This document shows, in pieces, positions 1 through 64,000 of a DNA stretch of 64,000 nt. A program made the translations under genes and the position numbers. Positions within the stretch are counted from its first letter, which is position 1. Each line of letters starts with the position of its first letter. The stretch lies in IMG/VR virus record IMGVR_UViG_3300034117_002447, positions 62,001 to 126,000 of that record, one strand, 5' to 3'. Below the pieces are notes generated by a model. That model did not search any database. It had not been told where the DNA came from and saw only the letters and a program-made list of their open reading frames with translations.

Positions 1-188
1 AGGCGACCGTTAGATCGATCGCCTTAATTCAATTTACCTTGCCAATTGTAAGTAGGTTTAGTTGTGGACTTTTACTTCTTATGCGTCCATAAGAATCCTT
101 CCAGTCAGTGTTTCTTTTTCTACAGTCTTTAAACTATCGTTGCACGTTATCTGACAATTTCAACACGAAGCAAGCGTGTTAACAATCG

Positions 189-309
189 TAGTCAGGACAG
201 GATTCGAACCTGCATGGTCACATCTCTTACCTTTGTTTTCCCCGCTAAGGGAGTGGTGAACGAAGCGAGTTCCGCACCACATAGCGTCTACCAATTCCGC
301 CACCTGACT
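189..309 (-). ncRNA. tRNA-like RNA (AGTCAGG family, copy 1): Leu-type D arm and T arm with a non-canonical ~70-nt core
   Basis: Acceptor stem AGTCAGG/CCTGACT, D arm GCGGAATTGGTAGACGC, T arm GCAGG-TTCGAAT-CCTGT; no canonical anticodon arm. Confidence 0.75.
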
Positions 310-461
310 ATTTAAAACATACCACTCAAATGGGTATTTGTTACAGTGTCACAATTGTTGCCTATACTCCGGTTAATTACTCCTTCTGTACCCAACGGCT
401 TTATGTTGGCTTATAATTGGCTATTTCAAAGTAACTCACATTTTTATTTGTGATATGTGTT

Positions 462-542
462 TGGTACCCTCTGAGAGACTCGAACTCTCACCCTAAGACT
501 AGATCCTAAGTCTAGCGCGTCTACCAATTCCGCCAAGAGGGC
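462..542 (-). tRNA. tRNA-Leu(TAG)
   Basis: Cloverleaf; anticodon arm CTAGA-CTTAGGA-TCTAG; encoded CCA. Confidence 0.95.
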
Positions 543-574
543 AACTTAAAGAACGTTTGTTTTGTTATAAAGTT

Positions 575-603
575 ATTATACCCAATAACTATTAATAATT
601 TCC
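575..603 (-). promoter_or_regulatory. Phage promoter GGAAA(C/T)-N16-GTATAAT
   Basis: GGAAAT-16 nt-GTATAAT upstream of tRNA-Leu; same spacing at four other sites. Confidence 0.6.
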
Positions 604-634
604 TGAGGTCATTTTTTATTTTCAGCAATTCTCG

Positions 635-1177
635 TTAGAATGGGCTGATTAACTCTTTAAACGGGGTTCCCAATTGATCTTTATCCGAAATGATAGGATT
701 TTCAATTTCCCAATCAATCGCTAAGTCCGCATCATTCCATAATATACAGCCTTCATGTTCTTTTGAATAACCGTTTGTGCATTTATAGGAAAAAATAGTG
801 TCGTCTTCTAGGCTAACGAAGCCATGCGCAAAGCCTGGTGGAATCCAAAGTTGATTGCGATCAGTCGTATTTAATACAACTTGAAAGGATTTACCGTAGC
901 TTGGAGAGTCTCGACGAATATCTACCGCAACATCCAACACGCTTCCTGTAATTACCTGAACCAATTTTCCTTGATCAAACGGTGGAGCTTGAAAATGCAA
1001 TCCACGAAGGACTCCTTTTTTGGATCTAGATAAATTATCCTGAACAAATGAATGCTCATTAAGAAATTCAGAATATTTCAGCTGATTAAACGATTCTAGA
1101 AAAAATCCTCTTTCATCGCCAAACACGGATGGATAAACTGATATAAGCCCGTTAGGAAATTCTTGTACAACTTTCAT
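635..1177 (-). CDS. rfbC: dTDP-4-dehydrorhamnose 3,5-epimerase
   Basis: DERGFFLESF, QDNLSRSKKGVLRGLHFQ and PPGFAHGF motifs. Confidence 0.95.
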   Translation of the reverse strand: MKVVQEFPNGLISVYPSVFGDERGFFLESFNQLKYSEFLNEHSFVQDNLSRSKKGVLRGLHFQAPPFDQGKLVQVITGSVLDVAVDIRRDSPSYGKSFQVVLNTTDRNQLWIPPGFAHGFVSLEDDTIFSYKCTNGYSKEHEGCILWNDADLAIDWEIENPIISDKDQLGTPFKELISPF

Positions 1178-1198
1178 TAGTTAATCTATTTTTAATAA

Positions 1199-1672
1199 TT
1201 ACATTACCGTGTGAGGTATCTGAACTCTCACGCAGTTTTGAGGTTCTCCCTCATTCATGAAGAAGTTATTAATGTAACCCATCATGTTCGCTGATCCAAT
1301 TGGATTCGCTGAGTGTACGTAGACTGCTGGAAACCGAATCGGCACATTACGCTTATCGAAACGACTCATCTCAATTCTCTTTGGATTCTCGTCGTAGAAC
1401 TGATTCACCAACCACTTAGTGCAATCCATTCCAGTTTTTTCAGTAATGTTCGTGTAGTCTAGCTTATAGTTAGGACTTACATTCGTGAAGTACTCTGACA
1501 TAGCTGAGTCACCCAAGTCGTGATCCAATGAGATCATGTGAATGTTCTTTAATCCAATTTCCATCACCTTGTCCTTGAACTCCTGGTATGATCTAACAAC
1601 TATCCAGTCCTGTTCAATTGGTGTTCGAACGTCATCTAAATAGATTCTGATCGGTAATTTTTCTTCTTCCAT
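1199..1672 (-). CDS. Cyclic-phosphate-processing receiver-domain protein
   Basis: YLDDVR...ISLDHDLG...TGMDC...VHSANPIG pattern; next to an RNA ligase. Confidence 0.75.
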   Translation of the reverse strand: MEEEKLPIRIYLDDVRTPIEQDWIVVRSYQEFKDKVMEIGLKNIHMISLDHDLGDSAMSEYFTNVSPNYKLDYTNITEKTGMDCTKWLVNQFYDENPKRIEMSRFDKRNVPIRFPAVYVHSANPIGSANMMGYINNFFMNEGEPQNCVRVQIPHTVM

Positions 1673-1686
1673 TTGTATTTGTTTTA

Positions 1687-2889
1687 TTAATGTGAGTCTC
1701 CAATATCGTGCTTTTCTCCGTAAATCAAATAGTCTGGATTAATTACCTTTGCTACTCGATTACGCTCACCGCTTATGTGCTTAATAACAATGCCTTCATG
1801 CGGCACCTTAGTTCCTTTGATCATATTACCAAAGACGAACTGGTCTTGTGTCTCTTGTGACCACGGTCCTGTGTATAGGACTCCAACGTGAGGTAACTCT
1901 AGCGCTTCTTTGAAAAGGAATTCAGTGTAAATAGTGGACTCGTATTTGCCGTTTACTGTGGCATCGAATCCAACGAATTCAATATCAGTCAGACCGTACT
2001 CGTAATTCTTTTGAATACCTGCACCGTAAATTTCTCCGTAAATTACAATACCAGCTCCAAGTTCACCAATCCTATTTTTAGTTTTTGCTAAGGTAAGCAA
2101 CCTGTTCTTGATATCGTACTTCTCGGCAATTGTTCTCCAGACATCAGTTGAATAGAACCCTTGAGAATCAGAACCCTTCTCGACATTATGAGATCCATAA
2201 ACGTACTCGTACTCAAAGAGCTCTCCGGCGAATCCAAAGAATTTTTTAATCCTATCCATGAAGGACAAGCGATTCTTCTTAACTATACCGTATCGTGCAT
2301 TCGTACCGTGGATCTTACGCGTGATTTGCACAATATCCTCTTCAGTAAACATTCCACTAACATTTTTCAAGTTAGGAAACTTGTAGTAGACATGAAAGTT
2401 TGGATTGTCTTGATAACGAACCTTTTTACCTGAAGCAAGTTGGACCTGTCTAACTGGCGGTTCGTACTTGAAAATTCCAAGCATCTCACTAACGTCAACT
2501 CCTTCTTCAATAACGAGTGCATCGTCATAAGGGCCCAACTGTAATTGATCGCCCCAAGGCTGTTTACTAACTCCGATCTTCATTTCTTCTGAACCTTCAA
2601 GCACATTAAGCGGAATGATTAGACACTCACTGTAAACTCCTCTCAACTTAACTGTTCTAACTCGATTGCCCTTACGCAGGTAACCGGTTACTCCCAATTT
2701 TTCGGATAACTCTTCCGGAATAACTGCATCAGTTGTTGCAATGATAACAAATTCGTCCGCCTTGTGTAGTCCTTTTTTAGTAATACAATTCCATCCACCG
2801 ATGATCGCTAACTCAATATTGTCAGCTCCTTCGATTGCCTTGATTTCTGTTACTTTTCCAATGTAACATACGCTGTTTTGATTTTCCAT
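1687..2889 (-). CDS. RNA ligase, DRB0094 family (N-terminal OB fold + ATP-dependent ligase)
   Basis: IEGADNIELA N-terminus, VKLRGVYSE, motif I KIHGTN, YGEIYG, EGIVIK. Confidence 0.9.
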   Translation of the reverse strand: MENQNSVCYIGKVTEIKAIEGADNIELAIIGGWNCITKKGLHKADEFVIIATTDAVIPEELSEKLGVTGYLRKGNRVRTVKLRGVYSECLIIPLNVLEGSEEMKIGVSKQPWGDQLQLGPYDDALVIEEGVDVSEMLGIFKYEPPVRQVQLASGKKVRYQDNPNFHVYYKFPNLKNVSGMFTEEDIVQITRKIHGTNARYGIVKKNRLSFMDRIKKFFGFAGELFEYEYVYGSHNVEKGSDSQGFYSTDVWRTIAEKYDIKNRLLTLAKTKNRIGELGAGIVIYGEIYGAGIQKNYEYGLTDIEFVGFDATVNGKYESTIYTEFLFKEALELPHVGVLYTGPWSQETQDQFVFGNMIKGTKVPHEGIVIKHISGERNRVAKVINPDYLIYGEKHDIGDSH

Positions 2890-2908
2890 TATATTAATTT
2901 TTTTATTT

Positions 2909-3463
2909 TCAGTCTTCGAATAATTTACTTAAGTATACAAACATATTGGCATACTCATGAAGATATTTTTCTTCAGCCGTCCAGCCTAATTGCTGCATGA
3001 ATTCGGGATTTTCTTTTCTGTACATCTCGAACATTCTGCTGCCAGACATTTTTGAGTACTGCACGTTTGCAATTCGGTCGCATAACTTAACGAATATCGC
3101 ATACGGCGTTGTTCTGATTCCATCGTAGTATCGGTAGTTAGCCCGATCATTACGACTCTTGCCTTTCTCGTTTGAGCACGCATAGACAATATCTGCTGCC
3201 ATTTCTCCAAGCGCCTGCTTAACATCATTGTATGAAACTCTGGTGTCTTCAATAAGATCATGGCCCCATGCTCCAAGTAGTACATGCTCAAAATCTTTCT
3301 CATACGTAATTAAAGATTGAAATTTCTTTGCAACTTCAACGACCATACGTAAATGAAATTCATAAGGCAAGTACTTATCGTACATGTGATTCGTGTCTCT
3401 ATGTTGGTCTAGAACCCAGTTTATTTTTGCTTCCATTATTCTTCCATTTATTGTTGCTTCCAT
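2909..3463 (-). CDS. HD-domain hydrolase, RelA/SpoT (Mesh1/SAH-like) type
   Basis: PYEFHL, HDLIEDT and VKLCDRIAN motifs. Confidence 0.8.
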   Translation of the reverse strand: MEATINGRIMEAKINWVLDQHRDTNHMYDKYLPYEFHLRMVVEVAKKFQSLITYEKDFEHVLLGAWGHDLIEDTRVSYNDVKQALGEMAADIVYACSNEKGKSRNDRANYRYYDGIRTTPYAIFVKLCDRIANVQYSKMSGSRMFEMYRKENPEFMQQLGWTAEEKYLHEYANMFVYLSKLFED

Positions 3464-4200
3464 TATTCTTCCATTGTTGGTTTTAACCAGATTTGTGTTC
3501 TAAAAATGTATTCCATAAGGAAAGGGTACTCTGATAACTTAAGTATCGTTGCATGAGTGTCATGTTTGAAACACTTAAAGAGCTCTTCCCTGATTCTCTC
3601 AGCTGATACTACACACATCTTAACTTCGTAATCGTAGTGCTTTATTACTTGAGACATTTCCTCAGGGATAGTAAATCCTTTAGTGATTGAAAATCTAATA
3701 GCTCTCAAGATTCTCAAAGGATCATCGTGAAACGTTTCCTCGCAAGGTAATGGCGTTACTAATAGCCCAAGCTTCAAGTGAGTCAGCCCATCAAAGTAGT
3801 CAATGATCGAGCCGTCCGCTTCTCTTGCCAGGGCATTAAGAGTAAAGTCTCTTCTCTGTAAATCGTCGAATAGGGTTCCAGGCTTAATGATCGGAGTTCT
3901 GGTAAACGGCACGTATCCAGTCTCTTTTCTAGACATTACAAAATCAGCAACTCCTTGGTACTTATGTCCGTCTGGAAATTTTGCTCTGATTGTGTAACAT
4001 TCTTTGGTGATCAGGAATATCTGGAATTTTTCACGAGTTAAGTAGTCAACTAGCAAGTCAAACATATCAGCCGCCTCAGGAAATTCCTCAAGCAGAGTTG
4101 CTTTCGGCACGGCTACGTAATCAACGTCTTTGGACTGAAGTCCCAAGATCTCGTCTCTTACCTTTCCGCCTACTTCGTAAAATTCAAATGGTGCTGTCAT
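3463..4200 (-). CDS. cca: tRNA nucleotidyltransferase (CCA-adding/poly(A) polymerase family)
   Basis: VGGKVRD, DVDYV, DLQRRDFTLNAL, DDPLRILRAIRF, SAERIREE. Confidence 0.9.
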   Translation of the reverse strand: MTAPFEFYEVGGKVRDEILGLQSKDVDYVAVPKATLLEEFPEAADMFDLLVDYLTREKFQIFLITKECYTIRAKFPDGHKYQGVADFVMSRKETGYVPFTRTPIIKPGTLFDDLQRRDFTLNALAREADGSIIDYFDGLTHLKLGLLVTPLPCEETFHDDPLRILRAIRFSITKGFTIPEEMSQVIKHYDYEVKMCVVSAERIREELFKCFKHDTHATILKLSEYPFLMEYIFRTQIWLKPTMEE

Positions 4201-4230
4201 GTTATTTCTTTTTACTATTATACCAAAATA

Positions 4231-4262
4231 AAAAAGTCTCTAGACAAATCTAGAGACTTTTT
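4231..4262. terminator. Intrinsic terminator (bidirectional-looking)
   Basis: AAAAAGTCTCTAGA-CAAA-TCTAGAGACTTTTT. Confidence 0.8.
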
Positions 4263-4281
4263 GTCTTAAATTTATTAAAAA

Positions 4282-5715
4282 TTATTCTGCGCCTGGTGTA
4301 AGCTTGTTAAGCATAGCCAGTAAGCCTTTACCTTCAGGTGTCTGTTTCAATGATTCAAGAAGCCCGTTAATCTGTGAACCTCCTTTAGCTGTGAATAGGT
4401 CGCTTAACTTGCCAATTCCTGAGTGTACGTCTCCACTATTTACCAATAGTTTCAAGTCAGCTCCAGCCATTGCTTTTGCCATCGATTCGTATTGTGCAAC
4501 TCCGACTACTTGAGTTACTTCAACTTCTCTAATTTTGATCAAGTATTCTTGGTAAGATTTGTTTTCGCCAATCTCTTTTGCTAGGGTTGTTTGGGCAGTT
4601 ACTCCAGCAAGCTCCATTGCTTTCTTGGATTCAGCCTGCGATATACCCTTTGCTTTAATAATATCTGCTTCTGCTTGGCCCAGAGTTTTAACACCTTCTG
4701 CATTTTTGATCTGTGCTTCAAGTGTAGCAGAAGCCTCAGTCTCAATTCTAAATTTATTAGCCTCTGCGTCAATTTCAGTTTTGCGTTTTTGTTGCTCAGC
4801 TGCAATAATTGCCTTTTCCTTATCAATTTCAGCCTGCTTAATCTCATTAACTTTAACGACCTCCATTTGCTGTTCAGCAGTAGCTCGTTCAGCTTGAGCG
4901 ATATCTGATATTGACTCTTGTTCTGCAATACCTGCCTTTTTTGTAGCCTCTGCTTTGGCAATACCGATTGCCTGTATTGATTGAGCTTGCGCCTCTCCTG
5001 CAATTTTCTGAGTTTCTGCTTTAGTTACATCAATTTCTTGTTGAGCAGTTAGTTCCGCCTGCTCTGCCAATTTAGTGTTTTTAGCAACTTCAGTTCTGGA
5101 TTCCATATCAATCGCAGACATTCGCTTAGCCATAATCTGGTGAATAACGCTCGAACCGTCAGTATCTCTAACATCCATTAACTCGATATTTTTAATAGGC
5201 TCAACTCCCCAATTAGATAAATCAACTTTAACACTTTCAGTAAATTTTTCGCCAAAGATAGATCGTTCTTCCATAATTTCCTCCAATTTAGACTTTGCTA
5301 AAATAGAACGAACTGCTCCTTGAACTACATTTTCCAGCTGCTTTTTCAACTCGTCAAATGATTCTACTTTCTCGGCAGCTTTATTTGTATCAGCAATGTG
5401 GAAGAATGCCTTAACGTCAACTACGAAAGGGACACGGTCCTTATCATACGCTGAATATTTAGCTAAGTCAATATCAAAGTTAGATACTGGCAATGATCTG
5501 ACCATAACTCCGATTTTAGGTAACCACTTCGGCCACTCATAATAAACGTTAGAGCCTTTACCTACGCCATAGGAAACAGTTTTGTCTCCTCGTTGAACGA
5601 TGTGGACTACGTTAGTTGGCACGATTCGACGTAGAGATAGTGCATAAAAAAATACGATTACCCCTATTAAGGCCGGTAGTCCGTACATAAGTGATGATGT
5701 GATGATTTCTGTCAT
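4282..5715 (-). CDS. SPFH/flotillin (band 7) membrane protein
   Basis: N-terminal TM helix, SPFH region, long AE-rich coiled coil. Confidence 0.85.
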   Translation of the reverse strand: MTEIITSSLMYGLPALIGVIVFFYALSLRRIVPTNVVHIVQRGDKTVSYGVGKGSNVYYEWPKWLPKIGVMVRSLPVSNFDIDLAKYSAYDKDRVPFVVDVKAFFHIADTNKAAEKVESFDELKKQLENVVQGAVRSILAKSKLEEIMEERSIFGEKFTESVKVDLSNWGVEPIKNIELMDVRDTDGSSVIHQIMAKRMSAIDMESRTEVAKNTKLAEQAELTAQQEIDVTKAETQKIAGEAQAQSIQAIGIAKAEATKKAGIAEQESISDIAQAERATAEQQMEVVKVNEIKQAEIDKEKAIIAAEQQKRKTEIDAEANKFRIETEASATLEAQIKNAEGVKTLGQAEADIIKAKGISQAESKKAMELAGVTAQTTLAKEIGENKSYQEYLIKIREVEVTQVVGVAQYESMAKAMAGADLKLLVNSGDVHSGIGKLSDLFTAKGGSQINGLLESLKQTPEGKGLLAMLNKLTPGAE

Positions 5716-5789
5716 TTTTTTTTGTTTTTATTAATTATTAAAATATAGAGATTACATTAGCCCGATTAGCTAACTACTTTGTTATTATA

Positions 5790-6176
5790 CTAAATTTCCA
5801 TACCAATTGATTTCCAATATTCAGGCCCTCCGTAATACGAGCACAATTCGTCTCCTGGATTAATATCGACTAGTGCAAAGAACGTAAAACAATTCTTTTC
5901 AGTATCATGTCTCCAATTTATATTTGGAGTTTCACTGTGATTGTAGATTCCTCCGAATCCAAGAAGAACGCCATACTCTACGCAGCCTAATTTCTCAGAA
6001 CGGCCGACTATGAATCGATAATCATTAAAAATAGGATCATCTGATGTCGCATCGAATGTTATGAAATGACATTCTTCAATAATCTCGCCTGGGCTAATAG
6101 ATTGCGTTGCGAATACTCCAAGTCCGTGTATTGGACTGGATGCGACTACTAGTTTAGAGGGTCCCGTTAATTCCAT
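5790..6176 (-). CDS. SET-domain protein (putative methyltransferase)
   Basis: SPIHGLGVFA, NHSETPN, DINPGDELCSYY. Confidence 0.9.
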   Translation of the reverse strand: MELTGPSKLVVASSPIHGLGVFATQSISPGEIIEECHFITFDATSDDPIFNDYRFIVGRSEKLGCVEYGVLLGFGGIYNHSETPNINWRHDTEKNCFTFFALVDINPGDELCSYYGGPEYWKSIGMEI

Positions 6177-6613
6177 TATTGGCTCCTCTTTGTGTACCAG
6201 TCAACAAAAGAAACGCAACAGTCCCATGCAGCAATTCGCTTAACATCTCCAGAATAATCATCTAAGAAGTCTTCATCGATAATTAGGTCAGTCGCTTCAA
6301 ATCTTCGATCCTTGTCGTACTTAATAATTTGAATTCCTCTACGGTGAATGCTGACGCAGAAACCAAGACTCTCGATCTTTTCGATTACTGGAAAAATCCA
6401 GCTCCATGAGGTTTCATATCTAAATATTCCAAGTGCAGCCAATTCCTGATCGTGACTGGGAATTCCAGAGAGTCCACCCCATTTTTCAAAGACGCCTTTG
6501 CCGTTTGAGCCGTGTGGCATTTCGTAGGTTTCACTAGAGACAATTGTGCCTCCCATGAATTGCGCAAGGAGTCGATTACCCTCGCCGATTTTATTGTGTG
6601 TATTCTGTATCAT
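6176..6613 (-). CDS. Hypothetical phage protein
   Basis: Translationally coupled ORF; SWSWIFPVIEKIE motif. Confidence 0.6.
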   Translation of the reverse strand: MIQNTHNKIGEGNRLLAQFMGGTIVSSETYEMPHGSNGKGVFEKWGGLSGIPSHDQELAALGIFRYETSWSWIFPVIEKIESLGFCVSIHRRGIQIIKYDKDRRFEATDLIIDEDFLDDYSGDVKRIAAWDCCVSFVDWYTKRSQ

Positions 6614-7278
6614 CTTCCTTCGTTTGTTTCATGGTGATCGTTCGGTAAAACCAAACACTTAACTGGACGGTCTCTCATAATCTTTGCGATTTCTTGAAGA
6701 GAATATGGGTCCATGAAGTTGCCGTCCATGCCAACGTCCATTGCTTTACCTGCATGTAATTTATTGTGTGGGCCTAAGTGAACGTGACCATGTAATTGAA
6801 TTACTCCACGGTTCATATCGTGCCAACTTGCGATTGGGTAATGACATAGCACAAACGTTTTCTTAATAGTCTTCGCTGGATTTATTTCGTTCGGCACGTT
6901 TGGAACAGTAAGTTCCAGTCTAACGTAATGATTCACTGATGCAAATAGAGCCTTGACTCCTCCCTTGTCATTCTCGATGTGCTGGTCGTGATTACCTAGA
7001 ACCAAATGAATGTTCTTACAGAGCAACCTGTCTCTGAACTCCTGGATGTTATCAAATCCTCCGAACGACCAGTCTCCTAAGTGGAAAAGAATATCGTCTT
7101 CGCTGACTAGGTGATTGATATTGTTAACAATCGTATCATTCATTTTATCCAGGGTATCGAAATCTCTGGTCTTACTCTCGGCCGGCCAATTAGACGTTCC
7201 TCTACAAATATTTGAGTGTTTGTAGTGAGTATCTGACGTGAACCATATTCGCTGATGAGGCTGTAATGTAATTTTCAT
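6610..7278 (-). CDS. Calcineurin-like metallophosphoesterase
   Basis: SDTH, HLGD, GNHD, HGHVH. Confidence 0.9.
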   Translation of the reverse strand: MKITLQPHQRIWFTSDTHYKHSNICRGTSNWPAESKTRDFDTLDKMNDTIVNNINHLVSEDDILFHLGDWSFGGFDNIQEFRDRLLCKNIHLVLGNHDQHIENDKGGVKALFASVNHYVRLELTVPNVPNEINPAKTIKKTFVLCHYPIASWHDMNRGVIQLHGHVHLGPHNKLHAGKAMDVGMDGNFMDPYSLQEIAKIMRDRPVKCLVLPNDHHETNEGR

Positions 7279-7293
7279 AAATCTAATTTACCA

Positions 7294-7320
7294 AAAAAGG
7301 AACCTAGTCGGTTCCTTTTT
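7294..7320. terminator. Intrinsic terminator
   Basis: AAAAAGGAACC-TAGTC-GGTTCCTTTTT. Confidence 0.7.
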
Positions 7321-7358
7321 ATTTTTAATAGTTGACTAGTTTTAAACTGGGCACCGTA

Positions 7359-7625
7359 CTAATCGTTGTCATCTGTGCTCGATGGGGACTGAGTCGTAGT
7401 TAGTACTTCGCGATAAAGATTCTCGCTTGGCTTTTTAGTAGACTCACAAAATAGAGGTTCGCCGTTGGCTTCCGCCTCTTTGTTTGCTCTTTTAAATTCG
7501 TCAAGCGATTTCATATAGTGCTCTGCTGCAATTCTATCGCGTCTGTTGCCTAGTGCCAAGCCTAGCACAACAAATAGAACAAAGGCTGCCACTGTTGTAA
7601 TAAGGAGGGTAGTTATACCTATCAT
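7359..7625 (-). CDS. Hypothetical membrane protein
   Basis: N-terminal hydrophobic helix. Confidence 0.6.
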   Translation of the reverse strand: MIGITTLLITTVAAFVLFVVLGLALGNRRDRIAAEHYMKSLDEFKRANKEAEANGEPLFCESTKKPSENLYREVLTTTQSPSSTDDND

Positions 7626-7647
7626 AATTTATGGGTTTTTTATGTTA

Positions 7648-8577
7648 CTAAAATAAGTTAAATTGTTTTACGAAATCTGCGCTAACTGTGTAGTCAGAGT
7701 ACTCGTCAGCTTTAATATCCTGTACTGAATTTGTACAGTAAACTTTTTCGAAGTATGCAGAAAGATCAAATAATCCTGAACTGAAAATTCCATGGGTCGC
7801 TATCAAGTATATTTTCGAATCTTGAGTTCTCTCCTTGATTGCTTTTGCTAATTCAATTGAAGTTCCAGCACTATCGCAAATATCGTCCACGATAACGAAT
7901 TTCTTGCCGTACTCATGCACTAATGGTTTTAAGGAAATATCGGTGTGAGTGATTTTACTGGTTTTTGGATCTCTGTGCTTTACCGCAGTCACCACCTCAT
8001 TTAAGTCAAACCAGTCAGCGACTTTGTAAATTTTCCTTAGAGCACCTGCGTCTGGAGAAACAAGAACAATATTCTCTCTTGCCTGATTCGTGTTATCAAT
8101 ATCAGTAAGCGCGTACTTAACGAGTAAGTAATTAGATACTTTTTGGAAATTATTGAGACAGGCTTCCAATACATCAGAGTGAGGATCCAGAACCTGCACA
8201 GATTCAAATTTCTGAGAATTAATGATTGGGCAAATAACGGTCTTTAGGTAATTTGAAGAACCTTCTGAGAATTTACGGTCACTACGTGCTCCCAAGAAAT
8301 AGGGAACATACAGGGAAACTGTCGCGACTCCACATTCGCGAAGAGCCTGATTTGCACAGATAATTAACTCAAGATCCTTGAAGTTATTTAGTCTAGATTT
8401 TATTACGACATCAGCTTCGTGTAGGTAACTTAAGTTTCCACGCATATCGCCAGTTAGAGTTAATGACTGTTGACCGTCAGCAAACTTTGAAACTTTGAAA
8501 TCAACGAATGCACTTCTTTCAAAGTGGTCTCGTCCTTCGTTTTCCGGATTTGCTAGATTAAGAGTTAGTAGTCTCAT
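7648..8577 (-). CDS. Ribose-phosphate pyrophosphokinase-like protein (phage Prs/Adps-like)
   Basis: PYFLGARSDR, DPHS, VSPDAGA, IVDDICDSAGT, THGIFS. Confidence 0.85.
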   Translation of the reverse strand: MRLLTLNLANPENEGRDHFERSAFVDFKVSKFADGQQSLTLTGDMRGNLSYLHEADVVIKSRLNNFKDLELIICANQALRECGVATVSLYVPYFLGARSDRKFSEGSSNYLKTVICPIINSQKFESVQVLDPHSDVLEACLNNFQKVSNYLLVKYALTDIDNTNQARENIVLVSPDAGALRKIYKVADWFDLNEVVTAVKHRDPKTSKITHTDISLKPLVHEYGKKFVIVDDICDSAGTSIELAKAIKERTQDSKIYLIATHGIFSSGLFDLSAYFEKVYCTNSVQDIKADEYSDYTVSADFVKQFNLF

Positions 8578-9106
8578 GTGTATGTTTTGCTATTTTAGTT
8601 AAGGTGTCAAACGTTTGGGCAATACCATCGTATTCAGTATTGTATTTTAAGATTGCTTTATGAAGCTTACGTTCAGTAGAGATAATCTTCTTAACGTCCC
8701 ACCAATTACATGCCAATAGATCTGAACTAATTGACTCAATTTCATGAGCTCTCTTCTGATACAATTCAACAAGTGTCATCATCTTTTCCTGGATGGTCAT
8801 TGCTCTCTGTAATTTAAAATCTCTATCGGAAATCTCAATTAGAGCTGACTGTAGTAATTGCTGAACTTGGTAATGATCTATTGCAACTGGCAAATCTGAT
8901 CCTATTAAGTGATCAATATTACTTATCGTAACTGGTGTAGCGAGGTCAGACTCGCCGGCCAATCGCTTTGCGGAGTCCATTGTATTTGCAACAATAGCAA
9001 AGGGTCGATCGTAGTGATTAGTTCCTTGCCTCATTAGCTCAGTATGGCCAATTCCTCTTTTTGAAATTGCTGAAATTAGGCTCTTAATTTTATCTACAGT
9101 TGTCAT
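8558..9106 (-). CDS. Hypothetical protein
   Basis: ORF in operon-like run. Confidence 0.6.
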   Translation of the reverse strand: MTTVDKIKSLISAISKRGIGHTELMRQGTNHYDRPFAIVANTMDSAKRLAGESDLATPVTISNIDHLIGSDLPVAIDHYQVQQLLQSALIEISDRDFKLQRAMTIQEKMMTLVELYQKRAHEIESISSDLLACNWWDVKKIISTERKLHKAILKYNTEYDGIAQTFDTLTKIAKHTHETTNS

Positions 9107-9108
9107 AG

Positions 9109-9495
9109 TTATTCTCCTTTTTTTATTTTACTCAAGATTTCCTCAGGGATTTGGCGAATGCAATATTCTACAATATGTTTTAAGTCGTCGGTCGGTAGTA
9201 CCATTACCTGAAACGTGTATAAGGTCTCGCCTCCAATGATTGGATGAGGTTCTGTTGTTATCTGATCTTCAAACTCGTCAATCATGTGCTTTGCGACTTT
9301 CTGCATCAGCTGAGCACTTACCATCTTATCAATATCTAACTGCGGATTGGCTGACTTAAGTTCTTCACTAACAACATGTTTAGTCGTAAGTAAAGATCTT
9401 TCAAGCAGAGCAGCCTGTTTAAAATTACGTAACTGCACCAGAGCTTTTGAGATGTACTCATTTGGTGTAATGCCGTCCATGTTTACGTCTCTCAT
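9109..9495 (-). CDS. Hypothetical protein
   Basis: ORF in operon-like run. Confidence 0.6.
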   Translation of the reverse strand: MRDVNMDGITPNEYISKALVQLRNFKQAALLERSLLTTKHVVSEELKSANPQLDIDKMVSAQLMQKVAKHMIDEFEDQITTEPHPIIGGETLYTFQVMVLPTDDLKHIVEYCIRQIPEEILSKIKKGE

Positions 9496-9497
9496 TT

Positions 9498-9752
9498 TTA
9501 TTGATTGTTAAAAAGTTCAAGGTACTTATTTCGGATTTCGATCGCTTTTCGTCTTTTAGAAAACGAGGCGCCGTCCGGTAAAACGATTGCGTTTAATTCG
9601 GACTCTTCTGCATTTTCGCAAATGAAATCAAACTCATCGTCAGTTATGTTAAAGCTGGAGATCATCATGTCATCCATTAGGTCAGTTATTCCATGCTTGC
9701 CAGGTAGGACTGATTTTAGGCAAGCTTGTACTTCAGGTCTTAATACTTTCAT
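9498..9752 (-). CDS. Hypothetical protein
   Basis: Coupled ORF. Confidence 0.6.
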   Translation of the reverse strand: MKVLRPEVQACLKSVLPGKHGITDLMDDMMISSFNITDDEFDFICENAEESELNAIVLPDGASFSKRRKAIEIRNKYLELFNNQ

Positions 9753-10006
9753 TATATTCCGTTTTGTATACAGTACCTAATATAGAGAGCTTGTTGTCGA
9801 ATCCCAAACTCTCTTGTTAATAAATTAGCAGGAGCTCCTTCGTAGATTACTGGGCCGATGCATATAGACATTCTCTTTGCATCAAAGCTTTTAAGTCTGC
9901 CTTGGATTCTGCCAGTTTCAGGATCTGCTAATTTTATTAGCGTATCAGCTAACTCCTTAGGAGTTTCGCAAGAATTTACTATTTGAAATTTTTCTAACTC
10001 AGTCAT
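9752..10006 (-). CDS. Hypothetical protein
   Basis: Coupled ORF; LTREFGIRQQALY motif. Confidence 0.6.
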   Translation of the reverse strand: MTELEKFQIVNSCETPKELADTLIKLADPETGRIQGRLKSFDAKRMSICIGPVIYEGAPANLLTREFGIRQQALYIRYCIQNGI

Positions 10007-10080
10007 TTTATATTTTTAGTTATTATACTATCGAAAAAATAAACGGCCTCCAATCGGAGGCCGTCGGTCCGCCGATACTA

Positions 10081-10353
10081 TCAACGGAGGGGTTCACGGT
10101 TAAGGGAAGAGTCTTTACGTAAGTACTCTTCAAGAGTTTCAAATACAAATTCGTCACTGTCGTCAAGCGGATCGTATCCAATTTTAACTGTGCCGTCTTC
10201 TTCTTTGACGATCATTCTCATTACGCAACCTTCGCATAGAACTGGCATGTAATATCCCGGTTCAAGGCCAGTTGCAATTGATTCAACTTGAATATCCGGT
10301 GAAGCATCTTCGCCGAACATTTCGTCTGCGCATTTATTACAAAAGTCTGCCAT
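10081..10353 (-). CDS. Hypothetical protein with two CxxC pairs
   Basis: FCNKC...LCEGC. Confidence 0.6.
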   Translation of the reverse strand: MADFCNKCADEMFGEDASPDIQVESIATGLEPGYYMPVLCEGCVMRMIVKEEDGTVKIGYDPLDDSDEFVFETLEEYLRKDSSLNREPLR

Positions 10354-10355
10354 TA

Positions 10356-10871
10356 TTAATTTATCTTTGTGTTTATGATTGCGATTGCGTATGAGTTTAC
10401 CAAAGGTCTTCCAGTGTTATAACAGCCAAGAGCAATATCCCATCTGCCAAATCTCTTCTTTAATTTAGAAAGAACTCGCATTGATGTTTCGACATTGAAT
10501 TCAAGATCAGTCAACAGCATGTGTTTAGTTACCTTGACGTCTTTCCATGCAGATTGGCCAGTTGGAACCTGTATCTGCATTGCACCATACGCTGCGGCTG
10601 ATGAAGTTAATTGTGGATTGTATTTCCAATCAAATGGACCATCATAACCTGTTTCTTTGTGAGCCACTCCATACGCGATATTGAAAGGAACTCCATATTG
10701 TTCAGAGTATTTCTTTAAGTAGTCGTATAATTGAATTGACGGAGGGGCATCTTGAATATTCATTACCCCATCCGGCAATTCATTCGATTTCCTTTCACGC
10801 ATTTCGTAAGCCCATGTTGCGCCAAATACTACTAAGCATATTAGAACAACTAGAGATTTTACGGAGAACAT
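10356..10871 (-). CDS. Lytic transglycosylase (SLT domain) with N-terminal anchor
   Basis: Catalytic ET, AYGAMQI, ALGCYNTG; start moved to MFSVK. Confidence 0.8.
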   Translation of the reverse strand: MFSVKSLVVLICLVVFGATWAYEMRERKSNELPDGVMNIQDAPPSIQLYDYLKKYSEQYGVPFNIAYGVAHKETGYDGPFDWKYNPQLTSSAAAYGAMQIQVPTGQSAWKDVKVTKHMLLTDLEFNVETSMRVLSKLKKRFGRWDIALGCYNTGRPLVNSYAIAIINTKIN

Positions 10872-10875
10872 GATT

Positions 10876-11211
10876 TTATTGTTGAGCAGCTGGTGCCACT
10901 TGTTTGTAGATGCGATTGGCATACAGGTTAAAAATAACGATACCGATTGAATCCTGATAAATTGAATAGATTCCAGATTTTCGGTCGATTACAAGCAATT
11001 CATTTCGCTCATTGATTGCAACCGATGTTTCTGATAGGGGTTTAATATTTTCCCATTCAGTTTTTGCGGTTTTATTTGTTACCATCCAGTAGTAATAACC
11101 AATAAAGAAGCCTGCAACTAGAGCTAATGCTAAAATCATTAAGTTGCCCAATTTTTTGCTCAACTTTCCTAATTTATCTAGGATCGTTTGCATTACTTGT
11201 TTTTTGTCCAT
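10876..11211 (-). CDS. Hypothetical membrane protein
   Basis: TM helix; start moved to MDKKQ downstream of a TATAAT box. Confidence 0.6.
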   Translation of the reverse strand: MDKKQVMQTILDKLGKLSKKLGNLMILALALVAGFFIGYYYWMVTNKTAKTEWENIKPLSETSVAINERNELLVIDRKSGIYSIYQDSIGIVIFNLYANRIYKQVAPAAQQ

Positions 11212-11239
11212 AACTTTTATATGTTTAAGGTTTATATTA

Positions 11240-11443
11240 TTATACCAAAATTGGCACGCTATTGTTAATAAGTTTCCAATTGAGTCCGTCAAATCCTTCC
11301 AGCTTAAACTCACTTGGTATTTTAAAAATATTAATTACCTCATTAAGTTTCTCATACCACTTACAGAAGCACACACCAGTCATGCCAGTCAACGGACATG
11401 AGTAAGTAATCCTATACTCCAGAAAGGACTCGGTTTTTATCAT
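11240..11443 (-). CDS. Hypothetical protein
   Basis: Coupled ORF. Confidence 0.45.
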   Translation of the reverse strand: MIKTESFLEYRITYSCPLTGMTGVCFCKWYEKLNEVINIFKIPSEFKLEGFDGLNWKLINNSVPILV

Positions 11444-11856
11444 AATTTAATTTGGAAACGATCCCTCATTGCTTGTACCTTATCTGCTGGTACTCCATGC
11501 ACGTTCTCTCCACCATGACGGTTCTCAACGATTAGAGAAACTACTCGGTAATCGTATTGTTTTGCAAGATCGAAGTATGCCTGCATCTCCCACTCTTGGG
11601 TGAATGTGTTTGAGACAACAATCTCTGGGTAAAATTGTGGATTCACCAGACTGTCTTTCATTCTGGTCTCGACCTGGGATCTACACCATTCATGTGCATC
11701 CTTCAGTTTAGTAACATCAAATTCGTATGCACCAGTTTCCTTGTTGTGAAAATACTTGTCAGCTTCGCAAACGGCATACTCATTCCATATTGAATTGGCA
11801 ACAGTTGATTTACCTGCACCAGGAACTCCACGTAGGAGAATTAAGACTCTATTCAT
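11440..11856 (-). CDS. P-loop kinase, AAA_33/polynucleotide-kinase-like
   Basis: LLRGVPGAGKST, VVSNTF, ENRHGGENVHGVP. Confidence 0.8.
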   Translation of the reverse strand: MNRVLILLRGVPGAGKSTVANSIWNEYAVCEADKYFHNKETGAYEFDVTKLKDAHEWCRSQVETRMKDSLVNPQFYPEIVVSNTFTQEWEMQAYFDLAKQYDYRVVSLIVENRHGGENVHGVPADKVQAMRDRFQIKL

Positions 11857-11857
11857 A

Positions 11858-12523
11858 TTAAGGTTTCTTTGTGATTACTTGATCTATAATTCCGTACTTA
11901 ACTGCCTCTTCAGCATTTAACCAGAAATCTCTGGTTGCATCCTTCTTTACTTGGTCAGCTTTCTTACCACAGTATTTACCAAGTAGAACGAAAAGTTCAT
12001 GATTGACTTTTTGCCATTCAGCCCAGTCAACTTCAGCATCCTGAATATTGCCGCTAAAACCGCCAGACGATTGGTGCAGCATTGTGGTTGAGTGTCTTAG
12101 GGAACTACGTTTGCCTTTTGTTCCTGCGCCCAATAGCACTGATCCCATCGATGCGGCCATGCCAGTATTTACGGTTCGGATATCGGCTTTGATATAGTCC
12201 ATTACGTCGACCATTGATAGACCAGACTTAACCGATCCTCCTGGAGAGTCAACGTGCATTGTGATATCTGAATTATCAACAGAATCTAGGAACATTAACT
12301 GAGCCTGTACAATAGTTGACATGTAGTCGTTTACTGGTCCAGCGACCCATAGAATACGATCCCTCATTAATCTGGAGAAAATATCCATTTGAGTAACTCG
12401 CATTTCACGTTCCTCTAAAATATAAGGAGTCATCGATGACTCAACTTGTTTACCGTAATAATCTAATTTCAATGAGGACACCCCGTGCTCGCTCATTGCG
12501 TACTTTTGAAATTCATTCATCAT
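11858..12523 (-). CDS. clpP: ATP-dependent Clp protease proteolytic subunit
   Basis: DIFSRLMRDRI, DSPGGSV, GMAASMGS, MLHQ, RDFWL. Confidence 0.95.
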   Translation of the reverse strand: MMNEFQKYAMSEHGVSSLKLDYYGKQVESSMTPYILEEREMRVTQMDIFSRLMRDRILWVAGPVNDYMSTIVQAQLMFLDSVDNSDITMHVDSPGGSVKSGLSMVDVMDYIKADIRTVNTGMAASMGSVLLGAGTKGKRSSLRHSTTMLHQSSGGFSGNIQDAEVDWAEWQKVNHELFVLLGKYCGKKADQVKKDATRDFWLNAEEAVKYGIIDQVITKKP

Positions 12524-12552
12524 GGTATTAATATACCAATATGAATAGACAA

Positions 12553-13422
12553 TTAGAAGTTATTAGTAGATGAATTATAGAAAACTAATCCGGTTACATT
12601 AGTCGTTTTAGTGATAGTCGGAGTTGAGTAGTTAAATGTTAGTACATCACCTCCACCGCGTTCGCCAAATTGAATTCGGACCGGATAATACGCGCCGGCC
12701 GTTAATGATGCTGTACCTGATGCTTCTACCGGCCCATGTAATCCACCATTATTAACCGTTGCATTTGTTGTAGTGAAACCGGTCTGAGCATTTGCACCTA
12801 TCCACATATACGATGCATCATCACTTGATGTGTAAAATGTATAAGTTTCAGTAGTAGCTGGTTTGAAATAACCTAACCATTGGCAACTAAAATCTGATCC
12901 ATCGTCTGTTCCCGGTTCAGTAATTACAGTAGTTTGTACTGAAGTAGCTGGATTTGCTCCGAATGTTTGAGGCGTTGCGGTTGCAAAGAAACTGACATTA
13001 TCTGCAAAATACCCAGAGTATGTAGTTTTATATAAACCTGCAACGTAAGGCTGAACCCATGAAGTCCAAAATCCATTTGAATTTAACCAAGTAAGAGCAG
13101 CCGATGCGCTAGCTAAATTAGGAGATCCTCCCAAGTCCCTCTTTAAATAATTCGCCAGGTCTAGAAAAGATTGATCGGTTTTAGCTGCACTTCTGGCAAA
13201 TCGAACTGTTCCGATTGCGCCTAATTGAGTTGGCTGATTACCTGCAGGTACAGGTCTACAAATTAAGTAACCGGTTGTATCTTCAGGTCCCATCCACCAA
13301 GTAACTCCGCCTGGCTGAGCTGAATAGTCTTGAGCAGACTCGCCTATTGCAAGATTTACTAAATTAGTAGCTCCTGAGATTGTAGCTTGCGATGGGTTGT
13401 ATGCAAATGGAGTAGTCGCCAT
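12553..13422 (-). CDS. PA14/GLEYA-domain protein (likely virion carbohydrate-binding)
   Basis: FSCQWLGYFKP, TYTFYTSSDDAS, NNGGLHG, YYPVRIQFGE; ATAAATAA motif upstream. Confidence 0.75.
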   Translation of the reverse strand: MATTPFAYNPSQATISGATNLVNLAIGESAQDYSAQPGGVTWWMGPEDTTGYLICRPVPAGNQPTQLGAIGTVRFARSAAKTDQSFLDLANYLKRDLGGSPNLASASAALTWLNSNGFWTSWVQPYVAGLYKTTYSGYFADNVSFFATATPQTFGANPATSVQTTVITEPGTDDGSDFSCQWLGYFKPATTETYTFYTSSDDASYMWIGANAQTGFTTTNATVNNGGLHGPVEASGTASLTAGAYYPVRIQFGERGGGDVLTFNYSTPTITKTTNVTGLVFYNSSTNNF

Positions 13423-13459
13423 CCAATTAATTATTTTGTGTTATTATTTATCTCACATA

Positions 13460-13483
13460 AAAAAACCGGCTGACGCCGGTTTT
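13460..13483 (-). terminator. Intrinsic terminator
   Basis: AAAACCGGC-GTCA-GCCGGTTTTTT on minus strand. Confidence 0.75.
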
Positions 13484-13509
13484 AATTATTAATGAATGGT
13501 GGTTTAAAA

Positions 13510-13960
13510 TCAAAAGAGTGCTGTGTCATCGCTGCTCTGTTCAGCTACACTCTTTTTATCTCCTCTTCCGGCAATTAAGTACCTTTCAATTCGATGTTTA
13601 TATAGTCAGAGTCTATAGTATCCCTTTGCCATATCCGCAAGACACGTTGCAGCGTAGTAACCATCCCGGCAAGGTTTATTGTACTGGGTAAAACATTTCC
13701 AATCAAGTAGTCATGGCTGCCTTTACTGTTCCTCACGCCTTTGTCCCAAACTCTACCCGCATAGTTACATGCTTTGGTCTTGCTGGTTGGGGTCAGCAAC
13801 CACTACTTCATAAAGACGCTAAATGAAATAGCTTGTATCGTTATTGGATGATTTGCCTCTGCAGGTAGTGTCACCCTTTACAACATAAACGTTACAAATG
13901 TTGGCCTTTTTGGAGTTTCGCGAAAAGTACTCATCGAAACTTTATTAACTAAAGTGCTAA
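13510..13960 (-). ncRNA. Candidate large (~450 nt) structured ncRNA
   Basis: No credible ORF; series of hairpins; followed by a terminator. Confidence 0.5.
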
Positions 13961-13972
13961 AAGTTAATGTCT

Positions 13973-14362
13973 TTAAACTGTCTCGTTTTCTCCTGCAAAA
14001 AAGTTCAGGATTGAACGGCTATTGCGTTGCTCATTTGATAAGCACTCAACTTGAATTTTCTTCTCTTGAATTTCTCTCTGTAAAGCGTCATGCTCTGATC
14101 GAAGGCCTGCTAATTCAGAATTGAACTTTGTACGCTCAATGAATTCAGCATCTCTTGCCTCTGCATTAGAGAAAGTTTTCTTTCCGTTTGCATCAACTTC
14201 AGAGTTAATTTCAACCTTGATTTTTGACTGGATATTGGAGATTAATTCGGTACTCTTGTTAGACTCAGTGTTTAGGTCTAAAATTTCCATTTGCAATTCT
14301 TGGATTGCTTGAGGCAATTCCATTAATCGTTCTACTGTGTTAGTTAAATTTGTATTTGTCAT
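13973..14362 (-). CDS. Coiled-coil hypothetical protein
   Basis: Heptad-rich; start moved to MTNTN. Confidence 0.65.
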   Translation of the reverse strand: MTNTNLTNTVERLMELPQAIQELQMEILDLNTESNKSTELISNIQSKIKVEINSEVDANGKKTFSNAEARDAEFIERTKFNSELAGLRSEHDALQREIQEKKIQVECLSNEQRNSRSILNFFAGENETV

Positions 14363-14446
14363 TTGTTTTAAATTAAGATACACTATTACTATACTATTAA
14401 AAATCGATTTAGGTTTAATCGGATGATAAAAAATCTAAAAAATTTG

Positions 14447-14520
14447 TGGACCATTCAGGGCTCGAACCTGAGACCTTCGCATTATGAGTGCGCTGCTCTA
14501 ACCAACTGAGCTAAAGGTCC
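14447..14520 (-). tRNA. tRNA-Ile2(CAT, lysidine type); Met not excluded
   Basis: GGACCTTTAGCTCAGTTGGTTAGAGC start typical of Ile2; loop CTCATAA. Confidence 0.8.
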
Positions 14521-14571
14521 TGGTGGAGGGATTATTTTTTTAGAGTAGAATTCGCCCACCTCAAAACTACT

Positions 14572-14658
14572 TGGTGCCGCAGGTAGGATTCGAACCTACT
14601 CAGCCTTACGACAACAGATTTACAGTCTGTCCTGACTCTCCAACTTCAGCGCTACGGC
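14572..14658 (-). tRNA. tRNA-Tyr(GTA)
   Basis: ACAGA-CTGTAAA-TCTGT; long variable arm; CCA. Confidence 0.9.
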
Positions 14659-14796
14659 AGGTAAGGAAATGAGAAGATGGTTCAGTGGACATCTCATTTT
14701 ACGATTAGCATTACTCTGGTGAATGCCTGCAAACTCCGATTATGTCAGTCAGCATTCACTCTCGAACTATTGACACAATCATTCCCTAATCAACCT

Positions 14797-14871
14797 TGGC
14801 TGGGTGTCCAGGATTCGAACCTGGGACCACTCGATTAACAGTCGAGAGCTCTACCGCTGAGCTAACACCCA
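14797..14871 (-). tRNA. tRNA-Asn(GTT)
   Basis: CTCGA-CTGTTAA-TCGAG; CCA. Confidence 0.95.
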
Positions 14872-14878
14872 ATAAAAT

Positions 14879-14978
14879 AAAAGAACCTCGACCACCATTT
14901 CAGCGCAAGCGCGTGCTTTCAGCTAGGCTTGAACGTTACGTCCTAGCTGGTGGAGTCAGCCTCTACTAAGGTTCTTTT
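14879..14978 (-). ncRNA. Structured inter-tRNA RNA closed by a 10-bp stem
   Basis: AAAAGAACCT/AGGTTCTTTT ends; inner CAGCTAGG/CCTAGCTG. Confidence 0.5.
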
Positions 14979-14979
14979 G

Positions 14980-15056
14980 TCGAGATGGCAGGATTCGAAC
15001 CTGCGAGTTCTCCTGCTCCCAAAGCAGGCGGGGTAACCGGACTCCCCAACATCTCG
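14980..15056 (-). tRNA. tRNA-Pro(TGG)
   Basis: CCTGC-TTTGGGA-GCAGG. Confidence 0.95.
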
Positions 15057-15345
15057 ATAATTTGCTCCATACTGAGACTTGTACGAAGACTGGATTTTAA
15101 CGGGTTTCTCTGACTGTTTCGAGAACCATATCCCTTATTGACGTCTTAGACTATACGGTCCTCCCCCAATAAGTCTTTTTCATTAGTGTCTTACCACATA
15201 AAAACCTGTCAACTCTCTACGTCGGCGCGGCAGAGTCTTGCTCACGTTTACCCGAATCGATCCCCCATTAAGGTCGAGGACTTTTTCACTACCATCGCTT
15301 TTTTAAAGAATGCGACCAATCTTACTGAGTATCTCTTGCTCATAG

Positions 15346-15418
15346 TAGTCCCTGTAGGATTCGAACCTACGACCCTCTGCATGTAAAACAGATGCTCTAC
15401 CAACTGAGCTAAAGGACT
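15346..15418 (-). tRNA. tRNA-Val(TAC)
   Basis: TCTGT-TTTACAT-GCAGA. Confidence 0.95.
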
Positions 15419-15499
15419 GTTTGATACGCTTTCGCCCCCTGTATGACGTATCACCGATGTTTGAGGTCGGCCTCGAACCATTAAGGGAGCCACCGGTCG

Positions 15500-15572
15500 A
15501 GCGGATGGCGAGAATCGAACTCGCATCTCCAGCTTGGAAGGCTGGAGTAATAAGCCATTATACGACATCCGC
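15500..15572 (-). tRNA. tRNA-Gly(TCC)
   Basis: CCAGC-CTTCCAA-GCTGG; U73. Confidence 0.95.
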
Positions 15573-15575
15573 TTA

Positions 15576-15651
15576 TGGAGCGGGAGGCCGGGTTCGAACC
15601 GGCGACCTCAACCTTGGCAAGGTTGCGCTCTACCAACTGAGCTACTCCCGC
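15576..15651 (-). tRNA. tRNA-Gly(GCC)
   Basis: CAACC-TTGCCAA-GGTTG; CCA. Confidence 0.97.
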
Positions 15652-15830
15652 AAGTGGGTGGGATCAGACGCGTTCTGCCCACCGGGACCTCGTCGTTAGA
15701 AAGTCTTGCGACTAACCAGAGCGTACCGAGACACTATCTAACTTCGACTTGAGGTAGTCACGGCCGCCTCTGATCCTCTCAAGTCTATTTCGTATCGTGG
15801 CAAAATGCGGCACGACCCTAATACGATGTG

Positions 15831-15904
15831 AGCCTCCTGACGGATTCGAACCGCCGACATCCTCATTACAAGTGAGGCGCTCTGGCCAACTGAGCTAAGG
15901 AGGC
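15831..15904 (-). tRNA. tRNA-Thr(TGT)
   Basis: CCTCA-CTTGTAA-TGAGG. Confidence 0.95.
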
Positions 15905-15909
15905 AATGT

Positions 15910-15986
15910 TGGTGGACCGTGAGAGACTCGAACTCTCGACCCCCGCAGTGCAAGTGCGGTGCTCTAGCCAACTGAGCTAACAGCCC
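15910..15986 (-). tRNA. tRNA-Ala(TGC)
   Basis: CCGCA-CTTGCAC-TGCGG; G3:U70; CCA. Confidence 0.97.
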
Positions 15987-15990
15987 ATTT

Positions 15991-16130
15991 AAGAACAACG
16001 TTGGAGTACCCGTCTCGCTCCAATCTTAACAGCTTCATCAGAGTTTTCTCTGGGCCCAGGCTGAGGGTGGTGAACTCTTGATCCGACCGTGATTGTCGAC
16101 ATCACATTGGCCGGAGAGACCGTTGTTCTT
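15991..16130 (-). ncRNA. Structured inter-tRNA RNA with possible pseudoknot
   Basis: Perfect 10-bp closing stem AAGAACAACG/CGTTGTTCTT and three inner hairpins. Confidence 0.55.
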
Positions 16131-16132
16131 AG

Positions 16133-16204
16133 TAGCCCGTACGAGAATCGAACTCGTCTCTCACCCGTGAAAGGGGCGTGTCCTAACCGATAGACTAACG
16201 GGCC
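16133..16204 (-). tRNA. tRNA-Glu(TTC)
   Basis: CGCCC-CTTTCAC-GGGTG. Confidence 0.95.
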
Positions 16205-16209
16205 AAATA

Positions 16210-16391
16210 AAAGTATACCGTGCTCCGGTTTTTACTTATGGTTTGTTCCCCATAACCTGATACTGTGCACAGTAGAGCAGGGACCTGAACAGAGTACCTT
16301 GGGTCATTTATATCTCTCCGGTTGGGTAGCTAATCCCATGGAGCCAAGGTTCCTTTCATCCGTGCAAGTCGGACTTCTGTTGATATACTTT
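16210..16391 (-). ncRNA. Multibranch structured inter-tRNA RNA
   Basis: Closing stem AAAGTATA/TATACTTT with at least six nested helices. Confidence 0.55.
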
Positions 16392-16393
16392 CG

Positions 16394-16465
16394 CGGTCCC
16401 ACCGGGAATCGAACCCGGCATACCGCCGTGACAGGGCGGCGTTATAGCCGATTAACTACAGGACC
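16394..16465 (-). tRNA. tRNA-Asp(GTC)
   Basis: CCGCC-CTGTCAC-GGCGG; G73. Confidence 0.95.
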
Positions 16466-16574
16466 ATTTCTCTCCAGTTCACTCCTACCCTGTGGGTATA
16501 CCGTGACGGGTTGTTTATCCATGCAAATCTACCTGAAGAGCGATTGGTTTGCGCTCGACGTGCATGGATCCGGG

Positions 16575-16680
16575 TGATTAGAGCCGGACTCGAACCGGAT
16601 ACCGTGCAAGACGGAGTAGACAACCTTACCTCTTTCGAGTTCGGGACTTGGGTACCATCCCGCATTACGCCCATCTAATC
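16575..16680 (-). ncRNA. tRNA-like RNA (GATTAGA acceptor) with non-canonical core
   Basis: 7-bp acceptor GATTAGA/TCTAATC, T arm CCGG-TTCGAGT-CCGG; core has other hairpins and no standard D or anticodon arm. Confidence 0.65.
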
Positions 16681-16685
16681 ATTAG

Positions 16686-16757
<72 letters not shown>

Positions 16758-16762
16758 ATATG

Positions 16763-16833
16763 TTGTCCCGCAAGGATTCGAACCTCGATCTTCTGGACCA
16801 AAACCAGACGTGCTGCCATTACACCACAGGACA
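16763..16833 (-). tRNA. tRNA-Gln(TTG)
   Basis: TCTGG-TTTTGGT-CCAGA; U1:A72. Confidence 0.95.
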
Positions 16834-16930
16834 ATTTTCAATCTCCAATAAGTCAAAGAACTCTTGTTAAACTTATATGATTACTATACCACATTAGGTT
16901 TAATTTAGTCACTTTCTTTCGAAAGATTTG

Positions 16931-17001
16931 CACGGTCGGAGAGATTCGAACTCCCATCTAGGGTTTTGGAGACCCGCATGCTACCATTGCACCACATCCG
17001 T
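16931..17001 (-). tRNA. tRNA-Trp(CCA)
   Basis: Loop CTCCAAA; G73; one acceptor mismatch. Confidence 0.9.
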
Positions 17002-17010
17002 GTATTCTTT

Positions 17011-17088
17011 TGGTTGCGGGACCCGGACTCGAACCGGGAACTTCAGCTTATGAGACTGACGAGATAACCGCTTTCTACGCATCCCGCA
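17011..17088 (-). tRNA. tRNA-Met(CAT)
   Basis: TCAGT-CTCATAA-GCTGA; CCA; irregular D arm. Confidence 0.85.
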
Positions 17089-17093
17089 ATGTT

Positions 17094-17170
17094 TGGTTGG
17101 AATAATAGGAATCGAACCTATAACCTTTCGCGTATCAGGCGAATGCTCTAACCAATTGAGCTATATTCCA
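17094..17170 (-). tRNA. tRNA-Ile(GAT)
   Basis: TTCGC-CTGATAC-GCGAA; CCA. Confidence 0.95.
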
Positions 17171-17176
17171 GTTTAG

Positions 17177-17250
17177 TGTCCCCGACAGGACTCGAACCTG
17201 TGACTCCCTCATTAAAAGTGAGGTGCTCTAACCAACTGAGCTACGAAGAC
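17177..17250 (-). tRNA. tRNA-Lys(TTT)
   Basis: CCTCA-CTTTTAA-TGAGG. Confidence 0.95.
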
Positions 17251-17290
17251 CTGTGTATTTAGACCTGTAACTCTGGGAGTCACTGGGCCT

Positions 17291-17320
17291 TTAGCGTTTA
17301 CGTTTCATATTCTTATTCAT
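17291..17320 (-). CDS. Candidate micro-ORF MNKNMKRKR inside the tRNA array
   Basis: A-rich upstream tract, ATG...TAA, immediately followed by a hairpin. Confidence 0.35.
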   Translation of the reverse strand: MNKNMKRKR

Positions 17321-17328
17321 TTTTTTGT

Positions 17329-17404
17329 TGGTGGTGAGGGGCGGGATCGAACCGCCGACACCAGGATTTTCAGTCCTGTGCTCTACCATCTGAGCTACCT
17401 CACC
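17329..17404 (-). tRNA. tRNA-Phe(GAA), first gene of the array
   Basis: CAGGA-CTGAAAA-TCCTG; CCA. Confidence 0.97.
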
Positions 17405-17409
17405 ATGCT

Positions 17410-17445
17410 AAAACAAAAAACCTCGAATTTTTTAGGTTCGAGGTT
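17410..17445 (-). terminator. Attenuator terminator upstream of the tRNA array
   Basis: AACCTCGAA-CCTAAAAAA-TTCGAGGTT followed by TTTTGTTTT, 5 nt before tRNA-Phe. Confidence 0.85.
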
Positions 17446-17493
17446 CGTTGTTGTTAGTTATGTAATTTCTTAACTTATACCACTAGAACCTCG
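17439..17493 (-). promoter_or_regulatory. Antiterminator (mutually exclusive with the terminator)
   Basis: CGAGGTTC (17493-17486, in the leader ORF) is the perfect complement of GAACCTCG (17446-17439, terminator 5' arm); inner AGTTA/TAACT helix. Confidence 0.75.
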
Positions 17494-17601
17494 CAATACC
17501 CCAAAATCTTTAATCGTCTCCATTGCAATCACATTAACTGTGCCTGCCGGATACTGATTCCAGTTTTGAGTATTTTTTGATATGTTCGTAGTTATTTGCA
17601 C
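17470..17601 (-). CDS. Leader peptide (43 aa) MQITTNISKNTQNWNQYPAGTVNVIAMETIKDFGVLRGSSGIS
   Basis: GTG start after ACAAAAAAATTAAACTC; lies between promoter motifs and the terminator; below the ORF-track cut-off. Confidence 0.75.
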   Translation of the reverse strand: MQITTNISKNTQNWNQYPAGTVNVIAMETIKDFGVLRGSSGIS

Positions 17602-17621
17602 GAGTTTAATTTTTTTGTCTA

Positions 17622-17665
17622 GTTATTTATCTAGTTATTATACCAACTTTTTAAAAAAGGTTTCC
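17622..17665 (-). promoter_or_regulatory. Tandem promoters of the leader/tRNA operon
   Basis: GGAAAC-N16-GTATAAT (17665-17637) plus GATAAATAAC (17631-17622). Confidence 0.65.
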
Positions 17666-17677
17666 CTTTACTAAAAA

Positions 17678-18241
17678 TTACTTTATCATTGCTGCAAGTT
17701 TTTCGTTTGCTTGATCGATCTTAGAGAATTTAGACTCAAAGAAAGACTTTAACTTGGCAACGATTGCTGTGATTTTACCAGACAACCTAGCAACGATCGC
17801 TTTAGCTTTATCAGTTAATTTAGATTCATCTAGTTTTTCAATATCGTATGAGTGTTTTACGTTTGATATTGCTGTGTTTTGTCTAACACATTCGTTGATA
17901 ATTGCTTGAGCAGCAGCATCGACTAACCCTAGTGCCTGCTCTACAGCTTTAGCATAAGATGGGTTTTCAGAAGATCCGCCGTATCTTGAAATCTTGATAA
18001 CGTATTTTTCAGTTGTTGCAAGCTTATCATTTAGGACTTTCATTGCATCAAAGATCGGCTTCATTGTTGCATCAAATGCACCAAGCTCAGTATTGATAGC
18101 TTTTGTTTCAGCTGTCAATTCTTTTAATCGAGTTTTGATTTCGTGAATTCTATCAAGCTTAGCAACGATAGTTTTATCTTTGATTTGAGCTTCGTTAATC
18201 TTTGCTTCGTTAACAAATTGTGTGAATCTTTTAAGTTTCAT
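17678..18241 (-). CDS. Coiled-coil protein with capsid-targeting-like N-terminus
   Basis: MKLKRFTQFVNE; ATAAATAA upstream. Confidence 0.7.
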   Translation of the reverse strand: MKLKRFTQFVNEAKINEAQIKDKTIVAKLDRIHEIKTRLKELTAETKAINTELGAFDATMKPIFDAMKVLNDKLATTEKYVIKISRYGGSSENPSYAKAVEQALGLVDAAAQAIINECVRQNTAISNVKHSYDIEKLDESKLTDKAKAIVARLSGKITAIVAKLKSFFESKFSKIDQANEKLAAMIK

Positions 18242-18267
18242 TTTAAAAAGTAATTTTTGTTTATTTA

Positions 18268-18819
18268 TTAATAACGATCATCGTCGTAATCATCGTAGTC
18301 AGGCTCATCAGGTTCAAAATCCTCAACCGCTCTATCGAGAGCAGAGTCAGTTCTTTTTTTGAAAGTACCAGTTAAATCGACTAGAGTATTTGAATCGTAA
18401 AGAGCTTTGAATTTATTAATGAAGTCCTTGAGCTCTTCTCCTGTAATTTCTTCTTGCTCTGCATCGTATATTAAATCGCCAATTGCTGCATATTCATCAG
18501 CTCCTTCAAATCCCATGCTTTTTAACTCTTCAGCTTCAGGGGAATCTAGCATGGCTTTAACCTGCGAAATTACTGAAGGATCAGTTACTTTATACACTCC
18601 GTCTACTCCATCAAAGTCAACATCATCAACTGAATAGCCGCCAACGAATCCGACACTGCTATCGTCAGGCTCATAATCGAAAGATACGTCTAGTGTAACA
18701 AGCCAAATTATGTAGATTATTTCGTCTATTAAGAATATATTTTCTTCAACTTCAATAACTGACGAAGATTCTGTTATCAAGCTCTCTTTTACAAATTGTG
18801 AAAATCTCTTAAGTTTCAT
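18268..18819 (-). CDS. Acidic protein with capsid-targeting-like N-terminus
   Basis: MKLKRFSQFVKE; ATAAATAA upstream. Confidence 0.7.
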   Translation of the reverse strand: MKLKRFSQFVKESLITESSSVIEVEENIFLIDEIIYIIWLVTLDVSFDYEPDDSSVGFVGGYSVDDVDFDGVDGVYKVTDPSVISQVKAMLDSPEAEELKSMGFEGADEYAAIGDLIYDAEQEEITGEELKDFINKFKALYDSNTLVDLTGTFKKRTDSALDRAVEDFEPDEPDYDDYDDDRY

Positions 18820-18840
18820 TAGGGATCTTATTTTTATTAT

Positions 18841-19098
18841 TTATCCCTTAGTTCTGCCCAAAACTTCTACTGATACAGATACTCCATCTGGATTCTTTCT
18901 AACTCTGATAGTCGCTTCATCGAATCCCCTAATCCACAGTAGATCTTCAAGTACTTCCTGAACATCGTCCGGATAGACTTCCGGATGAACTAGCCCCGGT
19001 TGGTACGGGTCATGTTCTAATTTCTCAGTAAACTCAAGAACGAGACGTTTCATGTCCGCCTCGTTCTTTAGTGCATTTAATATAGAGCCTTTTGCCAT
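18841..19098 (-). CDS. Hypothetical protein
   Basis: Coupled ORF. Confidence 0.6.
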   Translation of the reverse strand: MAKGSILNALKNEADMKRLVLEFTEKLEHDPYQPGLVHPEVYPDDVQEVLEDLLWIRGFDEATIRVRKNPDGVSVSVEVLGRTKG

Positions 19099-19796
19099 TA
19101 CGATACGTATTTTGCAAAGTTAACTGCTGCCTTGTAAGCATCTTCATACGAATGAATTGTCTTAGCACCACGTAGTCTAAAAGGAATATGATCTACTGCC
19201 CAACCAGCAAGGGTCATTTCTTCTTCTGACGCTTTATGGTCAGAGGTACTCTTTGCCCATTCTTCGCACTCTTTATAATACGAGTCCAGGTGCTTGCCGT
19301 AGAACTTTTCGTATTGAGGAAGGTCTTGTTCAGCAGGTTTCCATTTAGCATCAAATAGTTTATCGCCTTTTCCGAATGCACAAGAAGCACGGTGAGAATA
19401 ACCAATCCACTGCTTTGCCTTCTTACTCCATGCAGTATGAGGATGAGATCCCTTTGTTGCTCTGAGGCCATTGTTGTAGTACCACCAACCTTCTTCAATT
19501 GATCCAACGTAAACTCCGTCTGGATTCATGCATGAATTGGGTAATGAGTACTCATCGTCTGGTCCGAACTTATGAACTCCTACCTTTAGCCCAGTAGTTG
19601 CTTCAATTTGTTTAATACATTCAGGATTTACAGCCCAACCTTCCAAATCTCTTTCAGGTCGGATTCGGCTTACTAACTTAGTAAATCCCAGATCCAAGTG
19701 GATCTTATTTAATTTAGTTTTGCCAGTGTAGTGAGGAAATCTCTCGAACTTCAACTGAATTTTGCCAAGGTATGGCGTTTGATTTTTAATTAACAT
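19098..19796 (-). CDS. Hypothetical phage protein
   Basis: WIGYSHRA...FGKGDKLFD motif. Confidence 0.65.
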   Translation of the reverse strand: MLIKNQTPYLGKIQLKFERFPHYTGKTKLNKIHLDLGFTKLVSRIRPERDLEGWAVNPECIKQIEATTGLKVGVHKFGPDDEYSLPNSCMNPDGVYVGSIEEGWWYYNNGLRATKGSHPHTAWSKKAKQWIGYSHRASCAFGKGDKLFDAKWKPAEQDLPQYEKFYGKHLDSYYKECEEWAKSTSDHKASEEEMTLAGWAVDHIPFRLRGAKTIHSYEDAYKAAVNFAKYVS

Positions 19797-19810
19797 ATAC
19801 TGTTATTTTT

Positions 19811-19999
19811 TTAATAAGGATCAACTACCTCATCGACTGCGTCAGATAAGTCTTCGCCGACCGAGTTTATTAAATCCTTTGTTGCGGTAGCTTCGCCACC
19901 GGTTGCCACGTCAACTGCATCCTTTACGACTGCGATTGGTGACAATGCTGTTTTTACTGTTGCGCTTGCTATATTAGCGATTGCTCCGAATAGTCCCAT
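19811..19999 (-). CDS. Hypothetical protein
   Basis: Short amphipathic ORF with A-rich start. Confidence 0.6.
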   Translation of the reverse strand: MGLFGAIANIASATVKTALSPIAVVKDAVDVATGGEATATKDLINSVGEDLSDAVDEVVDPY

Positions 20000-20015
20000 T
20001 GTTTATTGATTTTTT

Positions 20016-20103
20016 TGGCGGAGGATGTAGGATTCGAACCTACGGTACCTTGCGGTACAACAGTTTTCAAGACTGCCGCGATCGACCACTCTGCCAATCC
20101 TCC
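20016..20103 (-). tRNA. tRNA-Ser(TGA)
   Basis: GCAGT-CTTGAAA-ACTGT; long variable arm; G73; CCA. Confidence 0.97.
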
Positions 20104-20109
20104 TTTGAG

Positions 20110-20373
20110 TTACTTAGACTCGATTATATTATACGTACCTTCCATTACGCCATAACTCGATTCTTCATGGAACTGATAGGTTTGAGCAACATCACTTGAA
20201 TCCATCGGCCGAGTCAAATACCAGATTTGAGTCTCTTTCCACGTTACAGTTACCAATTTTCTGCCCTTTGGTAAATTGATAGTGCCTTCACCGCCGAAGT
20301 TTTTAACTCGCGAGTTTTCAGTACATGAAGCGAATGAGAATAGGATCGCTGTTAAAATTACTAATTTTTTCAT
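20110..20373 (-). CDS. Putative lipoprotein
   Basis: Signal peptide ending FASC. Confidence 0.7.
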   Translation of the reverse strand: MKKLVILTAILFSFASCTENSRVKNFGGEGTINLPKGRKLVTVTWKETQIWYLTRPMDSSDVAQTYQFHEESSYGVMEGTYNIIESK

Positions 20374-20381
20374 ATTGATTT

Positions 20382-20600
20382 TTATTTTAGAAAAAAGGAA
20401 AACGTTTCCTTAATGATTGTGATATTTACTTCATGCATGATTAACCATTTAATCCAAGCGAATGGCATGAAAAAGAAGTCCATGATCGCCCAAAAAATGC
20501 TATTGTGAATCTGATAACCGATCATCGCAGTTAGCAGTGCAAAGATTGAATAAATTCCAGGATTCCAAACAACTCGTGGTTTATTAGTTTCTATTTCCAT
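20382..20600 (-). CDS. Small membrane protein
   Basis: Two hydrophobic segments. Confidence 0.6.
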   Translation of the reverse strand: MEIETNKPRVVWNPGIYSIFALLTAMIGYQIHNSIFWAIMDFFFMPFAWIKWLIMHEVNITIIKETFSFFLK

Positions 20601-20607
20601 AGAGTTA

Positions 20608-21291
20608 TTATACTAAATTTTCTGATCTTGGTTCAACGTTAATAACTGGCGGGCGATTATGCCATAGTCGATATCGTTCATCGACCACTGACGCATTAAT
20701 AAATGTAGTACCGCCTATTTCTACTTGGCCCATCTCTTCGTGTATGTGGCCGAATACATGAACTTGGGGTTTAATTTGATCAACCTTAGCCTTTAGACTT
20801 TTACAACCAACGCTCCAACCTTCTCTGATAGTTTTATCCAAGATTCCATGAGGAGGCCCGTGCGTTATCAGAACATCAATTCCTTCCGGAATAAGATCCC
20901 AATGTGGACCTATTTCATTTTCATATCGATTAAATGCCCAATTATGAAAGAATGGAGTTACTGGACTTCCCCAGAATTTAATACCCTCAATCGTTACGCC
21001 ACTATCATTTAAGTAGGTAATTCCAGGATACTCAGCAAGCAGAGCCTGAACCTCCTCTGGTTTTGCTACCTCAAAAAAGAAGTCGTGGTTTCCAGCAATT
21101 AGGATCTTATGCATATAGGGTTGTGAACTAAACCATTTAAGGAATACTCTAATTTCACGCTCAGTTCCACGCCCAGATACATCACCTGCGTGGACCAAGA
21201 TAGGACCTCCAGGCAGAAGATCATTTAGGTCTTCTGTATTAACTGGATCAGATACAATCCAATGTGTATCACTTATAAATGTAATTTCCAT
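20608..21291 (-). CDS. Metallophosphoesterase (MPPED/239FB-like)
   Basis: ISDTH, HAGD, AGNHD, THGPP, FGHIHE. Confidence 0.9.
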   Translation of the reverse strand: MEITFISDTHWIVSDPVNTEDLNDLLPGGPILVHAGDVSGRGTEREIRVFLKWFSSQPYMHKILIAGNHDFFFEVAKPEEVQALLAEYPGITYLNDSGVTIEGIKFWGSPVTPFFHNWAFNRYENEIGPHWDLIPEGIDVLITHGPPHGILDKTIREGWSVGCKSLKAKVDQIKPQVHVFGHIHEEMGQVEIGGTTFINASVVDERYRLWHNRPPVINVEPRSENLV

Positions 21292-21569
21292 TATGAATTT
21301 TGTATTGTTTCGATTTCTTCAAGTATCTGATTCTTTGTTCTAAGACCACTAAGTCTCTTTACTTCTTGATCGTCTTTAACAAAAATAAGAGTAGGGATTC
21401 CCCTGATTCCAAATTTACTGGCAAGTTCAGGATTTTCGTCAACGTTTACCTTTCTAATCTCAATTTGAGAATCAGGTACATTAAATCGTTCCGATAATTC
21501 TGAAATAGCTGGCATCATTACTTTACAAGGACCGCACCATGGAGCCCAATAGTCTGTTATAATTAACAT
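21291..21569 (-). CDS. trxA: Thioredoxin
   Basis: WAPWCGPCK, GIPTL. Confidence 0.92.
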   Translation of the reverse strand: MLIITDYWAPWCGPCKVMMPAISELSERFNVPDSQIEIRKVNVDENPELASKFGIRGIPTLIFVKDDQEVKRLSGLRTKNQILEEIETIQNS

Positions 21570-21572
21570 AAG

Positions 21573-21818
21573 TTAAGAGATAATTTTAGGTTTGTCAGTT
21601 GATTGAGGTTTAGCGTCCTTTACTTGAAACTGTTCATTTACGTGAGAGCACTTTGAGCAGGTAAAAGTAGGAACTGGGACAATCATATCCTCAGCTGATC
21701 CTGTTAATAATTTAGAAACTCTACGTAAGTAGCTCGCTTCTTTAAACGTATCGTTCCCGCAAGATTCGCAAACGATTGGGCTTGAATTTTCAAGACCGAC
21801 TCTGACATTTTGATCCAT
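21573..21818 (-). CDS. Zn-ribbon hypothetical protein
   Basis: CESCG...CSKCS. Confidence 0.65.
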   Translation of the reverse strand: MDQNVRVGLENSSPIVCESCGNDTFKEASYLRRVSKLLTGSAEDMIVPVPTFTCSKCSHVNEQFQVKDAKPQSTDKPKIIS

Positions 21819-21920
21819 ATTTCAGTTTAATTTATTCTACTATAAAAGTCGAAAGGGTTTAACAAGTTAAACAAAAAATGCCTAGAAATCTAGGCACTTA
21901 GAGTCGAGAGGTTTCTCTGA

Positions 21921-22094
21921 TTACTTTACAGTAACTGTGTCAACTAGAGTTGAGTCAGTGGTTACTGAAGTTGAGTCAACTAGAGTTGAGTCAGCAACAG
22001 TAACAGTAGAGTCAGCTGGAGCAGAGTTAGAACAGCTAGTGATAGCGATCATTGCAACTAGTGCAAAAGCGAAAAGCAAAATTGATTTCTTCAT
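21921..22094 (-). CDS. Small lipoprotein (57 aa) with DST repeats, not in ORF track
   Basis: MKKSILLFAFALVAMIAITSC-SNSAPADSTVTVADSTLVDSTSVTTDSTLVDTVTVK; own promoter (22130-22158) and downstream hairpin. Confidence 0.75.
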   Translation of the reverse strand: MKKSILLFAFALVAMIAITSCSNSAPADSTVTVADSTLVDSTSVTTDSTLVDTVTVK

Positions 22095-22135
22095 GTTTCT
22101 GGTTATTTTTGTTTTTAATTTAGAGAATTATTATA

Positions 22136-22537
22136 CTAAGAATTTGTGCAGAGTTTCCGAATAAGCCATCTTCTGGCCTCAAGTTGATCGCGATATCCTC
22201 TCTTATTACACGTTATCTCGTATGGATGTTTTTCGTAACTTGTTCGGTATTCTCCGTATTTTTCCATGTCCTGTTTGAAATGGGTGTATTCATGGATTAC
22301 TGTGCTGCACCAAGAAAGTAACGACCTGTGTCTTTTTGGATTTAAAATGATTGTGTTTTGACAAGGTTCATACATTCCGAAATGTATATGGTTCGGATCA
22401 ATCTGAATCTTCAACGTTTTGAGATTGTTGTACTTACTTGGGCCATACTTTTCAATACACCATCCCAAAAGAAGATTCGCACTCTTCTTATTAATGTATT
22501 CTCTCACGGTAAGGTTATTTATCATAGTTTTAAGCAT
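22136..22537 (-). CDS. HEXXH zinc-metallopeptidase-like protein
   Basis: VIHEYTHFKQ...PYE. Confidence 0.65.
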   Translation of the reverse strand: MLKTMINNLTVREYINKKSANLLLGWCIEKYGPSKYNNLKTLKIQIDPNHIHFGMYEPCQNTIILNPKRHRSLLSWCSTVIHEYTHFKQDMEKYGEYRTSYEKHPYEITCNKRGYRDQLEARRWLIRKLCTNS

Positions 22538-22578
22538 AGCCTGTTAGTTAAATAATAAAAAGTACAAAGGAAAATATT

Positions 22579-23181
22579 ATGAATTACACAAAAGAAATGA
22601 TCGAGGCTGCAGTTAAGGCAAAGGGTTATGCTTGGTTCGAAGGGGCCAAAGACTATGACCTAAATCTAGTTGGGGTTAGAAATAACTCAGCGGCAATCGC
22701 AGATAAAGTTACTAATCTATTTGACGATTGGATGACTGCTTCTTATAAAGTTAACGGCGTATGGCAATTTAACTGCTGGCCAATAACTACTGATCCGGGT
22801 AAGAAAGCTATGCTTGAATATCACAATCCAAATGGAGTTGCTCGAGTAGTTCCAGGACAATATCGTGGAATGTGGGCGATTGGATTACACCAGGGCAAAT
22901 ACGAAGCACTAAGACAGGTTAAGCCAGTTAAAGTTTATCGTGATAAAAACAAAGACATGAAGTATGACGAAACAACAATTCAAGAAGGAATCTTTGGAAT
23001 TAACGGTCACCGCTCTAACCCAAAAACTCAATCTGAATACGTTGAAAACTGGTCCGAAGGTTGTCAAGTATTTAAAAAGGTTGCAGACTTTAATGCCTTA
23101 ATGAAACTTGCAAATCTAGCTAAAGCAATCCACGGAAATTCATTCACTTACACTCTATTGGAATCAACTGATATTGTTTAA
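22579..23181 (+). CDS. Putative cell-wall enzyme, YkuD/L,D-transpeptidase-like
   Basis: GINGHRS...WSEGCQV (H-x-S-x-GC pattern); beside the endolysin. Confidence 0.55.
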   Translation: MNYTKEMIEAAVKAKGYAWFEGAKDYDLNLVGVRNNSAAIADKVTNLFDDWMTASYKVNGVWQFNCWPITTDPGKKAMLEYHNPNGVARVVPGQYRGMWAIGLHQGKYEALRQVKPVKVYRDKNKDMKYDETTIQEGIFGINGHRSNPKTQSEYVENWSEGCQVFKKVADFNALMKLANLAKAIHGNSFTYTLLESTDIV

Positions 23182-23201
23182 GAATTTACGAGTTTACTAG
23201 T

Positions 23202-23229
23202 AACCCCCAGCTTAAACTGGGGGTTTTTT
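23202..23229 (+). terminator. Intrinsic terminator
   Basis: AACCCCCAG-CTTAAA-CTGGGGGTT-TTTT. Confidence 0.85.
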
Positions 23230-23281
23230 AATGACTCTTTTTTAGGTCAGTAATTGATAAATAACAAAAAACCCTTTTCAA

Positions 23282-24106
23282 ATGCTATTAAAGAATGGAT
23301 CTAATGGCCCAGAGGTTGCCAAAATGCAAGCACTCCTAGGAGTAGGCGCAGATGGAAGCTTCGGACCTGGAACAGAAACCGCTGTCAAAGCATGGCAGCA
23401 AGCAAACGGGCTTACTCCTGACGGTATCGTCGGAGATGCTACTTGGGCTAAGATGTTTGGTGCAGCTCCAGTTGCAGCTCCAGCAGCTACGCCAATCCCA
23501 CCATCAAGTTTTAAACTTGAAAAACTAGCTGGACATGTACCAGCAGCAGTAATCGCTCAAATTCCTGACACAGCTGCAAAATTCGGAATCACTAATCCTT
23601 TAAGATTAGCTCACTTCCTTGCGCAATGTGGACACGAAAGTGGAGGATTCAAAGCAGTTAACGAGAATCTAAACTATTCAGCTGACGGTCTTAAAAAGAT
23701 CTTCGGAAAGTATTTTCCTGGTAACTTAAACGAGTCTTATGCTCGTCAACCTGAAAAAATCGCTGCTAGAGTGTATGCTTCTAGAATGGGTAATGGAGAT
23801 GAAGCTTCGAAAGAAGGTTTTAAATTCAGAGGTCGCGGTTACATTCAATTGACTGGTAAATCGAATTACACAAACTTTGCAAAATTTATCGGCGAGGATA
23901 CTGTTGCTAATCCGGATCTAGTCGCTACAAAATACCCACTCGCATCGGCTGCTTTCTTTTTTCAGTCTAATGGCTTATGGGCGATTTGTGATAAAGGAGC
24001 AGACACTGCTGCTGTAACTGCGGTAACTAAGAGAGTTAATGGTGGAACGATTGGTTTGGCTGACCGTATTAAACACTTTAACGAGTATTACGCTTTATTA
24101 AAATAA
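23282..24106 (+). CDS. Endolysin: peptidoglycan-binding domain + GH19 catalytic domain
   Basis: DGSFGPGTETAVKAWQ...DGIVG; HFLAQCGHESGGF, ENLNYS, FRGRGYIQLTGK, TKRVNGG. Confidence 0.92.
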   Translation: MLLKNGSNGPEVAKMQALLGVGADGSFGPGTETAVKAWQQANGLTPDGIVGDATWAKMFGAAPVAAPAATPIPPSSFKLEKLAGHVPAAVIAQIPDTAAKFGITNPLRLAHFLAQCGHESGGFKAVNENLNYSADGLKKIFGKYFPGNLNESYARQPEKIAARVYASRMGNGDEASKEGFKFRGRGYIQLTGKSNYTNFAKFIGEDTVANPDLVATKYPLASAAFFFQSNGLWAICDKGADTAAVTAVTKRVNGGTIGLADRIKHFNEYYALLK

Positions 24107-24124
24107 AAAAACAAATGTTCTTCG

Positions 24125-26047
24125 ATGAAAAAAATAATCTTTATTCTATTCGCACTAGTCACGTGCGCACTCTCTACTGGAGTTTATGCTCAAAGTGGAC
24201 CTCCTGCCCCAGGCGCAGGAATTTGGACAATCATTGATACGACATATCAAGTTGGTACAAGTACGCTAGGTCAGTCCAAAGCCAGAATCACGCTAAAGAA
24301 TGCAACTATCTCAAAATACACAGGTATTCAAACTCGAATATTTTACGATAAGGATGCATTTGCTAGTGCATCAGTTGCGCTAGTTGGATCGCCTACTAAC
24401 TTATATTTACAGTCAGTAGATAGTAATGCTACCGGTTACGTAACCCTTTCATTAGTGTATACTGGAAACAGCAGTACTTATACTCTAGCGGACGGTGAAA
24501 CCTTTGAAATAACCTTTACTCACGTTGCAGCTGCATCGTTTTATGCGTTACCCTCAATCAGTGCTCTTACGTTTAGTGGCGCAGCTTCTTTTACTACACT
24601 CGCTGCATCTCAGACAGGTTTAGATACTACTCTAAGCAAGCATAGCTACGGCGGTGTATGGGAACAGCCTACTTTAGACTTCCATGGTAAATTTACAAAC
24701 GTTACTGGAACTGGAGCAAAGAACTTAACTTTAGCTCTTGAGAAAAAGGTAAAAGCTGGAGGTACTTGGGGAACTCATGATACGTACGTAACTGACCTAA
24801 GTGGAAATTTTGCATTTAGCGAAATTATTGATACTACTTATTATGATGTACGCCTTGCAATTAAAGGTGATACGATGACGGTAGGAAACGTTATATCAAC
24901 AGCAGATGCTCAATTAATTAATCAATGGGTGTTAGGGTCAGCGACTCCTTCCGGATTCGACTTCTATACAGCAGATGTTAACGGTTCAACTAACGTAACA
25001 ATAACTGATGCATACGGAGTATTTGGTAGAATTGCTGGAAGATTCACTGAATGGCCTAATGCCGTTGAGGATGTTAAGTTCTTTACTGCTGCCCAATACA
25101 CAACAATCACAGGATCTCCATCGACTAACTATACTTCAACTTATGCTGGAGTAACAAACTTCTACTACGACATTTTACCAGGACAACCTGATTCAGTTCA
25201 ATATTACGTACTTGTTCCAGGAGATGCAAACGGTACGGGTTACAACATGGCTCGTTTAACGCCAATTGAAGTAATGATCAATCCACCGGCTGGAACCCCA
25301 GCTCAAACTGAAAACGTAATTGATATGACAGTTGAATACGATTTTCCAACGAGCTCAATTGAAGTTAATCTTCCTAATCTTTCTGTAAATTCAGGAAATC
25401 TAGTAGAAATACCGGTTACTGTTAAAACTGGAGGAAAGGATATTTCGTCTCTTCAATTAGCAATGTTATACGATCAGACCTTATTGGAATTTAAAGACAT
25501 TACTAACTCTGCTAAATCAATGCAGTGGATGTCTTCATTCAATCCAACTGGCGGAATTATCGAATGGGCCGGTTACGATCCATCAGCTAACAAAAGCTAC
25601 ATGATTCCAGATAATTATGAAGTTTTTAAATTGAGATTTATCGCACTTAAACCTCAAATTGATTGGGAGGCATCGCCTTTGTATACTTCTAGAAAATTCT
25701 CAGGAGACAATCAATCTAGGGATTTATCAATCACCGCAGCAAACGGCATCTTAATCGTTGCTAAAATGGCTGGACCTTCTGGTCAATTGGATAACTTTGA
25801 AATTACCGCATTTCCCAATCCAACTACTGGAGAGATAAGCTTTGACTTCTCAGTTAAGAATAGCGGAATGGTTAAGTTAGTAATCGTTGACCTAAACGGA
25901 TCAGAACAATTTGTTATACTTGATCAAGACATGCCAGCTGGAAAATACGTATACTCTTCCAATATTAATCAGTTAACTAGCGGATTATACGTTGCTTCTT
26001 TACAGGCAGTTGATCAAATTAACTCTACTAAAATCATAAAAAAATAA
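24125..26047 (+). CDS. Secreted protein with dockerin-like repeat, cohesin-like domain and T9SS type A C-terminal sorting domain
   Basis: Signal peptide; ADVNGSTNVTITDA; LVEIPVTV...SLQLAMLYD; FPNPTTG...SGLYV...KIIKK. Confidence 0.75.
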   Translation: MKKIIFILFALVTCALSTGVYAQSGPPAPGAGIWTIIDTTYQVGTSTLGQSKARITLKNATISKYTGIQTRIFYDKDAFASASVALVGSPTNLYLQSVDSNATGYVTLSLVYTGNSSTYTLADGETFEITFTHVAAASFYALPSISALTFSGAASFTTLAASQTGLDTTLSKHSYGGVWEQPTLDFHGKFTNVTGTGAKNLTLALEKKVKAGGTWGTHDTYVTDLSGNFAFSEIIDTTYYDVRLAIKGDTMTVGNVISTADAQLINQWVLGSATPSGFDFYTADVNGSTNVTITDAYGVFGRIAGRFTEWPNAVEDVKFFTAAQYTTITGSPSTNYTSTYAGVTNFYYDILPGQPDSVQYYVLVPGDANGTGYNMARLTPIEVMINPPAGTPAQTENVIDMTVEYDFPTSSIEVNLPNLSVNSGNLVEIPVTVKTGGKDISSLQLAMLYDQTLLEFKDITNSAKSMQWMSSFNPTGGIIEWAGYDPSANKSYMIPDNYEVFKLRFIALKPQIDWEASPLYTSRKFSGDNQSRDLSITAANGILIVAKMAGPSGQLDNFEITAFPNPTTGEISFDFSVKNSGMVKLVIVDLNGSEQFVILDQDMPAGKYVYSSNINQLTSGLYVASLQAVDQINSTKIIKK

Positions 26048-26054
26048 ACAAACA

Positions 26055-26396
26055 ATGTCTGAGGAAACAAACGCAGCAGAAACAAATGATGGAACATGGT
26101 CAGGTCTTAAGAAGACCCTGATCGGTACGATCTCTACGGCAGTTTTAGCTGGAGGTACATGGCTTACAACTACTCTATTTAACGGAGGTGACCATGAAAA
26201 AGAAGAAACGAAAACTGAACAGGTTGCACCAGCAGCTCAACCAGTTATCAACGTTAATCTTGAAAACAATAATACAAATCAACAAAAACAATCAGGCGGA
26301 ACTAACACAGTAATCCGTGAGAGAGTTGTTGAGAAAGCTCCAGCTGAAAAACCAGCGGAAAAGAAGAAGAGCGAGTCTGAAGACGCTCCTTGGTAA
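26055..26396 (+). CDS. Hypothetical membrane-anchored protein
   Basis: One TM helix, charged tail. Confidence 0.65.
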   Translation: MSEETNAAETNDGTWSGLKKTLIGTISTAVLAGGTWLTTTLFNGGDHEKEETKTEQVAPAAQPVINVNLENNNTNQQKQSGGTNTVIRERVVEKAPAEKPAEKKKSESEDAPW

Positions 26397-26457
26397 TCAG
26401 AAGGCGGATTAACGTCCGCCTTTTTATTTTCAGAACTAAAAATAAACTACTACTACA

Positions 26458-26820
26458 ATGTCTAATTTGAAAAAATTATTAATCGGTGAATCTGCATACG
26501 TAAAGGTTGAAGACAAGAATCGCTTCTACTACATGCTACAACAAATGCAGTCAAACCGTTGGAAAATTACAGGAATCGTTCTATTTCTTTTCTTCTTTAT
26601 TATTGCTGGAATTAATTCAGCTGTATTTTTTGGAGTAACAATCGCAGAAGATTGGAAAGAATTACTACTTCTTTTATTGGGAGCCTTTGTTGGTAACCTA
26701 AATAAAGTAGTTGACTACTGGTTCAATTCAGAAGATCGTGATAAAATGTTAATTCAAAAGGTTGACGAAGAAGATGGAGTATCTCTTTCTAATACTACTT
26801 CAAATAACGTAACCGAATAA
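26458..26820 (+). CDS. Two-TM membrane protein (holin-like)
   Basis: Two TM helices ending VVDYWF. Confidence 0.55.
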   Translation: MSNLKKLLIGESAYVKVEDKNRFYYMLQQMQSNRWKITGIVLFLFFFIIAGINSAVFFGVTIAEDWKELLLLLLGAFVGNLNKVVDYWFNSEDRDKMLIQKVDEEDGVSLSNTTSNNVTE

Positions 26821-26822
26821 TC

Positions 26823-27542
26823 ATGAAGAGATTAGCACTTATCTTAATAATGCTTTTCTCAGTAAGCTTATGTATTGCTCAGCCTGGTTCAATCAAGACT
26901 GAGCAGTACCGAGCTTCTTTTGAAAAGAAGATGTCAATTGACTCTGTTCCGGAATATACTGACACAATTAAAATTCCTATTCAATTATTAAAGATTGGAA
27001 TTAATGAGGAGCTTTACGAAATGTATCCTGAGTTAAAGGATAAACGGGTTGGTCTTGGTGTAACAAATATTGTATTGGAATATTTGGAATACACAAACCG
27101 TTTTGTATTTACTGAAGACAAACTTGAAATTAAAGAGAGAATGATTAGTCAATTTAAAGCGTCTGATAAAGGATTCACTGAGAATAAACTAGACGGCCGT
27201 GGTAAAATCAAGTTAGCAAAATACTTTGTCTATATTGAAGTTTACGATTTCTCTGTATCAGAAGATGAAGTCGTTAGAATAAACGGCGAGTCTAAAACAA
27301 CTCAAACAACTCGACTGGGTTTACAGGTAAAATTCGTTGATGCTGAGACTGGAGAAGTTCTAGTTGGTTCAGGATTAGGCGAAGCTTCCACTATTAAAAC
27401 CGTTTCTATTTTAGATGGAGTGGACGATAGTGAAATTAAATTTAACCAATCTACCATTGGTATTACAACTAAAAAGGCGTTAGAGACAGCATCGTCTAGG
27501 ATAGTGGTGAGAATGATTAAGAAGAATATCTTCAAAAATTAA
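26823..27542 (+). CDS. CsgG/HfaB-like exported protein
   Basis: Signal peptide; TNRFVFTE, AKYFVYIEVYDF, LQVKFVDAETGEV. Confidence 0.65.
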   Translation: MKRLALILIMLFSVSLCIAQPGSIKTEQYRASFEKKMSIDSVPEYTDTIKIPIQLLKIGINEELYEMYPELKDKRVGLGVTNIVLEYLEYTNRFVFTEDKLEIKERMISQFKASDKGFTENKLDGRGKIKLAKYFVYIEVYDFSVSEDEVVRINGESKTTQTTRLGLQVKFVDAETGEVLVGSGLGEASTIKTVSILDGVDDSEIKFNQSTIGITTKKALETASSRIVVRMIKKNIFKN

Positions 27543-27556
27543 AATATGAAACGCAA

Positions 27557-29227
27557 ATGTATGTTAAAAAAATTATACTGCTTATTGCGTGGATCTTAGT
27601 ATCGTCATTGGGAATGGCTCAAACCTTTTCCTACAATTACACTGATCCATGTACTGGAATAAACAAAACAATACAAGTTCCATCAAACGGAATAACAGTA
27701 ACCTATTACGGTCAAGTAAATACATTTCAACCAACGGATTTTTACAATGGAGGTTTTGAGACATGGGCTCAAGGCGTTTATTCTTCCTTTGGTAATAACA
27801 ACCCATGTGCAAGTTTAGTAGGAATGCCTACTTCAGTTAATATAGCACAAAATACAGCAATTAGTTTTCTAGGAATAGTAAACTCATTATCGGCTCTATC
27901 TGATATGGCTGGCGGATCAAGTAATATGATTGGCGGAACTGTCTCTAGTGTACAAAATTCCTCCAAGTCAAAGGGTAACTCCAAAAATAAAGGCGGGGCG
28001 GATAAACCTGCAGAAAATAGTACTTCAACAAATGCACAATCTAATGGAAGTACTGGTGGTAGCTCTAACTCTGGGACCACTAGTAACAATGGGAGCTCTA
28101 CTAGCAGTAGTGGATCTTCTACGACACAGGGCTCACAGACTCAAGGTTCGAACGAAACTGGCTCGACAAGCAGCGGAGGATCTGGAGAACCAGGATCAAC
28201 TGCCGGTAACGGAACAGCTGGGTCTCAAGCTGGCAATGGAACCTCTGGGTCTCAAGCAGGTGGATCAACCACTGGAAGCGGTTCAACGACCGGCTCAACT
28301 ACCGGAAGCGGTTCAACGACCGGCTCAACTACCGGAAGCGGATCAACAACCGGCAACGGAACTACCGGATCTCAAGCTAGCGGATCAACTTCAAATAGCG
28401 GCAATGTTAATGGAGGCGGGTCTGGAACGACCGCTGGCTCTGGAACAAGCGGCTCAAATAATCAGTCAACGCCAACTTCTGAAACAGAAGCAGGTGGAAA
28501 AACTAACTTAATTGGCGGATCAGTTGGTTCAGTACAGGAATCAACTTCCGCAGGTGGAGGAGCAGCCGGTGCCTCTAATAAAAATGGGAATCGACCTAGT
28601 ATTTTAGCAAGCAGCGATTTCGTTGGATTCAATTTTAAAAATTCAGATGTTACAGTTGGAGGAAAGGTCACTGGAGGTTACTCATCAATGAGATGGGACG
28701 GAAAGAGATCTCACGGAATTAGTGCAGACTATACGACTGCTATAAAGGGTCCAAATATTACAGGCTTTTATGCATTCATGAATAAGCGAAGAATAGATTT
28801 AATCTCTACATCGCTTACTATTGGTTTTGAAAGACAAATGACTGTCTATGGAACATTAGCAGTAGGTCAAATGTGGACTCTAAATAAGCCGAAAAACCTA
28901 AAAGCTCTTTATATGCTAACCGGTTCAGTCGGCCAAGTATCAGGGACTGCTTTTATAGGAACTGCTGCTATTGCTGGAGGAATGTATGACTGGAAAATCT
29001 CTAAGAGAATTTCAGTAAAAATGTTATGTTTGTACGTGTATGCCCCATACGTTAGTTACTATAATGATGTTCTATTAAAATCACCACATGTGGTTTTACC
29101 TATTATGGGAACTAATATCGGGATAACTAAACGATTTAAGCTTAACATAAACGCCGGTGGAGCTTGGGCGATTAATGAATCCACATTAAACTATACCATC
29201 ATGCTGGGAACTCGCATGCTATTATGA
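27557..29227 (+). CDS. Exported protein with Gly/Ser/Thr-rich linker and C-terminal beta-barrel-like region
   Basis: Signal peptide; GSTTGSG repeats; alternating beta strands at C-terminus. Confidence 0.65.
   Translation: MYVKKIILLIAWILVSSLGMAQTFSYNYTDPCTGINKTIQVPSNGITVTYYGQVNTFQPTDFYNGGFETWAQGVYSSFGNNNPCASLVGMPTSVNIAQNTAISFLGIVNSLSALSDMAGGSSNMIGGTVSSVQNSSKSKGNSKNKGGADKPAENSTSTNAQSNGSTGGSSNSGTTSNNGSSTSSSGSSTTQGSQTQGSNETGSTSSGGSGEPGSTAGNGTAGSQAGNGTSGSQAGGSTTGSGSTTGSTTGSGSTTGSTTGSGSTTGNGTTGSQASGSTSNSGNVNGGGSGTTAGSGTSGSNNQSTPTSETEAGGKTNLIGGSVGSVQESTSAGGGAAGASNKNGNRPSILASSDFVGFNFKNSDVTVGGKVTGGYSSMRWDGKRSHGISADYTTAIKGPNITGFYAFMNKRRIDLISTSLTIGFERQMTVYGTLAVGQMWTLNKPKNLKALYMLTGSVGQVSGTAFIGTAAIAGGMYDWKISKRISVKMLCLYVYAPYVSYYNDVLLKSPHVVLPIMGTNIGITKRFKLNINAGGAWAINESTLNYTIMLGTRMLL
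28261..28352 (+). repeat. Coding 30-nt tandem repeat (GSTTGSGSTT)
   Basis: GGCTCAACTACCGGAAGCGGTTCAACGACC-type units, about three copies. Confidence 0.8.
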
Positions 29228-30402
29228 GAAAGTTTATCATCACACTAATTGCTACATTGATTATAGGGTCGGTGTATGCTCAACCATTTACTTATTCAGG
29301 ATATGTTTATGGAGCTAATGGTCAAGGCTTACAAAATATACCAGTCTTGCTATACGGCAAAAGGATTGTTCAATATGAAGTAACTTTTCCTACTTATCCG
29401 ACTTCTCCTAGTTATACAACCGGTACCGTAATTCCATCATCGGACGATGCTACACATGGACCATTTAATATAGGATTTAGTTTTACCTACTTTGGAAATA
29501 CGTATACTCAATTTTACGTTGGATCAAATGGATGGATCGGGTTTAGCTCGGGCCAAACAACTGGATATACTGCAGCCTTTATTCCAAATGCAGGGTCTCC
29601 ATTAAACGCAATTTTAGCGGATTGGGAGGACTTATTTCCTGGATCAGCTAACATCAGATACGTAACATCAGGAACATCGCCCAATAGATCGTTGACTGTC
29701 TCTTTTAATGCAGTTCCGCATTATGGGTGTAGAACAAATCTACACACATTTCAGTTCATTCTATATGAAACGTCGAATTTAATAGATATAAATTATGCCT
29801 CAAAACCTTTATGTGGTAGTAATAACGCGACCGCCGGTCTAATATCAACTTCTTCGTCAACGGTTGTTCCAGTCGGTGGAAAGAATGCATCTCAATGGAG
29901 CGCAACTAATTATTCAGTTAGATTTACACCAGCTTCACCGGAAACTACATTCAGCATAAAGGGAACATATTACACTAATTCGTTGGGTCTATATTCAATG
30001 GTACCTAATTTAGATGACGCGTCCCATGATTTCCAAATTAGATTAGAAAATCTGACTATTAGTAATCCAATATCAACTGCTGCTCAATACCCTATTCAAA
30101 TGTTATTATACTCGGTGATGCCAAGCTCTAAATTGTATTATACAATGGACGTTAATCAAGATACTCGGTTTAATGTAACGGATTCCTATTGCATATTCGG
30201 TAAAATTTCAGGTAGATTTCCAAATTGGATAAATGCATATCCGTCGTATCGGATATTTACGCCAGCTCAATGGACAACTATTAATTCCGGGACAAGTGAT
30301 CTACGCTCCAGTATACCAGGAGTTCAATCAATGATTATTTCAACACCAACTAATGGAGGAACTACTAGCTTTTATCTGTTACGGACTGGCTATACACAAT
30401 AA
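29224..30402 (+). CDS. Exported protein with dockerin-like repeat (partial paralog of 24125..26047)
   Basis: DVNQDTRFNVTDSYCIFGKISGRF vs DVNGSTNVTITDAYGVFGRIAGRF. Confidence 0.65.
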   Translation: MRKFIITLIATLIIGSVYAQPFTYSGYVYGANGQGLQNIPVLLYGKRIVQYEVTFPTYPTSPSYTTGTVIPSSDDATHGPFNIGFSFTYFGNTYTQFYVGSNGWIGFSSGQTTGYTAAFIPNAGSPLNAILADWEDLFPGSANIRYVTSGTSPNRSLTVSFNAVPHYGCRTNLHTFQFILYETSNLIDINYASKPLCGSNNATAGLISTSSSTVVPVGGKNASQWSATNYSVRFTPASPETTFSIKGTYYTNSLGLYSMVPNLDDASHDFQIRLENLTISNPISTAAQYPIQMLLYSVMPSSKLYYTMDVNQDTRFNVTDSYCIFGKISGRFPNWINAYPSYRIFTPAQWTTINSGTSDLRSSIPGVQSMIISTPTNGGTTSFYLLRTGYTQ

Positions 30403-30422
30403 ATAAAAAAAACAAATTAAAT

Positions 30423-30704
30423 ATGGCAGAAGAAACAAACCCTACTTCAGGATTTACGGATACCTTCTTTTCTAAACTAAAAGAACAATCATTTACCATC
30501 GTACTTATGATAGCGGTTATTTGGTATCAAGGCGTGATGATGGAAGAGCGTGTAGCGTATTGGCAAAAACTATATGAAGCACAAAAAGCCTATACTGAGC
30601 AAACAGTAAAGGATGATAAACAAATTATGCTCGATCGAATACAATACTTACAAGACCAACGTGATAAATACGTTGAGGATGCAATAATTGAACTAAAAAA
30701 ATAA
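30423..30704 (+). CDS. TM + coiled-coil hypothetical protein
   Basis: Hydrophobic segment then heptads. Confidence 0.6.
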   Translation: MAEETNPTSGFTDTFFSKLKEQSFTIVLMIAVIWYQGVMMEERVAYWQKLYEAQKAYTEQTVKDDKQIMLDRIQYLQDQRDKYVEDAIIELKK

Positions 30705-30717
30705 TAAATTTTATAAG

Positions 30718-31191
30718 ATGAAGAAGTTTATTTTATTGCTTGCAGTTTTACTATTGGTACAGCTGCTGGCTTTTTCGCAAACTAGCCCAATTCACATGTG
30801 TATTAAAATAGACACAGTATATTCTACCGCAAAGGTTAGGGAATTAGGAAACCGTGATATTCGGTTTGGTGTAAAGCAAATAGCAGAAGACCTACTTTCT
30901 TCTAAATACTGTCTATCTGATGCAGGATCCCCAATTAAGATTGAGATCTATTATTTCGGTATTCCTAAAAGTACCATACGTATTGCTGGAATAGAAAAGA
31001 CTGAGCAGGTTACACAAGTCGCTGTTCGAATTTATTATAACGGGCAAAAGTACGAAGGGACTGGCGAGTCTGAGACTGAGGTGAGAGCCGTAATGATTGA
31101 ATTGGAAGAGGGTGCTATGCCGTTTTCTAAAATGACAGTATCTAATTCTATCAAAAAAGCACTTGAACAATGTATTTTAAAAATGCCTTAA
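30718..31191 (+). CDS. Exported hypothetical protein (possibly CsgG-related)
   Basis: Signal peptide; GTGESETE...IKKALE resembles the C-terminal half of 26823..27542. Confidence 0.55.
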   Translation: MKKFILLLAVLLLVQLLAFSQTSPIHMCIKIDTVYSTAKVRELGNRDIRFGVKQIAEDLLSSKYCLSDAGSPIKIEIYYFGIPKSTIRIAGIEKTEQVTQVAVRIYYNGQKYEGTGESETEVRAVMIELEEGAMPFSKMTVSNSIKKALEQCILKMP

Positions 31192-31637
31192 TTGTATTAA
31201 TATTAACGATTCCAGTATTTGGATTTTCTCAAATAGTAATAGACGATGTCGGAGACGGCTGGAAGGCTAGAGTCGAGAGGGCTATTTTACTTGTAAAAGA
31301 TACTGACTCAGTTAGTTACCAAACTCTGATTACGAATTGTAAACGAATTGAGTTTATAATGGGCGATAGATCTACTAACCTTCCACCCAATACTATTGTG
31401 ATTAATACAAAGGACGTAACTAGTCCGTCTATTAATAATTTAGCGGCCGTATTGGTGCATGAGTCGTATCACCTGTACTTATGGAATAACTTGATTAAGT
31501 TTACAGCAAGAGAAGAGGAGCTCATGTGTTACATGCATGAATATAATTTTTTATGTAAGTTAACTGATGTCGAGGACTGGTTATTCCTAAATGCAGTTAA
31601 CCAAATAATACAGTTAAAAAATACACGTAACAAATAA
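31170..31637 (+). CDS. Exported HEXXH metallopeptidase-like protein
   Basis: LVHESYH...EE. Confidence 0.6.
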   Translation: MYFKNALIVLILTIPVFGFSQIVIDDVGDGWKARVERAILLVKDTDSVSYQTLITNCKRIEFIMGDRSTNLPPNTIVINTKDVTSPSINNLAAVLVHESYHLYLWNNLIKFTAREEELMCYMHEYNFLCKLTDVEDWLFLNAVNQIIQLKNTRNK

Positions 31638-32380
31638 TGAAGTTTATATTAACGATACTATTACTGACAGTCTCATTACCTGTATTTAGTCAAATTAAAA
31701 AATCAATATCGGTTGGAGGAGATGGAACTAGGGGAAACTTTAGTGCAATTGGTATTACAACGAAAGCTGAATTAAAAAGAGATACTGGATCGTATCAATG
31801 GAATCTAAATACTACTTACCGTTGGAGCAAGCAATCCGCGTATGGAAAATCTGAAATGACTCAGTACGAAAATGAAGTCTACTTGACTGGAAATATTTCA
31901 AAACAGATAGGTAAGTTTAAAGTTATTGGATTTACTGAAGATGAGAGATCATACATGAGAAAAATAGATCTTCGAAGCTCAGCTGGTTTGGGATTAGGCG
32001 TATCAATTATCAAGAATAAGAAGTTCGATATTGTTTTCTCTGAAGTAATTTTGCCAGAGTATTTTTGGTCCAGCATTAAGGTTTCAAATAATAACTTTAC
32101 AGTAAGAGCATCATCTAGACTTAGAGCAAATTACGAAAGCGGATTGATTAAGATCTCGTCAGTTACTCTATTTCAGCCAGCAATTTATTCAAGCAGAGAA
32201 GTTTCTTTTCTAGATAATTTAAACATGCGAAGTACAAACACAATCGCACTTAAGATTAAAAAGAATTTAGAAATAGGATTAGTTTATACGTATAGCTATC
32301 AAGGTTACCCTCATTACATAACAGACTCAGTTAATCCTTCTCAGGAAACTGCGTCAGTTCTTTTAAAGTATATCTTTTAA
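31637..32380 (+). CDS. Outer-membrane beta-barrel (DUF481-like)
   Basis: Signal peptide, beta-strand periodicity, AGLGLG, terminal YIF. Confidence 0.65.
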   Translation: MKFILTILLLTVSLPVFSQIKKSISVGGDGTRGNFSAIGITTKAELKRDTGSYQWNLNTTYRWSKQSAYGKSEMTQYENEVYLTGNISKQIGKFKVIGFTEDERSYMRKIDLRSSAGLGLGVSIIKNKKFDIVFSEVILPEYFWSSIKVSNNNFTVRASSRLRANYESGLIKISSVTLFQPAIYSSREVSFLDNLNMRSTNTIALKIKKNLEIGLVYTYSYQGYPHYITDSVNPSQETASVLLKYIF

Positions 32381-32557
32381 TTACTCGAAAGTAATTTCAT
32401 TTACTTTAACGTATTCAATAAGAGCAGCTTCAGCTGCTTCTTTGGTTTTAAATGGGCCTGCCACTAGGACCTGATCAAATTCAGTAGGGTCAGTTACGTT
32501 CCACTCTCCGGAAAGCGTTTCATAAACGAATGAGTCTAAGATTTCTTGAGTTATCAT
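32381..32557 (-). CDS. Hypothetical protein
   Basis: Start moved to MITQE. Confidence 0.55.
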   Translation of the reverse strand: MITQEILDSFVYETLSGEWNVTDPTEFDQVLVAGPFKTKEAAEAALIEYVKVNEITFE

Positions 32558-32558
32558 G

Positions 32559-33014
32559 TTATTTGTTTTTATTTTTACGAGTTGACATTTCGTCTGGATC
32601 AAGTAGAGCTCTGCCGAATTCCTTAACTCGATCAGTGTATCTAACTTTGACTCCTTCGCTAATTGCTAGGGAATTACCCTCATCGTCAATCCGAACGAAT
32701 TTTATATTTGTGTGAGTAACTACTGTTTGAACTCCAGTGTAAACATTATGCTTACGAACTTCAATGTATAGAGTAACTGAAGTTGTTCCAAACGCCTTTA
32801 CTGATCCGTATATTTTTATAATATTACCGACCTTTACTGGCTTTGAAAAAACCAGCTCGTCAATTTTTAGGGTTACTACTCGTTGGGTGTCGCATATTTG
32901 AGATGCATAACTTGCAGCAGCATCGTCAATAATAGAAAGGATAATTCCACCAAACATATTATTGTGGACACCAATATCTCCTTGCTTGCAAATGTATGTA
33001 CTAATTAATTCCAT
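32559..33014 (-). CDS. Acyl-CoA thioesterase (hotdog fold, YciA-like)
   Basis: NMFGG...IDDAA, FSKPVKVG, FVRID. Confidence 0.85.
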   Translation of the reverse strand: MELISTYICKQGDIGVHNNMFGGIILSIIDDAAASYASQICDTQRVVTLKIDELVFSKPVKVGNIIKIYGSVKAFGTTSVTLYIEVRKHNVYTGVQTVVTHTNIKFVRIDDEGNSLAISEGVKVRYTDRVKEFGRALLDPDEMSTRKNKNK

Positions 33015-33556
33015 TCTTCTTCGATTCGACTGTCGTCAGGTTTTGAATAAACTATTTTATGAGCAGCGACTTCATGCCGATTACCATTAAATAAGTCAAC
33101 GTATTTCTTGCCGGTTCCAGGCTTTAGGTACCCGATTGTTGCATGTGGATGGTAGTCTGGGAAATCAGTAGTGTGAGGTAACTTACTAAGTTCTGCATTA
33201 ATCTCAGCCAACACTGGATTTTCTACATCAAACTTAAGTACATCGTATTTAGCATTCTCAAATAGAGATGCATTATGTAGAGTCAGTTGACCGATTGGTT
33301 TAGATTTACATATCTCTAATACCTTAGCGTCATTAATATCTGCCGAATGAAGTCCATATAAAAGAGTTGTATGAGGTTCATCCTCAAGACCGTATGAACG
33401 ATCGCCCTCTTCTGTGTAGATATCTGCTTCATCTATTTTTGAATGCAGTTCAGGCATTGTTGGAAAATTGAAATAGACCATTGCACATCCATAACTATGA
33501 GCGTCTCCTTTCTTTTCAAATAATCCAGTTACGAATTGGCTAAATGATTTTAACAT
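33005..33556 (-). CDS. 2H phosphoesterase, T4 gp57B/Acb1-like
   Basis: Two HxT motifs PHTTLLYG and PHATIGY; capsid-targeting-like N-terminus. Confidence 0.75.
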   Translation of the reverse strand: MLKSFSQFVTGLFEKKGDAHSYGCAMVYFNFPTMPELHSKIDEADIYTEEGDRSYGLEDEPHTTLLYGLHSADINDAKVLEICKSKPIGQLTLHNASLFENAKYDVLKFDVENPVLAEINAELSKLPHTTDFPDYHPHATIGYLKPGTGKKYVDLFNGNRHEVAAHKIVYSKPDDSRIEEEWN

Positions 33557-33578
33557 GGTTGATTACTTTATTTTTATT

Positions 33579-34940
33579 TTACTTTGAAGAATACTTTAGG
33601 TTTTTCTTTAGCTCAAATAAATCTTCTCGATACATCTCAGTTGGATCCTTCTTTTTAATATCGACTAATAGCGATTTAATATCAGCAACTTCTTTCAATA
33701 ATTGCTCGTAAGTTTCTTTAGTCAGAGAGTGGATTGGCATGTTGAGTAAGTAGTTATACGATCCATTAACTTCGTCGAAGTCTGCCGTTTGCAGGTAGAG
33801 AATGATCTCTTTACGTGGAACGTTATTTACTTTAAGTTTACCATCAATAATAAGCTTAATGAATTTAGCTCGGTTCGATAAGTAAATTAATTCTTCACCG
33901 TACTTCTTGATTAAGAATGCTTTGCGTTTATCATAGAAACTTAATCTAAAGTTTACAAAGTAATCTACCACTTGAGTAATGTCCTCAAAGATTGCAAGCT
34001 TGCCCTTTTCATTTAAGCAGGTTAAGTTCTCAGTTTCAGTCTCAATCATCTTAAGGGTTTGGTCGAGCCGGCCTTTTCCAATTAGGTCAGCTAGTGTAGC
34101 TCTTGCAAATTTAAGAGTGTAGTTGATTCCATTTGAAGAATTGTCATCGTACGAAACAATAATTCCTCTATCTTGTAGAGTATTCAAATGAACTTCGTAT
34201 TTCTGAAAAGTCATTGATGGCGGAAGCTCTGTAATCTTGACAGTAGTAGTATTCAGAACTTCGTATACTCCACGCATAATGTACTGGTTAGTTCCAACGA
34301 CTGACTCGACTGGGCCAATGTAGTCTCTCCACCATGGAAGCAGTTTGCCTATTTTCTTGCCATCTAATACTTTAAGACATGAGTCTACTAAGTCTAATGG
34401 ATTACGATTTAATATGTTAGTGGCAAATCCTACTGCAATACCTGAGCTTCCGTTTAGTAGAACGGTTGGGATAATTGGCAAGAAGAATTTAGGTTCAATC
34501 GTATTTCCTTCTTCGACTTGATTCTCAAGCAATTCAAAATCCTTGTAAAGAAGTCTAAAATTTCCAGTAAGTTTAGTTGAAATATAACGAGCCGCACCAG
34601 CTTCAGGAGATCTTAGAGATCCGAACTGGCCTATCTCGTCAAGAAGAGGTAATGAATTCTTAAATGACTGAGCCATCCCAATGATTGCACCATTTAGAGA
34701 CCCGTCACCGTGATGGTAGTGGGCATCTGCTGCGATCTTACCACCTAACTGGAATATCTTTAATGGCTTTTCATTGCCTGATTTCCAGACTTTATCTGAG
34801 ATATAAATGATTTTACGCTGAGTAGGTTTGAAACCATCTATTACAGAAGGAATTGCCCGGTTTTCTAACGTGTACATTCCGTACATCGCATAGTCCTGAT
34901 CTAAGTATTCAGTTACTGTTTTATTCTTTACGTGTGTCAT
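33579..34940 (-). CDS. DNA topoisomerase II medium subunit (T4 gp52/GyrA-like)
   Basis: RAIPSVIDGFKPTQRK, YHHGDGS, catalytic AARY, NGSSGIAVGFAT. Confidence 0.95.
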   Translation of the reverse strand: MTHVKNKTVTEYLDQDYAMYGMYTLENRAIPSVIDGFKPTQRKIIYISDKVWKSGNEKPLKIFQLGGKIAADAHYHHGDGSLNGAIIGMAQSFKNSLPLLDEIGQFGSLRSPEAGAARYISTKLTGNFRLLYKDFELLENQVEEGNTIEPKFFLPIIPTVLLNGSSGIAVGFATNILNRNPLDLVDSCLKVLDGKKIGKLLPWWRDYIGPVESVVGTNQYIMRGVYEVLNTTTVKITELPPSMTFQKYEVHLNTLQDRGIIVSYDDNSSNGINYTLKFARATLADLIGKGRLDQTLKMIETETENLTCLNEKGKLAIFEDITQVVDYFVNFRLSFYDKRKAFLIKKYGEELIYLSNRAKFIKLIIDGKLKVNNVPRKEIILYLQTADFDEVNGSYNYLLNMPIHSLTKETYEQLLKEVADIKSLLVDIKKKDPTEMYREDLFELKKNLKYSSK

Positions 34941-36063
34941 GCTTTAATATTAATTTACTAAAATAGAATACAATTGACCCGATGATTACACCGATTGCTA
35001 AGTTATGAGTAGCTAACGAAATAATAACTGTCAATATAATACTCAATAAGTTAAGTTTATTTCCTGATTTTATGCTTTGCCAATCCCCAGTTTGATATAC
35101 AACTACCAACATTACTCCAATTAATCCAACTAGCGGTAGTTGTTCAATCCATTTCCCAAACAATAGAATAATTAGAGAGAGCCCAATCCCTGCAACTATT
35201 CCAGAGAGTCGATGCTTTGCTCCAGCATTTACGTTTAAATTAGTCTGTCCGACTAGGACGCAGCCTCCCATTGTTCCAAAGAATCCGCTAACTATATTAC
35301 CAAGCCCTTGAGCAAATGTCTCTTTTGCTTTATCGCCGTGTTCATTTAATTTATGAGACACAGTATCGACAGTCAACAGAGATTCAGTTAAGCCAGACAC
35401 AGCCATCCCGAATGAATACGGTAAGACTGTCAATAGCAGACTCCAACTAAAGGTTGGGATAGCTAGCGTTGGCAAGCTTGCGGTTACTGGCGATAGATCG
35501 CCGACTGTCGCTAAGCCTAATGGAATTCCCATTAAGCAACCAACTGTAATCGACACTAACGCTGGAGGAAAACTAAATTTCCGTGAGGACCATATCATTG
35601 CAGCTGCGCATAATAATATAGTTGATATAGTTAATATTAGGCCAGTAGAAGATGGATTACCGATAGTTAAGTATTTAAACTGGCTTACTAAAATCATAAT
35701 CGCTAGTGCAATTAAGAAACCTGAAATAGCAGAAGGCGGAATCTTTTTAAATATTTTCCATGCACCTGAAGCCCAAATTATCAATTGAATAATTCCAGCA
35801 ACTACTACTCCAAGGAAAAGCGATTCAATTCCAGCAATTGATACGAGGCCGGCCATAATTACGGCAGTTGCCCCAGTCGCTCCACTAATTAAACCAGGTC
35901 TTCCGCCGAATATTGCAGTAGACAGAGCCATGAAGACTGCTGCCCATAATCCAATTTGAGGAGAAGCTCCGACTAATAAAGCAAATGAAATTGCTTCAGG
36001 TACAAGAGCAATTGCAATAGTTAAACCTGAAAGAATTTCTGTTTTTATTTGGTTTACATTCAT
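34921..36063 (-). CDS. SulP-family anion transporter (no STAS domain)
   Basis: ALVPEAISFA, GGRPGLISGATGA, ESLLT, MGGCVLVGQT. Confidence 0.9.
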   Translation of the reverse strand: MNVNQIKTEILSGLTIAIALVPEAISFALLVGASPQIGLWAAVFMALSTAIFGGRPGLISGATGATAVIMAGLVSIAGIESLFLGVVVAGIIQLIIWASGAWKIFKKIPPSAISGFLIALAIMILVSQFKYLTIGNPSSTGLILTISTILLCAAAMIWSSRKFSFPPALVSITVGCLMGIPLGLATVGDLSPVTASLPTLAIPTFSWSLLLTVLPYSFGMAVSGLTESLLTVDTVSHKLNEHGDKAKETFAQGLGNIVSGFFGTMGGCVLVGQTNLNVNAGAKHRLSGIVAGIGLSLIILLFGKWIEQLPLVGLIGVMLVVVYQTGDWQSIKSGNKLNLLSIILTVIISLATHNLAIGVIIGSIVFYFSKLILKHDTRKE

Positions 36064-36085
36064 TTAGTTATTGTACTTTAATTGA

Positions 36086-36790
36086 TCACCAATAGTTTAT
36101 GTTTTTTCTAAAGTGGTCTAGGTTTTTACGATTAATGTAATTATTGAATATAAATTTAAACATTCCAAAGTAACCCATTTTTTTAAAACGCCTATCGTCT
36201 TGAGTAACTCCGTCTGGTAATATTAAAAACTTATCTTTTTTGATATTCCTAGATAATAAGTAGTCTTCTGAATGCTGCACGCTCTCGTCAAATTTACCAA
36301 ATTGCAGGTATGTTGATTTTCTAATTAAGAAGAATACTCCTGGGCAAAATGATTCCGGTAAAATAGCTTGGGTCACTCTAAATAACTTATGTGCAATCCA
36401 TACTTTAGCATTAGGTTCAGCCGGTTTAACCGTGCACGTTATTATATCGTAAGTTCCAAAGATGGTATGGTAGACGCAATTAAATAAGGTTTCATGATTT
36501 AGTAATTGAGTATCCGCATCTATGAAAAGTAGCCAATCAGTAGTTACTAAATCTGCTCCAGTGTTTCGGCCTACTGCAACTGGACCTCCATCAATTATTT
36601 CAACACATAGTTTACTATCAGTTGCAAAGTCTTCGATTAAACTCCGAGTAGAGTCAGTTGAGTTTGCATCAGCTATTATAACTCGTAAGCCCTCTGAATA
36701 TTTCTGTCTTTCAATTGATTCTAGTGTTTTAATTATGTAAGTCTCTTCGTTCTTACAGGGAATTATAATGGTTAAAATGTCCTTTATCAT
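36086..36790 (-). CDS. Glycosyltransferase family 2
   Basis: IIIPCKNEE, DANSTD, GRNTGA, FIDAD. Confidence 0.9.
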   Translation of the reverse strand: MIKDILTIIIPCKNEETYIIKTLESIERQKYSEGLRVIIADANSTDSTRSLIEDFATDSKLCVEIIDGGPVAVGRNTGADLVTTDWLLFIDADTQLLNHETLFNCVYHTIFGTYDIITCTVKPAEPNAKVWIAHKLFRVTQAILPESFCPGVFFLIRKSTYLQFGKFDESVQHSEDYLLSRNIKKDKFLILPDGVTQDDRRFKKMGYFGMFKFIFNNYINRKNLDHFRKNINYW

Positions 36791-37445
36791 AAATGATGTA
36801 ACTGTTATTTTCTATCCAATCTCCACAGTTAAGATAGTGGATTGAATCAATCGTTCGGTTTTCAGGTTTATGTATGTGTCCGCATATAACTCCTTTGCAA
36901 CCTCGGCGTTTTGCTTGATAAACTAATTGATCTTCAAATGAAGTAATGAATTTAACTGCACCTTTCACTGAATCCTTTGCCCATTTCGACAGAGATTTTT
37001 TGTATCCTAATCGTTTCATGAATCGGTCAAGGGTAATTGCTAATTCATAACCGGCTGATCCTAAATGAGCTAGCCATTTTAAGCTAACGACTCCATCGTA
37101 TAGGTCTCCATGAGTTATGTAATATCCCTTCCAAATAACTTCATCCACGATTTCGATATTACTACCGAAAGTCTGTGGAGAATAGTGTCTTAGAAACTCA
37201 TCGTGATTTCCAGTAATGTAGGTTACAATCGTTCCCTTCTTTGAGTAGGACAAGATTTTTCTAATTACGTTAGTGTAGTCTTGAGTCCAATAGTGTCTCT
37301 TCTTCAAGAGCCAGCCGTCAATGAAGTCTCCCACAATGAATAACCTTTTAGGTTCGTACTTCTTTAGCGTTTCCAATAACGCAGCCGCGTTTGAGCCCTT
37401 ACTTCCAAGGTGAACGTCTGATATGAATAGTGCTTCTATTTTCAT
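36753..37445 (-). CDS. Metallophosphoesterase, UDP-2,3-diacylglucosamine hydrolase-like
   Basis: ISDVHLG, GDFIDGW, GNHDE, HGDLYD, CGHIH, NCGDW. Confidence 0.85.
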   Translation of the reverse strand: MKIEALFISDVHLGSKGSNAAALLETLKKYEPKRLFIVGDFIDGWLLKKRHYWTQDYTNVIRKILSYSKKGTIVTYITGNHDEFLRHYSPQTFGSNIEIVDEVIWKGYYITHGDLYDGVVSLKWLAHLGSAGYELAITLDRFMKRLGYKKSLSKWAKDSVKGAVKFITSFEDQLVYQAKRRGCKGVICGHIHKPENRTIDSIHYLNCGDWIENNSYIIYDKGHFNHYNSL

Positions 37446-37825
37446 GAGTTTAATTCTAGACAAACTTTCGTTAGGAACCTGTGATCTTCGGGTAATTGCA
37501 CAAGCTCAGCAATATGGTTTTGATTAAAGGCTTCAGCCTCTTCCGGATTTCTATTTCCCCAAACCGTTGCCTGATCGAAATGGTTTAGCTTAGCTAATCT
37601 AACTAACTCAGCATAATCTTTATCTCGTAAATGGCCTTTAAGTGGCATAAGACCTCCAACGCAAGTATTCCATTTGAGTTTTCGGCCATCGTATGTTATC
37701 CAGTAATAGTCCATCTCGTCTTCTCCGACTGCTACTAATCTTTCGATATCCCAGCTTGCATTGATTACAAATTGTCCTTTAAGTTTTTCAAACTCTGCAA
37801 GGATTAACGTTTTGTTGTCTGTCAT
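37442..37825 (-). CDS. Hypothetical protein
   Basis: Coupled ORF. Confidence 0.6.
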   Translation of the reverse strand: MTDNKTLILAEFEKLKGQFVINASWDIERLVAVGEDEMDYYWITYDGRKLKWNTCVGGLMPLKGHLRDKDYAELVRLAKLNHFDQATVWGNRNPEEAEAFNQNHIAELVQLPEDHRFLTKVCLELNS

Positions 37826-39660
37826 TATATTGAAAGTTTAAGTAGTTTCTCTTTACGTGGTTCTGAATCTGACCCGAACCAGTTTGATAAACTGTCCTTG
37901 TACAGCTTGTCATTCTGTATATTAACTAGAACTGGGCTGTGAATAATGTCTCTGTACTCTACATCCTCTAGTGCAGCAAGACCCTTTTTGTATTCAACAT
38001 CCCAGCCCCTTGCGCCGGTTTTCTTTTCCCATGCAGAGTACTCGTCATTTGAATAGAATGGCTTTACCTCTTTTCCTTTCTTAGCTACAACTAATGGGGT
38101 CATTACCTTAAAGATTCTGCCCTGATTAAATAGTTCCGGCCAGTACTTATTAAAGAAGTTGATTAGTAGACTTGCAATAGAGTCTCCGTCTGGATCTGCA
38201 TCAGTATAGATGTATACTTTTCCATATCTCAGATCACCCGGTTCCTCTCCTAATTTGATTCCTAATGATGCCATAAGCTGGACGACCTCATCATTCTGGA
38301 TGACTCCAGAGTTTGTCATCTCACTGACGTTTAAGAACTTACCTTTTAATGGAAAGGCCCCAAAATTTTGAGGATCTCTGAATTTACGAACGGCAGATAG
38401 TGCTGACATACCTTCAAATATTCCCAAGACACATTTGCTACGATCCTTACCTTTTGCATCAATTAATTTTAAAACTTTTGTATTCGCCAAGGACTTGTTT
38501 AGTTTACGAAGCTCTGCTCGTTCCTCGGCATTTTTCTTTTGTTCAATCCAATCAAGTAGAGACTGGATTACTTCTGATGTAAAGACTGCTTTTGCGAACT
38601 TTTCAGTTACGTCATGCTTGGTTCCAAATTCTTTTGCTTCAGTAATAAGCTTCTCTTTAGTTTGCGAAGAGAATGCTGGATTAATTACTGTACAATTTAT
38701 AAAAAGGAATATGTGATTCTTGATTTCAGAAGGTTTAACATCAACTTTATGCTTCTTCTTTATCATAACTCTGAGATGCTCAATAACCTGATTCAAGATA
38801 TAGTTCTCATGAGTTCCACCGTCTTTTGTTTGAATTGAGTTAACGAACGATATTGATTGGTATCCATCCTTTGAAACTCCCATTGCAAACTCCCAGTCCT
38901 TTGACTTTTCCCAAATGGAATCCTTTACGTAAAGATCAACGTACTCCTTAAATGTTTTAAACTTGTATTTCTCTCCACAGAATTCTAATTTAAGTCCAGG
39001 ATTTGCAGCAGCAATATCGATTACTCGCTTACGCATCATTTTCCAATGAGCCGAGTCAATCTCTTCCATTTCAAAACGAGCAAGATCAGGTACGTAAGTT
39101 ATTTCAGTAAAGCCTTGAGCCGTTTTTGAAATCTTAGCAGAGGTTCTCTTTGACATGTTATCTGTAAAGATTTGTAAAAGTCTATTCTTGCCGTCTGCTG
39201 TATCAATAATAAACTTCTTTGAAAAGATATTTACTAGCGATGCACCAACTCCATTTGTTCCAGCGACAGTACGACCTTCATCGTCATTGAAATTAGAACC
39301 GGCTCTAAGATTAGAGAAGATTAATTCAGGAATCCAAACTTTATGGTCAGGGTGTTGTACTACTGGAATTCCGCCGTTATCCCATACCGTAATTGTATCG
39401 AGAGTAACGTTTACTTTAATTGTATTGATTTTACCAGTTCTCTTGTGTTCGTCCACTGAGTTTGAAATGATTTCATCGAATAACTTCAAAAATCCTGGAT
39501 TGTAGCTTAGCTCGTATTTTTCGTAAACATCATCTTCAAGGATCCATTCGTTTCCTGTGTGAGGTTTAGTCGAGCCAATGTACATACCCGGTCTTTTCAG
39601 AACGTGTTCGATCTCGTCAAGTAACTGGTACTTTTTACTGATTTCTTTGTTTGATGCCAT
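37825..39660 (-). CDS. DNA topoisomerase II large subunit (T4 gp39+60/GyrB-like, unsplit)
   Basis: HVLKRPGMYIGS, EIISNSVDE, DNGGIP, GTNGVGA, EGMSA, PLKGKFLN, TDADPDG. Confidence 0.95.
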   Translation of the reverse strand: MASNKEISKKYQLLDEIEHVLKRPGMYIGSTKPHTGNEWILEDDVYEKYELSYNPGFLKLFDEIISNSVDEHKRTGKINTIKVNVTLDTITVWDNGGIPVVQHPDHKVWIPELIFSNLRAGSNFNDDEGRTVAGTNGVGASLVNIFSKKFIIDTADGKNRLLQIFTDNMSKRTSAKISKTAQGFTEITYVPDLARFEMEEIDSAHWKMMRKRVIDIAAANPGLKLEFCGEKYKFKTFKEYVDLYVKDSIWEKSKDWEFAMGVSKDGYQSISFVNSIQTKDGGTHENYILNQVIEHLRVMIKKKHKVDVKPSEIKNHIFLFINCTVINPAFSSQTKEKLITEAKEFGTKHDVTEKFAKAVFTSEVIQSLLDWIEQKKNAEERAELRKLNKSLANTKVLKLIDAKGKDRSKCVLGIFEGMSALSAVRKFRDPQNFGAFPLKGKFLNVSEMTNSGVIQNDEVVQLMASLGIKLGEEPGDLRYGKVYIYTDADPDGDSIASLLINFFNKYWPELFNQGRIFKVMTPLVVAKKGKEVKPFYSNDEYSAWEKKTGARGWDVEYKKGLAALEDVEYRDIIHSPVLVNIQNDKLYKDSLSNWFGSDSEPRKEKLLKLSI

Positions 39661-39768
39661 ATTGTCTATTGTATTTGTAAAAGTCCTAAAAGTTTTAAGA
39701 CATAGATATTTCTGTCAAGCCCAATAGTATTTACGCTTGTTGTTATTATACTACAGTAAGTGATAAGA

Positions 39769-40914
39769 TTAGTCGAAAGAAACTCCGGGAATTGACATTA
39801 ATGTACGACCCATGTCGTTTAGTAGAGTTTGATGATTCGTGTACTTAACGGTTTGGTGCCAGTATGGGGTCTTGGTTTTTGAATTTAAGACTACTGTATT
39901 GCTGGAAAGACCTGCGAACTTCTTTAGATTAGCAGCATTCATGTTAACCTGCTTTGCAACAAGTCTACCGTCTTGATTAACAACCAGACTTGGAGCGCCA
40001 AGTCCAACCATTTTTACTTGCCAACCGTTTCGTTCAACTTCATTAATGTATTCTGCATGAAACGCGAATAGTCTCTTTTGACCCTGAACTTCAGGACCAA
40101 GTACTAGAACGCAACTGCCTTTTCCCATTGAGATATTTTCGTTTACATCAGATGGCTTATCGTCTAGTGAATCGTTTGGTTCAGAATAGATATGGGAATA
40201 TGCATCAGCGCCTAAGTCAATCAATCTCTCAAGGTAACCTTGATTACGCAACTGTTTAAATACTAGATTCTCGATAGAGAACTCACCGTTTGCAGCAAGA
40301 CCCTCTTTACGAGCCTTCATGATTTTCTGTTTAAGAGCAGAGATTCTGTCCTGTACTTCTCTAGCCTGATCTGAATCTGACTTAACTACTTCCTTTTCAA
40401 GTTCCTCAATTTCAGTAATGAATGCCTCTACTTTACGGTAAACATCCTTTTCGTCAATCTGTGGATTACTTGGTTCAGGAACCGTGATCCATTCGTCTTT
40501 CATTAGGGAATATAAACCTGATGCAACGTGTGGTTCGTCCTTGTCTTGTGCATACAATTCAACATCAAAACCTTGGATCTTTACTGGGTGTCTAAGATTC
40601 CAGATAAAACGTAATCCATCAACTGCTTTCTTTACAAGCTCAACGTCATCTCCGATAATAGTAAAGTCTAGAATAACATGGACGTCCAAGTCAGAGTGTT
40701 CTGTCCAGTTAAAGTTAGCTAGAGATCCAGTCAAATGAATGTCTATGATTGGTGCTTCAACTTTTAGGTCAGTATAGAAATCAGTTGCAATCTGCAAAAG
40801 TTTCGTACGAACCTCTGGGTTAAACTTCTGGTCCTGCCAGAATATAGAGTTCAATTCTCCTTTGTAGAATTCTCCCTCATTAAGGAACTGGTTGTATGGT
40901 TTTAAGTGTTTCAT
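39769..40914 (-). CDS. Pol-beta-superfamily nucleotidyltransferase with capsid-targeting-like N-terminus
   Basis: LTGSLANFNW...SDLDVH, DVELY; MKHLKPYNQFLNE. Confidence 0.7.
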   Translation of the reverse strand: MKHLKPYNQFLNEGEFYKGELNSIFWQDQKFNPEVRTKLLQIATDFYTDLKVEAPIIDIHLTGSLANFNWTEHSDLDVHVILDFTIIGDDVELVKKAVDGLRFIWNLRHPVKIQGFDVELYAQDKDEPHVASGLYSLMKDEWITVPEPSNPQIDEKDVYRKVEAFITEIEELEKEVVKSDSDQAREVQDRISALKQKIMKARKEGLAANGEFSIENLVFKQLRNQGYLERLIDLGADAYSHIYSEPNDSLDDKPSDVNENISMGKGSCVLVLGPEVQGQKRLFAFHAEYINEVERNGWQVKMVGLGAPSLVVNQDGRLVAKQVNMNAANLKKFAGLSSNTVVLNSKTKTPYWHQTVKYTNHQTLLNDMGRTLMSIPGVSFD

Positions 40915-40938
40915 CTAAGTTATTTATTAGACAAATTC

Positions 40939-41745
40939 TTAACCGATATACGTTTTTGCGTACCTGCCCCAAAGATCTTGACTGAACTTATCTTGATTTG
41001 CTCGTAAGAAATCAAAGTACTTTTGATAGAACTTAGTAATCTCTAGAGAGCCGCAGCGATCTAGTGGCTTATCTGAAATATCTCTTGAACTTAACTTATG
41101 GTTCTCAAAGTTATTTGGATTGTTGATATCGCCGCTCTGTTTATGGCCAGCCAATTCAGCTGGATCTGACCAGTTAAAGCAGTAAGAAGGAATATATCGT
41201 GGGTTGTGCTCGTCCAATTGACCCTCATCTCTAAGCTTGGTGTACCAGCTTAAACCTTCATACCCGGTTGCATCAGTTCGGAAACCAATCTCTCTGATTC
41301 TGTGCATCTTTACAATAACGGATGCCTCCATTGTATTACGAACAAGCTCTAGCTTATTAGGAGCCGCAAACATACTCATCTCAGGTTTCCATGAATCGTG
41401 CCCGATTTCAATTATACCTTCAACTGCTTGTCTAAAATGCCAAGGCAAGTAAACATCATCGTCATCAGCTAACATGAAGTAGTCGCCAGTTGCATGGGAG
41501 ACTGCATCTCTACAAATGGCTCCACGATTAGTATACGGTAATCCAGTAACGTAATCAATTGAATTATTAATTACTGTAATATTTGCATACAGCAATCCAT
41601 CAGATAACCGAAATGGATTGTCAGTATCAGTATTTAAGATAATTAGCTCAGCATTTCGATAGTCTTGTTGTAAGTACTGTTCGATTATTCGTTCAACGCA
41701 ACGGTACCTACGATAGGACGTGCAAACGAAACTTAATTTATGCAT
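40939..41745 (-). CDS. Glycosyltransferase family 2-like
   Basis: QQDY...ELIIL, ATGDYFMLADDDD. Confidence 0.75.
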   Translation of the reverse strand: MHKLSFVCTSYRRYRCVERIIEQYLQQDYRNAELIILNTDTDNPFRLSDGLLYANITVINNSIDYVTGLPYTNRGAICRDAVSHATGDYFMLADDDDVYLPWHFRQAVEGIIEIGHDSWKPEMSMFAAPNKLELVRNTMEASVIVKMHRIREIGFRTDATGYEGLSWYTKLRDEGQLDEHNPRYIPSYCFNWSDPAELAGHKQSGDINNPNNFENHKLSSRDISDKPLDRCGSLEITKFYQKYFDFLRANQDKFSQDLWGRYAKTYIG

Positions 41746-41761
41746 AGTGCTTTCTAGTTAT

Positions 41762-41971
41762 TTATCGAGACCAATAAAGTTCTCCGTCAACTAGGGCTTG
41801 AGAAACATCTTGTGCTTTCGATATTGATCCAATGTAGGCTTTGGGATTCTTTACGTTATTATAAACTCGCTTGTCGCCGTTTGAATATACTACGGTAACT
41901 GTGTACCCACCTGGGTTTAGGCTTAGTTCGTTTGTTCTGAACTGTTCTTTTACTACTACGGTTTTTGCCAT
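41762..41971 (-). CDS. Hypothetical protein
   Basis: Start moved to MAKTVV. Confidence 0.6.
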   Translation of the reverse strand: MAKTVVVKEQFRTNELSLNPGGYTVTVVYSNGDKRVYNNVKNPKAYIGSISKAQDVSQALVDGELYWSR

Positions 41972-41973
41972 TG

Positions 41974-42171
41974 TTAATTGTTTAATGATTTTCGAATTAG
42001 GGTTAGGATCCCAATGAATGCGGCTAGCGGCCACGTTACGATAATTACTATTCTAGCAATTACAGTTAACTGTTTCTCAGGTTGTTTGGAGTCGATGTAC
42101 TCAACGAGTATCATCCAACAAATACCGAATAAGAAATAAAGACATACGTCTTGAATGATTTGATTTTGCAT
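41974..42171 (-). CDS. Small membrane protein
   Basis: Two TM helices, WP motif. Confidence 0.55.
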   Translation of the reverse strand: MQNQIIQDVCLYFLFGICWMILVEYIDSKQPEKQLTVIARIVIIVTWPLAAFIGILTLIRKSLNN

Positions 42172-42173
42172 AA

Positions 42174-42788
42174 TTAATCTAAACTATTTGGATAATATAA
42201 TAAAGTAGGGTTCTTCTTTTGAATATCTGGAACATCTCCTTGAAGTTTCATGTATTTTGTAAACTCCAATACATCAAAACGCTTGGTGATCAGGTGATAA
42301 CCGTTCTTGGTTGGAATACATGTAATAATCTTTGAGCCCTCAGGCTTTATATTTGAATCGATTATATGAACGATCCTATGAACTGTGATCTCATCTTTAG
42401 TATCGATATCAACAATCCATCTCTTTTCTTGAGTTTTGATTTGACCGACGACTGAGTCGAACAGACCCTTTTGATTGGTGTTGCCGTCTTGAATTCTTTG
42501 AGCAAGAGCAACCATCATGTTTAAGCTAACGTCAAAATGATTCTGTTTTTGTACATGAATGTATGCACGAGCCTTAAACATCTCACATAACTGCAAGATC
42601 TCTTCCCATCTTCTATCTAAATGGTCAAGGCTTTCAATACAATAGGTTTTGATTGTTCTAACTGACTGGTGATTGTCTCTCTCTCCCTCCGGCTGATCCT
42701 TCTTACGTTTAAACACGTACAGCATATAGAAGTCTCCCTTCTCTGAAAAGTTTAAAAGGGGTTTAATAAGTTGTAAATTGTCTATCAT
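42174..42788 (-). CDS. Hypothetical phage protein
   Basis: ARAYIH, WIVDID, IPTKNGYHLIT (primase-polymerase-like motifs). Confidence 0.65.
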   Translation of the reverse strand: MIDNLQLIKPLLNFSEKGDFYMLYVFKRKKDQPEGERDNHQSVRTIKTYCIESLDHLDRRWEEILQLCEMFKARAYIHVQKQNHFDVSLNMMVALAQRIQDGNTNQKGLFDSVVGQIKTQEKRWIVDIDTKDEITVHRIVHIIDSNIKPEGSKIITCIPTKNGYHLITKRFDVLEFTKYMKLQGDVPDIQKKNPTLLYYPNSLD

Positions 42789-42812
42789 TAAGACTATTAT
42801 ACTAAATAAGTC

Positions 42813-44249
42813 TTAGACAGTTCTTGCTAAATTCAGAATTTGATCTTTCGCGGCAAGCACGGCAGTAATCTTTGCCTTAATCTTTGGATCAGGCCAGTTG
42901 TTTACATTTCTGGTTAAGAGTTCAAAGCCTCTTTCTGTCTTAGCAAAGATTGCATCAACATCTTCTTGAGAGATTTTACCTACTAGAAGTTTATGGTATA
43001 GCTTAGCAGCGAACATTGAAAGTATTCCATGTTTCTTGAATCCTTCCAACATTGCTTCAGTTGAGAAATTCTCTGATTCAAATTCGTTATCAATAATAAT
43101 TAGCAAATCTCTTTCAACCTGTTCTCTAGCGACTGGATCAGTTAGGGTTTCTAGATCATGACCTGCAACCGCAAGTGATTGGATCTTTGCATCAACTCCT
43201 GCTTTAGACATAATATTTGCAAGAACAGTCTTCACCACTATCTCAGACGGAAGTAGTGCAATTACTTGATTAACAAGATCTTCCGGATAGCCGTTCATTT
43301 GTAAATGAGTAGCTGGATCAGAATCTTTCTTTATATTGCGGTCGTTTGCATCGTGTGACGCTTTAACACTTGAGTCTGAGGCAAGGACTGTTGTTCCAGT
43401 TACAAACATTGGATCACTATTCGGAACATTAAAGTTAAGGATATTTAATTGAACTCCACGACTTACATAAGAGTCCCAACTTCCAGTGTTTAGACACCAG
43501 TTAGCCATACGGAATATTGCTTTCTGTGCAGCTTCAGTCCTAACTGAAAAGACCACGTAATTATTATCATCGTACATTACCTGAATTTCAGGAGAAAGAC
43601 TTTCAGCTTGAGCTACTAATTTTTGAGAACCTTCATCTGAGCTTGAAATATCTAATGCATACTTCATGAAATCTTGAATAGTTCGGTAGCGAGCAACTTT
43701 GGACATTACTCTCTTTTGAATAGCTTCGCCCTGATCAGCGATTGTCCAACCAATACGAATAAGTTCCTTTTGTTTTTCCGGATCAAGAGCACGAGCCTGA
43801 TCTCTAAGTTCTCTAGGAAGAGCATCAATTATCCATTTACCTTTGGAATTAAATTCAAATGTTCTGAACTGGTCCATTAGCGCTTCAAAACCTGAAACTG
43901 TAGATCCAGGTTCAGGATTTCCGTTTGAATAGGCATCTAGTGTATATGGAAGAGTGCTAACTAGTTGACGGTACTTAATCATTTGGTCCAATAGTTGTTT
44001 CAATTGGTCTACTGAAATTCTCTGTTCGAAATGGAATTTAACGAAAGTTCCTAAGTAACCATTGTATTTTTGACCAAGTAATTCAAGTACTTCTAGGTAT
44101 TGACGATTGTTTAGAGCACGAGTCTGTTCCTCAGGAGTAAGTTCACTTACTTCTTTTCCTAGAGACTGTGCTGCTCTCTTAAGCATGTATGCTTTTGCTG
44201 CTTGGACATTCTCAAATATCCAGCTTTCGTATAGCTGTATGTGTTTCAT
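42813..44249 (-). CDS. Protein with capsid-targeting-like N-terminus
   Basis: MKHIQLYESWIFE; internal NWCL. Confidence 0.7.
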   Translation of the reverse strand: MKHIQLYESWIFENVQAAKAYMLKRAAQSLGKEVSELTPEEQTRALNNRQYLEVLELLGQKYNGYLGTFVKFHFEQRISVDQLKQLLDQMIKYRQLVSTLPYTLDAYSNGNPEPGSTVSGFEALMDQFRTFEFNSKGKWIIDALPRELRDQARALDPEKQKELIRIGWTIADQGEAIQKRVMSKVARYRTIQDFMKYALDISSSDEGSQKLVAQAESLSPEIQVMYDDNNYVVFSVRTEAAQKAIFRMANWCLNTGSWDSYVSRGVQLNILNFNVPNSDPMFVTGTTVLASDSSVKASHDANDRNIKKDSDPATHLQMNGYPEDLVNQVIALLPSEIVVKTVLANIMSKAGVDAKIQSLAVAGHDLETLTDPVAREQVERDLLIIIDNEFESENFSTEAMLEGFKKHGILSMFAAKLYHKLLVGKISQEDVDAIFAKTERGFELLTRNVNNWPDPKIKAKITAVLAAKDQILNLARTV

Positions 44250-45385
44250 CGACGTTGGTCTCTGATATTTTTGATTTCATTAACTTGAATAGTTGGGTAC
44301 ATGTCCAAGTCAATCTCTTCAGTTGGACACTCAAGCTTCTGTATGAATTGCAGTCCAGCTTGAGATAATTTAGTTAATAACTGATTCGTAACCTGAGTAC
44401 TAGCAGCCGATACGTAATCAAGAATAGTCGTAGACTCAAGCTTGATATTTAATCTGCTAATATCGGTTGGGATATTGTTGTCGTAAGGGTAGCCTAACCC
44501 AAATCGGAGCTGGCCGTTTGCTGAAACGGTCCATACTAAATTAGGATTAGACATTGCATCTATTTCTGACTGAGTGTATTTACTCCACTCGTTTAACGGC
44601 AGCTCAAGAGGTTTTGACTGATCGGTTTGCTTTTGTAGCAGCTTTATTAATTTTGCCATCTCAACTGACCCGTGATACAGACCTCGAATTGGAAGAGCTT
44701 TAATTTGTGTTCTATCTAAATTAACGCCGCGCTCTGCAAATTTAGTCTCAAGAGTTGAATACATTAATTCGACTTGATTCTCTTTCTTTACATCACTTGC
44801 ATAAGCTCTTTTACTTGGAAGGTAGTCTACTTCTAGAACTAAATTCTCCTGAACCCATAGACTTGCCTGCTTCATGAACTCTACTGGAGAAAGACCTCCA
44901 TCTAGTTCTTTAAGCTTTTGATCCATGTAAGTCATCTTAGGATTAGGCTTCTGCACGATTCGACGTACTACATTAATTGAAGAAAAGAATCCAATTGCTG
45001 TATCAGTTAATGGAGAATAGTTAGGATTTTTAGATAGCATTAAGGTACGGTTTCCCAGTTGAATATTACTTGAACATGGATAAAATCCTTTTGCCAATAG
45101 TGACTGTAATTCAGGCGAAGCTAGCGAATCAGTTAACCAAGTAAGAGAAGGGTACTCAGAAATTTCAGCTAACCACTCAGCTGACCATCGAGGATGAGTC
45201 GCATCAGCGTCTTTAAGAAGTTTACGATTAATTCCAGCGATCTTGCTCAGAAGAGCCTTTCCTTGTTGAGCGTAATCGTCTGCTGATATAATTGCGAAAT
45301 CGCGCAGAGCATCGAGCTCAGCCAATTGAGATTGGCTTGTAGATAATTCGTCTTTCCAGTTTTCAAACAGTTGTAAGTGCTTCAT
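44246..45385 (-). CDS. Protein with capsid-targeting-like N-terminus
   Basis: MKHLQLFENWKDE. Confidence 0.7.
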   Translation of the reverse strand: MKHLQLFENWKDELSTSQSQLAELDALRDFAIISADDYAQQGKALLSKIAGINRKLLKDADATHPRWSAEWLAEISEYPSLTWLTDSLASPELQSLLAKGFYPCSSNIQLGNRTLMLSKNPNYSPLTDTAIGFFSSINVVRRIVQKPNPKMTYMDQKLKELDGGLSPVEFMKQASLWVQENLVLEVDYLPSKRAYASDVKKENQVELMYSTLETKFAERGVNLDRTQIKALPIRGLYHGSVEMAKLIKLLQKQTDQSKPLELPLNEWSKYTQSEIDAMSNPNLVWTVSANGQLRFGLGYPYDNNIPTDISRLNIKLESTTILDYVSAASTQVTNQLLTKLSQAGLQFIQKLECPTEEIDLDMYPTIQVNEIKNIRDQRR

Positions 45386-45395
45386 TAACAATTAA

Positions 45396-46229
45396 TTAGA
45401 TTTTACCTGCGGTACCAGCCGTACCTGATGTACCGGTAGAACCAGCATTCATTAACTGACTTTTAATTACTTCAGTTCTAGCTGCAACCTTTTTTCTTAT
45501 TTCAAGATATTTTGCATCGATCTTTCCATCCTTCGTTTTTCCAGTAGTAAAGTCAACAACGTTTGTTAACTTAGCTTGCTCTTCAACCTCTTTCATTAAC
45601 TTTAAAAATTCAGCATCCGAATTAAGTCTCTTGTTTAGTTCCTTGTTTTGAAGAGATGCTTGATACGCTGGAATACTGGTTGCTGCTTGATATGCAACTC
45701 CAGTAACATCGGCGACATGCGATCTAAAAGCTGTCATAATATCTTTTCCAAAGAAACCTTCTGCGTAATCTCCCTTGCTTCCAGCAGTTCCAGCTGTACC
45801 GCTTGTTCCAGTTGAACCAGTCGGTGCTGTGTTAATAGCAGCTGCAATTTTACCAAGAATTTGATCTCCTGCAACTGGATCAGTTAAATTAAATATGTAG
45901 GATGCTTGATACTTGTAGACTCCACCTCCAGCTGCAGGCGGTTCGTTAATTTCGCTAGCTTGAAGAGCCGCAGCCACTCCACCAAGATCAGTAAGTTTTT
46001 TCTCAACGTCCTTGTTCTTAGCCGTTAAAAGGACTAATACGTTTCCTGGTGCTTTTTTGGTGGATTCATTATCTTCAGTCGCAATATAGATTCGACCTAG
46101 TGTAAATTTAGCGTATGATGTTCCAGCACTGTATACTGCAGCTCCAGTTAAGACTGATTTAGTTGGATCGAACTTATATGCTTGGGCTTCGTTTTGGAAA
46201 GCTTCAAATAATTTAATGTACTTTGGCAT
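45396..46229 (-). CDS. Protein with capsid-targeting-like N-terminus and GTS/GTA repeats
   Basis: MPKYIKLFEAFQNE; GSTGTSGTAGTAG twice. Confidence 0.7.
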   Translation of the reverse strand: MPKYIKLFEAFQNEAQAYKFDPTKSVLTGAAVYSAGTSYAKFTLGRIYIATEDNESTKKAPGNVLVLLTAKNKDVEKKLTDLGGVAAALQASEINEPPAAGGGVYKYQASYIFNLTDPVAGDQILGKIAAAINTAPTGSTGTSGTAGTAGSKGDYAEGFFGKDIMTAFRSHVADVTGVAYQAATSIPAYQASLQNKELNKRLNSDAEFLKLMKEVEEQAKLTNVVDFTTGKTKDGKIDAKYLEIRKKVAARTEVIKSQLMNAGSTGTSGTAGTAGKI

Positions 46230-46258
46230 TTAATGTAATTATTTCAGGGTTATTTATT

Positions 46259-46681
46259 CTAGTATTCAGAGGTTAAAGCTCGGCTGAGATCTCGTTCTTT
46301 AATAACATGTCGCTTATCCCAATCCTTCTTTCCTTTGGCTAGAGCAATCGCAATCTTAATTAAACCTGACGAGTTAACGAAGATCTTTACTGGAACGATT
46401 GTGAGGCCCCTGTCCATCAGTTTATTTAGTTTCTTTAGTTCCTTTTTAGTTAAGAGTAGCTTCCTCTCTCGTTTACCTTGGTGACTGTATGCTGAGGTTG
46501 ATTCTTTTATGTACAGTTCTCGACAGAAGCATTCACCTGACCGAAGTTCGCACCAGGATCCAGTAAAGTCAAGGTTACCCGCCTTAATTGACTTGACCTC
46601 TGATCCAGTTAAGGAGATCCCAGCGGTCCATGTCTCTAAAAATGTGTATTCGTGTCGGGCTTTTCGGTTTTCTGCTATCAT
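46259..46681 (-). CDS. smpB: SsrA-binding protein
   Basis: NRKARHEY, AGISLTGSEVKS, RKLLL, AKGKKDWDKR. Confidence 0.92.
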   Translation of the reverse strand: MIAENRKARHEYTFLETWTAGISLTGSEVKSIKAGNLDFTGSWCELRSGECFCRELYIKESTSAYSHQGKRERKLLLTKKELKKLNKLMDRGLTIVPVKIFVNSSGLIKIAIALAKGKKDWDKRHVIKERDLSRALTSEY

Positions 46682-46702
46682 CTTAGTAATAATATACTAA
46701 AG

Positions 46703-47548
46703 TTATGCAGATTTAACAATGTTAGATAGAGTTATTGCTCGATTACCGACCTGTTTTGCCCATGAAGAATTTAACATCTCTTTGGATGCAGCCTTGAAAT
46801 TCTTTGAAGCTATGTGAAGTAGAAACGTGTTAAACTCAGATAGGCCTTTAGCTCCTAAATTAAATACCATTTCAATTAAGACTCCTTGTACTGATTGTGG
46901 CAAGCTTGGCCAAACTTTAGCTATGCTGACTTTCCCATTATCTGATACTAAAGTTTTAGCTAAAGACTTTGCGGCTTGAAGATCAGTATGCAGAAGAGCT
47001 TTAATCTGCTGATCGGTTAATGCAGACTGGCCTGACTTTATCTTTATTGGATTTGCACCAACTGACCTAAGCATTGACGTTGAGTCAGAGCGGTTTAGAT
47101 TGAATCCTACACCGACTGTTGGATTTCCTTTAGAGTCTATGTACTTCTTTGGTTTGTAGCCTTCATGTTGGATTACCCTAGGCTCAATAACCTTTAATAC
47201 TGTATCTTCAGGTGGAGGAGGAGCAACGAAAGATCCTAAGTACTTCTCAGCTCTAATATTCTTTATGTGAGTGTTGATTTGATCCAAGTAATCTTGATCA
47301 AAGGATCCAAGTTCTCCGGTAATTGCATCGCCAACACTTGCGTAATCCCAGCTCTTTGTATCGAACCCGGTTTTAAGTGCTTTGTTTACACGAACCATGG
47401 ATGCAGCATCGGGAATAGACTTGATTGCTGATACTAAATCACCCTCTGCAGTTCCTGAACCAGCAACGGCTATTTGAATTTTATCAGCGATTTGATCAGC
47501 AGTAAGGGATTCGTTGACCCAACTTTCAAATATCTTAAGATGCTTCAT
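46703..47548 (-). CDS. T4-type (GH24) lysozyme with capsid-targeting-like N-terminus
   Basis: HEG...YIDSKGNPTVGVG, EMVFNLG, EMLNSSWAKQVGNRA; MKHLKIFESWVNE. Confidence 0.85.
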   Translation of the reverse strand: MKHLKIFESWVNESLTADQIADKIQIAVAGSGTAEGDLVSAIKSIPDAASMVRVNKALKTGFDTKSWDYASVGDAITGELGSFDQDYLDQINTHIKNIRAEKYLGSFVAPPPPEDTVLKVIEPRVIQHEGYKPKKYIDSKGNPTVGVGFNLNRSDSTSMLRSVGANPIKIKSGQSALTDQQIKALLHTDLQAAKSLAKTLVSDNGKVSIAKVWPSLPQSVQGVLIEMVFNLGAKGLSEFNTFLLHIASKNFKAASKEMLNSSWAKQVGNRAITLSNIVKSA

Positions 47549-47551
47549 TAC

Positions 47552-48910
47552 TTATTTAAGTAAGTTACTTAACCTTTCAACTTCAGCGAAGTCTCTATTA
47601 TCTAGAGCTGCATCAATCATGTTCTGAATATCAACTTGATCAAGTTCTCTATCGTTGGCTGGCATAGTAAAGTCAGGCTCATCGTAGCTAGAATCAGATT
47701 GAGAGTCTTCCCAATCAGCAAGTTCCTGTTTAATTAGACGGATCAAGTTATTTACTATGGCTTTGGCTTTAGGAAAAGATTCTTTAGCAGCAGCGATTTC
47801 AGACTCTGTGTATTGAGGTTCCTGTTCGCCAACTGTTCTGTATAACGGAGCTGCTGTGAATATTAATTTCATTAGGTCCAAGAAGTCAGAATCAGATACG
47901 ACTGTTGAGTCAATCATTTTACCCCATACGTATTCTCTACCGTTTTCAATATCAAATACTTCTTCGAAAGATTGGATAAAATCTCTAAGATCAGCTGCAG
48001 TTAATTTAGCACGTTTAAGATCCTGTACTTCGTCAGCGGCAGTATCAGTATTCATGAACACTTTTCGGATAGTCTCATCGTCTAGATTAGCAAGACCTCC
48101 TTGATTAATCAGTCCCCAAATTGCTTTAATAGATTCATGGAATAACATTGCTTGGTCCATTCCTCTAATAACTAAGGTAGGAACAGTCGTTTCGTCAACT
48201 GTCTCTTCTTCAGACTCTCCGTCTTCTTGACCTTGATCATCATCGTTATCCTTTTTAGATTTAGGTTTCCATTCAATTTTTGAAATACCGGCAAGGGAAT
48301 CTCCTTGCTCAATCATTTTTGCTCCAACCTCTTCAGGTATTCTCCAGTCTCTAGCATTACAAATATCAGTAATCGTAACTAGCAGCTCTACCATTTTACG
48401 GGCATTAGCCTCTCCAAATAATTGAGTTAGACCTTCCATGTTCTCATCGCCCATTAACATCTTCTTTGAATTAATGGCTTCGCCTTGAGCGATCATGTTT
48501 AGGATCTTACGTTTATTGATTGCTGTTTTAGTATCCTCATCCTCAATCTCTTTGAAATTGGGTTTGTCCTGATCTTCTTGATCGTCGTCATCAGTCTCCT
48601 TCATCTTCGCTTTCATTTCACGAGGATCGTTTGGAATCTTAATGTCTAACTCAGTTTCTCCAAGAATTGAACCGTACTGGCTTAGGATTACTGAAGTAGT
48701 TAACTCTTCAAGCTGGCGTTCTTTACCGCGTTGTAACATCTGTACTTCACGGACAGCTCTCATTAGGCTACCCATATCTCGACCGTGTCTCTGTTCAACT
48801 TCACGAGCGCTCTGTTCTGCTCGTTTATCAAGAGATCCTAAGTATTCTGGAGTTATTGCTGGGTTCTGACGAATGTCAGCTTCATTTAAGAATGTTTTAA
48901 AGCTCTTCAT
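47552..48910 (-). CDS. Acidic protein with capsid-targeting-like N-terminus
   Basis: MKSFKTFLNE; C-terminal UVR-like IDAALDNRDFAEVERL. Confidence 0.7.
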   Translation of the reverse strand: MKSFKTFLNEADIRQNPAITPEYLGSLDKRAEQSAREVEQRHGRDMGSLMRAVREVQMLQRGKERQLEELTTSVILSQYGSILGETELDIKIPNDPREMKAKMKETDDDDQEDQDKPNFKEIEDEDTKTAINKRKILNMIAQGEAINSKKMLMGDENMEGLTQLFGEANARKMVELLVTITDICNARDWRIPEEVGAKMIEQGDSLAGISKIEWKPKSKKDNDDDQGQEDGESEEETVDETTVPTLVIRGMDQAMLFHESIKAIWGLINQGGLANLDDETIRKVFMNTDTAADEVQDLKRAKLTAADLRDFIQSFEEVFDIENGREYVWGKMIDSTVVSDSDFLDLMKLIFTAAPLYRTVGEQEPQYTESEIAAAKESFPKAKAIVNNLIRLIKQELADWEDSQSDSSYDEPDFTMPANDRELDQVDIQNMIDAALDNRDFAEVERLSNLLK

Positions 48911-49121
48911 TTGATTCTAGACTTTTTAGGCGAGCAATTACATCCTCAGCTTGAGCCTTAGCTGGCTCAGGTTGTTTAAACGGTTGTTTGCTAGGAATTG
49001 GACTAGGTTTGGGTCTAGTTGCAGGTCGAGTGCTAGGCTCTTTAACTGGCGCAGGTTTAACAATCGGCTCAGTCATTGTGAATTCTGCTATAAATTGTTC
49101 GAATAATTTAATATGTTGCAT
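48897..49121 (-). CDS. Pro-rich protein with capsid-targeting-like N-terminus
   Basis: MQHIKLFEQFIAE. Confidence 0.7.
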   Translation of the reverse strand: MQHIKLFEQFIAEFTMTEPIVKPAPVKEPSTRPATRPKPSPIPSKQPFKQPEPAKAQAEDVIARLKSLESNEEL

Positions 49122-49244
49122 TAAAGATTAATTCTTTTGGTTATTTATCCGTGGGCTATCCGAACTTGATAGCAATCCAAGCGATAAAGACGAACCATCC
49201 TGCAACAAGCAAGAATCCGAGCCAATCATTTGATTTCCAATTTT

Positions 49245-49769
49245 TCATGTATTTGGGTTTATTCGTTTTTGTAAAAAATCCTTTGCCTTAAATAGCTGTG
49301 ATCTACTTGAGGCTTCTTGTATGTTAAGTTCCTTTGCAATTTCCCTATGGGAAAATCCGTCAATTACGTACATGTTAAAAACGGTACGATATCCAATCGG
49401 AAGAGTGCTAATCAGAGACATTAACTCTTCGGCTGATGCTGTTTCATAGTAAGTTGGATCTATACTGACTGCCTCCGCTGTTACTAAGTTACACTCATTA
49501 AACTCGTGCTTGTTCTGCTTGAGTTTAGTAAGCGCAGTATTCACGATGATTCGTCTCATCCACCCTTCAAAGGAACCTTCTCCTTTGAATTTCCCAAGAT
49601 TCTTGTATATTTTATAAAATCCTTCCATCAATACGTCTTCGGCTAACATAGGGTCTTTCATGTACCTCTTTGCGATAGTCATGAATTTACCAGCAAACTT
49701 ATCGAACAGGGTCTTTTGGTATTCTCTATTGTTTTCAATACAGCCTTGAATGAGTTGTTCGTATTCCAT
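49245..49769 (-). CDS. RNA polymerase sigma factor, ECF subfamily (Bacteroidota-like)
   Basis: AEDVLMEGF, GSFEGWMRRIIVN, LPIGYRTVFNMYVIDGFSHREIA; start moved to MEYEQ. Confidence 0.92.
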   Translation of the reverse strand: MEYEQLIQGCIENNREYQKTLFDKFAGKFMTIAKRYMKDPMLAEDVLMEGFYKIYKNLGKFKGEGSFEGWMRRIIVNTALTKLKQNKHEFNECNLVTAEAVSIDPTYYETASAEELMSLISTLPIGYRTVFNMYVIDGFSHREIAKELNIQEASSRSQLFKAKDFLQKRINPNT

Positions 49770-49833
49770 TATTCTACTATACCAACAAAGGCTTCCATGT
49801 GGAAGCCTTTGCTTTAATTTTATATAGTAGTAA

Positions 49834-50148
49834 TTAATTATCAAGCATTGTTACGAATTCAAACCAGCCTACGTCATCAACTCCATTGTCGTATACCCAT
49901 GATACTCGTTGGTCAAATTCAGTTTCATCCTCATCGTCTGAAAAATCTATCCATTTTTCAAGGATTTCAGTTGATTTTCTTTTAAGAAGAGCGATTGCTG
50001 CAGTTACTTCAGGATCTTGATACCACTCTGATACAGCTTCGTCGAATCTTTCGTCAGGTGAACCGTCTGGCTTGCTACGGAAGCCCATGGATTTTAATTC
50101 TTCTTGGTCGTTATCGAATTCTTCGAATAGGTTTACGTGCTGCTTCAT
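49834..50148 (-). CDS. Acidic protein with capsid-targeting-like N-terminus
   Basis: MKQHVNLFEEF; shares EELKSMGF with 18268..18819. Confidence 0.65.
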   Translation of the reverse strand: MKQHVNLFEEFDNDQEELKSMGFRSKPDGSPDERFDEAVSEWYQDPEVTAAIALLKRKSTEILEKWIDFSDDEDETEFDQRVSWVYDNGVDDVGWFEFVTMLDN

Positions 50149-50156
50149 AGAGTTAT

Positions 50157-50738
50157 TTATTTGCTAAAAGCTGCAACGATTTGACCTGATAAGATCTCGT
50201 CCTGCTCCTTCATTCGTCGCTTGTTTGAAGCAATTGCATCCTTTATCAAGGCTGGAACACCTGCACCTATTTTAATTACAACAGACTCCCATTCTCTAGG
50301 AATGTATTCACGGCCCTCTTTGTAGAATTGTCGAGCAAGATCGCCGGCTGGATTATCAGCTAACTGAATTACTTTTTTATCAAGCATATAACTTACGGAA
50401 AGGAACGGATAGTCTCGCATATCGATTTCCCATTGAATGGATACTCCATTTGACAAGCGAACCCAACCATTTGAATTGTCTGTACCTTCTTCAGCTTCAA
50501 CAACTTCGCTTACGCCAGCTTGGGTCTTTAACCAACCGGAATATGTCTCTGGCTCAGTAGGCTCTTCTGCTTTAGGTTCTTCCTGAGTATCGGGCTTCTC
50601 CTCTTCAGGTTCAGCCGGGTCTTCTTCAGTCTCAGCAGGTTTAGTCTCTTCAGGTTCTAGCTCAGGCGCAAATCTCTTACGATCAACGTTATCTTCTACG
50701 TCCTGAAACCAGTTCTCAAAAAGTTTAATATGCTTCAT
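50157..50738 (-). CDS. Acidic protein with capsid-targeting-like N-terminus
   Basis: MKHIKLFENW. Confidence 0.7.
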   Translation of the reverse strand: MKHIKLFENWFQDVEDNVDRKRFAPELEPEETKPAETEEDPAEPEEEKPDTQEEPKAEEPTEPETYSGWLKTQAGVSEVVEAEEGTDNSNGWVRLSNGVSIQWEIDMRDYPFLSVSYMLDKKVIQLADNPAGDLARQFYKEGREYIPREWESVVIKIGAGVPALIKDAIASNKRRMKEQDEILSGQIVAAFSK

Positions 50739-50860
50739 AGGATTATTTATCCTACGTACCAATCTAATACTCTGATCAAGATTTGAGAGAAGCCTATTCC
50801 TGCAAAGAAATAGATTAGGTTATTCAACCATTTTGGGTAATTTTCCATATCTAACATAAT

Positions 50861-51292
50861 TTAAAGTTTCTGATTTTTTGCTGCGGTCGTTGCTAAGTAA
50901 TCGCAACGCTCGTTTTCAGGATGGCCGTTATGACCCTTAACCCAACTGATAGTCAAGTCGAAGTTAGGAGCAACCATCAAGTATCTTCTCCAAAGATCCT
51001 CGTTCTTTTTACCTGCGAAATCAGGCTTCCTTGCCCAATTGTCAACCCAACCCTTAGAGATTGAGTCAACCACGTATTTAGAGTCTGACTCGATCTTGAC
51101 TGGATACTTTGTCTTGGGAATTGTTTCAAGAGCCTCAACCACGGCAGTGAGTTCCATTCGATTGTTTGTCGTGGCCGGTGTAGATCCAGATAATTCCATG
51201 GTCTTGCCTCGGAATTTCATGACTACGCCCCAACCGCCTGGGCCAGGATTTCCTAACGAACTACCGTCCGTCCATATTTGAAGTGTTTCCAT
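50861..51292 (-). CDS. rnhA: Ribonuclease HI
   Basis: TDGSSLGNPGPGGWG, TTNNRMEL, DSKYV, WVKGHNGHPENERCD. Confidence 0.96.
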   Translation of the reverse strand: METLQIWTDGSSLGNPGPGGWGVVMKFRGKTMELSGSTPATTNNRMELTAVVEALETIPKTKYPVKIESDSKYVVDSISKGWVDNWARKPDFAGKKNEDLWRRYLMVAPNFDLTISWVKGHNGHPENERCDYLATTAAKNQKL

Positions 51293-51410
51293 TATTGTAC
51301 AGCAATTAAGAGCTGAGCGATTGCCCATACGGATATAGTAACGCTAGCTAAAATAATAATAAGCTTTGCTATTGCCTGTCTACGATTCATACTCTACTTT
51401 TTAATTTTAG

Positions 51411-51512
51411 AAGTCAGGACAGGATTCGAACCTGTTACCGCTTTGCCATAAAGAGTCGGCCTTACCGCTACTCAACCTTGGGGAGGTGCTTCCAACCAAT
51501 GGACTCCTGACT
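51411..51512 (-). ncRNA. tRNA-like RNA (AGTCAGG family, copy 2)
   Basis: AGTCAGG...ACAGGTTCGAATCCTGTCCTGACT; D-like TCCA-TTGGT-TGGA; unrelated core. Confidence 0.7.
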
Positions 51513-51685
51513 AAAAATGTACGTTTTTGTATTACCCCCAGAACGTACAAACTGTGCCGACACACGATTCGGTGGGCGTAGTGCGCATTGACTAAAGAGT
51601 ACCGAAGTACTCTAACCTAACGGTCAAGAGGCTATCCCCGTCTTCGATCCTTACTCAGCGCTAAGCAGAGGGCTTGCTGTTAGGA
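51513..51685 (-). ncRNA. Candidate structured ncRNA under a GGAAAC-N16-GTATAAT promoter
   Basis: C(UUCG)G hairpin AGAGTAC-TTCG-GTACTCT, CCTAAC/GTTAGG and TGTACGTT/AACGTACA stems; promoter 51688-51716. Confidence 0.55.
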
Positions 51686-51784
51686 TTATTATACTAAAAA
51701 ATGGGCTACAGTTTCCTGAGGCCCATTAGCAATACGAATGAAATCGTAAAGGTTGCTGTTGATTTAATCGATCACAAACGCTTG

Positions 51785-52180
51785 TTAGTTCTGATAGTCT
51801 TGGTAAGATTTTTCTTCAACTAATTTAGAACCGGTTAACGCATTAATCTGTTTCTTTACCTCAGCTCTGTCATCGTTTGTGTAGTACACAGACCTTGCAA
51901 GTTCAATAAAATCAGACCCGAAACTTTCATCTCGTTCGCATTCTCTGATTTGATCTTCGATGTTCCATAGTGTTTTATTAATATTTAGTAAATCTAAATA
52001 AAGAACCCTAAGCTCTTCTGTTTCAAGAGTTGCATCATATATTTCTTCGGCGGCTGCTACCAGTATTACATATTCCTGTAACACGTTATTTCGTTTAACT
52101 GGGTCTAAGATATGCTCAAGCTTAATTTCTAGGATAGAAAGTTTATCTAAGATCTCGCCAGTAGATACTTCAATTTTCAT
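51785..52180 (-). CDS. DUF6165-like protein
   Basis: VSTGEILDKLSILEIK, LWNIEDQIR, LARSVYYTNDDR, VEEKSY. Confidence 0.75.
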   Translation of the reverse strand: MKIEVSTGEILDKLSILEIKLEHILDPVKRNNVLQEYVILVAAAEEIYDATLETEELRVLYLDLLNINKTLWNIEDQIRECERDESFGSDFIELARSVYYTNDDRAEVKKQINALTGSKLVEEKSYQDYQN

Positions 52181-52200
52181 TAGTTGTTAAATTATAAGGT

Positions 52201-52503
52201 TTATATGTTTCCAAGCCCAAGTTCCCAAGTAATCGAGCGCCATTCAAAGTCAGCAATTACTTCGTCTGCTGTGATATCGTTGTCTGAACAAAGTTCCTTT
52301 ACGTACTTGTACATTTCTTCGGGGGAATATTCTCTAGCAGATATTCGGCCTGAGTCTACCGCATAATCGTATTCGTCAAGGATCTCGTCCGAAACTTGTT
52401 GAGCAAATCGTCTAAGTTTAAGGTCGTCTGTGTCAAAGCCCAATGCAGATAATTCGTCTTCGTCTTCTCGGTTAATCTCTTCAAATAGTTTAATGTGCTT
52501 CAT
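52201..52503 (-). CDS. Acidic protein with capsid-targeting-like N-terminus
   Basis: MKHIKLFEE; ELSALGF. Confidence 0.65.
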   Translation of the reverse strand: MKHIKLFEEINREDEDELSALGFDTDDLKLRRFAQQVSDEILDEYDYAVDSGRISAREYSPEEMYKYVKELCSDNDITADEVIADFEWRSITWELGLGNI

Positions 52504-52516
52504 TGCTCTAGTTATA

Positions 52517-52969
52517 TTAGCTTCTAGATGGAAATACTCCTTCTACGCAAATAATGTAGTTTATACCTAGGTAAGGTTGGCGATTATTAATTGGTGCCCA
52601 TTCTTCTGAAGCAGTTACGCTTGTTACAACACTAGGAACTCCATCTCTACCAGTTTCTTTGATATCGAAATTTTTAGTTAAGGTATTAATGTTAACATGG
52701 TGTTGAGTTAGAACATTTGCTTCAGTTCCACCCTTTTCGCCAGTATTAACTGGAGTCAGCCCGTTACCTGAACCTGCACCAACTGCAACTCGACCTCTAA
52801 GGTCAGGCAAACAGAAGGTATTGACACCGTCTCCGCCGAAATTTGTTCCGATTACTGCATACAGAGCAGTGTAGTTTCTAATTGATAACGCTCGACCATC
52901 GCAGTACATCCAGCCGATTGGCTCGTATCCGCCTGCAAATAATTTAATCATTGCTAAAAATTCATCCAT
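52517..52969 (-). CDS. Phage tail-collar domain protein
   Basis: PIGWMYCDG, LYAVIGTNFGGDG, LPDLRGRV, QPYLGINYII. Confidence 0.85.
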   Translation of the reverse strand: MDEFLAMIKLFAGGYEPIGWMYCDGRALSIRNYTALYAVIGTNFGGDGVNTFCLPDLRGRVAVGAGSGNGLTPVNTGEKGGTEANVLTQHHVNINTLTKNFDIKETGRDGVPSVVTSVTASEEWAPINNRQPYLGINYIICVEGVFPSRS

Positions 52970-53011
52970 TGTAATTTAGTATTTTTTTACAGGATTATTT
53001 ATTAGCAAGAG

Positions 53012-53515
53012 TTACTGTTTTTCGATTGTCTTTTGAAGCTTGGTCTTTAGCTGCTTAAGTTTGATTAGGGTCTCTTTGCCATCCGGTACCTGGACTTGTA
53101 TAGGTTCAGGCTCTACTGAATAGGCCATCCTTGGCTCGTTTGGGTCCTGTGCGATTTCTTCGTGCATGATTCGTCTTTCATGCACCTTTTTAGAATTGAT
53201 ATTACGCTGAGTCTCATCAATCATTTGGTTAACGATACTCATGATCTCTTGCTGCTTTTGAATCAGGTTGGCCGTACACTCGGTCTGGCCGGAAATTAGA
53301 TTTGAGTTGAGCTGCTCGACCTGTGAGGTAAGAGCAATGATTTGTTTCTCCTGACTTGCGATTCTAATATTAAGTTCATCGCACGTGTTCGTGTGGCGGT
53401 CAATAGTGGAAGGTCCAAGCGTCACGATCACAATCGTAAACACCAGGATAAGTAGGGCAGTTATACGCTGCGCTGGAGTAAAGCTCTTTAATATTTCGGC
53501 AATGTACTTAAACAT
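53012..53515 (-). CDS. TM + coiled-coil protein
   Basis: N-terminal TM; ATAAATAA upstream. Confidence 0.6.
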   Translation of the reverse strand: MFKYIAEILKSFTPAQRITALLILVFTIVIVTLGPSTIDRHTNTCDELNIRIASQEKQIIALTSQVEQLNSNLISGQTECTANLIQKQQEIMSIVNQMIDETQRNINSKKVHERRIMHEEIAQDPNEPRMAYSVEPEPIQVQVPDGKETLIKLKQLKTKLQKTIEKQ

Positions 53516-53697
53516 GGAATTATTTATACAAGAGCTGGGCCTGCTACTTTCGCTTCTTAAAAATGTTGTGTTGATAGCTCAGGTCCCAGATAAATCGGGT
53601 TCTACAGGTCCATACCCACAACTTGACTCTCCACCAACGTTTGAGCTTGACTGGCCATGGATCGTTCTCCATTTCCTTAAGCAGTCTCTCTACTACT

Positions 53698-54153
53698 TTA
53701 CTTCTCATCTGACTCAGGTTTAGTAGTTATGTCAAAGGTTGCATAGATCTTTCGTGCCGCAATCTCGTGCCAGTCAGGAATGTTGCGTTCGTGTTTCTTC
53801 TGTTCCTCCTTGATTCGTTGAGTAATTGCCTTTATGATCTGTTCTTTATCAGCAGACTCTTCCGATCCCGGCCAGTCCGTGTACTTAAGACCCCATTGTA
53901 AATTGACCCACATCATTTCCTTCTCGGCCTGAGGCTTGCGCATTTTCAGGTGCTTACGCAGGTAGGCGACGCCCCATGCCTTCCATTCCTCTGCCTGTGC
54001 AAAGGTCATGGTCCATTCCTGGTACCAGGCATCCTTGCGGTCCTTGATCTCGTCATAGGTTACTGAATGACCGGCAATGGTAAACATCTGGTTAATTAAG
54101 TCAGCCACAGCATGCTGCAGCTTCTGTTCTCGGGTTAATCTTTTCTGTGTCAT
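53698..54153 (-). CDS. Hypothetical protein
   Basis: ORF in run. Confidence 0.6.
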   Translation of the reverse strand: MTQKRLTREQKLQHAVADLINQMFTIAGHSVTYDEIKDRKDAWYQEWTMTFAQAEEWKAWGVAYLRKHLKMRKPQAEKEMMWVNLQWGLKYTDWPGSEESADKEQIIKAITQRIKEEQKKHERNIPDWHEIAARKIYATFDITTKPESDEK

Positions 54154-54344
54154 AATTTTACTTCGTGTGACCTGCTTTTTTTATTATAAAATACGTTTGC
54201 TGTGTCTATAATTTTTACTGCGCTAACTAGAATTTTACACGGTTCGTCTAGGTACCAAATGTAGTTAGGATCCGTTTCTGAAATCATACCCACTTCGCAG
54301 TATTTAGGGTTGATTCCTTTTGGTTGAAAATATATCGGTGTCAT
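54150..54344 (-). CDS. Hypothetical protein
   Basis: Coupled ORF. Confidence 0.5.
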   Translation of the reverse strand: MTPIYFQPKGINPKYCEVGMISETDPNYIWYLDEPCKILVSAVKIIDTANVFYNKKSRSHEVKL

Positions 54345-54385
54345 AATTTATTGGGTTCTTTGGGGTCCTCTTCCTCCGGGCTCTA

Positions 54386-54736
54386 TCATTTCCAAAATAA
54401 TTGTATTAATAGGATTGTCATTGCGAGAGTCAGGCAGACCCAGGTCTTTGGGGTTACTGGCTCGCTAAAGATGGCCCAACTTAACCACGTAAACACAATA
54501 GCTCCTATCGAGAAGCCTATTAGTCTGGACGGCCACAACTGCCCGTTGAATGCGATCACCATGTTCTTTACTGAGTACATGAACAGCATCGAGACCGGAA
54601 TCCCCATGAGGACCGTTAACCAGTAATGATTCTTGAACCACTCAAACTTCAGCGAGCCTTGCAACTGAAAGAAGGTTAGGGACTGGGCAAGGAATCCAAA
54701 TATGATGCCAGTAAGTAGTGCGCTAATATTTACCAT
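54386..54736 (-). CDS. Four-TM membrane protein (DMT/SMR-like)
   Basis: Four hydrophobic helices, FSEP motif. Confidence 0.6.
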   Translation of the reverse strand: MVNISALLTGIIFGFLAQSLTFFQLQGSLKFEWFKNHYWLTVLMGIPVSMLFMYSVKNMVIAFNGQLWPSRLIGFSIGAIVFTWLSWAIFSEPVTPKTWVCLTLAMTILLIQLFWK

Positions 54737-54750
54737 AGTTTATTCTTTTA

Positions 54751-54954
54751 TTAATTATAGAGCCAGTAATTTGCCTGATAGCCAAGGCACAGTAGAAATA
54801 GGATCACGTCAATCCACTGAAAGACTGGAGGTAGCTTACGCCAGTACAGGGTATCGAGCAGTCCGCCAAGAGTAGTATCAAATAGCTTGGTACGGGTCAA
54901 GAGACTCAAGACTCCAAATACAAAGGTTGCTGAGAATAGGATTTGTTCTAACAT
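54751..54954 (-). CDS. Small membrane protein
   Basis: Two TM helices. Confidence 0.5.
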   Translation of the reverse strand: MLEQILFSATFVFGVLSLLTRTKLFDTTLGGLLDTLYWRKLPPVFQWIDVILFLLCLGYQANYWLYN

Positions 54955-54964
54955 GGTTTAAAGT

Positions 54965-55225
54965 TTATTCTTTTATTAATTCAAAAGCGTGCCACACGAA
55001 ATACTCGTCAAAGTAGGTCGTGATGTAGCGCATGGTGTCTTCAACATCCCAGCCGGTACCAACAATAAGGATATGGCGATCTTCCAATTCAGCACAGGCT
55101 GGATCGACCAGAGCCCAAAGGTTTAGGGTACCCCTCTGTAATTTTAGGGTTAGGAGCTTTGCACCTTTAGGTAATCTTACGGTACAGTCCATTGAAGGTA
55201 CCTCGTATTTATAGACAGTTTTCAT
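54965..55225 (-). CDS. Hypothetical phage protein
   Basis: MKTVYKY...LWALVDP...VGTG...VWHAFE pattern. Confidence 0.65.
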   Translation of the reverse strand: MKTVYKYEVPSMDCTVRLPKGAKLLTLKLQRGTLNLWALVDPACAELEDRHILIVGTGWDVEDTMRYITTYFDEYFVWHAFELIKE

Positions 55226-55359
55226 TGTTCCTGTTTTTAAAAGTTATATTTTTATGATGCACAATTATTATACTTTTATGTTTTTCTATTATACCTAAAA
55301 AAGACTTGTAAAACCCGGCCTTTGCAGGGTAGGGAAACTCCGTCTACCTGTTTTTTGCG

Positions 55360-55485
55360 TAGTCAGGACAGGATTCGAACCTGTATGATAACTTATGAGC
55401 AGTCTTAACGGGTCTTTCGAGGTTACTCACGTTATCCTTACTATTAACCTTTATTCATGCGTCTAACCAATTCCGCCACCTGACT
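55360..55485 (-). ncRNA. tRNA-like RNA (AGTCAGG family, copy 3)
   Basis: Leu-type D arm GCGGAATTGGTTAGACGC; long GATAAC/GTTATC hairpin core; identical 3' 24-mer. Confidence 0.75.
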
Positions 55486-55559
55486 AAATGAATGAGGTGC
55501 ATTAACCTATTGTGAATCCATAATGGAGTGCATCGGTAAATTGTGAACTCATTCTTTTG

Positions 55560-55650
55560 TAGTCAGGACAGGATTCGAACCTGTAAGTTTCCGATCGCAA
55601 CGATACCATATCCTATTTTTGGAGTCGAACCAACTTTAAGCCACCTGACT
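55560..55650 (-). ncRNA. tRNA-like RNA (AGTCAGG family, copy 4) with a second T-loop hairpin
   Basis: TTGG-TTCGACT-CCAA where the D arm should be; identical 3' 24-mer. Confidence 0.7.
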
Positions 55651-55699
55651 ATAGAGTCTATTATACCCAATGGGTCCAGGCCCGGGCCATGGGTACGTT

Positions 55700-56150
55700 T
55701 GCGTCCCAAAGCTTAGAGGCGCGCCCTACTACTCTAAGAAATTATACTACTCTAAGAAGAAACTCTATAGGCAAGACTCTGTCTACTTATATACATAAAA
55801 AGAAAAATAACGGGTATACCAGACCCTATACCCAACCCTATTCAGAACCCTATCCTATAGACCCAGACCTAGACTAGCCAAGACCAAGGTACCGGACTCT
55901 TACCTAGGCCAGGACCCGGACCCCAGCCTGCCCAGCCAACCACCGGCCTACTCGGGACTAGGGAGTACAGGCAGCTGGCAGCGCCCAAAGGATACAGACT
56001 GTGCATTTATGGGGACTAGGGAGTAACCCCTGCCTCGGCTCCGCGGCCCGACCGGAAGCCCCAGAGTCTAGAGGGGCCCGAGTAGGCGGGGTCTAGCCGG
56101 AAACCGCGGGAACCCGGGCCCGTGGACTTCTCGACCAGCAGCTGGGTACC
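55700..56150. other. Non-coding, strand-skewed, partly GC-rich region (candidate origin/terminus/packaging site)
   Basis: Direct repeat ACTACTCTAAGAA x2, CCC tracts, divergent gene orientation, first ACTAGGGAGT copies. Confidence 0.45.
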
Positions 56151-56165
56151 CGGATAAATAACCCC

Positions 56166-56804
56166 ATGGAACAGGAACAAACACAAGAACTAAGACCCTT
56201 CCCTAGCGGGGAACTCATGTACAAGAAGCAGGCCGCGGAATTCCTAGGGGTTTCGTTGAAGACTCTAGAAGGTTACGTAGCCCAGGGCCGGGTGGATAAG
56301 TGGAAGAACTCTATAAACGGGCGGACCTACTACGACAAGCAGCAGCTACTCTACCTACTAGGGAGTAGACTACCTCAAACTCGAGAGGTGATAGTATACT
56401 GCCGGGCGGCTGGAATCCCGGACCAGGGCAAGGCCGGTGTCTCTAGCCAGAAGCGGCTGCAGGCTCAGCAGGACAGGGTCCTAGAGTACTGTACCCGGGC
56501 CGGGATCAGGGTAGACCAGGTTATAGGGGATATCGGTAAGGCCGGTAGCCTAGAAGGTAGGGGCGGATTCGACAAGATTATGGAGTCTGTCCTGCGCAAG
56601 CGGGTCTCGATGGTTGTTATGGAAACCCCGGACCGGATGGCTCGTTTTGCTGGTGCAGATCTATTCGAGAGATTCCTAACCTGGCACGGTGTTGAATTAC
56701 ATGTTATACAAAAAACCCTGCACAGACAAGAGTACAGGGACGAGATTAAAGACGACCTTACTAACCTTATACTTGAGGCCAGGAATCTGATGGGGGAATT
56801 GTAA
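56166..56804 (+). CDS. IS607 TnpA-like protein (MerR-type HTH + serine-recombinase domain) with disrupted active-site motif
   Basis: AAEFLGVSLKTL HTH; VYCR-[AAGIPDQGKAG]-VSSQK; DRMARF; no tnpB. Confidence 0.75.
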   Translation: MEQEQTQELRPFPSGELMYKKQAAEFLGVSLKTLEGYVAQGRVDKWKNSINGRTYYDKQQLLYLLGSRLPQTREVIVYCRAAGIPDQGKAGVSSQKRLQAQQDRVLEYCTRAGIRVDQVIGDIGKAGSLEGRGGFDKIMESVLRKRVSMVVMETPDRMARFAGADLFERFLTWHGVELHVIQKTLHRQEYRDEIKDDLTNLILEARNLMGEL

Positions 56805-57276
56805 TCCGGACCTCTTCGCCTACAGTAGAGAGACTGAAGCCTGATGGGCTAAGGTTACCATAGTACTCCAGGTAGTATTGCGTCCGTGGACTACTCATTT
56901 CATCCTGAGTCTCCACCACTGGTTCGCTATAGATTGCTTCATCCCTTCTGCCCCATTCACGTAGTAGGACTGCAGCTTTAGAATTAGCTTCATTCTCCAG
57001 GTCTGACCCATCCGAACCATCCATCTGCTGGCCCAACTCGCGCTGGCGCCAATGTACCAATTCATGGGCTAGGGTCCGGTACCAGTCAGCTGCTACCCGG
57101 AGTCCGCGTAGTACCCAGATCTGGTTATCCACTGGTGTATAGTAACCCATAGCTCGGACCTGCTTGGCCTTGTTATGGTCGTCGCCTATGCTGATATTGG
57201 GGCTGGTCTCGATCTCCAGTTCTTCTATACAGAATCTGATAAAATCAAGATCCTCTGCTGCTAATTCCTTTTTCAT
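56767..57276 (-). CDS. HEXXH metallopeptidase-like protein
   Basis: RTLAHELVHWRQ...ENEAN. Confidence 0.7.
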   Translation of the reverse strand: MKKELAAEDLDFIRFCIEELEIETSPNISIGDDHNKAKQVRAMGYYTPVDNQIWVLRGLRVAADWYRTLAHELVHWRQRELGQQMDGSDGSDLENEANSKAAVLLREWGRRDEAIYSEPVVETQDEMSSPRTQYYLEYYGNLSPSGFSLSTVGEEVRITIPPSDSWPQV

Positions 57277-57405
57277 AAGGTTATTTATTTCCGGCGGTTG
57301 AAGGTTACTGTGCGCGAAAACCCCTCGAGCTGGGGTAGGGTCCAGAACCCATGCCGGGACTGCACGGATTTTGGGATTAAATAATAAGAAAATATAATAT
57401 CACTG

Positions 57406-57549
57406 ATGGCTAAAGCAAAAGCGGGAGCTACCGGTTCTGTACACAGACCGAGCTCTAAACGTAAACGTCCGGGCGTGCATGCAAAGAGCAAGAGCTCTCG
57501 CAGCAAGGCGGCTAAGAACTACCTTAAGAGATCAGTTGGTCAGGGGTAA
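57406..57549 (+). CDS. Small basic protein (47 aa), not in ORF track
   Basis: MAKAKAGATGSVHRPSSKRKRPGVHAKSKSSRSKAAKNYLKRSVGQG; TAAATAA upstream, terminator downstream. Confidence 0.7.
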   Translation: MAKAKAGATGSVHRPSSKRKRPGVHAKSKSSRSKAAKNYLKRSVGQG

Positions 57550-57579
57550 TGGGACTAGGGAGTGATCCCTATTCACACA

Positions 57580-57609
57580 AAAAAGGGGTCCCTTCTGAGG
57601 ACCCCTTTT
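57580..57609. terminator. Bidirectional terminator
   Basis: AAAAGGGGTCC-CTTCTGA-GGACCCCTTTT between convergent genes. Confidence 0.85.
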
Positions 57610-57635
57610 AGGGTAGTCATAGTTGTATTTAGTGT

Positions 57636-58754
57636 TTAGATTTGAGCTAATCCTGCGTGCTCAAGGTCCCATGTTTTAGTGAAGAGGCTTCCACCCGCTA
57701 CCTTGAAGTTTTTATTGTTCTTCAGGTCGAAGATTGTATCGTGACTTCCAATCCATGTCAACTCGTTAACAACGTCCCAGATAGTTGCATCAGTCTTGAT
57801 GAACTTCTTTTGAGCATCGGTCAACTGCATAGAGTTAAAGCCTGCACGGAAGATTCGTTTGGTTGCCGCATCGTACTCTGGAAAGAATTGTTCCTCAGCT
57901 CCACGTACTAATTTAGCGTGCATATCGAAATTTTTATTATCGATAGCTCCAGTTACCGAGTGTAGAGCTCGCTCAACTTCGGCGTAGCTTGCTTTGGTTA
58001 CCATTGCTCGCTCCAATCTGTCTTGGAAAGTTTTAGGTACGAACCCGGTCTTGGCCCAACCATTCATTTGGTCTAGCAACTTGCGGAAAGCATCGTCGCC
58101 GTTTCCAAACTCGAACGCAGTGTTTAGGTTTCTAGCGACTGCACCGTTTGCGCATGACAGACGGTAGAAGAAATCGTCCACTCGACTTGCGGTTCCGGTA
58201 TTTACCAAGGATACTCCGAATCTGAAGACCTCGTCCTTACCGATTCTCTCGTAGCCAACTTGGCTGCCGTGGATAAGGTTTATACTTACTCCGCCTGGCC
58301 CGTTGTTGTCGATTGACTCGATATGCATGTCCGGGATTTCATTCATCATGGTCTCGGCTGTCGCGAATAGAGTCTCATTAGACAATCTATTGTACTTATC
58401 AGCTCGGACAATATTGGTTACCTGATGGCTTCCAGCGTCTCCGATAAGAAGGAACTCTTTTGCTCCGTCTCTGGTTTCTGAATAAGACTTTATAGTCTGC
58501 AACAACTTGGTCTCAATATCCTTGTCCTCGTTCTTGTTCATCTTATTGATTAGGCCGGCGTTAAGGTTAACCATTTGACCTAGTCTATTAAAGAACTTGT
58601 TGGACACAGGGACACGTGAACCCTCTATCTCGATAGAGTTGTGTTTGATTGAATTGTCGTTAAGGACAATATCAGATAATTTTACGCGTTTCACTAGTGG
58701 ATTGTTTCCTGCTAGGTCCGCTTTGGCTTGATCGAATTGCGATTGACTTATCAT
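57636..58754 (-). CDS. DUF932-like phage protein
   Basis: YNRLSN, FGVSLVN, FYRLSCANG, WDVVNELT. Confidence 0.6.
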   Translation of the reverse strand: MISQSQFDQAKADLAGNNPLVKRVKLSDIVLNDNSIKHNSIEIEGSRVPVSNKFFNRLGQMVNLNAGLINKMNKNEDKDIETKLLQTIKSYSETRDGAKEFLLIGDAGSHQVTNIVRADKYNRLSNETLFATAETMMNEIPDMHIESIDNNGPGGVSINLIHGSQVGYERIGKDEVFRFGVSLVNTGTASRVDDFFYRLSCANGAVARNLNTAFEFGNGDDAFRKLLDQMNGWAKTGFVPKTFQDRLERAMVTKASYAEVERALHSVTGAIDNKNFDMHAKLVRGAEEQFFPEYDAATKRIFRAGFNSMQLTDAQKKFIKTDATIWDVVNELTWIGSHDTIFDLKNNKNFKVAGGSLFTKTWDLEHAGLAQI

Positions 58755-58809
58755 TTTCTATTTGTTTTTTATAAGATTAATATACTAAATTTTCTTCAAC
58801 AGTTTCCGA

Positions 58810-59943
58810 CTATTCTACTTCAGTTGCGGTCGGGGTCTCGTCAGTTGCTGGGCGTTTTACGCTTAGGAAAAGATTGTTGAACTCTCCTTCCAATCGTTGA
58901 CGGCGGTCAGACTCTTGTTCCGCAAGATCTGCTACAACATTCTCCTGTCTCCATGCGTTCTCGTCCCATTTAACCTCTCCGTCTACTAGGGAGTAGTACA
59001 ATCGCTTGCCGACTAGGCTACCTCCACGGCGGTTCTTTGTAAATTCAGCGTAGCGGCGGCCGGCTTCGTCCTTGCGGATTTCCATCATGCTTGTGGTTGC
59101 GTGTTTGAGGTAGGTCGAGCCTACGTACTGTCCGCCTTTAGTCATGTGTTGGATTGCAAAGATTGCTTTTCCTTTCTTGTCCGCAGCTTCGATGATGAGG
59201 TTAGTTAACCATGTCTCGGCTTTGGTACTCTTCCAGCCTAGAACATCTTTCAGCTTTACAATAATGTCTTGGTGCGAGTCGATTAGGATTACGTCGTAGT
59301 CTCCGTTGATTGCCTTCTCCAAGGTCTTGTCGAAACGACCCATTAGATAATCCATAATCAAGAGGGTTGGGATTGTCTCGATGATCGGCATCTTTCTGTA
59401 ATAGAAGTAAAGATCGTTACGTGTCATTTCACTTGAGATGTAGAGGACCTTCGCATCCGGTTGCTTCTGTTTAATCTTAGCTAAGAGGTCTAATGTAATA
59501 GTTGACTTACCAACTCCCGACTCTCCGATAACAATATTGGCAGTACCAGCGAATACTCCTCCTTCTTCGTCATGGTCAGACATTAACTTGTCGAACACAG
59601 ATCCAGTTAAGAACTTCTTGAAGTCTGGAAAATCCATTGCTCCAATCTCGAAGATCTCTGGCTCGTCGCTGATCTCAACGTCTGCGTCTGCTTGGGCTTC
59701 GGCGGTTGGACGTGCGACAGTGCTTTGGCCTGGACCGGGGACTAGGGAGTCTCCCGTCTCGAAGCGTAGTTTCTTAATTACGCCGTTAAATAATCCGTAT
59801 GATATTCCTGTGCAGTCAGCTTCTTGCGTCATGAACTGCGTGTACAGTTGCTGTACGGTTAGGTTAGGAACTCGGCCGTTGTGGTGGCGCTCGAAGAAGT
59901 TTCTAACAGTTAACTCTTTTTTTCCGATTTTAAGTTCTTGCAT
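58810..59943 (-). CDS. RadA/Sms-like RecA-family ATPase
   Basis: GESGVGKST, VLYISSEM, ILIDS, HMTKGGQYVGSTYLKH, KNRRG. Confidence 0.8.
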   Translation of the reverse strand: MQELKIGKKELTVRNFFERHHNGRVPNLTVQQLYTQFMTQEADCTGISYGLFNGVIKKLRFETGDSLVPGPGQSTVARPTAEAQADADVEISDEPEIFEIGAMDFPDFKKFLTGSVFDKLMSDHDEEGGVFAGTANIVIGESGVGKSTITLDLLAKIKQKQPDAKVLYISSEMTRNDLYFYYRKMPIIETIPTLLIMDYLMGRFDKTLEKAINGDYDVILIDSHQDIIVKLKDVLGWKSTKAETWLTNLIIEAADKKGKAIFAIQHMTKGGQYVGSTYLKHATTSMMEIRKDEAGRRYAEFTKNRRGGSLVGKRLYYSLVDGEVKWDENAWRQENVVADLAEQESDRRQRLEGEFNNLFLSVKRPATDETPTATEVE

Positions 59944-60009
59944 AATTATTTTGGTTTGATTGTTTATACTAATGTACTACAGTTTTATCTATTTGGGCTA
60001 CAGTTTTCT

Positions 60010-60177
60010 CTAAAAATAGAGGAACTCTACAGCCTCAGCGAATTCAAACATTCCTTGATCTTCGAACATTGTGTAGGCTCCGTCTGCGTCAGACATTGCG
60101 ACTACCTCCATTACTTGGAATACGACGTCCTCGCCGAATAATTCCTTTGCTTCGTCTATTGCTTCTTGTGTTGCCAT
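60010..60177 (-). CDS. Small acidic protein (55 aa), not in ORF track
   Basis: MATQEAIDEAKELFGEDVVFQVMEVVAMSDADGAYTMFEDQGMFEFAEAVEFLYF. Confidence 0.65.
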   Translation of the reverse strand: MATQEAIDEAKELFGEDVVFQVMEVVAMSDADGAYTMFEDQGMFEFAEAVEFLYF

Positions 60178-60190
60178 GATCCTTTTGGTT

Positions 60191-60448
60191 TTAGTGGTTA
60201 ATAAAGAATTGAGTTTCTACTTTAGCGCTTCTCCAATCTCCCGCTAAGAGATCCCAGAACACGATTACAGATGGTGGCGTTTCTCGTACGCCCTGTGGGT
60301 GTTTATCCGCGGGGATGTGGTTCAAATTAGTGGTTCCCATTACTTCTCTTAGGGATCCATCTTTCTTTACGAAGAAGAACTTCGTGATTGCTACGTGGAG
60401 TCTTTGTTTTAAAACTTCCGGTGTGATTGGCTGAAATGATGTCTGCAT
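60191..60448 (-). CDS. SH3-beta-barrel (WYL-like) phage protein
   Basis: FVKKDGSLREVMGT, FWDL...WRS. Confidence 0.75.
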   Translation of the reverse strand: MQTSFQPITPEVLKQRLHVAITKFFFVKKDGSLREVMGTTNLNHIPADKHPQGVRETPPSVIVFWDLLAGDWRSAKVETQFFINH

Positions 60449-60550
60449 ATTGGTTTGTTTTTAATTGATTAATATAGTACAAATATAAGCAGAAACTTTG
60501 ACACTAAAAAATTATTTGTGAATTATTTTTAAAAAAAGTTATTAACAATT
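60449..60550 (-). promoter_or_regulatory. Repeated early-promoter cassette (Bacteroidota TAnnTTTG type), copy 1
   Basis: AATTGTTAATAACTTT...TATATTTG...TATATTAATCAATTAAAAACAAACC-ATG. Confidence 0.7.
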
Positions 60551-60698
60551 GAGTGTTCATAACTTCTGGGTACCACGTAGGTCGGAGTCTACCCTCTGCG
60601 CTTGTTAGGCGAACCGTTTAATTATAGAGTAAATATACAAAAAAAACCCCGAATCTAAAAAATCCGGGGTTAATTATTTTCGGGAAAGTTATTAACAA

Positions 60699-60911
60699 TT
60701 AGTGGGCTGGTATTTCAAGTTCGTGGTCTCCGACCTTTACTGTTTGGCCTATGAACTCTCGACTTGAACCCATCTTTACACGACCGCCGTACTCGAAGTC
60801 TAGGTCTATGTCTGCTTTGGATTTGGAAAGAATCTTTATCATTTCCTTTGGGTCTTTAACGCAGGTCTCTTGACCTTTTGTTTCGATGTATAACCTTAGA
60901 ATCTCTTTCAT
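60699..60911 (-). CDS. Hypothetical protein
   Basis: ORF with A-rich start. Confidence 0.55.
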   Translation of the reverse strand: MKEILRLYIETKGQETCVKDPKEMIKILSKSKADIDLDFEYGGRVKMGSSREFIGQTVKVGDHELEIPAH

Positions 60912-60953
60912 AAGAATTAATTATTTGATTATATTTAACCGAGAAAAGAACCC

Positions 60954-61343
60954 CTATCCGAGGTTCTCTAATTGTTGACGTTGATCTTGGGTTAAAGAAT
61001 CAATTCCGTTTTTCGAGATGAGGTCTAACAACTCGTCCATTGTATAGACTCTTTCGGTCTCGTGAGGAGTTGGAGTTGAGGTCCCCATTGCTTTGTGGAT
61101 TACTTGTATAAGTTCTTCCGGTAACTCGATATTGATATCGTTGAATCGAGCTAAGATGAAGAACGCTCCGGTCTCCTTGATGTCATCGCATACCCGATCC
61201 AAATTAGAATCTGTATTGAATACTGAAAGGATCGCGCCTGGGACAGGAACGGCAACTGCTTGACCAACGATGTGTGGTGCTAATGCTCTTGATACTACTG
61301 GACTTGGTGCTTGTCCGAATCTAACTAAAACTAATTTTTCCAT
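60954..61343 (-). CDS. Hypothetical protein
   Basis: C-terminal MDELLDLISKNGIDSLT (DUF6576-like). Confidence 0.6.
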   Translation of the reverse strand: MEKLVLVRFGQAPSPVVSRALAPHIVGQAVAVPVPGAILSVFNTDSNLDRVCDDIKETGAFFILARFNDINIELPEELIQVIHKAMGTSTPTPHETERVYTMDELLDLISKNGIDSLTQDQRQQLENLG

Positions 61344-61442
61344 GGTTTGTTTTTTAATTGATTAATATAGAGTAAATATAAAAAGAATCTTTGAGACTAA
61401 AAAACTTTTTCACAATTATTTTCAACTAAAGTTATTAACAAT
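61344..61442 (-). promoter_or_regulatory. Repeated early-promoter cassette, copy 2
   Basis: Near-identical to 60449-60550. Confidence 0.7.
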
Positions 61443-61448
61443 TTGAAG

Positions 61449-61757
61449 TTAAGCGGACGGTCCGCCAGGAGAAGAGGTCGTAGTAGGAGGAGCAGCGGTC
61501 GTAGTTGTTGTCGTAGCCGCCGTGTTGAGATCGTTGATAGACGCAATACCGGTTCCACTGTTCATAGCTGTCTCGAGCAAGGTCAGCTTGGCCAACGCGT
61601 CGGCCGGGCTGGGCGTTACGAAGTCTATTGTGTATCCGCCGACAAGAGCAATACGGATATTGTTTTCTCCAGAATTATATTCAATTACCTGAACCTGGGC
61701 TGGGGTAAACTCTAGAATTCGGGTACCCATTGTAAGTTTAATTAATGCAACTGCCAT
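61449..61757 (-). CDS. Hypothetical protein with Thr/Pro-rich tail
   Basis: TTTTTTAAPPTTT. Confidence 0.6.
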   Translation of the reverse strand: MAVALIKLTMGTRILEFTPAQVQVIEYNSGENNIRIALVGGYTIDFVTPSPADALAKLTLLETAMNSGTGIASINDLNTAATTTTTTAAPPTTTSSPGGPSA

Positions 61758-61936
61758 TTGTAATAAGTATTATCTTTTATATCTTATACTAAGAAACCAG
61801 AAAAGGGCTCCTTTCGAGAACCCTTTCTTTATCAACTGATCAAACCAATAATCAATTATTAATATTCTTCTTTCTTGAAATTGTACAGGATAGCTACTAT
61901 AACTAGGATTCCTGCTAGGATACACATTGGCATAGG

Positions 61937-62206
61937 TTAGTGGTTTACGGGTTTATAGGTTGGATCTAATTCGTCAGCTAACTTCTTCAAGTCAGCGCAT
62001 TTCTCGAACTCTTCGTTCTTCTCAAAATGTTTTATCATAGTCCATATTGCTTGAGTCTTATCTTCAACTGGACTCTTATCATGTATTACATCTTTAAATT
62101 CTCCAGTCAAGGCTTCGTACAAGCGATTCATAAAGGCCGAGTAATCCGTCTGTCTTAGATGGATGAGGTCCAATAGAATCTTTGTATAATTATTTAAGTC
62201 TGACAT
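61937..62206 (-). CDS. Hypothetical protein (UVR-like C-terminus)
   Basis: FEKNEEFEKCADLK. Confidence 0.6.
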   Translation of the reverse strand: MSDLNNYTKILLDLIHLRQTDYSAFMNRLYEALTGEFKDVIHDKSPVEDKTQAIWTMIKHFEKNEEFEKCADLKKLADELDPTYKPVNH

Positions 62207-62295
62207 AACCTTTTTATTTATTTTGGCTATATCTATTATACTAAAAAAGGGGTCAAAGATTCTCGCCTTGACCCCTTTAGTTAAAAGATGGATTA

Positions 62296-62556
62296 TTATT
62301 GTTCAGTTAAACACTCTTTGCATAGACTCGAGAACTCGTTAATACTCTGTGTAAAGTACGGTCCGTCGAATCCGTTTCGCTTGGCAATGATTGCGTTCCA
62401 AAGCGGTTCGGATTCCGTATGGTAATTGACATCTTCAAAAGAATCGTGCAATTTTTCCAAGTCTTCTAGAGAAGTATCCACTGTTACTTCCGAGCCAGCC
62501 TTTAGCATTCCGTCGTAGTCGAAGTTGTGCGACCATTTGTTTCCTAATTTATACAT
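62296..62556 (-). CDS. Hypothetical protein
   Basis: ORF with A-rich start. Confidence 0.6.
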   Translation of the reverse strand: MYKLGNKWSHNFDYDGMLKAGSEVTVDTSLEDLEKLHDSFEDVNYHTESEPLWNAIIAKRNGFDGPYFTQSINEFSSLCKECLTEQ

Positions 62557-62574
62557 GGTTTTAGATTTTAAATA

Positions 62575-62790
62575 TTAGTTACTGTTTTTCTTGGCATTTT
62601 CCAGACAGGCTTGGAACTCTTCTTCGGTTAAGAAGTCTGAATCTTCTATAACCAGCTTCTTTAAGGTTGCTGCCTGGATCTCTTTTACTAGGGAGTCCTT
62701 ATCTACCTTACCTTTAAATAGATCTCCTTCTGCAAAGAGTATATCTACCGCCATCTCGGCCATGGTACTTGCGTGTTCCATTGTTAGCAT
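62575..62790 (-). CDS. Hypothetical protein
   Basis: Coupled to the sigma gene. Confidence 0.55.
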   Translation of the reverse strand: MLTMEHASTMAEMAVDILFAEGDLFKGKVDKDSLVKEIQAATLKKLVIEDSDFLTEEEFQACLENAKKNSN

Positions 62791-63512
62791 GATACTACCT
62801 CCTTTCTCATTTGCGCTCTAGCAACTTTAAGAGAACGATTTACTTCTGATGGAGTCTTACCAATTAACTCTGCAATTTCTTTTGTTGATAATCCATCGCC
62901 AACCAATCCATAAAATAACTCTACGATTTGGCGATCGCTTGCTTTTAATTTGCCAAGTAATCGGGCAAGAATCATGTCTCTCTCTTGGTTCTCGAATGGA
63001 TCAGCGAAATCGGTCTTAAGAATCAAGTCGCCGATTGTTGTTGCACTGTCCTCGTCCCCGACTGGTTTGTCAATCGCAACGTTAGTAAGATTGATTTCTT
63101 CGCCTTTCATTTTACGTTTGTAAAGATCGTATTCCTGATTTACTGGAATTCTAACGGTTCTTCCCAAGTCGCAAAGAGCAAGGTTAAGACGCTTGCGAAT
63201 CCAGAACTGAGCGTAAGTAATAAACTTAACATCTTTGTCTGACGTAAACTTGCGAGCGGCTTCGATTAGACCAGCGTTTCCTTCTTGGATGAGGTCATCG
63301 ATTGGCAGACCCATACCAATAAACTTGTTGGCTAAGGTTACAACGAACTTAAGGTTCGCGGTGACTAGGGAGTTAAGCGCTTCGTCATCTCCTAACTGGA
63401 TTCTGTCAGCTAACGCTCCTTCTTCGCATTTACTTAACGGTCTAGCCAATCCGTCCAGGCTTTTAAAGTATTGGGGTAGTCCCGCACTTGTTTCGAATCT
63501 TGTATTTTTCAT
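62784..63512 (-). CDS. RNA polymerase sigma-70 factor, RpoD/RpoS-like
   Basis: LVTANLKFVV, DLIQEGNAGL, KFITYAQFWIR, RTVRIP; start moved to MKNTRF. Confidence 0.92.
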   Translation of the reverse strand: MKNTRFETSAGLPQYFKSLDGLARPLSKCEEGALADRIQLGDDEALNSLVTANLKFVVTLANKFIGMGLPIDDLIQEGNAGLIEAARKFTSDKDVKFITYAQFWIRKRLNLALCDLGRTVRIPVNQEYDLYKRKMKGEEINLTNVAIDKPVGDEDSATTIGDLILKTDFADPFENQERDMILARLLGKLKASDRQIVELFYGLVGDGLSTKEIAELIGKTPSEVNRSLKVARAQMRKEVVSC

Positions 63513-63600
63513 GGTTTGATTTTTTAATTGATTAATATGATACAAATATAAAAAGAATAATTGATATAAAAAAATATTTTATGACTTATTTTTAAAAAGT
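63513..63600 (-). promoter_or_regulatory. Repeated early-promoter cassette, copy 3
   Basis: TATATTTG...ATATTAATCAATTAAAAAATCAAACC-ATG. Confidence 0.7.
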
Positions 63601-63612
63601 TTTACTAGGGAG

Positions 63613-64000
63613 TTAAGCAGCTACTTCCTCTTGGCTGTTTCGGACGAACGCTTTGTCTGCCCAAGTCTTAGCGTTACACAGTCTGTAATTAGTTTGACTG
63701 TATAGATTACTATTAGACCAGTCCTGATTGATATCGCCTACCTCCATTTCAAGAAACATTGCAGTATCCATTAGGATTATCGTGTTACCTTTGCGGGCGA
63801 AGACAGTTAACCATGTATTAAAGCCTTCCGCTCTGAACTCGATGGTTTGTAAAGCTCCCTTCTTGAATCCGCGGAAAACATCCATTGCTGTCTTCCAGCT
63901 TGCGCCGCTAGACCATTTAGACTGGATTCCATGGTCGTTTACTACCGTCATGAATCCGGCCTGAACTTTAACGATTGCGCGGTATTCGCCTGCTTGACCT
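63613..64000 (-). CDS. Hypothetical protein, 5' end beyond the window
   Basis: Frame remains open upstream of the ATG at 63951 to the window edge. Confidence 0.6.
   Translation of the reverse strand, partial: GQAGEYRAIVKVQAGFMTVVNDHGIQSKWSSGASWKTAMDVFRGFKKGALQTIEFRAEGFNTWLTVFARKGNTIILMDTAMFLEMEVGDINQDWSNSNLYSQTNYRLCNAKTWADKAFVRNSQEEVAA

Follow-up and report, generated by a model that had tools for sequence, protein, structure and literature searches.

In the minus strand of an uncultured freshwater giant phage, a small reading frame, inferred from its conservation to be translated, sits directly in front of the transfer-RNA genes, and its end can pair with, and so disable, an intrinsic transcription terminator. 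The conservation of this arrangement suggests that the phage makes more of its own tRNAs when translation runs slowly, a control not described for tRNA genes. The region lies in a 64,000-nt stretch of IMG/VR record IMGVR_UViG_3300034117_002447 (positions 62,001 to 126,000), referred to here as the window. The original prediction had described a leader-peptide attenuator whose codons sample every tRNA of the array, and its observation was confirmed and is not explained by chance. Its interpretation is only partly supported, as the attenuator geometry is well supported by comparison of 18 distinct versions of the module from uncultured phages, whereas the sampling of every tRNA is not supported in full.

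Organization of the leader region

All elements named in the original prediction were found where it had placed them. The features, all on the minus strand, are as follows.
17660-17665 (-), -35-like element GGAAAC of the leader promoter
17637-17645 (-), extended -10 element TGGTATAAT, containing TATAAT
17625-17631 (-), second -10-like element, GATAAAT here
17470-17601 (-), leader ORF, GTG start at 17601, 43 sense codons plus TAA at 17470
17539-17568 (-), invariant peptide core QNWNQYPAGT (codons 12-21)
17486-17493 (-), antiterminator 5' strand CGAGGTTC (codons 37-39)
17456-17475 (-), small predicted hairpin AGUUA/UAACU enclosing the stop codon, inside the antiterminator loop
17437-17446 (-), shared strand, serving as antiterminator 3' strand and terminator 5' arm (G + AACCTCGAA)
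17410-17445 (-), intrinsic terminator with 9-bp stem AACCTCGAA (17445-17437) / TTCGAGGTT (17427-17419), 9-nt loop CCTAAAAAA and U tract TTTTGTTTT (17418-17410)
17329-17404 (-), tRNA-Phe(GAA), first gene after the terminator, 6 nt from the U tract
16930-17250 (-), tRNA-Lys, Ile, Met(CAT) and Trp, the rest of the promoter-proximal group, with no promoter of its own
16883-16891 (-), internal promoter TGGTATAGT in the Trp-Gln spacer

The promoter, originally placed only as motifs upstream of the ORF, is better described as GGAAAC (17665-17660) followed after 17 nt by TATAAT. This is a phage promoter class, as TRGTATAAT has 12 exact copies in the window, all on the minus strand, against 1.57 expected, lying in intergenic positions and often just after terminators. 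The same GGAAAC (or GAAAC) occurs at the same spacing at several of the other copies and in relatives, and conservation among relatives begins at this element even where the upstream gene differs. The second -10-like element reads TATAAAT in most of the other 17 variants, is nearly invariant in the alignment, and is the only -10-like element left in loci L032 and L047/L051 (L numbers denote loci from related phages); whether it acts as a second promoter or as a 5'UTR element is undecided. A promoter-like TGGTATAAG inside the 3' end of the ORF (17482-17474) was rejected as a promoter because it occurs only in the window's own lineage.

The antiterminator strand CGAGGTTC at 17493-17486 is the perfect complement of GAACCTCG at 17446-17439, so that pairing with the end of the ORF and formation of the terminator are mutually exclusive. 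A perfect 8-nt complement to the terminator arm within the 178 nt upstream arises in 0.5% of shuffles (P = 0.005). An automatic terminator scan missed the minus-strand hairpin only because its loop limit is 8 nt. tRNA-Phe is the first of 18 tRNAs, which run down to 14446, and there is no room for a promoter between the U tract and this gene, nor was any promoter motif found between 17404 and 16912.

The internal -10 element that the original prediction had suspected near 16880-16890 is real and conserved. T[GA]GTATAnT is present in the Trp-Gln spacer of nearly every relative examined, with a variant carrying one extra base in L008 and L036, and is followed by the conserved GTTCTTTGACATATTGGAGAT. 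The terminator therefore solely gates only tRNA-Phe, Lys, Ile, Met(CAT) and Trp, and 13 of the 18 tRNAs do not depend on the leader.

Conservation of the module in uncultured phages

The absence of the reading frame or of covariation in relatives had been named in advance as grounds for rejecting the attenuator, and the 18 variants have the reading frame and show compensatory changes in the pairing. The ORF is open in 18 of 18 variants (40-46 codons), the start codon alternates between GTG and ATG in the same alignment column, and indels inside the ORF are 3 or 6 nt, whereas those outside are 1-2 nt. The peptide core is invariant in the 14 closer variants, with synonymous-only changes within it in L045, and W-N-Q-x-P-x-G is kept in L051, with different Pro and Gly codons, between clades that are only 33% identical. 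These features are those of a short translated ORF between a promoter and its regulated genes, although translation itself was not observed. pN/pS over the whole ORF was uninformative (0.4-0.9), because change is concentrated in a few variable codons. Why the order of residues in the core is conserved is unexplained.

Every variant keeps a complement of 7-11 contiguous Watson-Crick pairs to the terminator's 5' arm (pairs were counted in Python). The innermost pair is C:G in most variants, U:A in L009, L045 and L062, and U:G in L046, which we read from the peptide groupings, without building a tree, as three apparently independent C:G to U:A changes plus an intermediate. Loss of the outer pair (CGA to AGA) is offset by new pairs at the other end in L045 and L061, L063 shows a register shift, and L051 carries the same 8-mer in another reading frame, which rules out conservation through the peptide alone, while the flanking columns vary and do not pair. 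Sequence diversity is nonetheless low, and six of the eight pairs never vary. The strand ends 12-14 nt before the stop codon in 17 of 18 variants (8 nt in L051), even in L063, where both the strand and the stop have moved, and the stop-to-arm distance is 23-29 nt. This places the strand where a ribosome at the end of the leader would block it and one stalled earlier would not, a functional consequence that is inferred from known ribosome footprints.

In the minimum-energy fold of the nascent RNA, the shared strand is held by the end of the ORF in 18 of 18 variants. This statistic discriminates only modestly, as other terminators of this phage also find 1-8 upstream partners, with uninterrupted helices of up to 6 against 8 here. 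The energies of the two structures are balanced, the antiterminator domain being -12 to -20 kcal/mol and the terminator -10.7 to -14.6 across this comparison. At equilibrium the terminator conformation of the full segment is favoured (-21.6 against -17.6 kcal/mol), so the switch depends on kinetics. The small hairpin enclosing the stop codon is predicted in every one of 14 variants folded separately, with arms that differ in sequence and register, and also in L051, but it is weak (-2 to -5.5 kcal/mol) and its support is modest. A classical 1:2 anti-antiterminator helix was also sought. RNAalifold proposed a long hairpin between codons 11-16 and 30-35, but all of its pairs are invariant with no covariation, three variants delete part of it and one-sided changes break its extension, leaving it unsupported, though not refuted.

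The stem and loop of the terminator are invariant wherever the ORF is present. In the ORF-less relatives L011 and L012 the stem carries a compensatory C-G to U-A change, and in L049 the same hairpin serves as an ordinary end-of-array terminator, in agreement with a genuine terminator. At -9.8 to -11.7 kcal/mol it is weaker than five other terminators of this phage, which range from -15 to -19. No promoter lies between terminator and tRNA wherever the ORF is present, whereas in L011 and L012 a TGGTATATT-type promoter follows the U tract. L007 keeps promoter and terminator in front of tRNAs without ORF or antiterminator, and the terminator may therefore simply be leaky.

A second module of the same design, with a different sequence, sits before tRNA-Asp in L051 and L066. 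A related second leader family (family 2; L066, L068 and L075-L077) shares with the first an N-terminal M-[KQ]-x-x-T-N-I-S and a C-terminal Ser-stop, but in most of its members a -10-like GAGTAT(T)ATAAC lies between the terminator and the first tRNA, which fits a stand-alone small gene.

In order to place the peptide, several searches were conducted. No Pfam or PHROG family matched the 43-residue product, and only 5 clusters appeared among 5.8 billion proteins. A profile search of 1.84 billion representatives returned six short proteins of this family, its remaining weak hits being long, repetitive proteins, and the peptide occurs only at the head of tRNA arrays. Among cultured phage genomes, blastn found only tRNA-Phe, and tblastn with both leader peptides found nothing credible. 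A search for related loci with a mixed alignment, and an exact look-up and homologue search for the L047 peptide, likewise returned nothing. AlphaFold on the 14-sequence alignment gave a low-confidence model (pLDDT 57, pTM 0.20), on which no fold search was run.

Codon content of the leader and the tRNA array

As originally claimed, codons 1-35 contain all 15 amino acids served by the array and lack Leu, Arg, His and Cys. A failure of this set to stand out from random windows had been set beforehand as a refutation, and the comparison was made against the real ORFs of this phage. All 15 amino acids occur within 35 codons with P = 0.0098, and before the first L/R/H/C, a statistic that needs no chosen cut-off, with P = 0.0012. 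For all 15 in the whole 43-codon ORF, P = 0.042 (0.048 against dinucleotide shuffles of the leader itself). The statistics were, however, chosen after the pattern was seen. One correction to the codon assignments is needed, as ACT (twice) and GTT require expanded U34 wobble to be read by the array's Thr(TGT) and Val(TAC).

Whether leader codon sets track array content across relatives had also been proposed as a test, and the outcome was mixed. Contig IMGVR_UViG_3300035703_000009 (locus L051), from a divergent clade, carries 35 tRNAs for all 20 amino acids, and its homologous 40-codon leader contains all 20, including the Arg, Leu, His and Cys absent here (P = 0.0024 against real ORFs and 0.007 against shuffles), with every leader codon but one having a strict-wobble cognate in the array. 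All 17 clade-1 leaders keep the set of 15 despite 30-50% sequence change, with Tyr relocated in L061 and L062. L063 has an Arg AGA codon in the sensing zone and a tRNA-Arg(TCT) in its array, and in 13 of 13 lineages no amino acid served by the array is missing from the leader. The leader does not follow array loss, however, as the same peptide heads arrays of 10, 11 and 13 tRNAs, and L061 lacks Gly and Val tRNAs. Isoacceptors are not tracked either, as 25 of 31 anticodon classes are covered in L051 (P = 0.03), and no leader has an AAG codon although Lys(ctt) is present in some arrays. Family-2 leaders in front of 20-amino-acid arrays show ordinary diversity, with only 12-16 different residues in 27 codons. 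There are only about two independent contrasts, and the two leaders share a core that already supplies nine residues.

Interpretation and alternative explanations

We consider a ribosome-dependent transcription attenuator in front of phage tRNA genes to be the more likely explanation, though by no means a certain one. In this view, transcription would start at the GGAAAC-N17-TATAAT promoter and the 43-codon leader would be translated. On RNA that is naked, or on which the ribosome has stalled early, the last part of the ORF (17493-17486) would pair with the 5' arm of the terminator (17446-17439), helped by the small hairpin around the stop codon, so that the terminator could not form and RNA polymerase would read on into tRNA-Phe, Lys, Ile, Met(CAT) and Trp. 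If instead the ribosome reached the end of the ORF in step with the polymerase, its footprint at the stop codon would cover that strand, which lies 13 nt upstream of the stop, and the weak terminator would form, ending transcription 6 nt before tRNA-Phe. The quantity sensed would be how fast about 32 varied codons are decoded, that is, the general tRNA or decoding capacity, and the result would be negative feedback on the phage's own tRNA supply. The analysis itself establishes the promoter class, the conservation of coding, the terminator, the conserved alternative pairing and the conserved spacing, whereas the choice between the two structures by ribosome position, and the signal that slows the ribosome in nature, are inferences. 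All of this evidence comes from sequence comparison without experimental or transcript data, and the response of read-through to charged-tRNA supply was not measured. The conserved amino-acid sequence of the core is not something that a simple ribosome-transit leader requires.

The broader model of the original prediction, in which the codon set was selected to hold one cognate codon for every tRNA so that depletion of any single tRNA induces the whole replacement set as a counter to host tRNA-cleaving defences, is doubtful. The codon statistics and L051 favour it, and the phage also carries an RNA ligase and a Tad6 homologue and so has other genes of kinds linked to tRNA repair and anti-defence, but the link to anticodon nucleases was not examined. 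Against it stand the retained leaders of reduced arrays, the isoacceptors, the internal promoter and family 2, the strict positional conservation of the core, which sampling does not need, and the position of codons 33-36, including the only Phe codon, at or inside the footprint that would begin to occlude the antiterminator. It is still possible, if unlikely, that the leader is a pan-tRNA gauge shaped to contain a codon for every amino acid for which the phage carries a tRNA (15 of 15 here, 20 of 20 with the 35-tRNA array), so that shortage of any one of those tRNAs, from host shut-off or tRNA-cleaving defences, would slow the leader ribosome and switch on the phage's own tRNA genes; this would be a homeostatic, many-input attenuator with no described precedent.

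A stand-alone microprotein gene with its own partly leaky terminator, the proximal tRNAs arising by constitutive read-through and the complementarity being a by-product, is unlikely. The amino-acid conservation of the core, the termini shared by families 1 and 2, the -10-like motif after the family-2 terminator, L007 and the weakness of the terminator are in its favour, but compensatory maintenance of the complement, its fixed distance to the stop and its conservation across a frame change are not expected of a by-product, and the peptide has no protein family, no confident model and no occurrence away from tRNA arrays in the searches above. The A-rich N-terminal codons (K, N, I, T) may, by our inference, reflect Shine-Dalgarno-independent initiation in Bacteroidota rather than peptide function. 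Somewhat less likely still is a nascent-peptide sensor, in which the core would act inside the ribosome tunnel to pause translation in response to a specific ligand or state, as TnaC, SecM or SpeFL do, and the pause would set termination. The invariant core, its synonymous-only substitutions and a leader that is long for a classical attenuator fit this reading, yet no family hit indicates similarity to a known arrest peptide and no ligand logic is evident for tRNA genes; sequence alone does not bear on it further. A non-coding structured RNA with its own promoter and terminator and an incidental ORF is very unlikely. The segment 17400-17625 folds better than shuffles (z = -4.8), nucleotide conservation is very high, including at synonymous sites, and promoter and hairpin persist without the ORF in L007, L011 and L012, but a purely non-coding reading was rejected because the reading frame is preserved, no Rfam family covers the leader, and the upstream long hairpin shows no covariation and is partly deleted in three variants.

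Relation to described systems

Leader-peptide transcription attenuators of amino-acid operons (trpL, hisL, pheL, thrL, leuL, ilvL) have the same order of promoter, short translated ORF, mutually exclusive antiterminator and intrinsic terminator, and regulated genes; ribosome position is thought to choose the structure, and a ribosome at the leader stop codon favours termination. Here the regulated genes are tRNAs rather than biosynthetic enzymes, and there is no run of any codon and no cluster of regulatory codons for one amino acid, the 43 residues including 18 different amino acids. The leader is long and conserved in sequence, the switch appears to have two states through direct occlusion of the antiterminator strand, with no demonstrable 1:2 helix, and the element is phage-encoded, probably in a phage of Bacteroidota. 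In a permissive Rfam scan of 14000-21000, Thr_leader (RF00506) gave only a sub-threshold hit of 25.9 bits (E = 0.13; gathering threshold 55 bits), covering 17412-17478, the terminator region.

Leader attenuators of antibiotic-resistance genes that respond to translation inhibition (ermK, vmlR, msrD and bmrCD type) use a non-repetitive uORF in which a stall at many positions frees an antiterminator, reporting general elongation trouble rather than one amino acid. Their inducers are ribosome-targeting drugs and their outputs resistance proteins, whereas here the output, tRNA, would relieve the very defect that is sensed, closing a feedback loop. T-box riboswitches also couple the state of a tRNA to read-through of an intrinsic terminator by stabilising an antiterminator, but they bind uncharged tRNA directly, have no ORF, sense one tRNA species and regulate aminoacyl-tRNA synthetase or amino-acid genes, and the Rfam scan of 14000-21000 gave no T-box hit. 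Phage tRNA clusters such as that of T4 are transcribed as polycistronic precursors from upstream promoters and are interspersed with small stable RNAs and homing-endonuclease genes; full-text literature searches found no leader-ORF or terminator switch described upstream of such clusters.

tRNA genes are generally thought to be controlled at their promoters and by RNA processing, and a translation-coupled attenuator in front of them would be a new regulatory logic, in which the product directly corrects the defect that is sensed. It would show that phages regulate their tRNA arrays rather than merely carrying them, would connect to the current interest in tRNA depletion and cleavage as an antiviral strategy, and would explain why some phage arrays are organised into sub-operons. 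The element is small (about 260 nt), has clear predicted mutant phenotypes and is accessible to reporter or cell-free systems without culture of the phage. If the many-codon reading is right, it would also be a compact natural sensor of overall decoding capacity.

Additional sequence features

The hairpin was also considered as a host-derived regulatory element, since Pedobacter chromosomes carry the AACCTTGAA...TTCAAGGTT version, but there it is an ordinary terminator after a protein gene, with no tRNA nearby. A hairpin with a U tract in the Pro-Asn spacer (14872-14985) was considered as a second attenuator and rejected, as its fold is not significant (z = -1.8). Beyond the tRNAs listed in the original prediction, the window also carries tRNA-Leu(TAG) at 462-542 and two tRNA-like elements at 55360-55650.

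Organization of the leader module

On the minus strand, the region upstream of the tRNA array begins with the end of a gene encoding 187 residues and continues through a promoter, a short open reading frame (ORF) and a hairpin into the first tRNA gene. The elements, all on the minus strand, are as follows.

17680-17678: stop codon of the 187-residue gene
17665-17660: GGAAAC, followed by 17 nt
17645-17637: TGGTATAAT, containing TATAAT
17631-17625: GATAAAT, a second -10-like element
17601-17470: GTG-initiated leader ORF of 43 codons, followed by a 24-nt spacer
17493-17486: CGAGGTTC, codons 37-39 of the ORF
17446-17439: GAACCTCG, the exact complement of CGAGGTTC
17445-17419: hairpin with a 9-bp stem, AACCTCGAA / TTCGAGGTT, and a 9-nt loop
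17418-17410: U tract TTTTGTTTT
17404: tRNA-Phe, six bases after the U tract and the first of 18 tRNAs, which run to 14446

The original prediction placed a promoter, a 43-codon leader, a terminator and an exact complement between the two in front of this array, and that description is accurate. The promoter belongs to a genuine phage promoter class. The motif TRGTATAAT occurs 12 times in the window (4225, 5792, 10030, 11247, 17645, 20615, 22138, 39753, 42804, 51696, 55749 and 62243), always on the minus (coding) strand, against 1.6 copies expected. These copies are usually intergenic, several directly follow intrinsic terminators, and several have GGAAAC about 15-17 nt upstream. Two of them (51696 and 55749) are followed by G+C-rich sequence that looks non-coding.

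Genomic context and relatives

The window comes from a phage of about 270 kb known only from freshwater metagenomes, with identical copies in IMG/VR and JGI contigs. A phage protein (24125-26047, plus strand) has a cohesin domain and a type-IX-secretion C-terminal sorting domain. In addition, the terminator hairpin sequence (the AACCTTGAA version) recurs as an ordinary terminator in several Pedobacter genomes and in a Bergeyella MAG (loci L052-L060). Both observations hint at a Bacteroidota host, although one further match lies in an Acutalibacteraceae MAG. A homologue of the type I Thoeris inhibitor Tad6 (19098-19796, minus strand; PF25188, E = 5.5e-22) lies three genes upstream of the leader, and the same gene order is kept in relatives (loci L038-L044 and L064). 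An RNA ligase gene with an OB-fold domain (1687-2889, minus strand; PF09414, E = 3e-15) sits beside a lone tRNA-Leu(TAG) gene (462-542), which is suggestive of tRNA repair.

In order to examine conservation, 18 distinct versions of the module, referred to here by locus number, were collected through the neighboring gene, through DNA patterns, through exact-protein look-ups and through a profile search of 1.84 billion proteins. Conservation starts sharply at the -35-like element, even where the upstream gene is different, and runs through the 5'UTR, ORF, spacer and terminator at about 85-95% identity among the closer variants. By contrast, the neighboring protein is only 65-88% identical, and the spacers after tRNA-Phe cannot be aligned.

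Comparative evidence for a translated leader and a terminator

Whether relatives would carry a conserved upstream ORF had been set out beforehand as a test of the prediction, and the ORF proved to be open in 18 of 18 variants, with a length of 40-46 codons. The start codon is GTG in 12 variants and ATG in 6, in the same alignment column, and indels inside the ORF are 3 or 6 nt while those in the UTR and spacer are 1-2 nt. In variant L045 the core Pro-Ala-Gly-Thr carries three synonymous changes, and in the divergent variant L051 the W-N-Q-x-P-x-G motif is kept with different Pro and Gly codons. Translation of the ORF is supported by this pattern of conservation, although it was not observed directly. 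The product matched no family in searches of Pfam and PHROGs, and AlphaFold gave only a low-confidence model.

The hairpin was retained independently of the ORF. In three relatives (L007, and independently L011/L012) the ORF has been cleanly deleted, yet promoter and hairpin remain. In L011/L012 the stem carries a compensatory C-G to U-A change, and a TGGTATATT-type promoter follows the U tract before the first tRNA. In L049 a second copy of the same hairpin ends the array and is followed by a promoter and a protein gene. These observations identify the hairpin as a terminator. Where the ORF is present, nothing but 4-8 nt separates the U tract from the tRNA, with the exception of L063, in which a 213-residue ORF has been inserted between terminator and tRNA-Phe. 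Protein-coding insertions occur inside or next to the arrays of relatives (L013 7960-8802, L039 7051-7683 and L063 9442-10083); one has a NUMOD3 hit and another is this 213-residue ORF, and they look like mobile endonuclease genes.

The alternative pairing is under selection

The core result of the comparison is that every one of the 18 variants has 7-11 contiguous Watson-Crick pairs between the end of the ORF and the 5' arm of the terminator. Covariation of these two strands among relatives was also a condition posed at the outset, and changes that preserve the pairing were found. The innermost pair is C:G in most variants, U:G in L046, and U:A in L009, L045 and L062, which belong to three different peptide subgroups. 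Where CGA became AGA and the outer pair was lost, a new pair appears at the other end (L045 and L061). L026 gains an A:U pair, L008 and L034 extend the helix to 10-11 bp, and L063 uses a shifted register (AGGTTCGAG with CTCGAACCT). In L051 the same CGAGGTTC is read as Ser-Glu-Val-Arg instead of Arg-Gly-Ser, so the constraint acts on the RNA and not through the peptide alone. The columns flanking the helix vary freely and do not pair.

The position of the pairing strand is also conserved, as it ends 12-14 nt before the stop codon in 17 of 18 variants, even in L063, where the strand and the stop codon both moved. The stop-to-arm distance is 23-29 nt. With known ribosome footprints, this geometry lets a terminating ribosome cover the strand while leaving the terminator arms free. 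The energies of the two structures are balanced, at -12 to -20 kcal/mol for the antiterminator domain and -10.7 to -14.6 kcal/mol for the terminator hairpin. The hairpin here (-9.8 to -11.7) is weaker than five other terminators of the same phage (-15 to -19). The nascent transcript folds into the antiterminator in 18 of 18 variants, but a control on other terminators shows that this statistic alone discriminates only modestly. An 8-nt complement arises in 0.5% of shuffles.

A second terminator-like signal lies directly in front of a tRNA in the Pro-Asn spacer (14872-14985, minus strand), which can form a long hairpin ending in CGAGGTTC plus a U tract 8 nt before tRNA-Asn, but the fold is not significant (z = -1.8).

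Reach of the proposed control within the tRNA array

A possible internal -10 element near 16880-16890 had been raised with the original prediction as a caveat. The Trp-Gln spacer of nearly every relative was found to hold a T[GA]GTATAnT promoter motif (16891-16883 in the window). In the window (16883-16912, minus strand) and in the Trp-Gln spacers of L006-L042, this conserved internal promoter is followed by a conserved 21-nt block of unknown role, GTTCTTTGACATATTGGAGAT, which contains TTGACA and lies just before tRNA-Gln. The leader and terminator therefore solely gate only Phe, Lys, Ile, Met(CAT) and Trp, as Gln and the 12 tRNAs after it have at least one promoter of their own. tRNA-Ser (20103) and tRNA-Leu (542) also have promoter-like motifs of their own. 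The claim that the whole array is induced through the leader is not supported.

Codon content of the leader and the tRNA array

The original prediction further held that the leader samples every tRNA of the array. In the window, codons 1-35 hold all 15 amino acids served by the array and none of Leu, Arg, His or Cys. How readily such a set arises by chance had been specified in advance as a challenge to this reading. The probability of finding all 15 in 35 codons is 0.0098, that of finding all 15 before the first Leu, Arg, His or Cys is 0.0012, and that of finding all 15 in the whole ORF is 0.042-0.048. All 17 clade-1 leaders, which include that of the window, keep this set, with Tyr moved to other positions in L061 and L062. 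A comparison of leader codons with array content across relatives had likewise been proposed as a test. The divergent clade (L047/L051, 33% identical) sits inside a 35-tRNA array that serves all 20 amino acids, and its 40-codon leader contains all 20 (P = 0.0024 against real ORFs and 0.007 against shuffles), with Arg, Leu, His and Cys appearing at codons 5-12. L063 has an AGA codon in the sensing zone and a tRNA-Arg(TCT) in its array, which on its own is weak evidence.

Other observations weigh against a codon set chosen to match the array. The favorable cases amount to about two independent contrasts, the statistics were chosen after the pattern was seen, and the two leaders share a core that supplies nine residues. 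Arrays reduced to 10, 11 or 13 tRNAs keep the same leader, L061 lacks Gly and Val tRNAs, and isoacceptors are not followed. The only Phe codon (33) and codons 34-36 lie at or inside the footprint that would mask the antiterminator, and the positional conservation of the core is not what a mere codon sampler needs. In a related second family of modules, most members have leaders of ordinary diversity before arrays covering 20 amino acids. In total, the pan-tRNA interpretation is partly supported. We therefore treat a general decoding-speed sensor as the best-supported reading, and a codon set selected to mirror the array as a live but unproven refinement that we hold only tentatively.

A second family of leader modules

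In L051 the first tRNA (Asp) is preceded by another module (5763-5951), consisting of a promoter with TAGTATAAAT, a 28-codon ORF (5797-5883) with 17 different residues, and a hairpin AACCTCAAC / GTTGAGGTT with a U tract, with the tRNA 20 nt later. AGTTGAG, which spans the stop codon, is complementary to the 5' arm of the hairpin. The N-terminal motif M-[KQ]-x-x-T-N-I-S is shared with the first family. The same hairpin heads arrays in eight other viral contigs (L066, L068, L070-L072 and L075-L077). L066 resembles L051 in having no promoter after the terminator and 17 different residues in 28. In L068, L070-L072 and L075-L077 a -10-like GAGTAT(T)ATAAC lies between terminator and first tRNA, and the leaders have only 12-16 different residues in 27. 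As the search pattern fixed the stem, covariation could not be assessed in this family. The recurrence shows that modules of an upstream ORF plus terminator at the heads of tRNA groups are a general feature of these phages, and it also cautions against the pan-tRNA reading.

Comparison with known regulators

The element has the structural features of ribosome-mediated attenuators, namely a leader ORF conserved as coding sequence, a terminator, an exclusive alternative helix and ribosome-compatible spacing. It lacks their hallmark run of regulatory codons, and it controls tRNA genes rather than biosynthetic genes. This architecture is what the comparative evidence supports well, whereas the proposal that translation of the leader sets read-through is an inference in which we have moderate confidence. 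In logic the element is closest to the translation-stress attenuators of antibiotic-resistance genes, where a stall at many positions induces expression; here, however, the output feeds back on the input. It is not a T-box and matches no Rfam family. No description of a leader-ORF attenuator upstream of phage or bacterial tRNA genes was found in the full-text literature library that was searched, an absence that applies to that library only.

Additional RNA elements in and around the arrays

The Asp-Glu spacer of the tRNA array (16230-16291, minus strand) contains a match to the freshwater-1 RNA motif (RF02979), which scores 67.3 bits, just under the gathering score of 72 (E = 2.5e-14). Several long, G+C-rich spacers between tRNAs (14660-16680, minus strand) look structured, including 16470-16680, which has a T-arm-like GGTTCGAGTCC, as well as 15060-15340 and 15655-15830; these may be further tRNA-like or small RNA genes. 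There is also a weak YrlA (Y RNA-like) hit at 15845-15962, and a relative (L040) encodes a TROVE/Ro60 protein downstream of its array. Among the relatives L013 (9250-9327), L039, L040 and L041, and L014 and L036, some carry a suppressor-type tRNA with anticodon TTA inside the array, and others carry a tRNA that ARAGORN calls SeC(TCA), about 6 kb downstream of the leader.

Finally, two tRNA-like elements (55360-55485 and 55560-55650, minus strand) share identical acceptor and T arms (AGTCAGG...CCTGACTA) and carry long insertions, with Rfam scores of 37 and 31 bits. ARAGORN in intron mode calls the first (55360-55485) tRNA-Leu(aag) with a 43-nt intron. Both lie downstream of a TAGTATAAT promoter at 55749, and a similar element precedes the leader in L047/L051.

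What the first reader, a model, noticed from the sequence alone, without database searches (positions are those of the whole stretch)
17678..52503. Thirteen unrelated proteins share a T4-like capsid-targeting N-terminus
SEEN: MKLKRFTQFVNE, MKLKRFSQFVKE, MLKSFSQFVTGLFE, MKHLKPYNQFLNE, MKHIQLYESWIFE, MKHLQLFENWKDE, MPKYIKLFEAFQNE, MKHLKIFESWVNE, MKSFKTFLNE, MQHIKLFEQFIAE, MKQHVNLFEEF, MKHIKLFENW and MKHIKLFEE. Most genes or their operons are preceded by (A)TAAATAA. KNOWN: T4 internal protein III uses MKTYQEFIAE for head packaging and is cleaved after Glu by the prohead protease. INFERRED: a portable tag loading an injected payload that includes a 2H phosphoesterase, a nucleotidyltransferase, a lysozyme and several acidic proteins.
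Basis: partly seen in the sequence, partly recalled or inferred. Interest (0 to 1): 0.72.

Follow-up and report, generated by a model that had tools for sequence, protein, structure and literature searches.

The report
Capsid-loading tag on 13 phage proteins
A 270-kb freshwater phage distantly related to T4 puts a short N-terminal peptide, matching T4's capsid-targeting sequence at its functional positions, on about 34 otherwise unrelated proteins (13 in this window), which most likely marks them for loading into the phage head and delivery into the host with the DNA.

Summary
All 13 N-termini sit at the stated coordinates on the minus strand. The proteins share nothing detectable beyond the first 20 residues. 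The motif is strongly N-terminus-specific. Genome-wide, 34 proteins carry it, with consensus M-K-H-[ILV]-K-x-[FY]-[ES]-[QE]-[FW]-[LVI]-N-E.

A scoring matrix built only from these tags picks T4's ipIII, ipII and ipI among the top six of 260 T4 ORFs. The conserved columns coincide with the T4 CTS residues shown by mutagenesis to drive targeting (4, 7) and processing (8, 10).

The genome encodes a T4-type S77 prohead protease with catalytic His and Ser. It is fused to a helical scaffold made of 14-residue repeats that carry the same core pattern (Y-x-x-Y-[LIV]-[AG]-E). It also encodes a gp23-type capsid protein with I-N-E sites in its propeptide.

The tag recurs in at least 120 IMG/VR loci, all from T4-like phages with estimated genomes of 225-700 kb. 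The cargo is almost entirely non-orthologous between two related genomes.

Cargo includes a 2H phosphodiesterase, an NTP transferase, a lysozyme, a NUDIX hydrolase and many acidic proteins.

Verdict: a T4-type capsid-targeting sequence system, greatly expanded in a distant lineage that probably infects Bacteroidota. Packaging, cleavage and injection are inferred, not shown.

The parts
17678..18241 (-). Tagged gene, 187 aa. Tag MKLKRFTQFVNE is encoded at 18206-18241. The mature part is basic (pI 9.4).
   Evidence: matrix score 26.4. TAAATAA lies at 18261-18267, 19 nt before the ATG.
18268..18819 (-). Tagged gene, 183 aa. Tag MKLKRFSQFVKE. The mature part is acidic (pI 4.1).
   Evidence: GGATAAATAA lies 17 nt before the ATG. 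No similarity to 17678-18241 beyond the tag.
33005..33556 (-). Tagged 2H phosphoesterase, 183 aa. Tag MLKSFSQFVTGLFE, with the L-F-E site shifted by two residues.
   Evidence: Pfam 2_5_RNA_ligase2 and Acb1 hits just under cut-off. Both HxT motifs are conserved in six homologues. In the AF2 model, residues 21-183 are confident and residues 1-17 form a detached low-confidence helix. The 2H fold has Acb1, phage and poxvirus cGAMP phosphodiesterases and Usb1 as nearest structures.
39769..40914 (-). Tagged nucleotidyltransferase-like protein, 381 aa. Tag MKHLKPYNQFLNE.
   Evidence: Weak Pfam NTP_transf_2 and SidM_N hits. Atlas score 0.96 to viral NTP_transf_2 clusters. TAAATAA lies 5 nt before the ATG.
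42813..44249 (-). Tagged protein of unknown function, 478 aa. Tag MKHIQLYESWIFE.
   Evidence: only viral hypothetical clusters. Its start overlaps the end of 44246-45385, so the two form an operon.
44246..45385 (-). Tagged protein of unknown function, 379 aa. Tag MKHLQLFENWKDE, with non-canonical K at the position that should be aliphatic.
   Evidence: The ATG start at 45385 is preferred over the TTG at 45391.
45396..46229 (-). Tagged basic protein, 277 aa. Tag MPKYIKLFEAFQNE.
   Evidence: GAATAAATAA lies 20 nt before the ATG.
46703..47548 (-). Tagged lysozyme, 281 aa. Tag MKHLKIFESWVNE. The Phage_lysozyme domain covers residues 127-270.
   Evidence: Pfam PF00959, E=1.1e-9, over cut-off.
47552..48910 (-). 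Tagged acidic protein, 452 aa, probably disordered. Tag MKSFKTFLNE, the shortest form, with the same register as T4 MKTYQEFIAE.
   Evidence: pI 4.4; Atlas model pLDDT 0.39.
48897..49121 (-). Tagged small basic protein, 74 aa. Tag MQHIKLFEQFIAE ends in the same F-I-A-E as the T4 CTS.
   Evidence: score 25.7. GGATAAATAA lies 19 nt before the ATG. Metatranscriptome contigs cover 48723-49246 (weak evidence).
49834..50148 (-). Tagged acidic protein, 104 aa. Tag MKQHVNLFEEF, then D-N-D instead of [LIV]-x-E. An E-E-L-x-S-M-G-F extension follows.
50157..50738 (-). Tagged acidic protein, 193 aa. Tag MKHIKLFENW, with Asp at the P1 column.
   Evidence: The ATG at 50738 is preferred over the TTG at 50762. 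GGATAAATAA lies 4 nt before the ATG.
52201..52503 (-). Tagged acidic protein, 100 aa. Tag MKHIKLFEE-INRE, followed by a D-E-L-S-A-L-G-F extension.
   Evidence: It follows 52517-52969, which carries the upstream ATAAATAA.

Best explanation
The shared N-terminus is a T4-type capsid-targeting sequence.

Inferred mechanism:
1. The tag forms a short amphipathic helix, with hydrophobic residues at -3, 0, +3 and +4 relative to the first aromatic residue.
2. This helix docks the protein onto the prohead core while the head is built. The core in this lineage is a protease-scaffold fusion whose helical middle part consists of 8 (here) to 13 tandem 14-residue units carrying the same core pattern, Y-x-x-Y-[LIV]-[AG]-E. 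I propose that the tag works as a single-copy mimic of one scaffold unit.
3. After shell assembly, the S77 protease cuts after the Glu that ends the tag ([LIV]-N-E, then a small residue). It uses the same grammar with which it dismantles the scaffold and trims the capsid-protein propeptide.
4. The freed cargo stays in the head and enters the cell with the DNA.

Shown here: the motif, its N-terminal specificity, its match to the functional determinants of the T4 CTS, the presence of the T4-type head machinery, the cleavage-site grammar in the scaffolds, and the turnover of cargo.

Inferred: physical packaging, cleavage, injection, and docking by repeat mimicry.
For: 1. Similarity to the T4 CTS. 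A matrix built from the 34 tags ranks T4 gp61.1, ipIII, ipII and ipI at ranks 1, 2, 3 and 6 of 260 T4 ORFs. T4 MKTYQEFIAE fits every conserved column.

2. Match to experimental determinants. T4 mutagenesis places targeting at CTS residues 4 and 7 and processing at residues 8 and 10. These are the columns that define the tag here: aromatic at 0 and +3 (the unbiased scan independently picks F+3->F), [LIV] at +4 (22/34), and Glu at +6 (21/34).

3. Head machinery.
- The S77 protease is over the Pfam cut-off. Its GELDHP and VSSRAAG segments align to the catalytic regions of T4 gp21, PDB 5JBL.
- gp23-type capsid protein, E=1.5e-41, with I-N-E at residues 16 and 53 and V-L-E at 23.

4. Cleavage grammar.
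- [LIVM]xE density is 5.9 per 100 aa in this scaffold against 1.7 in the proteome (P=4e-10).
- The known substrate T4 gp22 behaves the same way: 7.8 against 1.9.
- The relative MA9V-1 has 21 sites of the form hydrophobic-N-E-[SAG] in its scaffold (P=1.6e-21). Its capsid protein carries W-S-E-F-I-N-E.

5. Scaffold repeats with the tag's core pattern occur in all six tag-rich phages examined and are absent from tag-less PTm1. The repeat region is predicted helical.

6. Selection acts at the protein level. Synonymous codons and residue classes vary, for example F/Y, F/W and I/L/V.

7. The tag lies outside the enzyme fold. In the 2H model, residues 1-17 are a detached helix. Maribacter phage Molly has a homologous 2H enzyme without the tag.

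8. Distribution.
- At least 120 IMG/VR loci carry MKHIKLFE on dozens of different proteins.
- All 5 complete records among them have gp23, and the fragments extrapolate to 225-700 kb genomes.
- S77 was found in all four tag-bearing IMG/VR records tested, and also in tag-less PTm1.

9. Cargo turnover, as in T-even IP loci. Genomes G000 and G016 share 94 reciprocal best hits, but only 2 of 34 tagged genes have one, against 92 of 289 untagged genes (Fisher P=0.001).

10. Small tagged proteins sit in the head module itself: a basic 121-aa protein next to the capsid gene here, and a 130-aa protein between portal and protease in G016.

11. Co-regulation. ATAAATAA lies upstream of 20 of 37 tagged genes against 43 of 286 untagged genes. 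It also precedes the sheath gene and the protease-scaffold gene.
Against: - There is no virion proteome, N-terminal sequence or packaging assay for any tag-bearing phage. No cultured phage with many tags was found.
- Most cargo is acidic (pI 4.1-5.7), whereas T4 internal proteins are basic.
- 13 of 34 tags (5 of the 13 in the window) lack a canonical aliphatic-x-Glu at the fixed position.
- Phages with an S77 protease can lack the tag: PTm1 and Molly have 0, pT24 has 1. The tag is therefore not obligatory for this head type.
- The scaffold repeats share the pattern but do not score highly with the tag matrix. They have Tyr rather than Phe/Trp at +3, and Ile at -2 rather than -3.
- Some cargo looks metabolic (NUDIX, HAD). 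Packaging such enzymes is not obviously needed.
Confidence: 0.72

Rival explanations
1. The tag does target proteins to the prohead core, but many tagged proteins are assembly-phase core or filler components. This applies especially to the acidic, disordered ones. The protease would degrade and expel them, as with T4 gp22, gp67 and gp68, so they are not an injected payload.
For: Many tagged proteins are highly acidic and poorly structured (Atlas pLDDT 0.39 for 47552-48910). Tagged small proteins occupy the gp67/gp68 position in the head module of G016. One 217-aa protein beside the head genes carries the best-scoring tag internally, at residue 105, as a core protein that is cut into pieces would.
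Against: Folded enzymes carry the tag: the 2H phosphodiesterase, lysozyme, NTP transferase and NUDIX hydrolase. Assembly components would be expected to be conserved, yet the cargo is almost entirely non-orthologous between related genomes. Rapid turnover fits host-directed effectors, as in T-even IP loci.
Confidence: 0.15
2. The motif is a docking or recognition helix for some other machinery, and the resemblance to the T4 CTS is convergent. Candidates are a phage or host chaperone, a degradation signal that times protein turnover, or a multi-enzyme complex.
For: Amphipathic N-terminal helices serve many purposes. A DnaJ_C-like protein is encoded directly upstream of the protease. Phages with an S77 protease but no tags exist.
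Against: The DnaJ_C-like gene is not conserved in tag-rich G016. The tag ends in the same cleavage grammar that saturates the scaffold and marks the capsid propeptide. The tag matrix retrieves the T4 internal proteins specifically. Every complete tag-bearing record has the T4-type head.
Confidence: 0.08
3. The shared N-terminus reflects selection on the mRNA, not on the peptide. For example, an AT-rich unstructured start region could aid translation in a host without Shine-Dalgarno pairing.
For: The consensus is encoded by AT-rich codons (AAA, CAT, ATT, TTT, GAA). The hosts are probably Bacteroidota, on the basis of the relatives and the signal peptides seen.
Against: Conserved columns keep the residue class while the codons vary: ATT, CTT, GTT, TTA and ATA at -3; TTC, TTT and TGG at +3; four Ser codons at +1. 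G/C-containing codons such as TGG, TTC, TAC and AAC are frequent. The fixed spacing of hydrophobic residues plus a terminal Glu is not explained by base composition. Untagged neighbours (sigma factor, SmpB, RNase H, topoisomerase) are expressed without it.
Confidence: 0.03

Closest known systems
[quoted passage not shown]
   Same: An N-terminal peptide of about 10 residues on otherwise unrelated proteins. Aromatic residues three positions apart, followed by aliphatic-x-Glu. A T4-type S77 protease and gp23 head in the same genome. Cargo differs between related phages while the tag is kept.
   Different: There are 34 carriers here (about a tenth of the genes) against 3-4 in T4. The consensus is longer, with an extra hydrophobic residue at -3 and Asn at P2. 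The cargo is mostly acidic and includes enzymes. The protease is fused to a repeat scaffold that carries the tag's core pattern. The lineage is very distant: the capsid protein matches T4 gp23 only at E=3e-14 over its C-terminal half.
Variable internal-protein loci of T-even phages (T2, T6 and relatives), whose basic proteins have CTS-like leaders (PMC9026906, PMC3012670)
   Same: Clusters of tagged genes with rapid cargo turnover. In T4 the ip genes sit next to the tRNA cluster, lysozyme e, nudE and 57B. Here a tRNA array abuts two tagged genes, and a lysozyme, a NUDIX hydrolase and a 2H enzyme are themselves tagged.
   Different: In T4 those neighbouring enzymes are untagged. The scale and the host phylum differ.
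Long propeptides of ejection proteins in phiKZ-like giant phages such as SPN3US (PMC5694885)
   Same: Many head-internal proteins are processed after Glu by a T4-related prohead protease. The propeptides are thought to target the proteins to the prohead.
   Different: Those propeptides are 80-160 residues long and are not a common short motif. Here the tag is a 10-14 residue consensus that can be read directly from sequence.
Encapsulin cargo-loading peptides
   Same: A short portable peptide suffices to load unrelated enzymes into an HK97-fold shell.
   Different: They are C-terminal, bind the shell protein directly, and are not removed by a protease. There is no delivery into another cell.
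Ejected internal enzymes of other phages, for example T7 gp16 with its transglycosylase domain (from my own knowledge)
   Same: A precedent for a cell-wall-degrading enzyme carried inside the head and ejected at infection, as proposed for the tagged lysozyme 46703-47548.
   Different: T7 core proteins are conserved structural components without a shared removable tag.

Membership tests
T4-type capsid-targeting sequence (CTS) system | A short shared peptide at the extreme N-terminus of proteins that are otherwise unrelated | tested here: met
   13 in the window and 34 in the genome. No BLASTP similarity beyond residue 20. 34 N-terminal hits against 6 internal hits in 76,775 positions.
T4-type capsid-targeting sequence (CTS) system | Sequence determinants of the T4 CTS: aromatic residues at positions 4 and 7 (targeting), aliphatic at 8 and Glu at 10 (processing) | tested here: met
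   The column counts match the mutagenesis summary. The aromatic columns were part of the selection pattern, but the unbiased scan picks F+3->F independently. The tag matrix retrieves T4 ipIII, ipII and ipI among the top 6 of 260 ORFs. About a third of tags lack the aliphatic residue or the Glu at the fixed column.
T4-type capsid-targeting sequence (CTS) system | Genome encodes a T4 gp21-type (S77) prohead protease with its catalytic residues | tested here: met
   PF03420 at 38.4 bits, over cut-off. Alignment to 5JBL covers GELDHP and VSSRAAG. The protease domain is modelled at pLDDT 75-87.
T4-type capsid-targeting sequence (CTS) system | gp23-type capsid protein and a scaffold core processed at aliphatic-x-Glu sites | tested here: met
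   PF07068, E=1.5e-41. I-N-E and V-L-E sites in the capsid N-terminus. Site density in the scaffold is 3.4 times the proteome rate, as for T4 gp22. Actual cleavage is not shown.
T4-type capsid-targeting sequence (CTS) system | Tagged proteins are present in virions with the tag removed | not testable with these tools
   No proteome exists for any tag-bearing phage. The paper on the cultured relative MA9V-1 reports only an SDS-PAGE gel.
T4-type capsid-targeting sequence (CTS) system | Cargo is delivered into the host cell with the DNA | not testable with these tools
   Inference from T4 only.
T4 internal proteins (IPI, IPII, IPIII) as a protein family | Small, highly basic mature proteins homologous to T4 IPs | tested here: not met
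   There is no similarity beyond the tag. 26 of the 34 are acidic, with computed pI below 6. Only a few are basic, such as 48897-49121 and the 121-aa protein beside the capsid gene. The cargo are not IP homologues; only the tag is shared.
Acb1 anti-CBASS phosphodiesterase (for 33005-33556) | 2H fold with two HxT motifs and family-level sequence match | tested here: inconclusive
   The fold and both HxT motifs are present. Pfam Acb1 scores 25.0 bits and 2_5_RNA_ligase2 25.3 bits, both under the 27-bit cut-off. Acb1, phage and poxvirus cGAMP phosphodiesterases and Usb1 are near-equal structural neighbours (TM 0.45-0.64). The substrate is unknown.

The most novel reading that the evidence does not exclude
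In a large, mostly uncultured lineage of T4-like jumbo and huge phages that probably infect Bacteroidota (225-700 kb, including 640-kb 'Mahaphage'-type genomes), about a tenth of the proteome is pre-loaded into the capsid through a sequence-readable tag. The tag works by imitating one unit of the repeat scaffold. This would make the whole injected arsenal of uncultivated phages predictable from sequence alone. That arsenal would include enzymes that could destroy nucleotide immune signals at the moment of infection.
Probability: 0.35. Interest if true: 0.8.

Novelty: new variant of a known kind. Interest (0 to 1): 0.66.

Why it matters
Proteins that a phage carries in its head act before any phage gene is expressed. 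They are therefore prime candidates for first-strike counter-defence, as with T4 IPI against GmrSD. Such proteins are normally found only by proteomics of cultured phages.

If this tag is a true capsid-targeting sequence, the injected protein set of hundreds of uncultured jumbo and huge phages can be listed by a simple motif scan. That gives a ready catalogue of candidate anti-defence and host-takeover effectors.

The match between the tag and the scaffold repeat also offers a concrete, testable answer to an old open point in T4 biology: what the CTS actually binds. A short, deeply conserved loading tag could also serve for packaging foreign proteins into phages of Bacteroidota.

Tried and rejected
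I did not pursue it further, so docking of the tag on the scaffold repeats remains untested.
- Tenacibaculum phage PTm1 was fetched as a possible cultured test case. It has the protease-scaffold fusion but no tags and different scaffold repeats. pT24 has one borderline tag and Maribacter phage Molly none.
- A DnaJ_C-like protein upstream of the protease was considered as a tag receptor. I dropped it because tag-rich G016 has no homologue.
- Paralogy was rejected.
- An RNA-level explanation was rejected by codon variation.
- PADLOC gave no meaningful hits for ten cargo proteins.
- Atlas searches left 42813-44249 and 47552-48910 without function.
- Metatranscriptome contigs cover only 48723-49246 and 49425-49810. 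DNA carry-over cannot be excluded, so they say little about timing or transcript starts.
- Literature string searches for the tag (KLFEEF and similar) found no prior description in the held library. Searches on the capsid targeting sequence found only T4 and giant-phage work.

Full report
**Setting.** The window is bases 174,116-238,115 of a 270,136-bp IMG/VR phage record with 38% G+C. The genome has a T4-type major capsid protein (PF07068, E=1.5e-41) and a T4-type S77 prohead protease (PF03420, over cut-off). Its capsid protein is closest to uncultured huge phages (LR756500, 37% identity) and to Prevotella Lak phages (32-38%). More distant matches are Tenacibaculum, Flavobacterium and Chryseobacterium jumbo phages. 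Together with Bacteroidota-style signal peptides in the window, this points to a Bacteroidota host. The same sequence is present almost word for word in more than 20 lake-water metagenome runs from 2016 to 2024.

**The observation.**
- All 13 quoted N-termini are present at the stated genes, all on the minus strand.
- My crude gene call gives 323 genes for the genome. A scan of their N-termini finds 21 further carriers outside the window, for 34 in all.
- Aligned on the first aromatic residue, the consensus is M-K-H-[ILV]-K-x-[FY]-[ES]-[QE]-[FW]-[LVI]-N-E.
- The strict pattern occurs 18 times at N-termini, against 0.86 expected and a maximum of 4 in 500 shuffles.
- Without any pattern chosen in advance, F+3->F is the most enriched of 2,252 gapped residue pairs in the first 12 residues (35 vs 7.6, P=4.5e-13).
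- With a position matrix, 34 N-termini score at least 12 and the next best scores 7.1. This split is partly circular, because the matrix was trained on those 34.
- Only 6 of 76,775 internal positions reach a score of 12. One of them is simply a mis-called start.
- After the first 20 residues are removed, no two carriers are similar by BLASTP.
- Conserved columns keep residue class while codons vary, so selection acts on the peptide.

**Comparison with T4.** The T4 CTS is MKTYQEFIAE, is cleaved once after the final Glu, and suffices to package foreign proteins (PMC8442874; PMC5694885). I fetched the T4 genome and scored all 260 of its ORF N-termini with the matrix trained only on this phage. 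The top six include ipIII and ipII (both 16.4) and ipI (7.7). The others are gp61.1 (17.1), one 80-aa ORF at 15331-15573 that I did not check against the annotation, and one spurious ORF over tRNA genes. The chance of three given ORFs all falling in the top six of 260 is about 7e-6. T4 mutagenesis assigns capsid targeting to CTS residues 4 and 7 and processing to residues 8 and 10. Asp at position 10 blocks cleavage but not targeting (PMC9026906). Those four residues are exactly the tag's columns 0, +3, +4 and +6.

**Head machinery and cleavage grammar.**
- The protease ORF really starts at a TTG upstream of the first ATG, just after a TATAAATAA. It encodes about 661 residues.
- Its N-terminal domain aligns to T4 gp21 (5JBL) across GELDHP and VSSRAAG and is modelled confidently.
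- The middle of the protein is a run of 14-residue repeats, each containing Y-[ST]-x-Y-[LIV]-[AG]-E. The repeats are predicted as long helices.
- The same fusion with 6-13 such repeats is found in every tag-rich relative examined. PTm1, which has no tags, has different repeats.
- Aliphatic-x-Glu sites are 3.4 times denser in this scaffold than in the proteome (P=4e-10). T4 gp22, a known substrate, shows the same enrichment (7.8 vs 1.9 per 100 aa).
- The 1,347-residue scaffold of Chryseobacterium phage MA9V-1 contains 21 sites of the form hydrophobic-N-E-[SAG] (P=1.6e-21).
- The capsid protein here begins with I-N-E at residue 16, V-L-E at 23 and I-N-E at 53.
- The end of the tag, [LVI]-N-E followed mostly by S, N, A or G, therefore uses the grammar of the head protease's presumed substrates.

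**Distribution and turnover.**
The motif sits at ORF starts on dozens of different proteins.
- Of 49 records tested, 22 have gp23, including all 5 complete ones. The rest are fragments whose size and completeness estimates imply genomes of 225-700 kb.
- N-termini scoring at least 12: 24 in the complete 256-kb relative G016, 4 in T4, 3 in MA9V-1, 1 in pT24, 0 in PTm1 and 0 in Molly. In 180 kb sampled from the 642-kb phage LR756502, 15 N-termini score at least 10.
- G000 and G016 share 94 reciprocal best hits, but only one tagged-tagged pair, the 2H enzyme. Tagged genes have orthologues far less often than untagged ones (2 of 34 vs 92 of 289, P=0.001).
- The 2H enzyme of Maribacter phage Molly lacks the tag.
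- In the AF2 model of the window's 2H enzyme, the tag is a detached helix outside a confident fold.
- This is the picture described for T-even internal proteins: diverse cargo with only the CTS conserved (PMC3012670).

**Cargo.**
- Confirmed: a lysozyme; a 2H phosphoesterase with both HxT motifs and a fold nearest to Acb1, other viral cyclic-nucleotide phosphodiesterases and Usb1; and a viral NTP_transf_2 family protein.
- Outside the window: a NUDIX hydrolase, a HAD hydrolase and a peptidoglycan-binding protein.
- Most of the rest have no family and are acidic.
- Untagged genes interspersed in the same cluster include an ECF-type sigma factor, SmpB, RNase H and topoisomerase subunits. The tag is therefore selective, not a locus-wide habit.

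**Regulatory motif.** ATAAATAA resembles the T4 late promoter TATAAATA (my own knowledge). Sixty of its 78 copies lie within 60 nt upstream of a gene in the sense orientation. It precedes 20 of 37 tagged genes against 43 of 286 untagged genes, and also precedes the sheath gene and the protease-scaffold gene. The spacing to the ATG falls in two classes, 4-5 nt and 16-23 nt. Some close copies overlap the stop codon of the preceding gene. Its role as a late promoter is an inference.

**Conclusion.** The finding is a T4-type capsid-targeting tag, conserved in its functional determinants across a very large evolutionary distance. In this lineage it has expanded to roughly a tenth of the genes. The new elements are the scale, the enzyme and acidic cargo, the protease-scaffold fusion, and the resemblance between tag and scaffold repeat, which suggests how the tag docks. 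Physical packaging, cleavage and injection remain to be shown.

Noticed in passing
window 14446-17404, 20016-20103, 462-542, 55360-55650: An array of 18 tRNA genes lies immediately upstream of the first two tagged genes. Separate tRNA-Ser and tRNA-Leu genes lie elsewhere. There are also two weak tRNA-like Rfam matches, one of them 126 nt long, at 55360-55650. In T4 the tRNA cluster also lies next to ipI.
   Followed up: partly
window 46259-46681: A phage-encoded SmpB (PF01668, E=1e-44) sits inside the tagged-gene cluster. ARAGORN and Rfam found no tmRNA gene in the window.
   Followed up: no
window 49245-49769 and 50861-51328: An untagged ECF-type sigma factor (regions 2 and 4) and an RNase H lie between tagged genes. 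Metatranscriptome contigs cover part of the sigma gene.
   Followed up: partly
window 24125-32380, + strand: A block of at least seven genes whose products start with signal peptides or lipoprotein-like leaders of Bacteroidota style. It is preceded by a lysozyme-like gene at 23282-24106.
   Followed up: no
window 55500-58000: A G+C-rich island (0.51 against about 0.39 elsewhere) with short ORFs on both strands.
   Followed up: no
genome 115924-116577 (locus L174): A 217-aa protein beside the tail-tube and head genes carries the best-scoring tag of the genome (KIKRFEQFVNE, score 29.2). The tag is internal, at residue 105, between a basic N-terminal half and a very acidic C-terminal half.
   Followed up: partly
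window 52201-52503 and 49834-50148; genome 168865-170196; locus L003: A subset of tagged proteins shares a second element right after the tag: an acidic stretch followed by E-L-x-[AS]-[LM]-G-F. In L003 a related form is E-E-L-x-D-L-I-G-D-L.
   Followed up: no
T4 genome NC_000866, 18966-19130 (gene 61.1): The hypothetical 54-aa T4 protein gp61.1 begins MKTFKEFIKE. It scores higher with the tag matrix than the known internal proteins.
   Followed up: no
genome 122778-123347 (locus L173): A 189-aa protein with a DnaJ C-terminal (substrate-binding) domain, just over the Pfam cut-off, is encoded directly upstream of the protease-scaffold gene. It is not conserved in G016.
   Followed up: partly
genome-wide; in the window for example 47552-47558, 50153-50159, 50743-50749: The ATAAATAA motif has two preferred distances to the start codon, 4-5 nt and 16-23 nt. 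The short class would imply leaderless or nearly leaderless transcripts, or a role in translation re-initiation.
   Followed up: partly
whole window: The phage is found almost word for word in more than 20 lake-water metagenome runs from 2016 to 2024, and in three further IMG/VR records of about 271 kb. It is a persistent freshwater population.
   Followed up: no

What the first reader, a model, noticed from the sequence alone, without database searches (positions are those of the whole stretch)
24125..32380. Phage-encoded outer-membrane/secretion island: T9SS cargo, cohesin-dockerin-like pair, CsgG-like and beta-barrel proteins
SEEN: ten co-oriented + strand genes behind the endolysin, most with Sec signal peptides. 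They include a T9SS-tagged protein with dockerin- and cohesin-like parts, a second dockerin-like protein, one or two CsgG-like proteins, a G/S/T-stalk protein, a DUF481-like barrel, a HEXXH protein and small TM proteins. KNOWN: T9SS is Bacteroidota-specific and CsgG-family proteins form outer-membrane pores or lipoprotein rings. INFERRED: a surface complex built in the infected cell for superinfection exclusion, adhesion or non-canonical outer-membrane lysis; I see no obvious spanins.
Basis: partly seen in the sequence, partly recalled or inferred. Interest (0 to 1): 0.68.

Follow-up and report, generated by a model that had tools for sequence, protein, structure and literature searches.

The report
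Phage module of exported envelope proteins
A 270-kb phage of Flavobacterium-like bacteria carries a strictly conserved block of genes whose products are exported into the host's cell envelope, most likely to rebuild the infected cell's surface; what that surface does is untested.

Summary
At 24125-32380 ten co-oriented genes follow a GH19 endolysin. Seven have Sec signal peptides that cleave before Gln, the Bacteroidota Q-rule.

- **G1:** a cohesin domain plus a type-A T9SS sorting domain, both above Pfam cut-offs.
- **G4:** a divergent CsgG/HfaB-family protein (profile match 100%, fold Z 11.4). G8 is its short paralogue.
- **G5:** an autotransporter-like protein with an N-domain, a 183-aa S/G/T/N stalk and a C-terminal barrel.
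- **G6:** shares a dockerin-like domain with G1. Its relatives carry swappable lectin heads.
- **G9 and G10:** G9 keeps an invariant HExxH. G10 is DUF481.

G1, G2, G4, G5, G6 and G8 are present and colinear in 45 of 45 non-identical related phage loci, while the flanks vary. A cultured relative, Flavobacterium phage immuto, has the same core. The module lies in the non-structural arm, so these are not virion proteins.

G4-G5-G8 mirrors a chromosomal three-gene cassette of other bacteria. G4 was not found in 300 sampled Bacteroidota genomes.

The best reading is an infected-cell surface complex that displays variable lectins. Adhesion, receptor masking and outer-membrane lysis remain unresolved. 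This is a new variant of phage-encoded envelope clusters, as in the pelagimyophage CsgF/CsgG cluster.

The parts
22579..23181 (+). p200: first gene of the + strand block; a second cell-wall-enzyme-like protein with no signal peptide
   Evidence: phrog_3000 E 5.8e-38 and phrog_33083 'endolysin' E 4.5e-14. No Pfam or PDB sequence hit. Present in 18 of 45 related loci, on either side of the module.
23282..24106 (+). Endolysin: peptidoglycan-binding domain plus GH19 lysozyme-like domain; no signal or membrane segment
   Evidence: PG_binding_1 E 1.9e-14, Glyco_hydro_19 E 5.5e-9. Within 10 kb of the module in 33 of 45 loci, in either orientation.
24125..26047 (+). G1, 640 aa, core gene. Layout: signal peptide (1-22, VYA|Q); beta-sandwich (about 30-150); second beta-sandwich (170-250); helical dockerin-like part (256-330); cohesin (412-530); type-A T9SS sorting domain (563-640)
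   Evidence: Pfam and NCBIfam. In 34 relatives: Por_Secre_tail 34/34, Cohesin 32/34, Dockerin_1 14/34. AF2 mean pLDDT 76, with Foldseek matches to cohesin modules 2w1n, 4fl4 and 3l8q. It is the only T9SS tail in the 270-kb genome.
26055..26396 (+). G2, 113 aa, core gene. One Gly-rich membrane helix (about 20-42), then an acidic and Pro/Ala/Lys-rich tail ending in an invariant Trp (DAPW or EESW)
   Evidence: Alignment A7 of 33 relatives. Present in 45 of 45 loci. A terminator-like hairpin at 26399-26424 follows it.
26458..26820 (+). G3, 120 aa, accessory. Two membrane helices and an acidic C-terminus (holin-like topology only)
   Evidence: Alignment A8 of 21 sequences, 66% mean column identity. 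Present in 26 of 45 loci. Elsewhere the same slot holds a non-homologous ~95-aa two-TM protein (e.g. L010:9694-9990) or nothing. No family hit beyond phrog_38564 at E 0.0014.
26823..27542 (+). G4, 239 aa, core gene and the most conserved. Divergent CsgG/HfaB-family protein; here cleaved by signal peptidase I (CIA|Q), not lipidated
   Evidence: hhalign against bacterial PF03783-bearing proteins: probability 100%, E 3.5e-48. AF2 model versus CsgG: Foldseek E 1.3e-8, VIA Z 11.4 over 170 residues. 6366 related protein clusters. A lipobox is present in part of the relatives.
27557..29227 (+). G5, 556 aa, core gene. Layout: signal peptide; two-Cys N-domain (22-121); 183-aa S/G/T/N stalk (136-318) flanked by a repeated 13-aa motif; C-terminal beta-barrel (346-556)
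   Evidence: The ESM Atlas model of residues 346-556 matches Autotransporter (PF03797) clusters at TM 0.80-0.83. Composition and motif. 1082 unnamed related clusters with no Pfam.
29224..30402 (+). G6, 392 aa, core gene. Layout: signal peptide; variable head (here possibly NIDO-like, a lead only); conserved C-terminal dockerin-like domain (242-353)
   Evidence: 40% identity with G1 214-328, E 3e-19. Relatives carry Lectin_C, Laminin_G_3, Pentaxin, GEVED or Ig_7 heads. Consensus loop DVNNDGKITISD. Heads differ between loci whose G4 is 94-98% identical. NIDO lead.
30423..30704 (+). G7, 93 aa, rare accessory. One membrane helix then a charged helical tail
   Evidence: Detected in 1 of 45 non-identical loci. 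Weak phrog_9316 'holin' hit at E 0.0069.
30718..31191 (+). G8, 157 aa, core gene. Short paralogue of G4 with a signal peptide (AFS|Q)
   Evidence: hhalign A1 versus A2: 96.8%, E 2.3e-10. The third gene of the bacterial cassette matches the G8 profile at 93.5%. Present in 45 of 45 loci.
31170..31637 (+). G9, 155 aa, frequent accessory. Small exported zincin-like protein with HESYH at 31458-31472
   Evidence: H97, E98, H101, E116 and E117 are invariant in 36 sequences. Only weak family hits: SprT-like in 13 of 36, best E 6e-4. Present in 37 of 45 loci.
31637..32380 (+). G10, 247 aa, accessory. DUF481 outer-membrane barrel ending in ...KYIF
   Evidence: PF04338 E 1.8e-8, 35.1 bits against a cut-off of 21.1. 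Present in 12 of 45 loci, at varying positions.

Best explanation
The block is a phage-encoded envelope-remodelling module made during infection of a Flavobacterium-like host.

Shown:
- Its proteins carry Bacteroidota-type Sec signal peptides.
- G1 carries a type-A T9SS sorting domain.
- G4 and G8 belong to the CsgG/HfaB family of outer-membrane secretion and anchor proteins.
- G5 ends in a barrel with an autotransporter-like fold.
- G6 relatives carry interchangeable lectin heads on a conserved dockerin-like tail.
- Six genes are always present and always in the same order.

Inferred:
- G4, G5 and G8, a cassette with a chromosomal counterpart in other bacteria, form an outer-membrane platform. 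G5 holds a domain on a long flexible S/G/T stalk.
- G1 is sent to the surface through the host T9SS as a scaffold.
- G6 lectins dock on G1 through the only cohesin and dockerin-like parts that the phage has.
- G2 ties the platform to the inner membrane through its periplasmic tail.
- The result is an infected cell coated with strain-matched lectins. These would hold it to glycans of particles or neighbouring host cells, or cover its own surface glycans.
For: Export signals: signal peptides with cleavage before Gln occur in G1, G4, G5, G6, G8, G9 and G10, and in most relatives. The Q-rule is specific to Bacteroidetes (PMC5837995).

Domain evidence: T9SS tail and cohesin are above cut-off and conserved in 34/34 and 32/34 relatives. 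G4 is CsgG/HfaB by profile and fold, and G8 is its paralogue. The G5 barrel is autotransporter-like.

Lectin heads: G6 heads are Lectin_C, Laminin_G_3, Pentaxin and GEVED, and are swapped between near-identical phages.

Conservation: core genes are 45/45 present and colinear with changing flanks. A cultured Flavobacterium phage has the same core among replication genes.

Self-contained parts: the phage genome has one T9SS tail and only two dockerin-like domains. The only cohesin in three MAGs carrying the phage contig is the phage's own.

Bacterial counterpart: a chromosomal cassette, CsgG-like / unknown / CsgG-like.
Against: - No binding, localisation or expression data exist. No RNA run was listed.
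- G6 has no known route across the outer membrane, so the lectins might act in the periplasm.
- The dockerin-like parts of this window's G1 and G6 are degenerate and below Pfam's threshold.
- The G5 barrel call rests on a low-confidence predicted model (whole-protein pLDDT 0.50). The middle protein of the bacterial cassette is not demonstrably homologous to G5.
- Two wall-degrading enzymes recur next to the module, which would also fit a role in lysis.
Confidence: 0.4

Rival explanations
1. Superinfection exclusion or receptor masking. The same surface complex exists, but its lectins bind the infected cell's own surface glycans or gliding adhesins. Competing phages, and the phage's own progeny, then cannot adsorb to the cell or its debris.
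For: - Fast turnover of G6 heads between phages whose G4 is 94-98% identical is what an arms race over surface glycans would give.
- Exported proteins encoded in the non-structural arm are typical of exclusion genes (established knowledge of T4 Imm/Sp and T5 Llp).
- Flavobacterium phage resistance commonly maps to gliding and T9SS surface genes (PMC9804748).
Against: - Known exclusion systems are one or two small genes and are patchy among relatives. Here six genes are invariant in 45 of 45 loci.
- Nothing links G6 specificity to the phage's own receptor-binding proteins. This was not tested.
Confidence: 0.22
2. Outer-membrane step of lysis. With no recognisable spanins, the phage uses G2 (inner membrane, periplasm-spanning tail), the G4/G8 outer-membrane proteins and the G5/G10 barrels, together with a holin-like G3, to breach or destabilise the outer membrane after the endolysin acts.
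For: - The module is co-oriented with two wall enzymes, and these stay within 10 kb in 33 of 45 loci despite rearrangement.
- The G2-G4 slot holds alternative non-homologous two-TM proteins, as holin slots often do.
- G4 relatives in part carry a lipobox, like outer-membrane spanins.
- G2 has inner-membrane-spanin-like topology and an invariant C-terminal residue.
- The + strand block lies among - strand early-type genes.
Against: - The G4/middle/G8 cassette is chromosomal in free-living bacteria, where it cannot be for lysis.
- Lectin heads, a cohesin scaffold and T9SS export have no role in membrane rupture.
- In phage immuto the endolysin is 8 kb away and the module sits with replication genes.
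- G2's tail is low-complexity, not coiled-coil.
- The holin-like gene is absent from the slot in many loci.
Confidence: 0.18
3. An outer-membrane channel for transport. G4 and G8 form a CsgG-like pore that exports an unfolded phage substrate, for example the S/G/T stalk of G5, or lets solutes in. This is analogous to the unexplained CsgF/CsgG cluster of pelagimyophages.
For: - CsgG/HfaB membership of G4.
- CsgG family members are secretion pores for unfolded substrates (established knowledge of curli and of Caulobacter HfaB).
- G5's 183-aa disordered stalk would fit such a pore.
- There is a phage precedent (PMC7029224).
Against: - No CsgA, CsgB, CsgE or CsgF relatives among the ten proteins.
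- The window's G4 lacks the lipid anchor. G8 lacks about a third of the fold.
- Pore formation cannot be judged from a monomer model of mean pLDDT 68.
Confidence: 0.12
4. Ordinary virion proteins, such as fibres or decoration proteins with Ig-like and lectin domains.
For: Lectin, Ig-like and cohesin-like beta-sandwich domains also occur on phage capsids and fibres (general knowledge). G6 head swapping resembles receptor-binding-protein evolution.
Against: - Cleavable Sec signal peptides on seven proteins, conserved in relatives.
- A T9SS sorting tail, membrane barrels and an outer-membrane-lipoprotein family.
- Location among RNA ligase, topoisomerase, tRNA, thioredoxin and replication genes, not structural genes.
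Confidence: 0.03

Closest known systems
Curli-related CsgF/CsgG cluster of pelagimyophages (SAR11 myophages; Zaragoza-Solas et al. 2020, PMC7029224)
   Same: A lytic aquatic myophage lineage carries a conserved cluster with a CsgG-family outer-membrane protein plus unknown exported proteins. It lies between the replication and structural genes. Its function is unknown, and adhesion ('sibling capture') has been proposed.
   Different: No CsgF and no curlin-like partners here. The host phylum and secretion routes differ. This module adds a T9SS cargo with cohesin, lectin-headed dockerin-like proteins and an autotransporter-like barrel. Its CsgG-like proteins are a distant subfamily below Pfam detection.
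CsgG/HfaB family outer-membrane lipoproteins (E. coli curli channel CsgG; Caulobacter holdfast anchor HfaB)
   Same: G4 matches bacterial PF03783 proteins at hhalign probability 100%. Its model superposes best on CsgG (Z 11.4). Some G4 relatives keep the lipobox.
   Different: The window's G4 is a signal-peptidase-I substrate without a lipid anchor. There is no direct Pfam hit. Nonameric pore, membrane hairpins and substrate are all untested.
Chromosomal three-gene cassette CsgG-like / 296-424-aa protein / CsgG-like in KSB1, Rhodothermales, Calditrichota and unnamed metagenomic bacteria
   Same: Same gene order as G4-G5-G8, which are contiguous in phage immuto. The first and third genes are homologous to G4 and G8. 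The KSB1 middle protein has the same layout: signal peptide, domain, low-complexity linker, beta-rich end.
   Different: The bacterial copies are lipoproteins. Homology of the middle protein to G5 was not shown. The cassette itself has no known function and has no G1, G2 or G6 partners.
Cohesin-dockerin scaffolds (cellulosomes and the non-cellulosomal cohesin/dockerin proteins of Bacteroidota)
   Same: Cohesin domain above Pfam cut-off and by fold. Dockerin-type calcium loop DxNxDGxIxxxD on variable-headed partner proteins. Modular heads on a constant docking tail.
   Different: Only one canonical loop rather than the duplicated pair. The window's copies are degenerate. Heads are lectins, not enzymes. 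The scaffold itself also carries the dockerin-like part. Binding is unproven.
T9SS-secreted surface lectin adhesins of Flavobacterium, such as RemA (from my own knowledge of F. johnsoniae gliding)
   Same: A lectin function combined with a T9SS sorting domain that places it on the cell surface, where it can cause cell-cell and cell-glycan adhesion.
   Different: Here lectin (G6) and sorting domain (G1) are on separate, phage-encoded proteins. No sequence relation to RemA was tested.
Q-rule signal-peptide proteins of Porphyromonas gingivalis phages (Matrishin et al. 2023, PMC10367356)
   Same: Phages of Bacteroidota encode unknown proteins whose signal peptides expose N-terminal Gln. These were read as adaptation to the host's export system and potential to modify the outer membrane.
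   Different: Those are single genes in temperate phages. That paper does not mention T9SS or a CTD (0 occurrences of the search terms).

Membership tests
T9SS type-A cargo (G1) | C-terminal sorting domain matching TIGR04183 / PF18962 above the curated cut-off | tested here: met
   PF18962 32 bits (cut-off 27); TIGR04183 31.6 bits (cut-off 23). Present in 34 of 34 relatives, best E 6.4e-14.
T9SS type-A cargo (G1) | N-terminal Sec signal peptide for the first step of export | tested here: met
   Hydrophobic core at residues 4-22 with VYA|Q. 57 of 62 relatives score as signal peptide plus Gln.
T9SS type-A cargo (G1) | Secretion depends on the host T9SS, with tail removal by PorU | not testable with these tools
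   Needs a T9SS mutant host. The cultured relative's host is a Flavobacterium, a genus known to have T9SS (my knowledge).
Cohesin (G1 residues 412-530) | Pfam Cohesin above cut-off and a cohesin-type beta-sandwich fold | tested here: met
   42.2 bits against 24.1. 32 of 34 relatives. Foldseek probability 1.00 to cohesin modules 2w1n, 4fl4, 3l8q and 3kcp.
Cohesin (G1 residues 412-530) | Binds a dockerin partner | not testable with these tools
   Needs pull-down or calorimetry of G1 412-530 with the G6 and G1 dockerin-like parts.
Dockerin type I (G1 256-330; G6 242-353) | Pfam Dockerin_1 above the gathering score | tested here: not met
   G1 13.3 bits against 22.9. G6 has no hit. A G6 relative (L010) reaches 19.3 bits. 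14 of 34 G1 relatives match at E <= 0.05, best 7.8e-5.
Dockerin type I (G1 256-330; G6 242-353) | Duplicated calcium-binding loop-helix (two DxNxDGxIxxxD segments) | tested here: not met
   One loop only. It is canonical in relatives (DVNNDGKITISD) and degenerate here: DVNGSTNVTITD in G1 and DVNQDTRFNVTD in G6.
CsgG/HfaB family (G4, G8) | Sequence membership (PF03783) | tested here: inconclusive
   No direct Pfam hit at E <= 0.1. However, the G4 profile matches a profile of PF03783-bearing bacterial proteins at probability 100%, E 3.5e-48 over 212 columns. G8 matches G4 at 96.8%.
CsgG/HfaB family (G4, G8) | CsgG fold | tested here: met
   Foldseek E 1.3e-8 to 6l7c. VIA Z 11.4, rmsd 5.5 over 170 residues, above PelC (9.2) and LptE/TolB-N (about 7.5). 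The model has mean pLDDT 68.
CsgG/HfaB family (G4, G8) | N-terminal lipid anchor (lipobox Cys) | tested here: not met
   In the window's G4, Cys17 is preceded by Leu and followed by IA|Q. Close relatives have no Cys. More distant relatives have LFSC-K or LIGC-K lipoboxes, and the bacterial relatives have an invariant Cys. G8 has none in 49 relatives.
CsgG/HfaB family (G4, G8) | Oligomeric outer-membrane pore built from membrane hairpins | not testable with these tools
   The monomer model shows one long hairpin (strands 156-173 and 179-195). Nothing more can be said from it.
Curli (type VIII) secretion system | CsgA/CsgB amyloid subunits and the CsgE/CsgF accessory proteins alongside CsgG | tested here: not met
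   No curlin, CsgE or CsgF family hit in any of the ten proteins at E <= 0.1.
Type Va autotransporter (G5) | C-terminal 12-stranded Autotransporter beta-domain (PF03797) | tested here: inconclusive
   No Pfam hit and no PDB sequence hit. The ESM Atlas model of 346-556 aligns to PF03797 clusters at TM 0.80-0.83, but also to KdgM porins at 0.76. Whole-protein pLDDT is 0.50.
Type Va autotransporter (G5) | Signal peptide, then an N-terminal passenger, then the barrel at the C-terminus | tested here: met
   GMA|Q signal, two-Cys N-domain 22-121, stalk 136-318, barrel 346-556. The same order holds in relatives.
DUF481 outer-membrane barrel (G10) | PF04338 above cut-off | tested here: met
   35.1 bits against 21.1, covering 190 of 210 profile positions. 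Signal peptide VFS|Q and C-terminal ...KYIF.
Zincin metallopeptidase (G9) | HExxH with a downstream third ligand, conserved in relatives | tested here: met
   H97, E98, H101, E116 and E117 are invariant in 36 sequences.
Zincin metallopeptidase (G9) | Membership of a named peptidase family above cut-off | tested here: not met
   SprT-like 16.6 bits against 25.6; BSP 15.9 against 23.8. Scattered weak hits in relatives. No PDB sequence hit.
Holin / spanin lysis proteins (G2, G3, G7) | Match to a known holin or spanin family, or an inner-membrane coiled-coil protein paired with a small outer-membrane lipoprotein | tested here: not met
   Only phrog_9316 'holin' at E 0.0069 for G7 and phrog_38564 (unknown function) at E 0.0014 for G3. 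Nothing for the alternative two-TM protein. G2's tail is low-complexity. Topology alone is holin- or spanin-like.

The most novel reading that the evidence does not exclude
A widespread lineage of freshwater and brackish Bacteroidota phages hijacks three host export routes at once (Sec with the Q-rule, barrel assembly, and T9SS). It uses them to assemble a self-contained cohesin-dockerin 'mini-cellulosome' of strain-specific lectins on the infected cell. This sits on a CsgG/HfaB-plus-barrel platform taken from a bacterial cassette. The infected cell is thereby turned into a sticky trap that captures neighbouring hosts or particles. It would be the first phage-encoded T9SS cargo system and the first functional cohesin-dockerin pair in a virus.
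Probability: 0.2. Interest if true: 0.85.

Novelty: new variant of a known kind. Interest (0 to 1): 0.62.

Why it matters
Phages are known to alter the surface of the cells they infect, but mostly through one or two small genes. Here a six-gene core, up to ten genes, of exported proteins is invariant across a very abundant phage lineage. The counts are at least 254 IMG/VR contigs and 6366 protein clusters for G4 alone.

The module uses T9SS, a secretion system unique to the host phylum. It also couples a constant scaffold to fast-changing lectin heads.

If it mediates adhesion or exclusion, it would bear on several things:
- how infections spread among particle-attached Flavobacteria in lakes and the Baltic;
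- how competing phages are shut out;
- how infected cells should be counted in particle-attached versus free-living fractions.

It also gives a handle on an uncharacterised bacterial cassette (CsgG-like / unknown / CsgG-like). A cultured phage-host pair, immuto on Flavobacterium sp. LMO8, makes all of this testable.

Tried and rejected
- **Complex prediction.** G1 cohesin (residues 403-557) with the G6 C-terminal domain scored 0.01 against a mark of 0.32. The tool gives no verdict, and this is not evidence for or against binding.
- **RNA evidence.** No RNA sequencing run was listed for 24125-30100, so expression and transcript ends could not be examined and read laying was not used.
- **DNA similarity.** Megablast of the region against deposited phages found no match.
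- **G5 versus the bacterial middle protein.** BLASTP and hhalign gave nothing significant. Only position and layout agree.
- **PDB sequence searches.** Profiles of G4, G9, the G5 barrel and p200 gave nothing significant.
- **Promoters and terminators.** Sigma-70-type promoter scan: 31 found against 34 expected. Bacteroidota -33/-7 pattern: 5 found against 3 expected. T4-type late motif: none in the block. All were uninformative. Terminator counts were at chance (9 against 7.6), though two strong hairpins stand out.
- **Beta-strand scan of the G5 barrel.** A crude amphipathic scan found only five strong segments and does not decide the strand number.
- **G6 head.** The Atlas feature search scored 0.82-0.83 with a NIDO-containing cluster. 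This is a lead only.
- **Rejected: recent capture of a host operon.** The G4 profile was found in none of 300 sampled Bacteroidota genomes apart from the MAG that holds a phage contig.
- **Rejected: virion proteins.** See the rival explanations.

Full report
**Setting.** The window is bases 174116-238115 of a 270,136-bp IMG/VR virus record rated 100% complete. It holds 20 tRNA genes. It also holds RNA ligase, PRPP synthase, topoisomerase II subunits, thioredoxin and a phosphoesterase. This is the non-structural arm of a jumbo phage. Between 22579 and 32380 twelve genes lie on the + strand, among - strand neighbours.

The block opens with two wall-enzyme genes:
- p200 matches phrog_3000 at E 5.8e-38 and an endolysin PHROG at E 4.5e-14.
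- The second gene is an endolysin with a peptidoglycan-binding and a GH19 domain.

- **G1** carries a Cohesin domain and a type-A T9SS sorting domain, both above curated cut-offs. Its Dockerin_1 hit is only weak.
- **G6** shares a 115-residue domain with G1 (40% identity, E 3e-19).
- **G10** is DUF481, above cut-off.
- **G9** has an invariant HExxH plus two Glu.
- **G2, G3 and G7** are small membrane proteins.

Seven proteins have signal peptides, and each is predicted to cleave just before Gln. That is the Bacteroidetes Q-rule (PMC5837995). The same holds in most relatives.

**What the unknowns are.**

*G4 and G8.*
- G4 gave no Pfam hit.
- Its AlphaFold model (mean pLDDT 68) matches CsgG best: Foldseek E 1.3e-8 and VIA Z 11.4 over 170 residues. 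PelC scores 9.2 and LptE/TolB-N about 7.5.
- A 34%-identical relative in a KSB1 bacterium led to bacterial proteins that carry PF03783 and are named CsgG/HfaB family.
- The G4 profile matches their profile at probability 100%, E 3.5e-48.
- G8 is a shorter paralogue of G4 (96.8%).
- The window's G4 is not a lipoprotein. More distant phage relatives and all bacterial relatives keep a lipobox Cys.

*G5.*
- It has a two-Cys N-domain.
- A 183-residue stalk follows that is 81% S/G/T/N. The stalk is bracketed by a repeated 13-residue motif.
- The C-terminal 210 residues, in the ESM Atlas model, align to Autotransporter beta-domains at TM 0.80-0.83.
- That model is of low confidence, and no sequence family is hit.

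*G1.* Its model (pLDDT 76) is a string of beta-sandwiches with a helical dockerin-like insert. The order runs to a cohesin and then the sorting domain.

**Conservation.**
- G4 has relatives on 254 IMG/VR contigs and in 6366 protein clusters.
- In 45 non-identical loci with enough flanking DNA, G1, G2, G4, G5, G6 and G8 are present in all 45. They are colinear in all 45.
- The other genes are less constant: G9 in 37, the endolysin in 33, G3 in 26, G10 in 12 and G7 in 1. Flanking genes appear in 3 to 16.
- Where G3 is missing, the same slot holds an unrelated two-TM protein of about 95 residues, or nothing.
- The cultured Flavobacterium phage vB_FspM_immuto (160 kb, Baltic) has the core as gp013-gp019. 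There G1 is split in two and G4-G5-G8 are contiguous. The module sits among helicase, ribonucleotide reductase and nuclease genes. The endolysin lies 8 kb away.
- Contigs of this phage lineage are binned with Flavobacterium and Sediminibacterium MAGs.

**Origin.**
- The G4 profile was not found in 300 sampled Bacteroidota genomes, other than the MAG holding a phage contig.
- In other bacteria a chromosomal cassette has the same order as G4-G5-G8. It reads CsgG-like, a 296-424-residue protein, then CsgG-like. It lies next to housekeeping genes.
- Its third gene matches the G8 profile at 93.5%.
- Its middle protein resembles G5 only in layout.

**The variable part.**
- G6 relatives keep a signal peptide, an N-terminal beta-sandwich-like segment and the C-terminal domain. 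That domain has a canonical dockerin calcium loop, DVNNDGKITISD.
- Between these parts they carry C-type lectin, LamG/ConA-like, pentaxin, GEVED or Ig-like domains.
- Phages whose G4 is 94-98% identical differ by whole head domains. Examples are 359 against 569 residues and 540 against 322.
- The phage genome holds one T9SS tail, and the dockerin-like domain occurs only in G1 and G6.
- In three MAGs that carry the phage contig, the only cohesin is the phage's own. No Dockerin_1 match was found.

**Interpretation.**
- Secure: this is a conserved module of proteins exported to the periplasm, outer membrane and cell surface of a Bacteroidota host. It is not a set of virion proteins.
- Most likely (about 0.4): it builds a surface complex. 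G4, G5 and G8 would form an outer-membrane platform with a stalk. G1 would be a T9SS-delivered scaffold. G6 lectins would dock on G1. G2 would tie the platform to the inner membrane.
- Purpose: the lectin heads argue for glycan recognition. That means either adhesion of the infected cell to particles or to other hosts, or masking of its own receptors. Adhesion was proposed for the pelagimyophage CsgF/CsgG cluster (PMC7029224).
- The lysis reading keeps some weight. Two wall enzymes recur nearby, the slot for two-TM proteins behaves like a holin slot, and G2 has spanin-like topology.
- Against lysis: the bacterial cassette, the lectins and the T9SS scaffold do not fit membrane rupture.

**Novelty.**
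- Database annotation already calls some G4 relatives CsgG.
- The immuto record names a cohesin protein and a C-type lectin protein.
- Phage CsgG clusters and Q-rule phage proteins have been reported.
- Six literature searches found no description of this module, and none of a phage-encoded T9SS cargo. This absence covers only the library searched.
- I therefore rate it a new variant of a known kind.

Noticed in passing
window 22579-23181 (+): p200, just ahead of the GH19 endolysin, matches phrog_3000 (E 5.8e-38) and the C-terminal part of an 'endolysin' PHROG (E 4.5e-14). It has no Pfam or PDB sequence hit. The phage may therefore carry two wall-degrading enzymes side by side. In relatives p200 moves to either side of the module.
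   Followed up: partly
window 20110-20600 (-) and 21921-22094 (-): Three small envelope-type genes lie just upstream on the other strand. They are a 72-aa membrane protein (20382-20600), an 87-aa lipoprotein-like protein (20110-20373; phrog_12728 E 5.7e-25) and a 57-aa lipoprotein-like protein with S/T/V/D repeats (21921-22094).
   Followed up: partly
window 34921-36063 (-): A SulP/sulfate-permease family membrane transporter (Pfam Sulfate_transp E 9.4e-40) is encoded in the phage next to topoisomerase II. This is an unusual auxiliary gene.
   Followed up: no
window 33005-33556 (-): A 2H-phosphoesterase-like protein with weak matches to 2_5_RNA_ligase2 and to the anti-CBASS protein Acb1 (E about 1.8e-5, just under cut-off). 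It is a possible counter-defence gene.
   Followed up: no
window 14446-17404, 462-542, 20016-20103 (-): An array of 18 tRNA genes plus two single ones (Leu, Ser), 20 in all, with three tRNA-Met-type genes.
   Followed up: no
window 27923-27961 and 28505-28543 (+): G5 carries the motif N[ML]IGG[TS]V[SG]SVQ[NE]S twice, at the two ends of its S/G/T/N stalk. No Bacteroidota O-glycosylation motif D[ST][AILVMT] occurs anywhere in G5.
   Followed up: partly
window 23202-23225 and 26399-26424 (+): Two strong terminator-like hairpins (9 and 11 base pairs, each followed by a T-run) lie after p200 and directly after G2. They could split the block into p200 / endolysin-G1-G2 / G3-G10 transcripts. The overall terminator count is at chance level.
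   Followed up: no
L010:9694-9990 (also L006, L016, L061 and others): In phages that lack G3, the slot between G2 and G4 holds an unrelated ~95-aa protein with two membrane helices and an acidic tail (MFMDDNDINEKS...). This is a non-orthologous replacement of the kind seen for holins. It has no family hit.
   Followed up: partly
L090:787-3591; L096:6001-8275: An uncharacterised bacterial chromosomal cassette: CsgG/HfaB-like lipoprotein, a 296-424-aa secreted protein, then a second CsgG-like lipoprotein. It occurs in KSB1 and in other metagenomic bacteria beside housekeeping genes. Relatives of its first gene are named from Rhodothermales and Calditrichota.
   Followed up: partly
window 22136-22537 (-): A 133-aa protein with HEYTH and a weak DUF6782 putative-metallopeptidase match (E 1.1e-4, below cut-off), transcribed divergently from p200. 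It is a second small HExxH protein near the module, besides G9.
   Followed up: no
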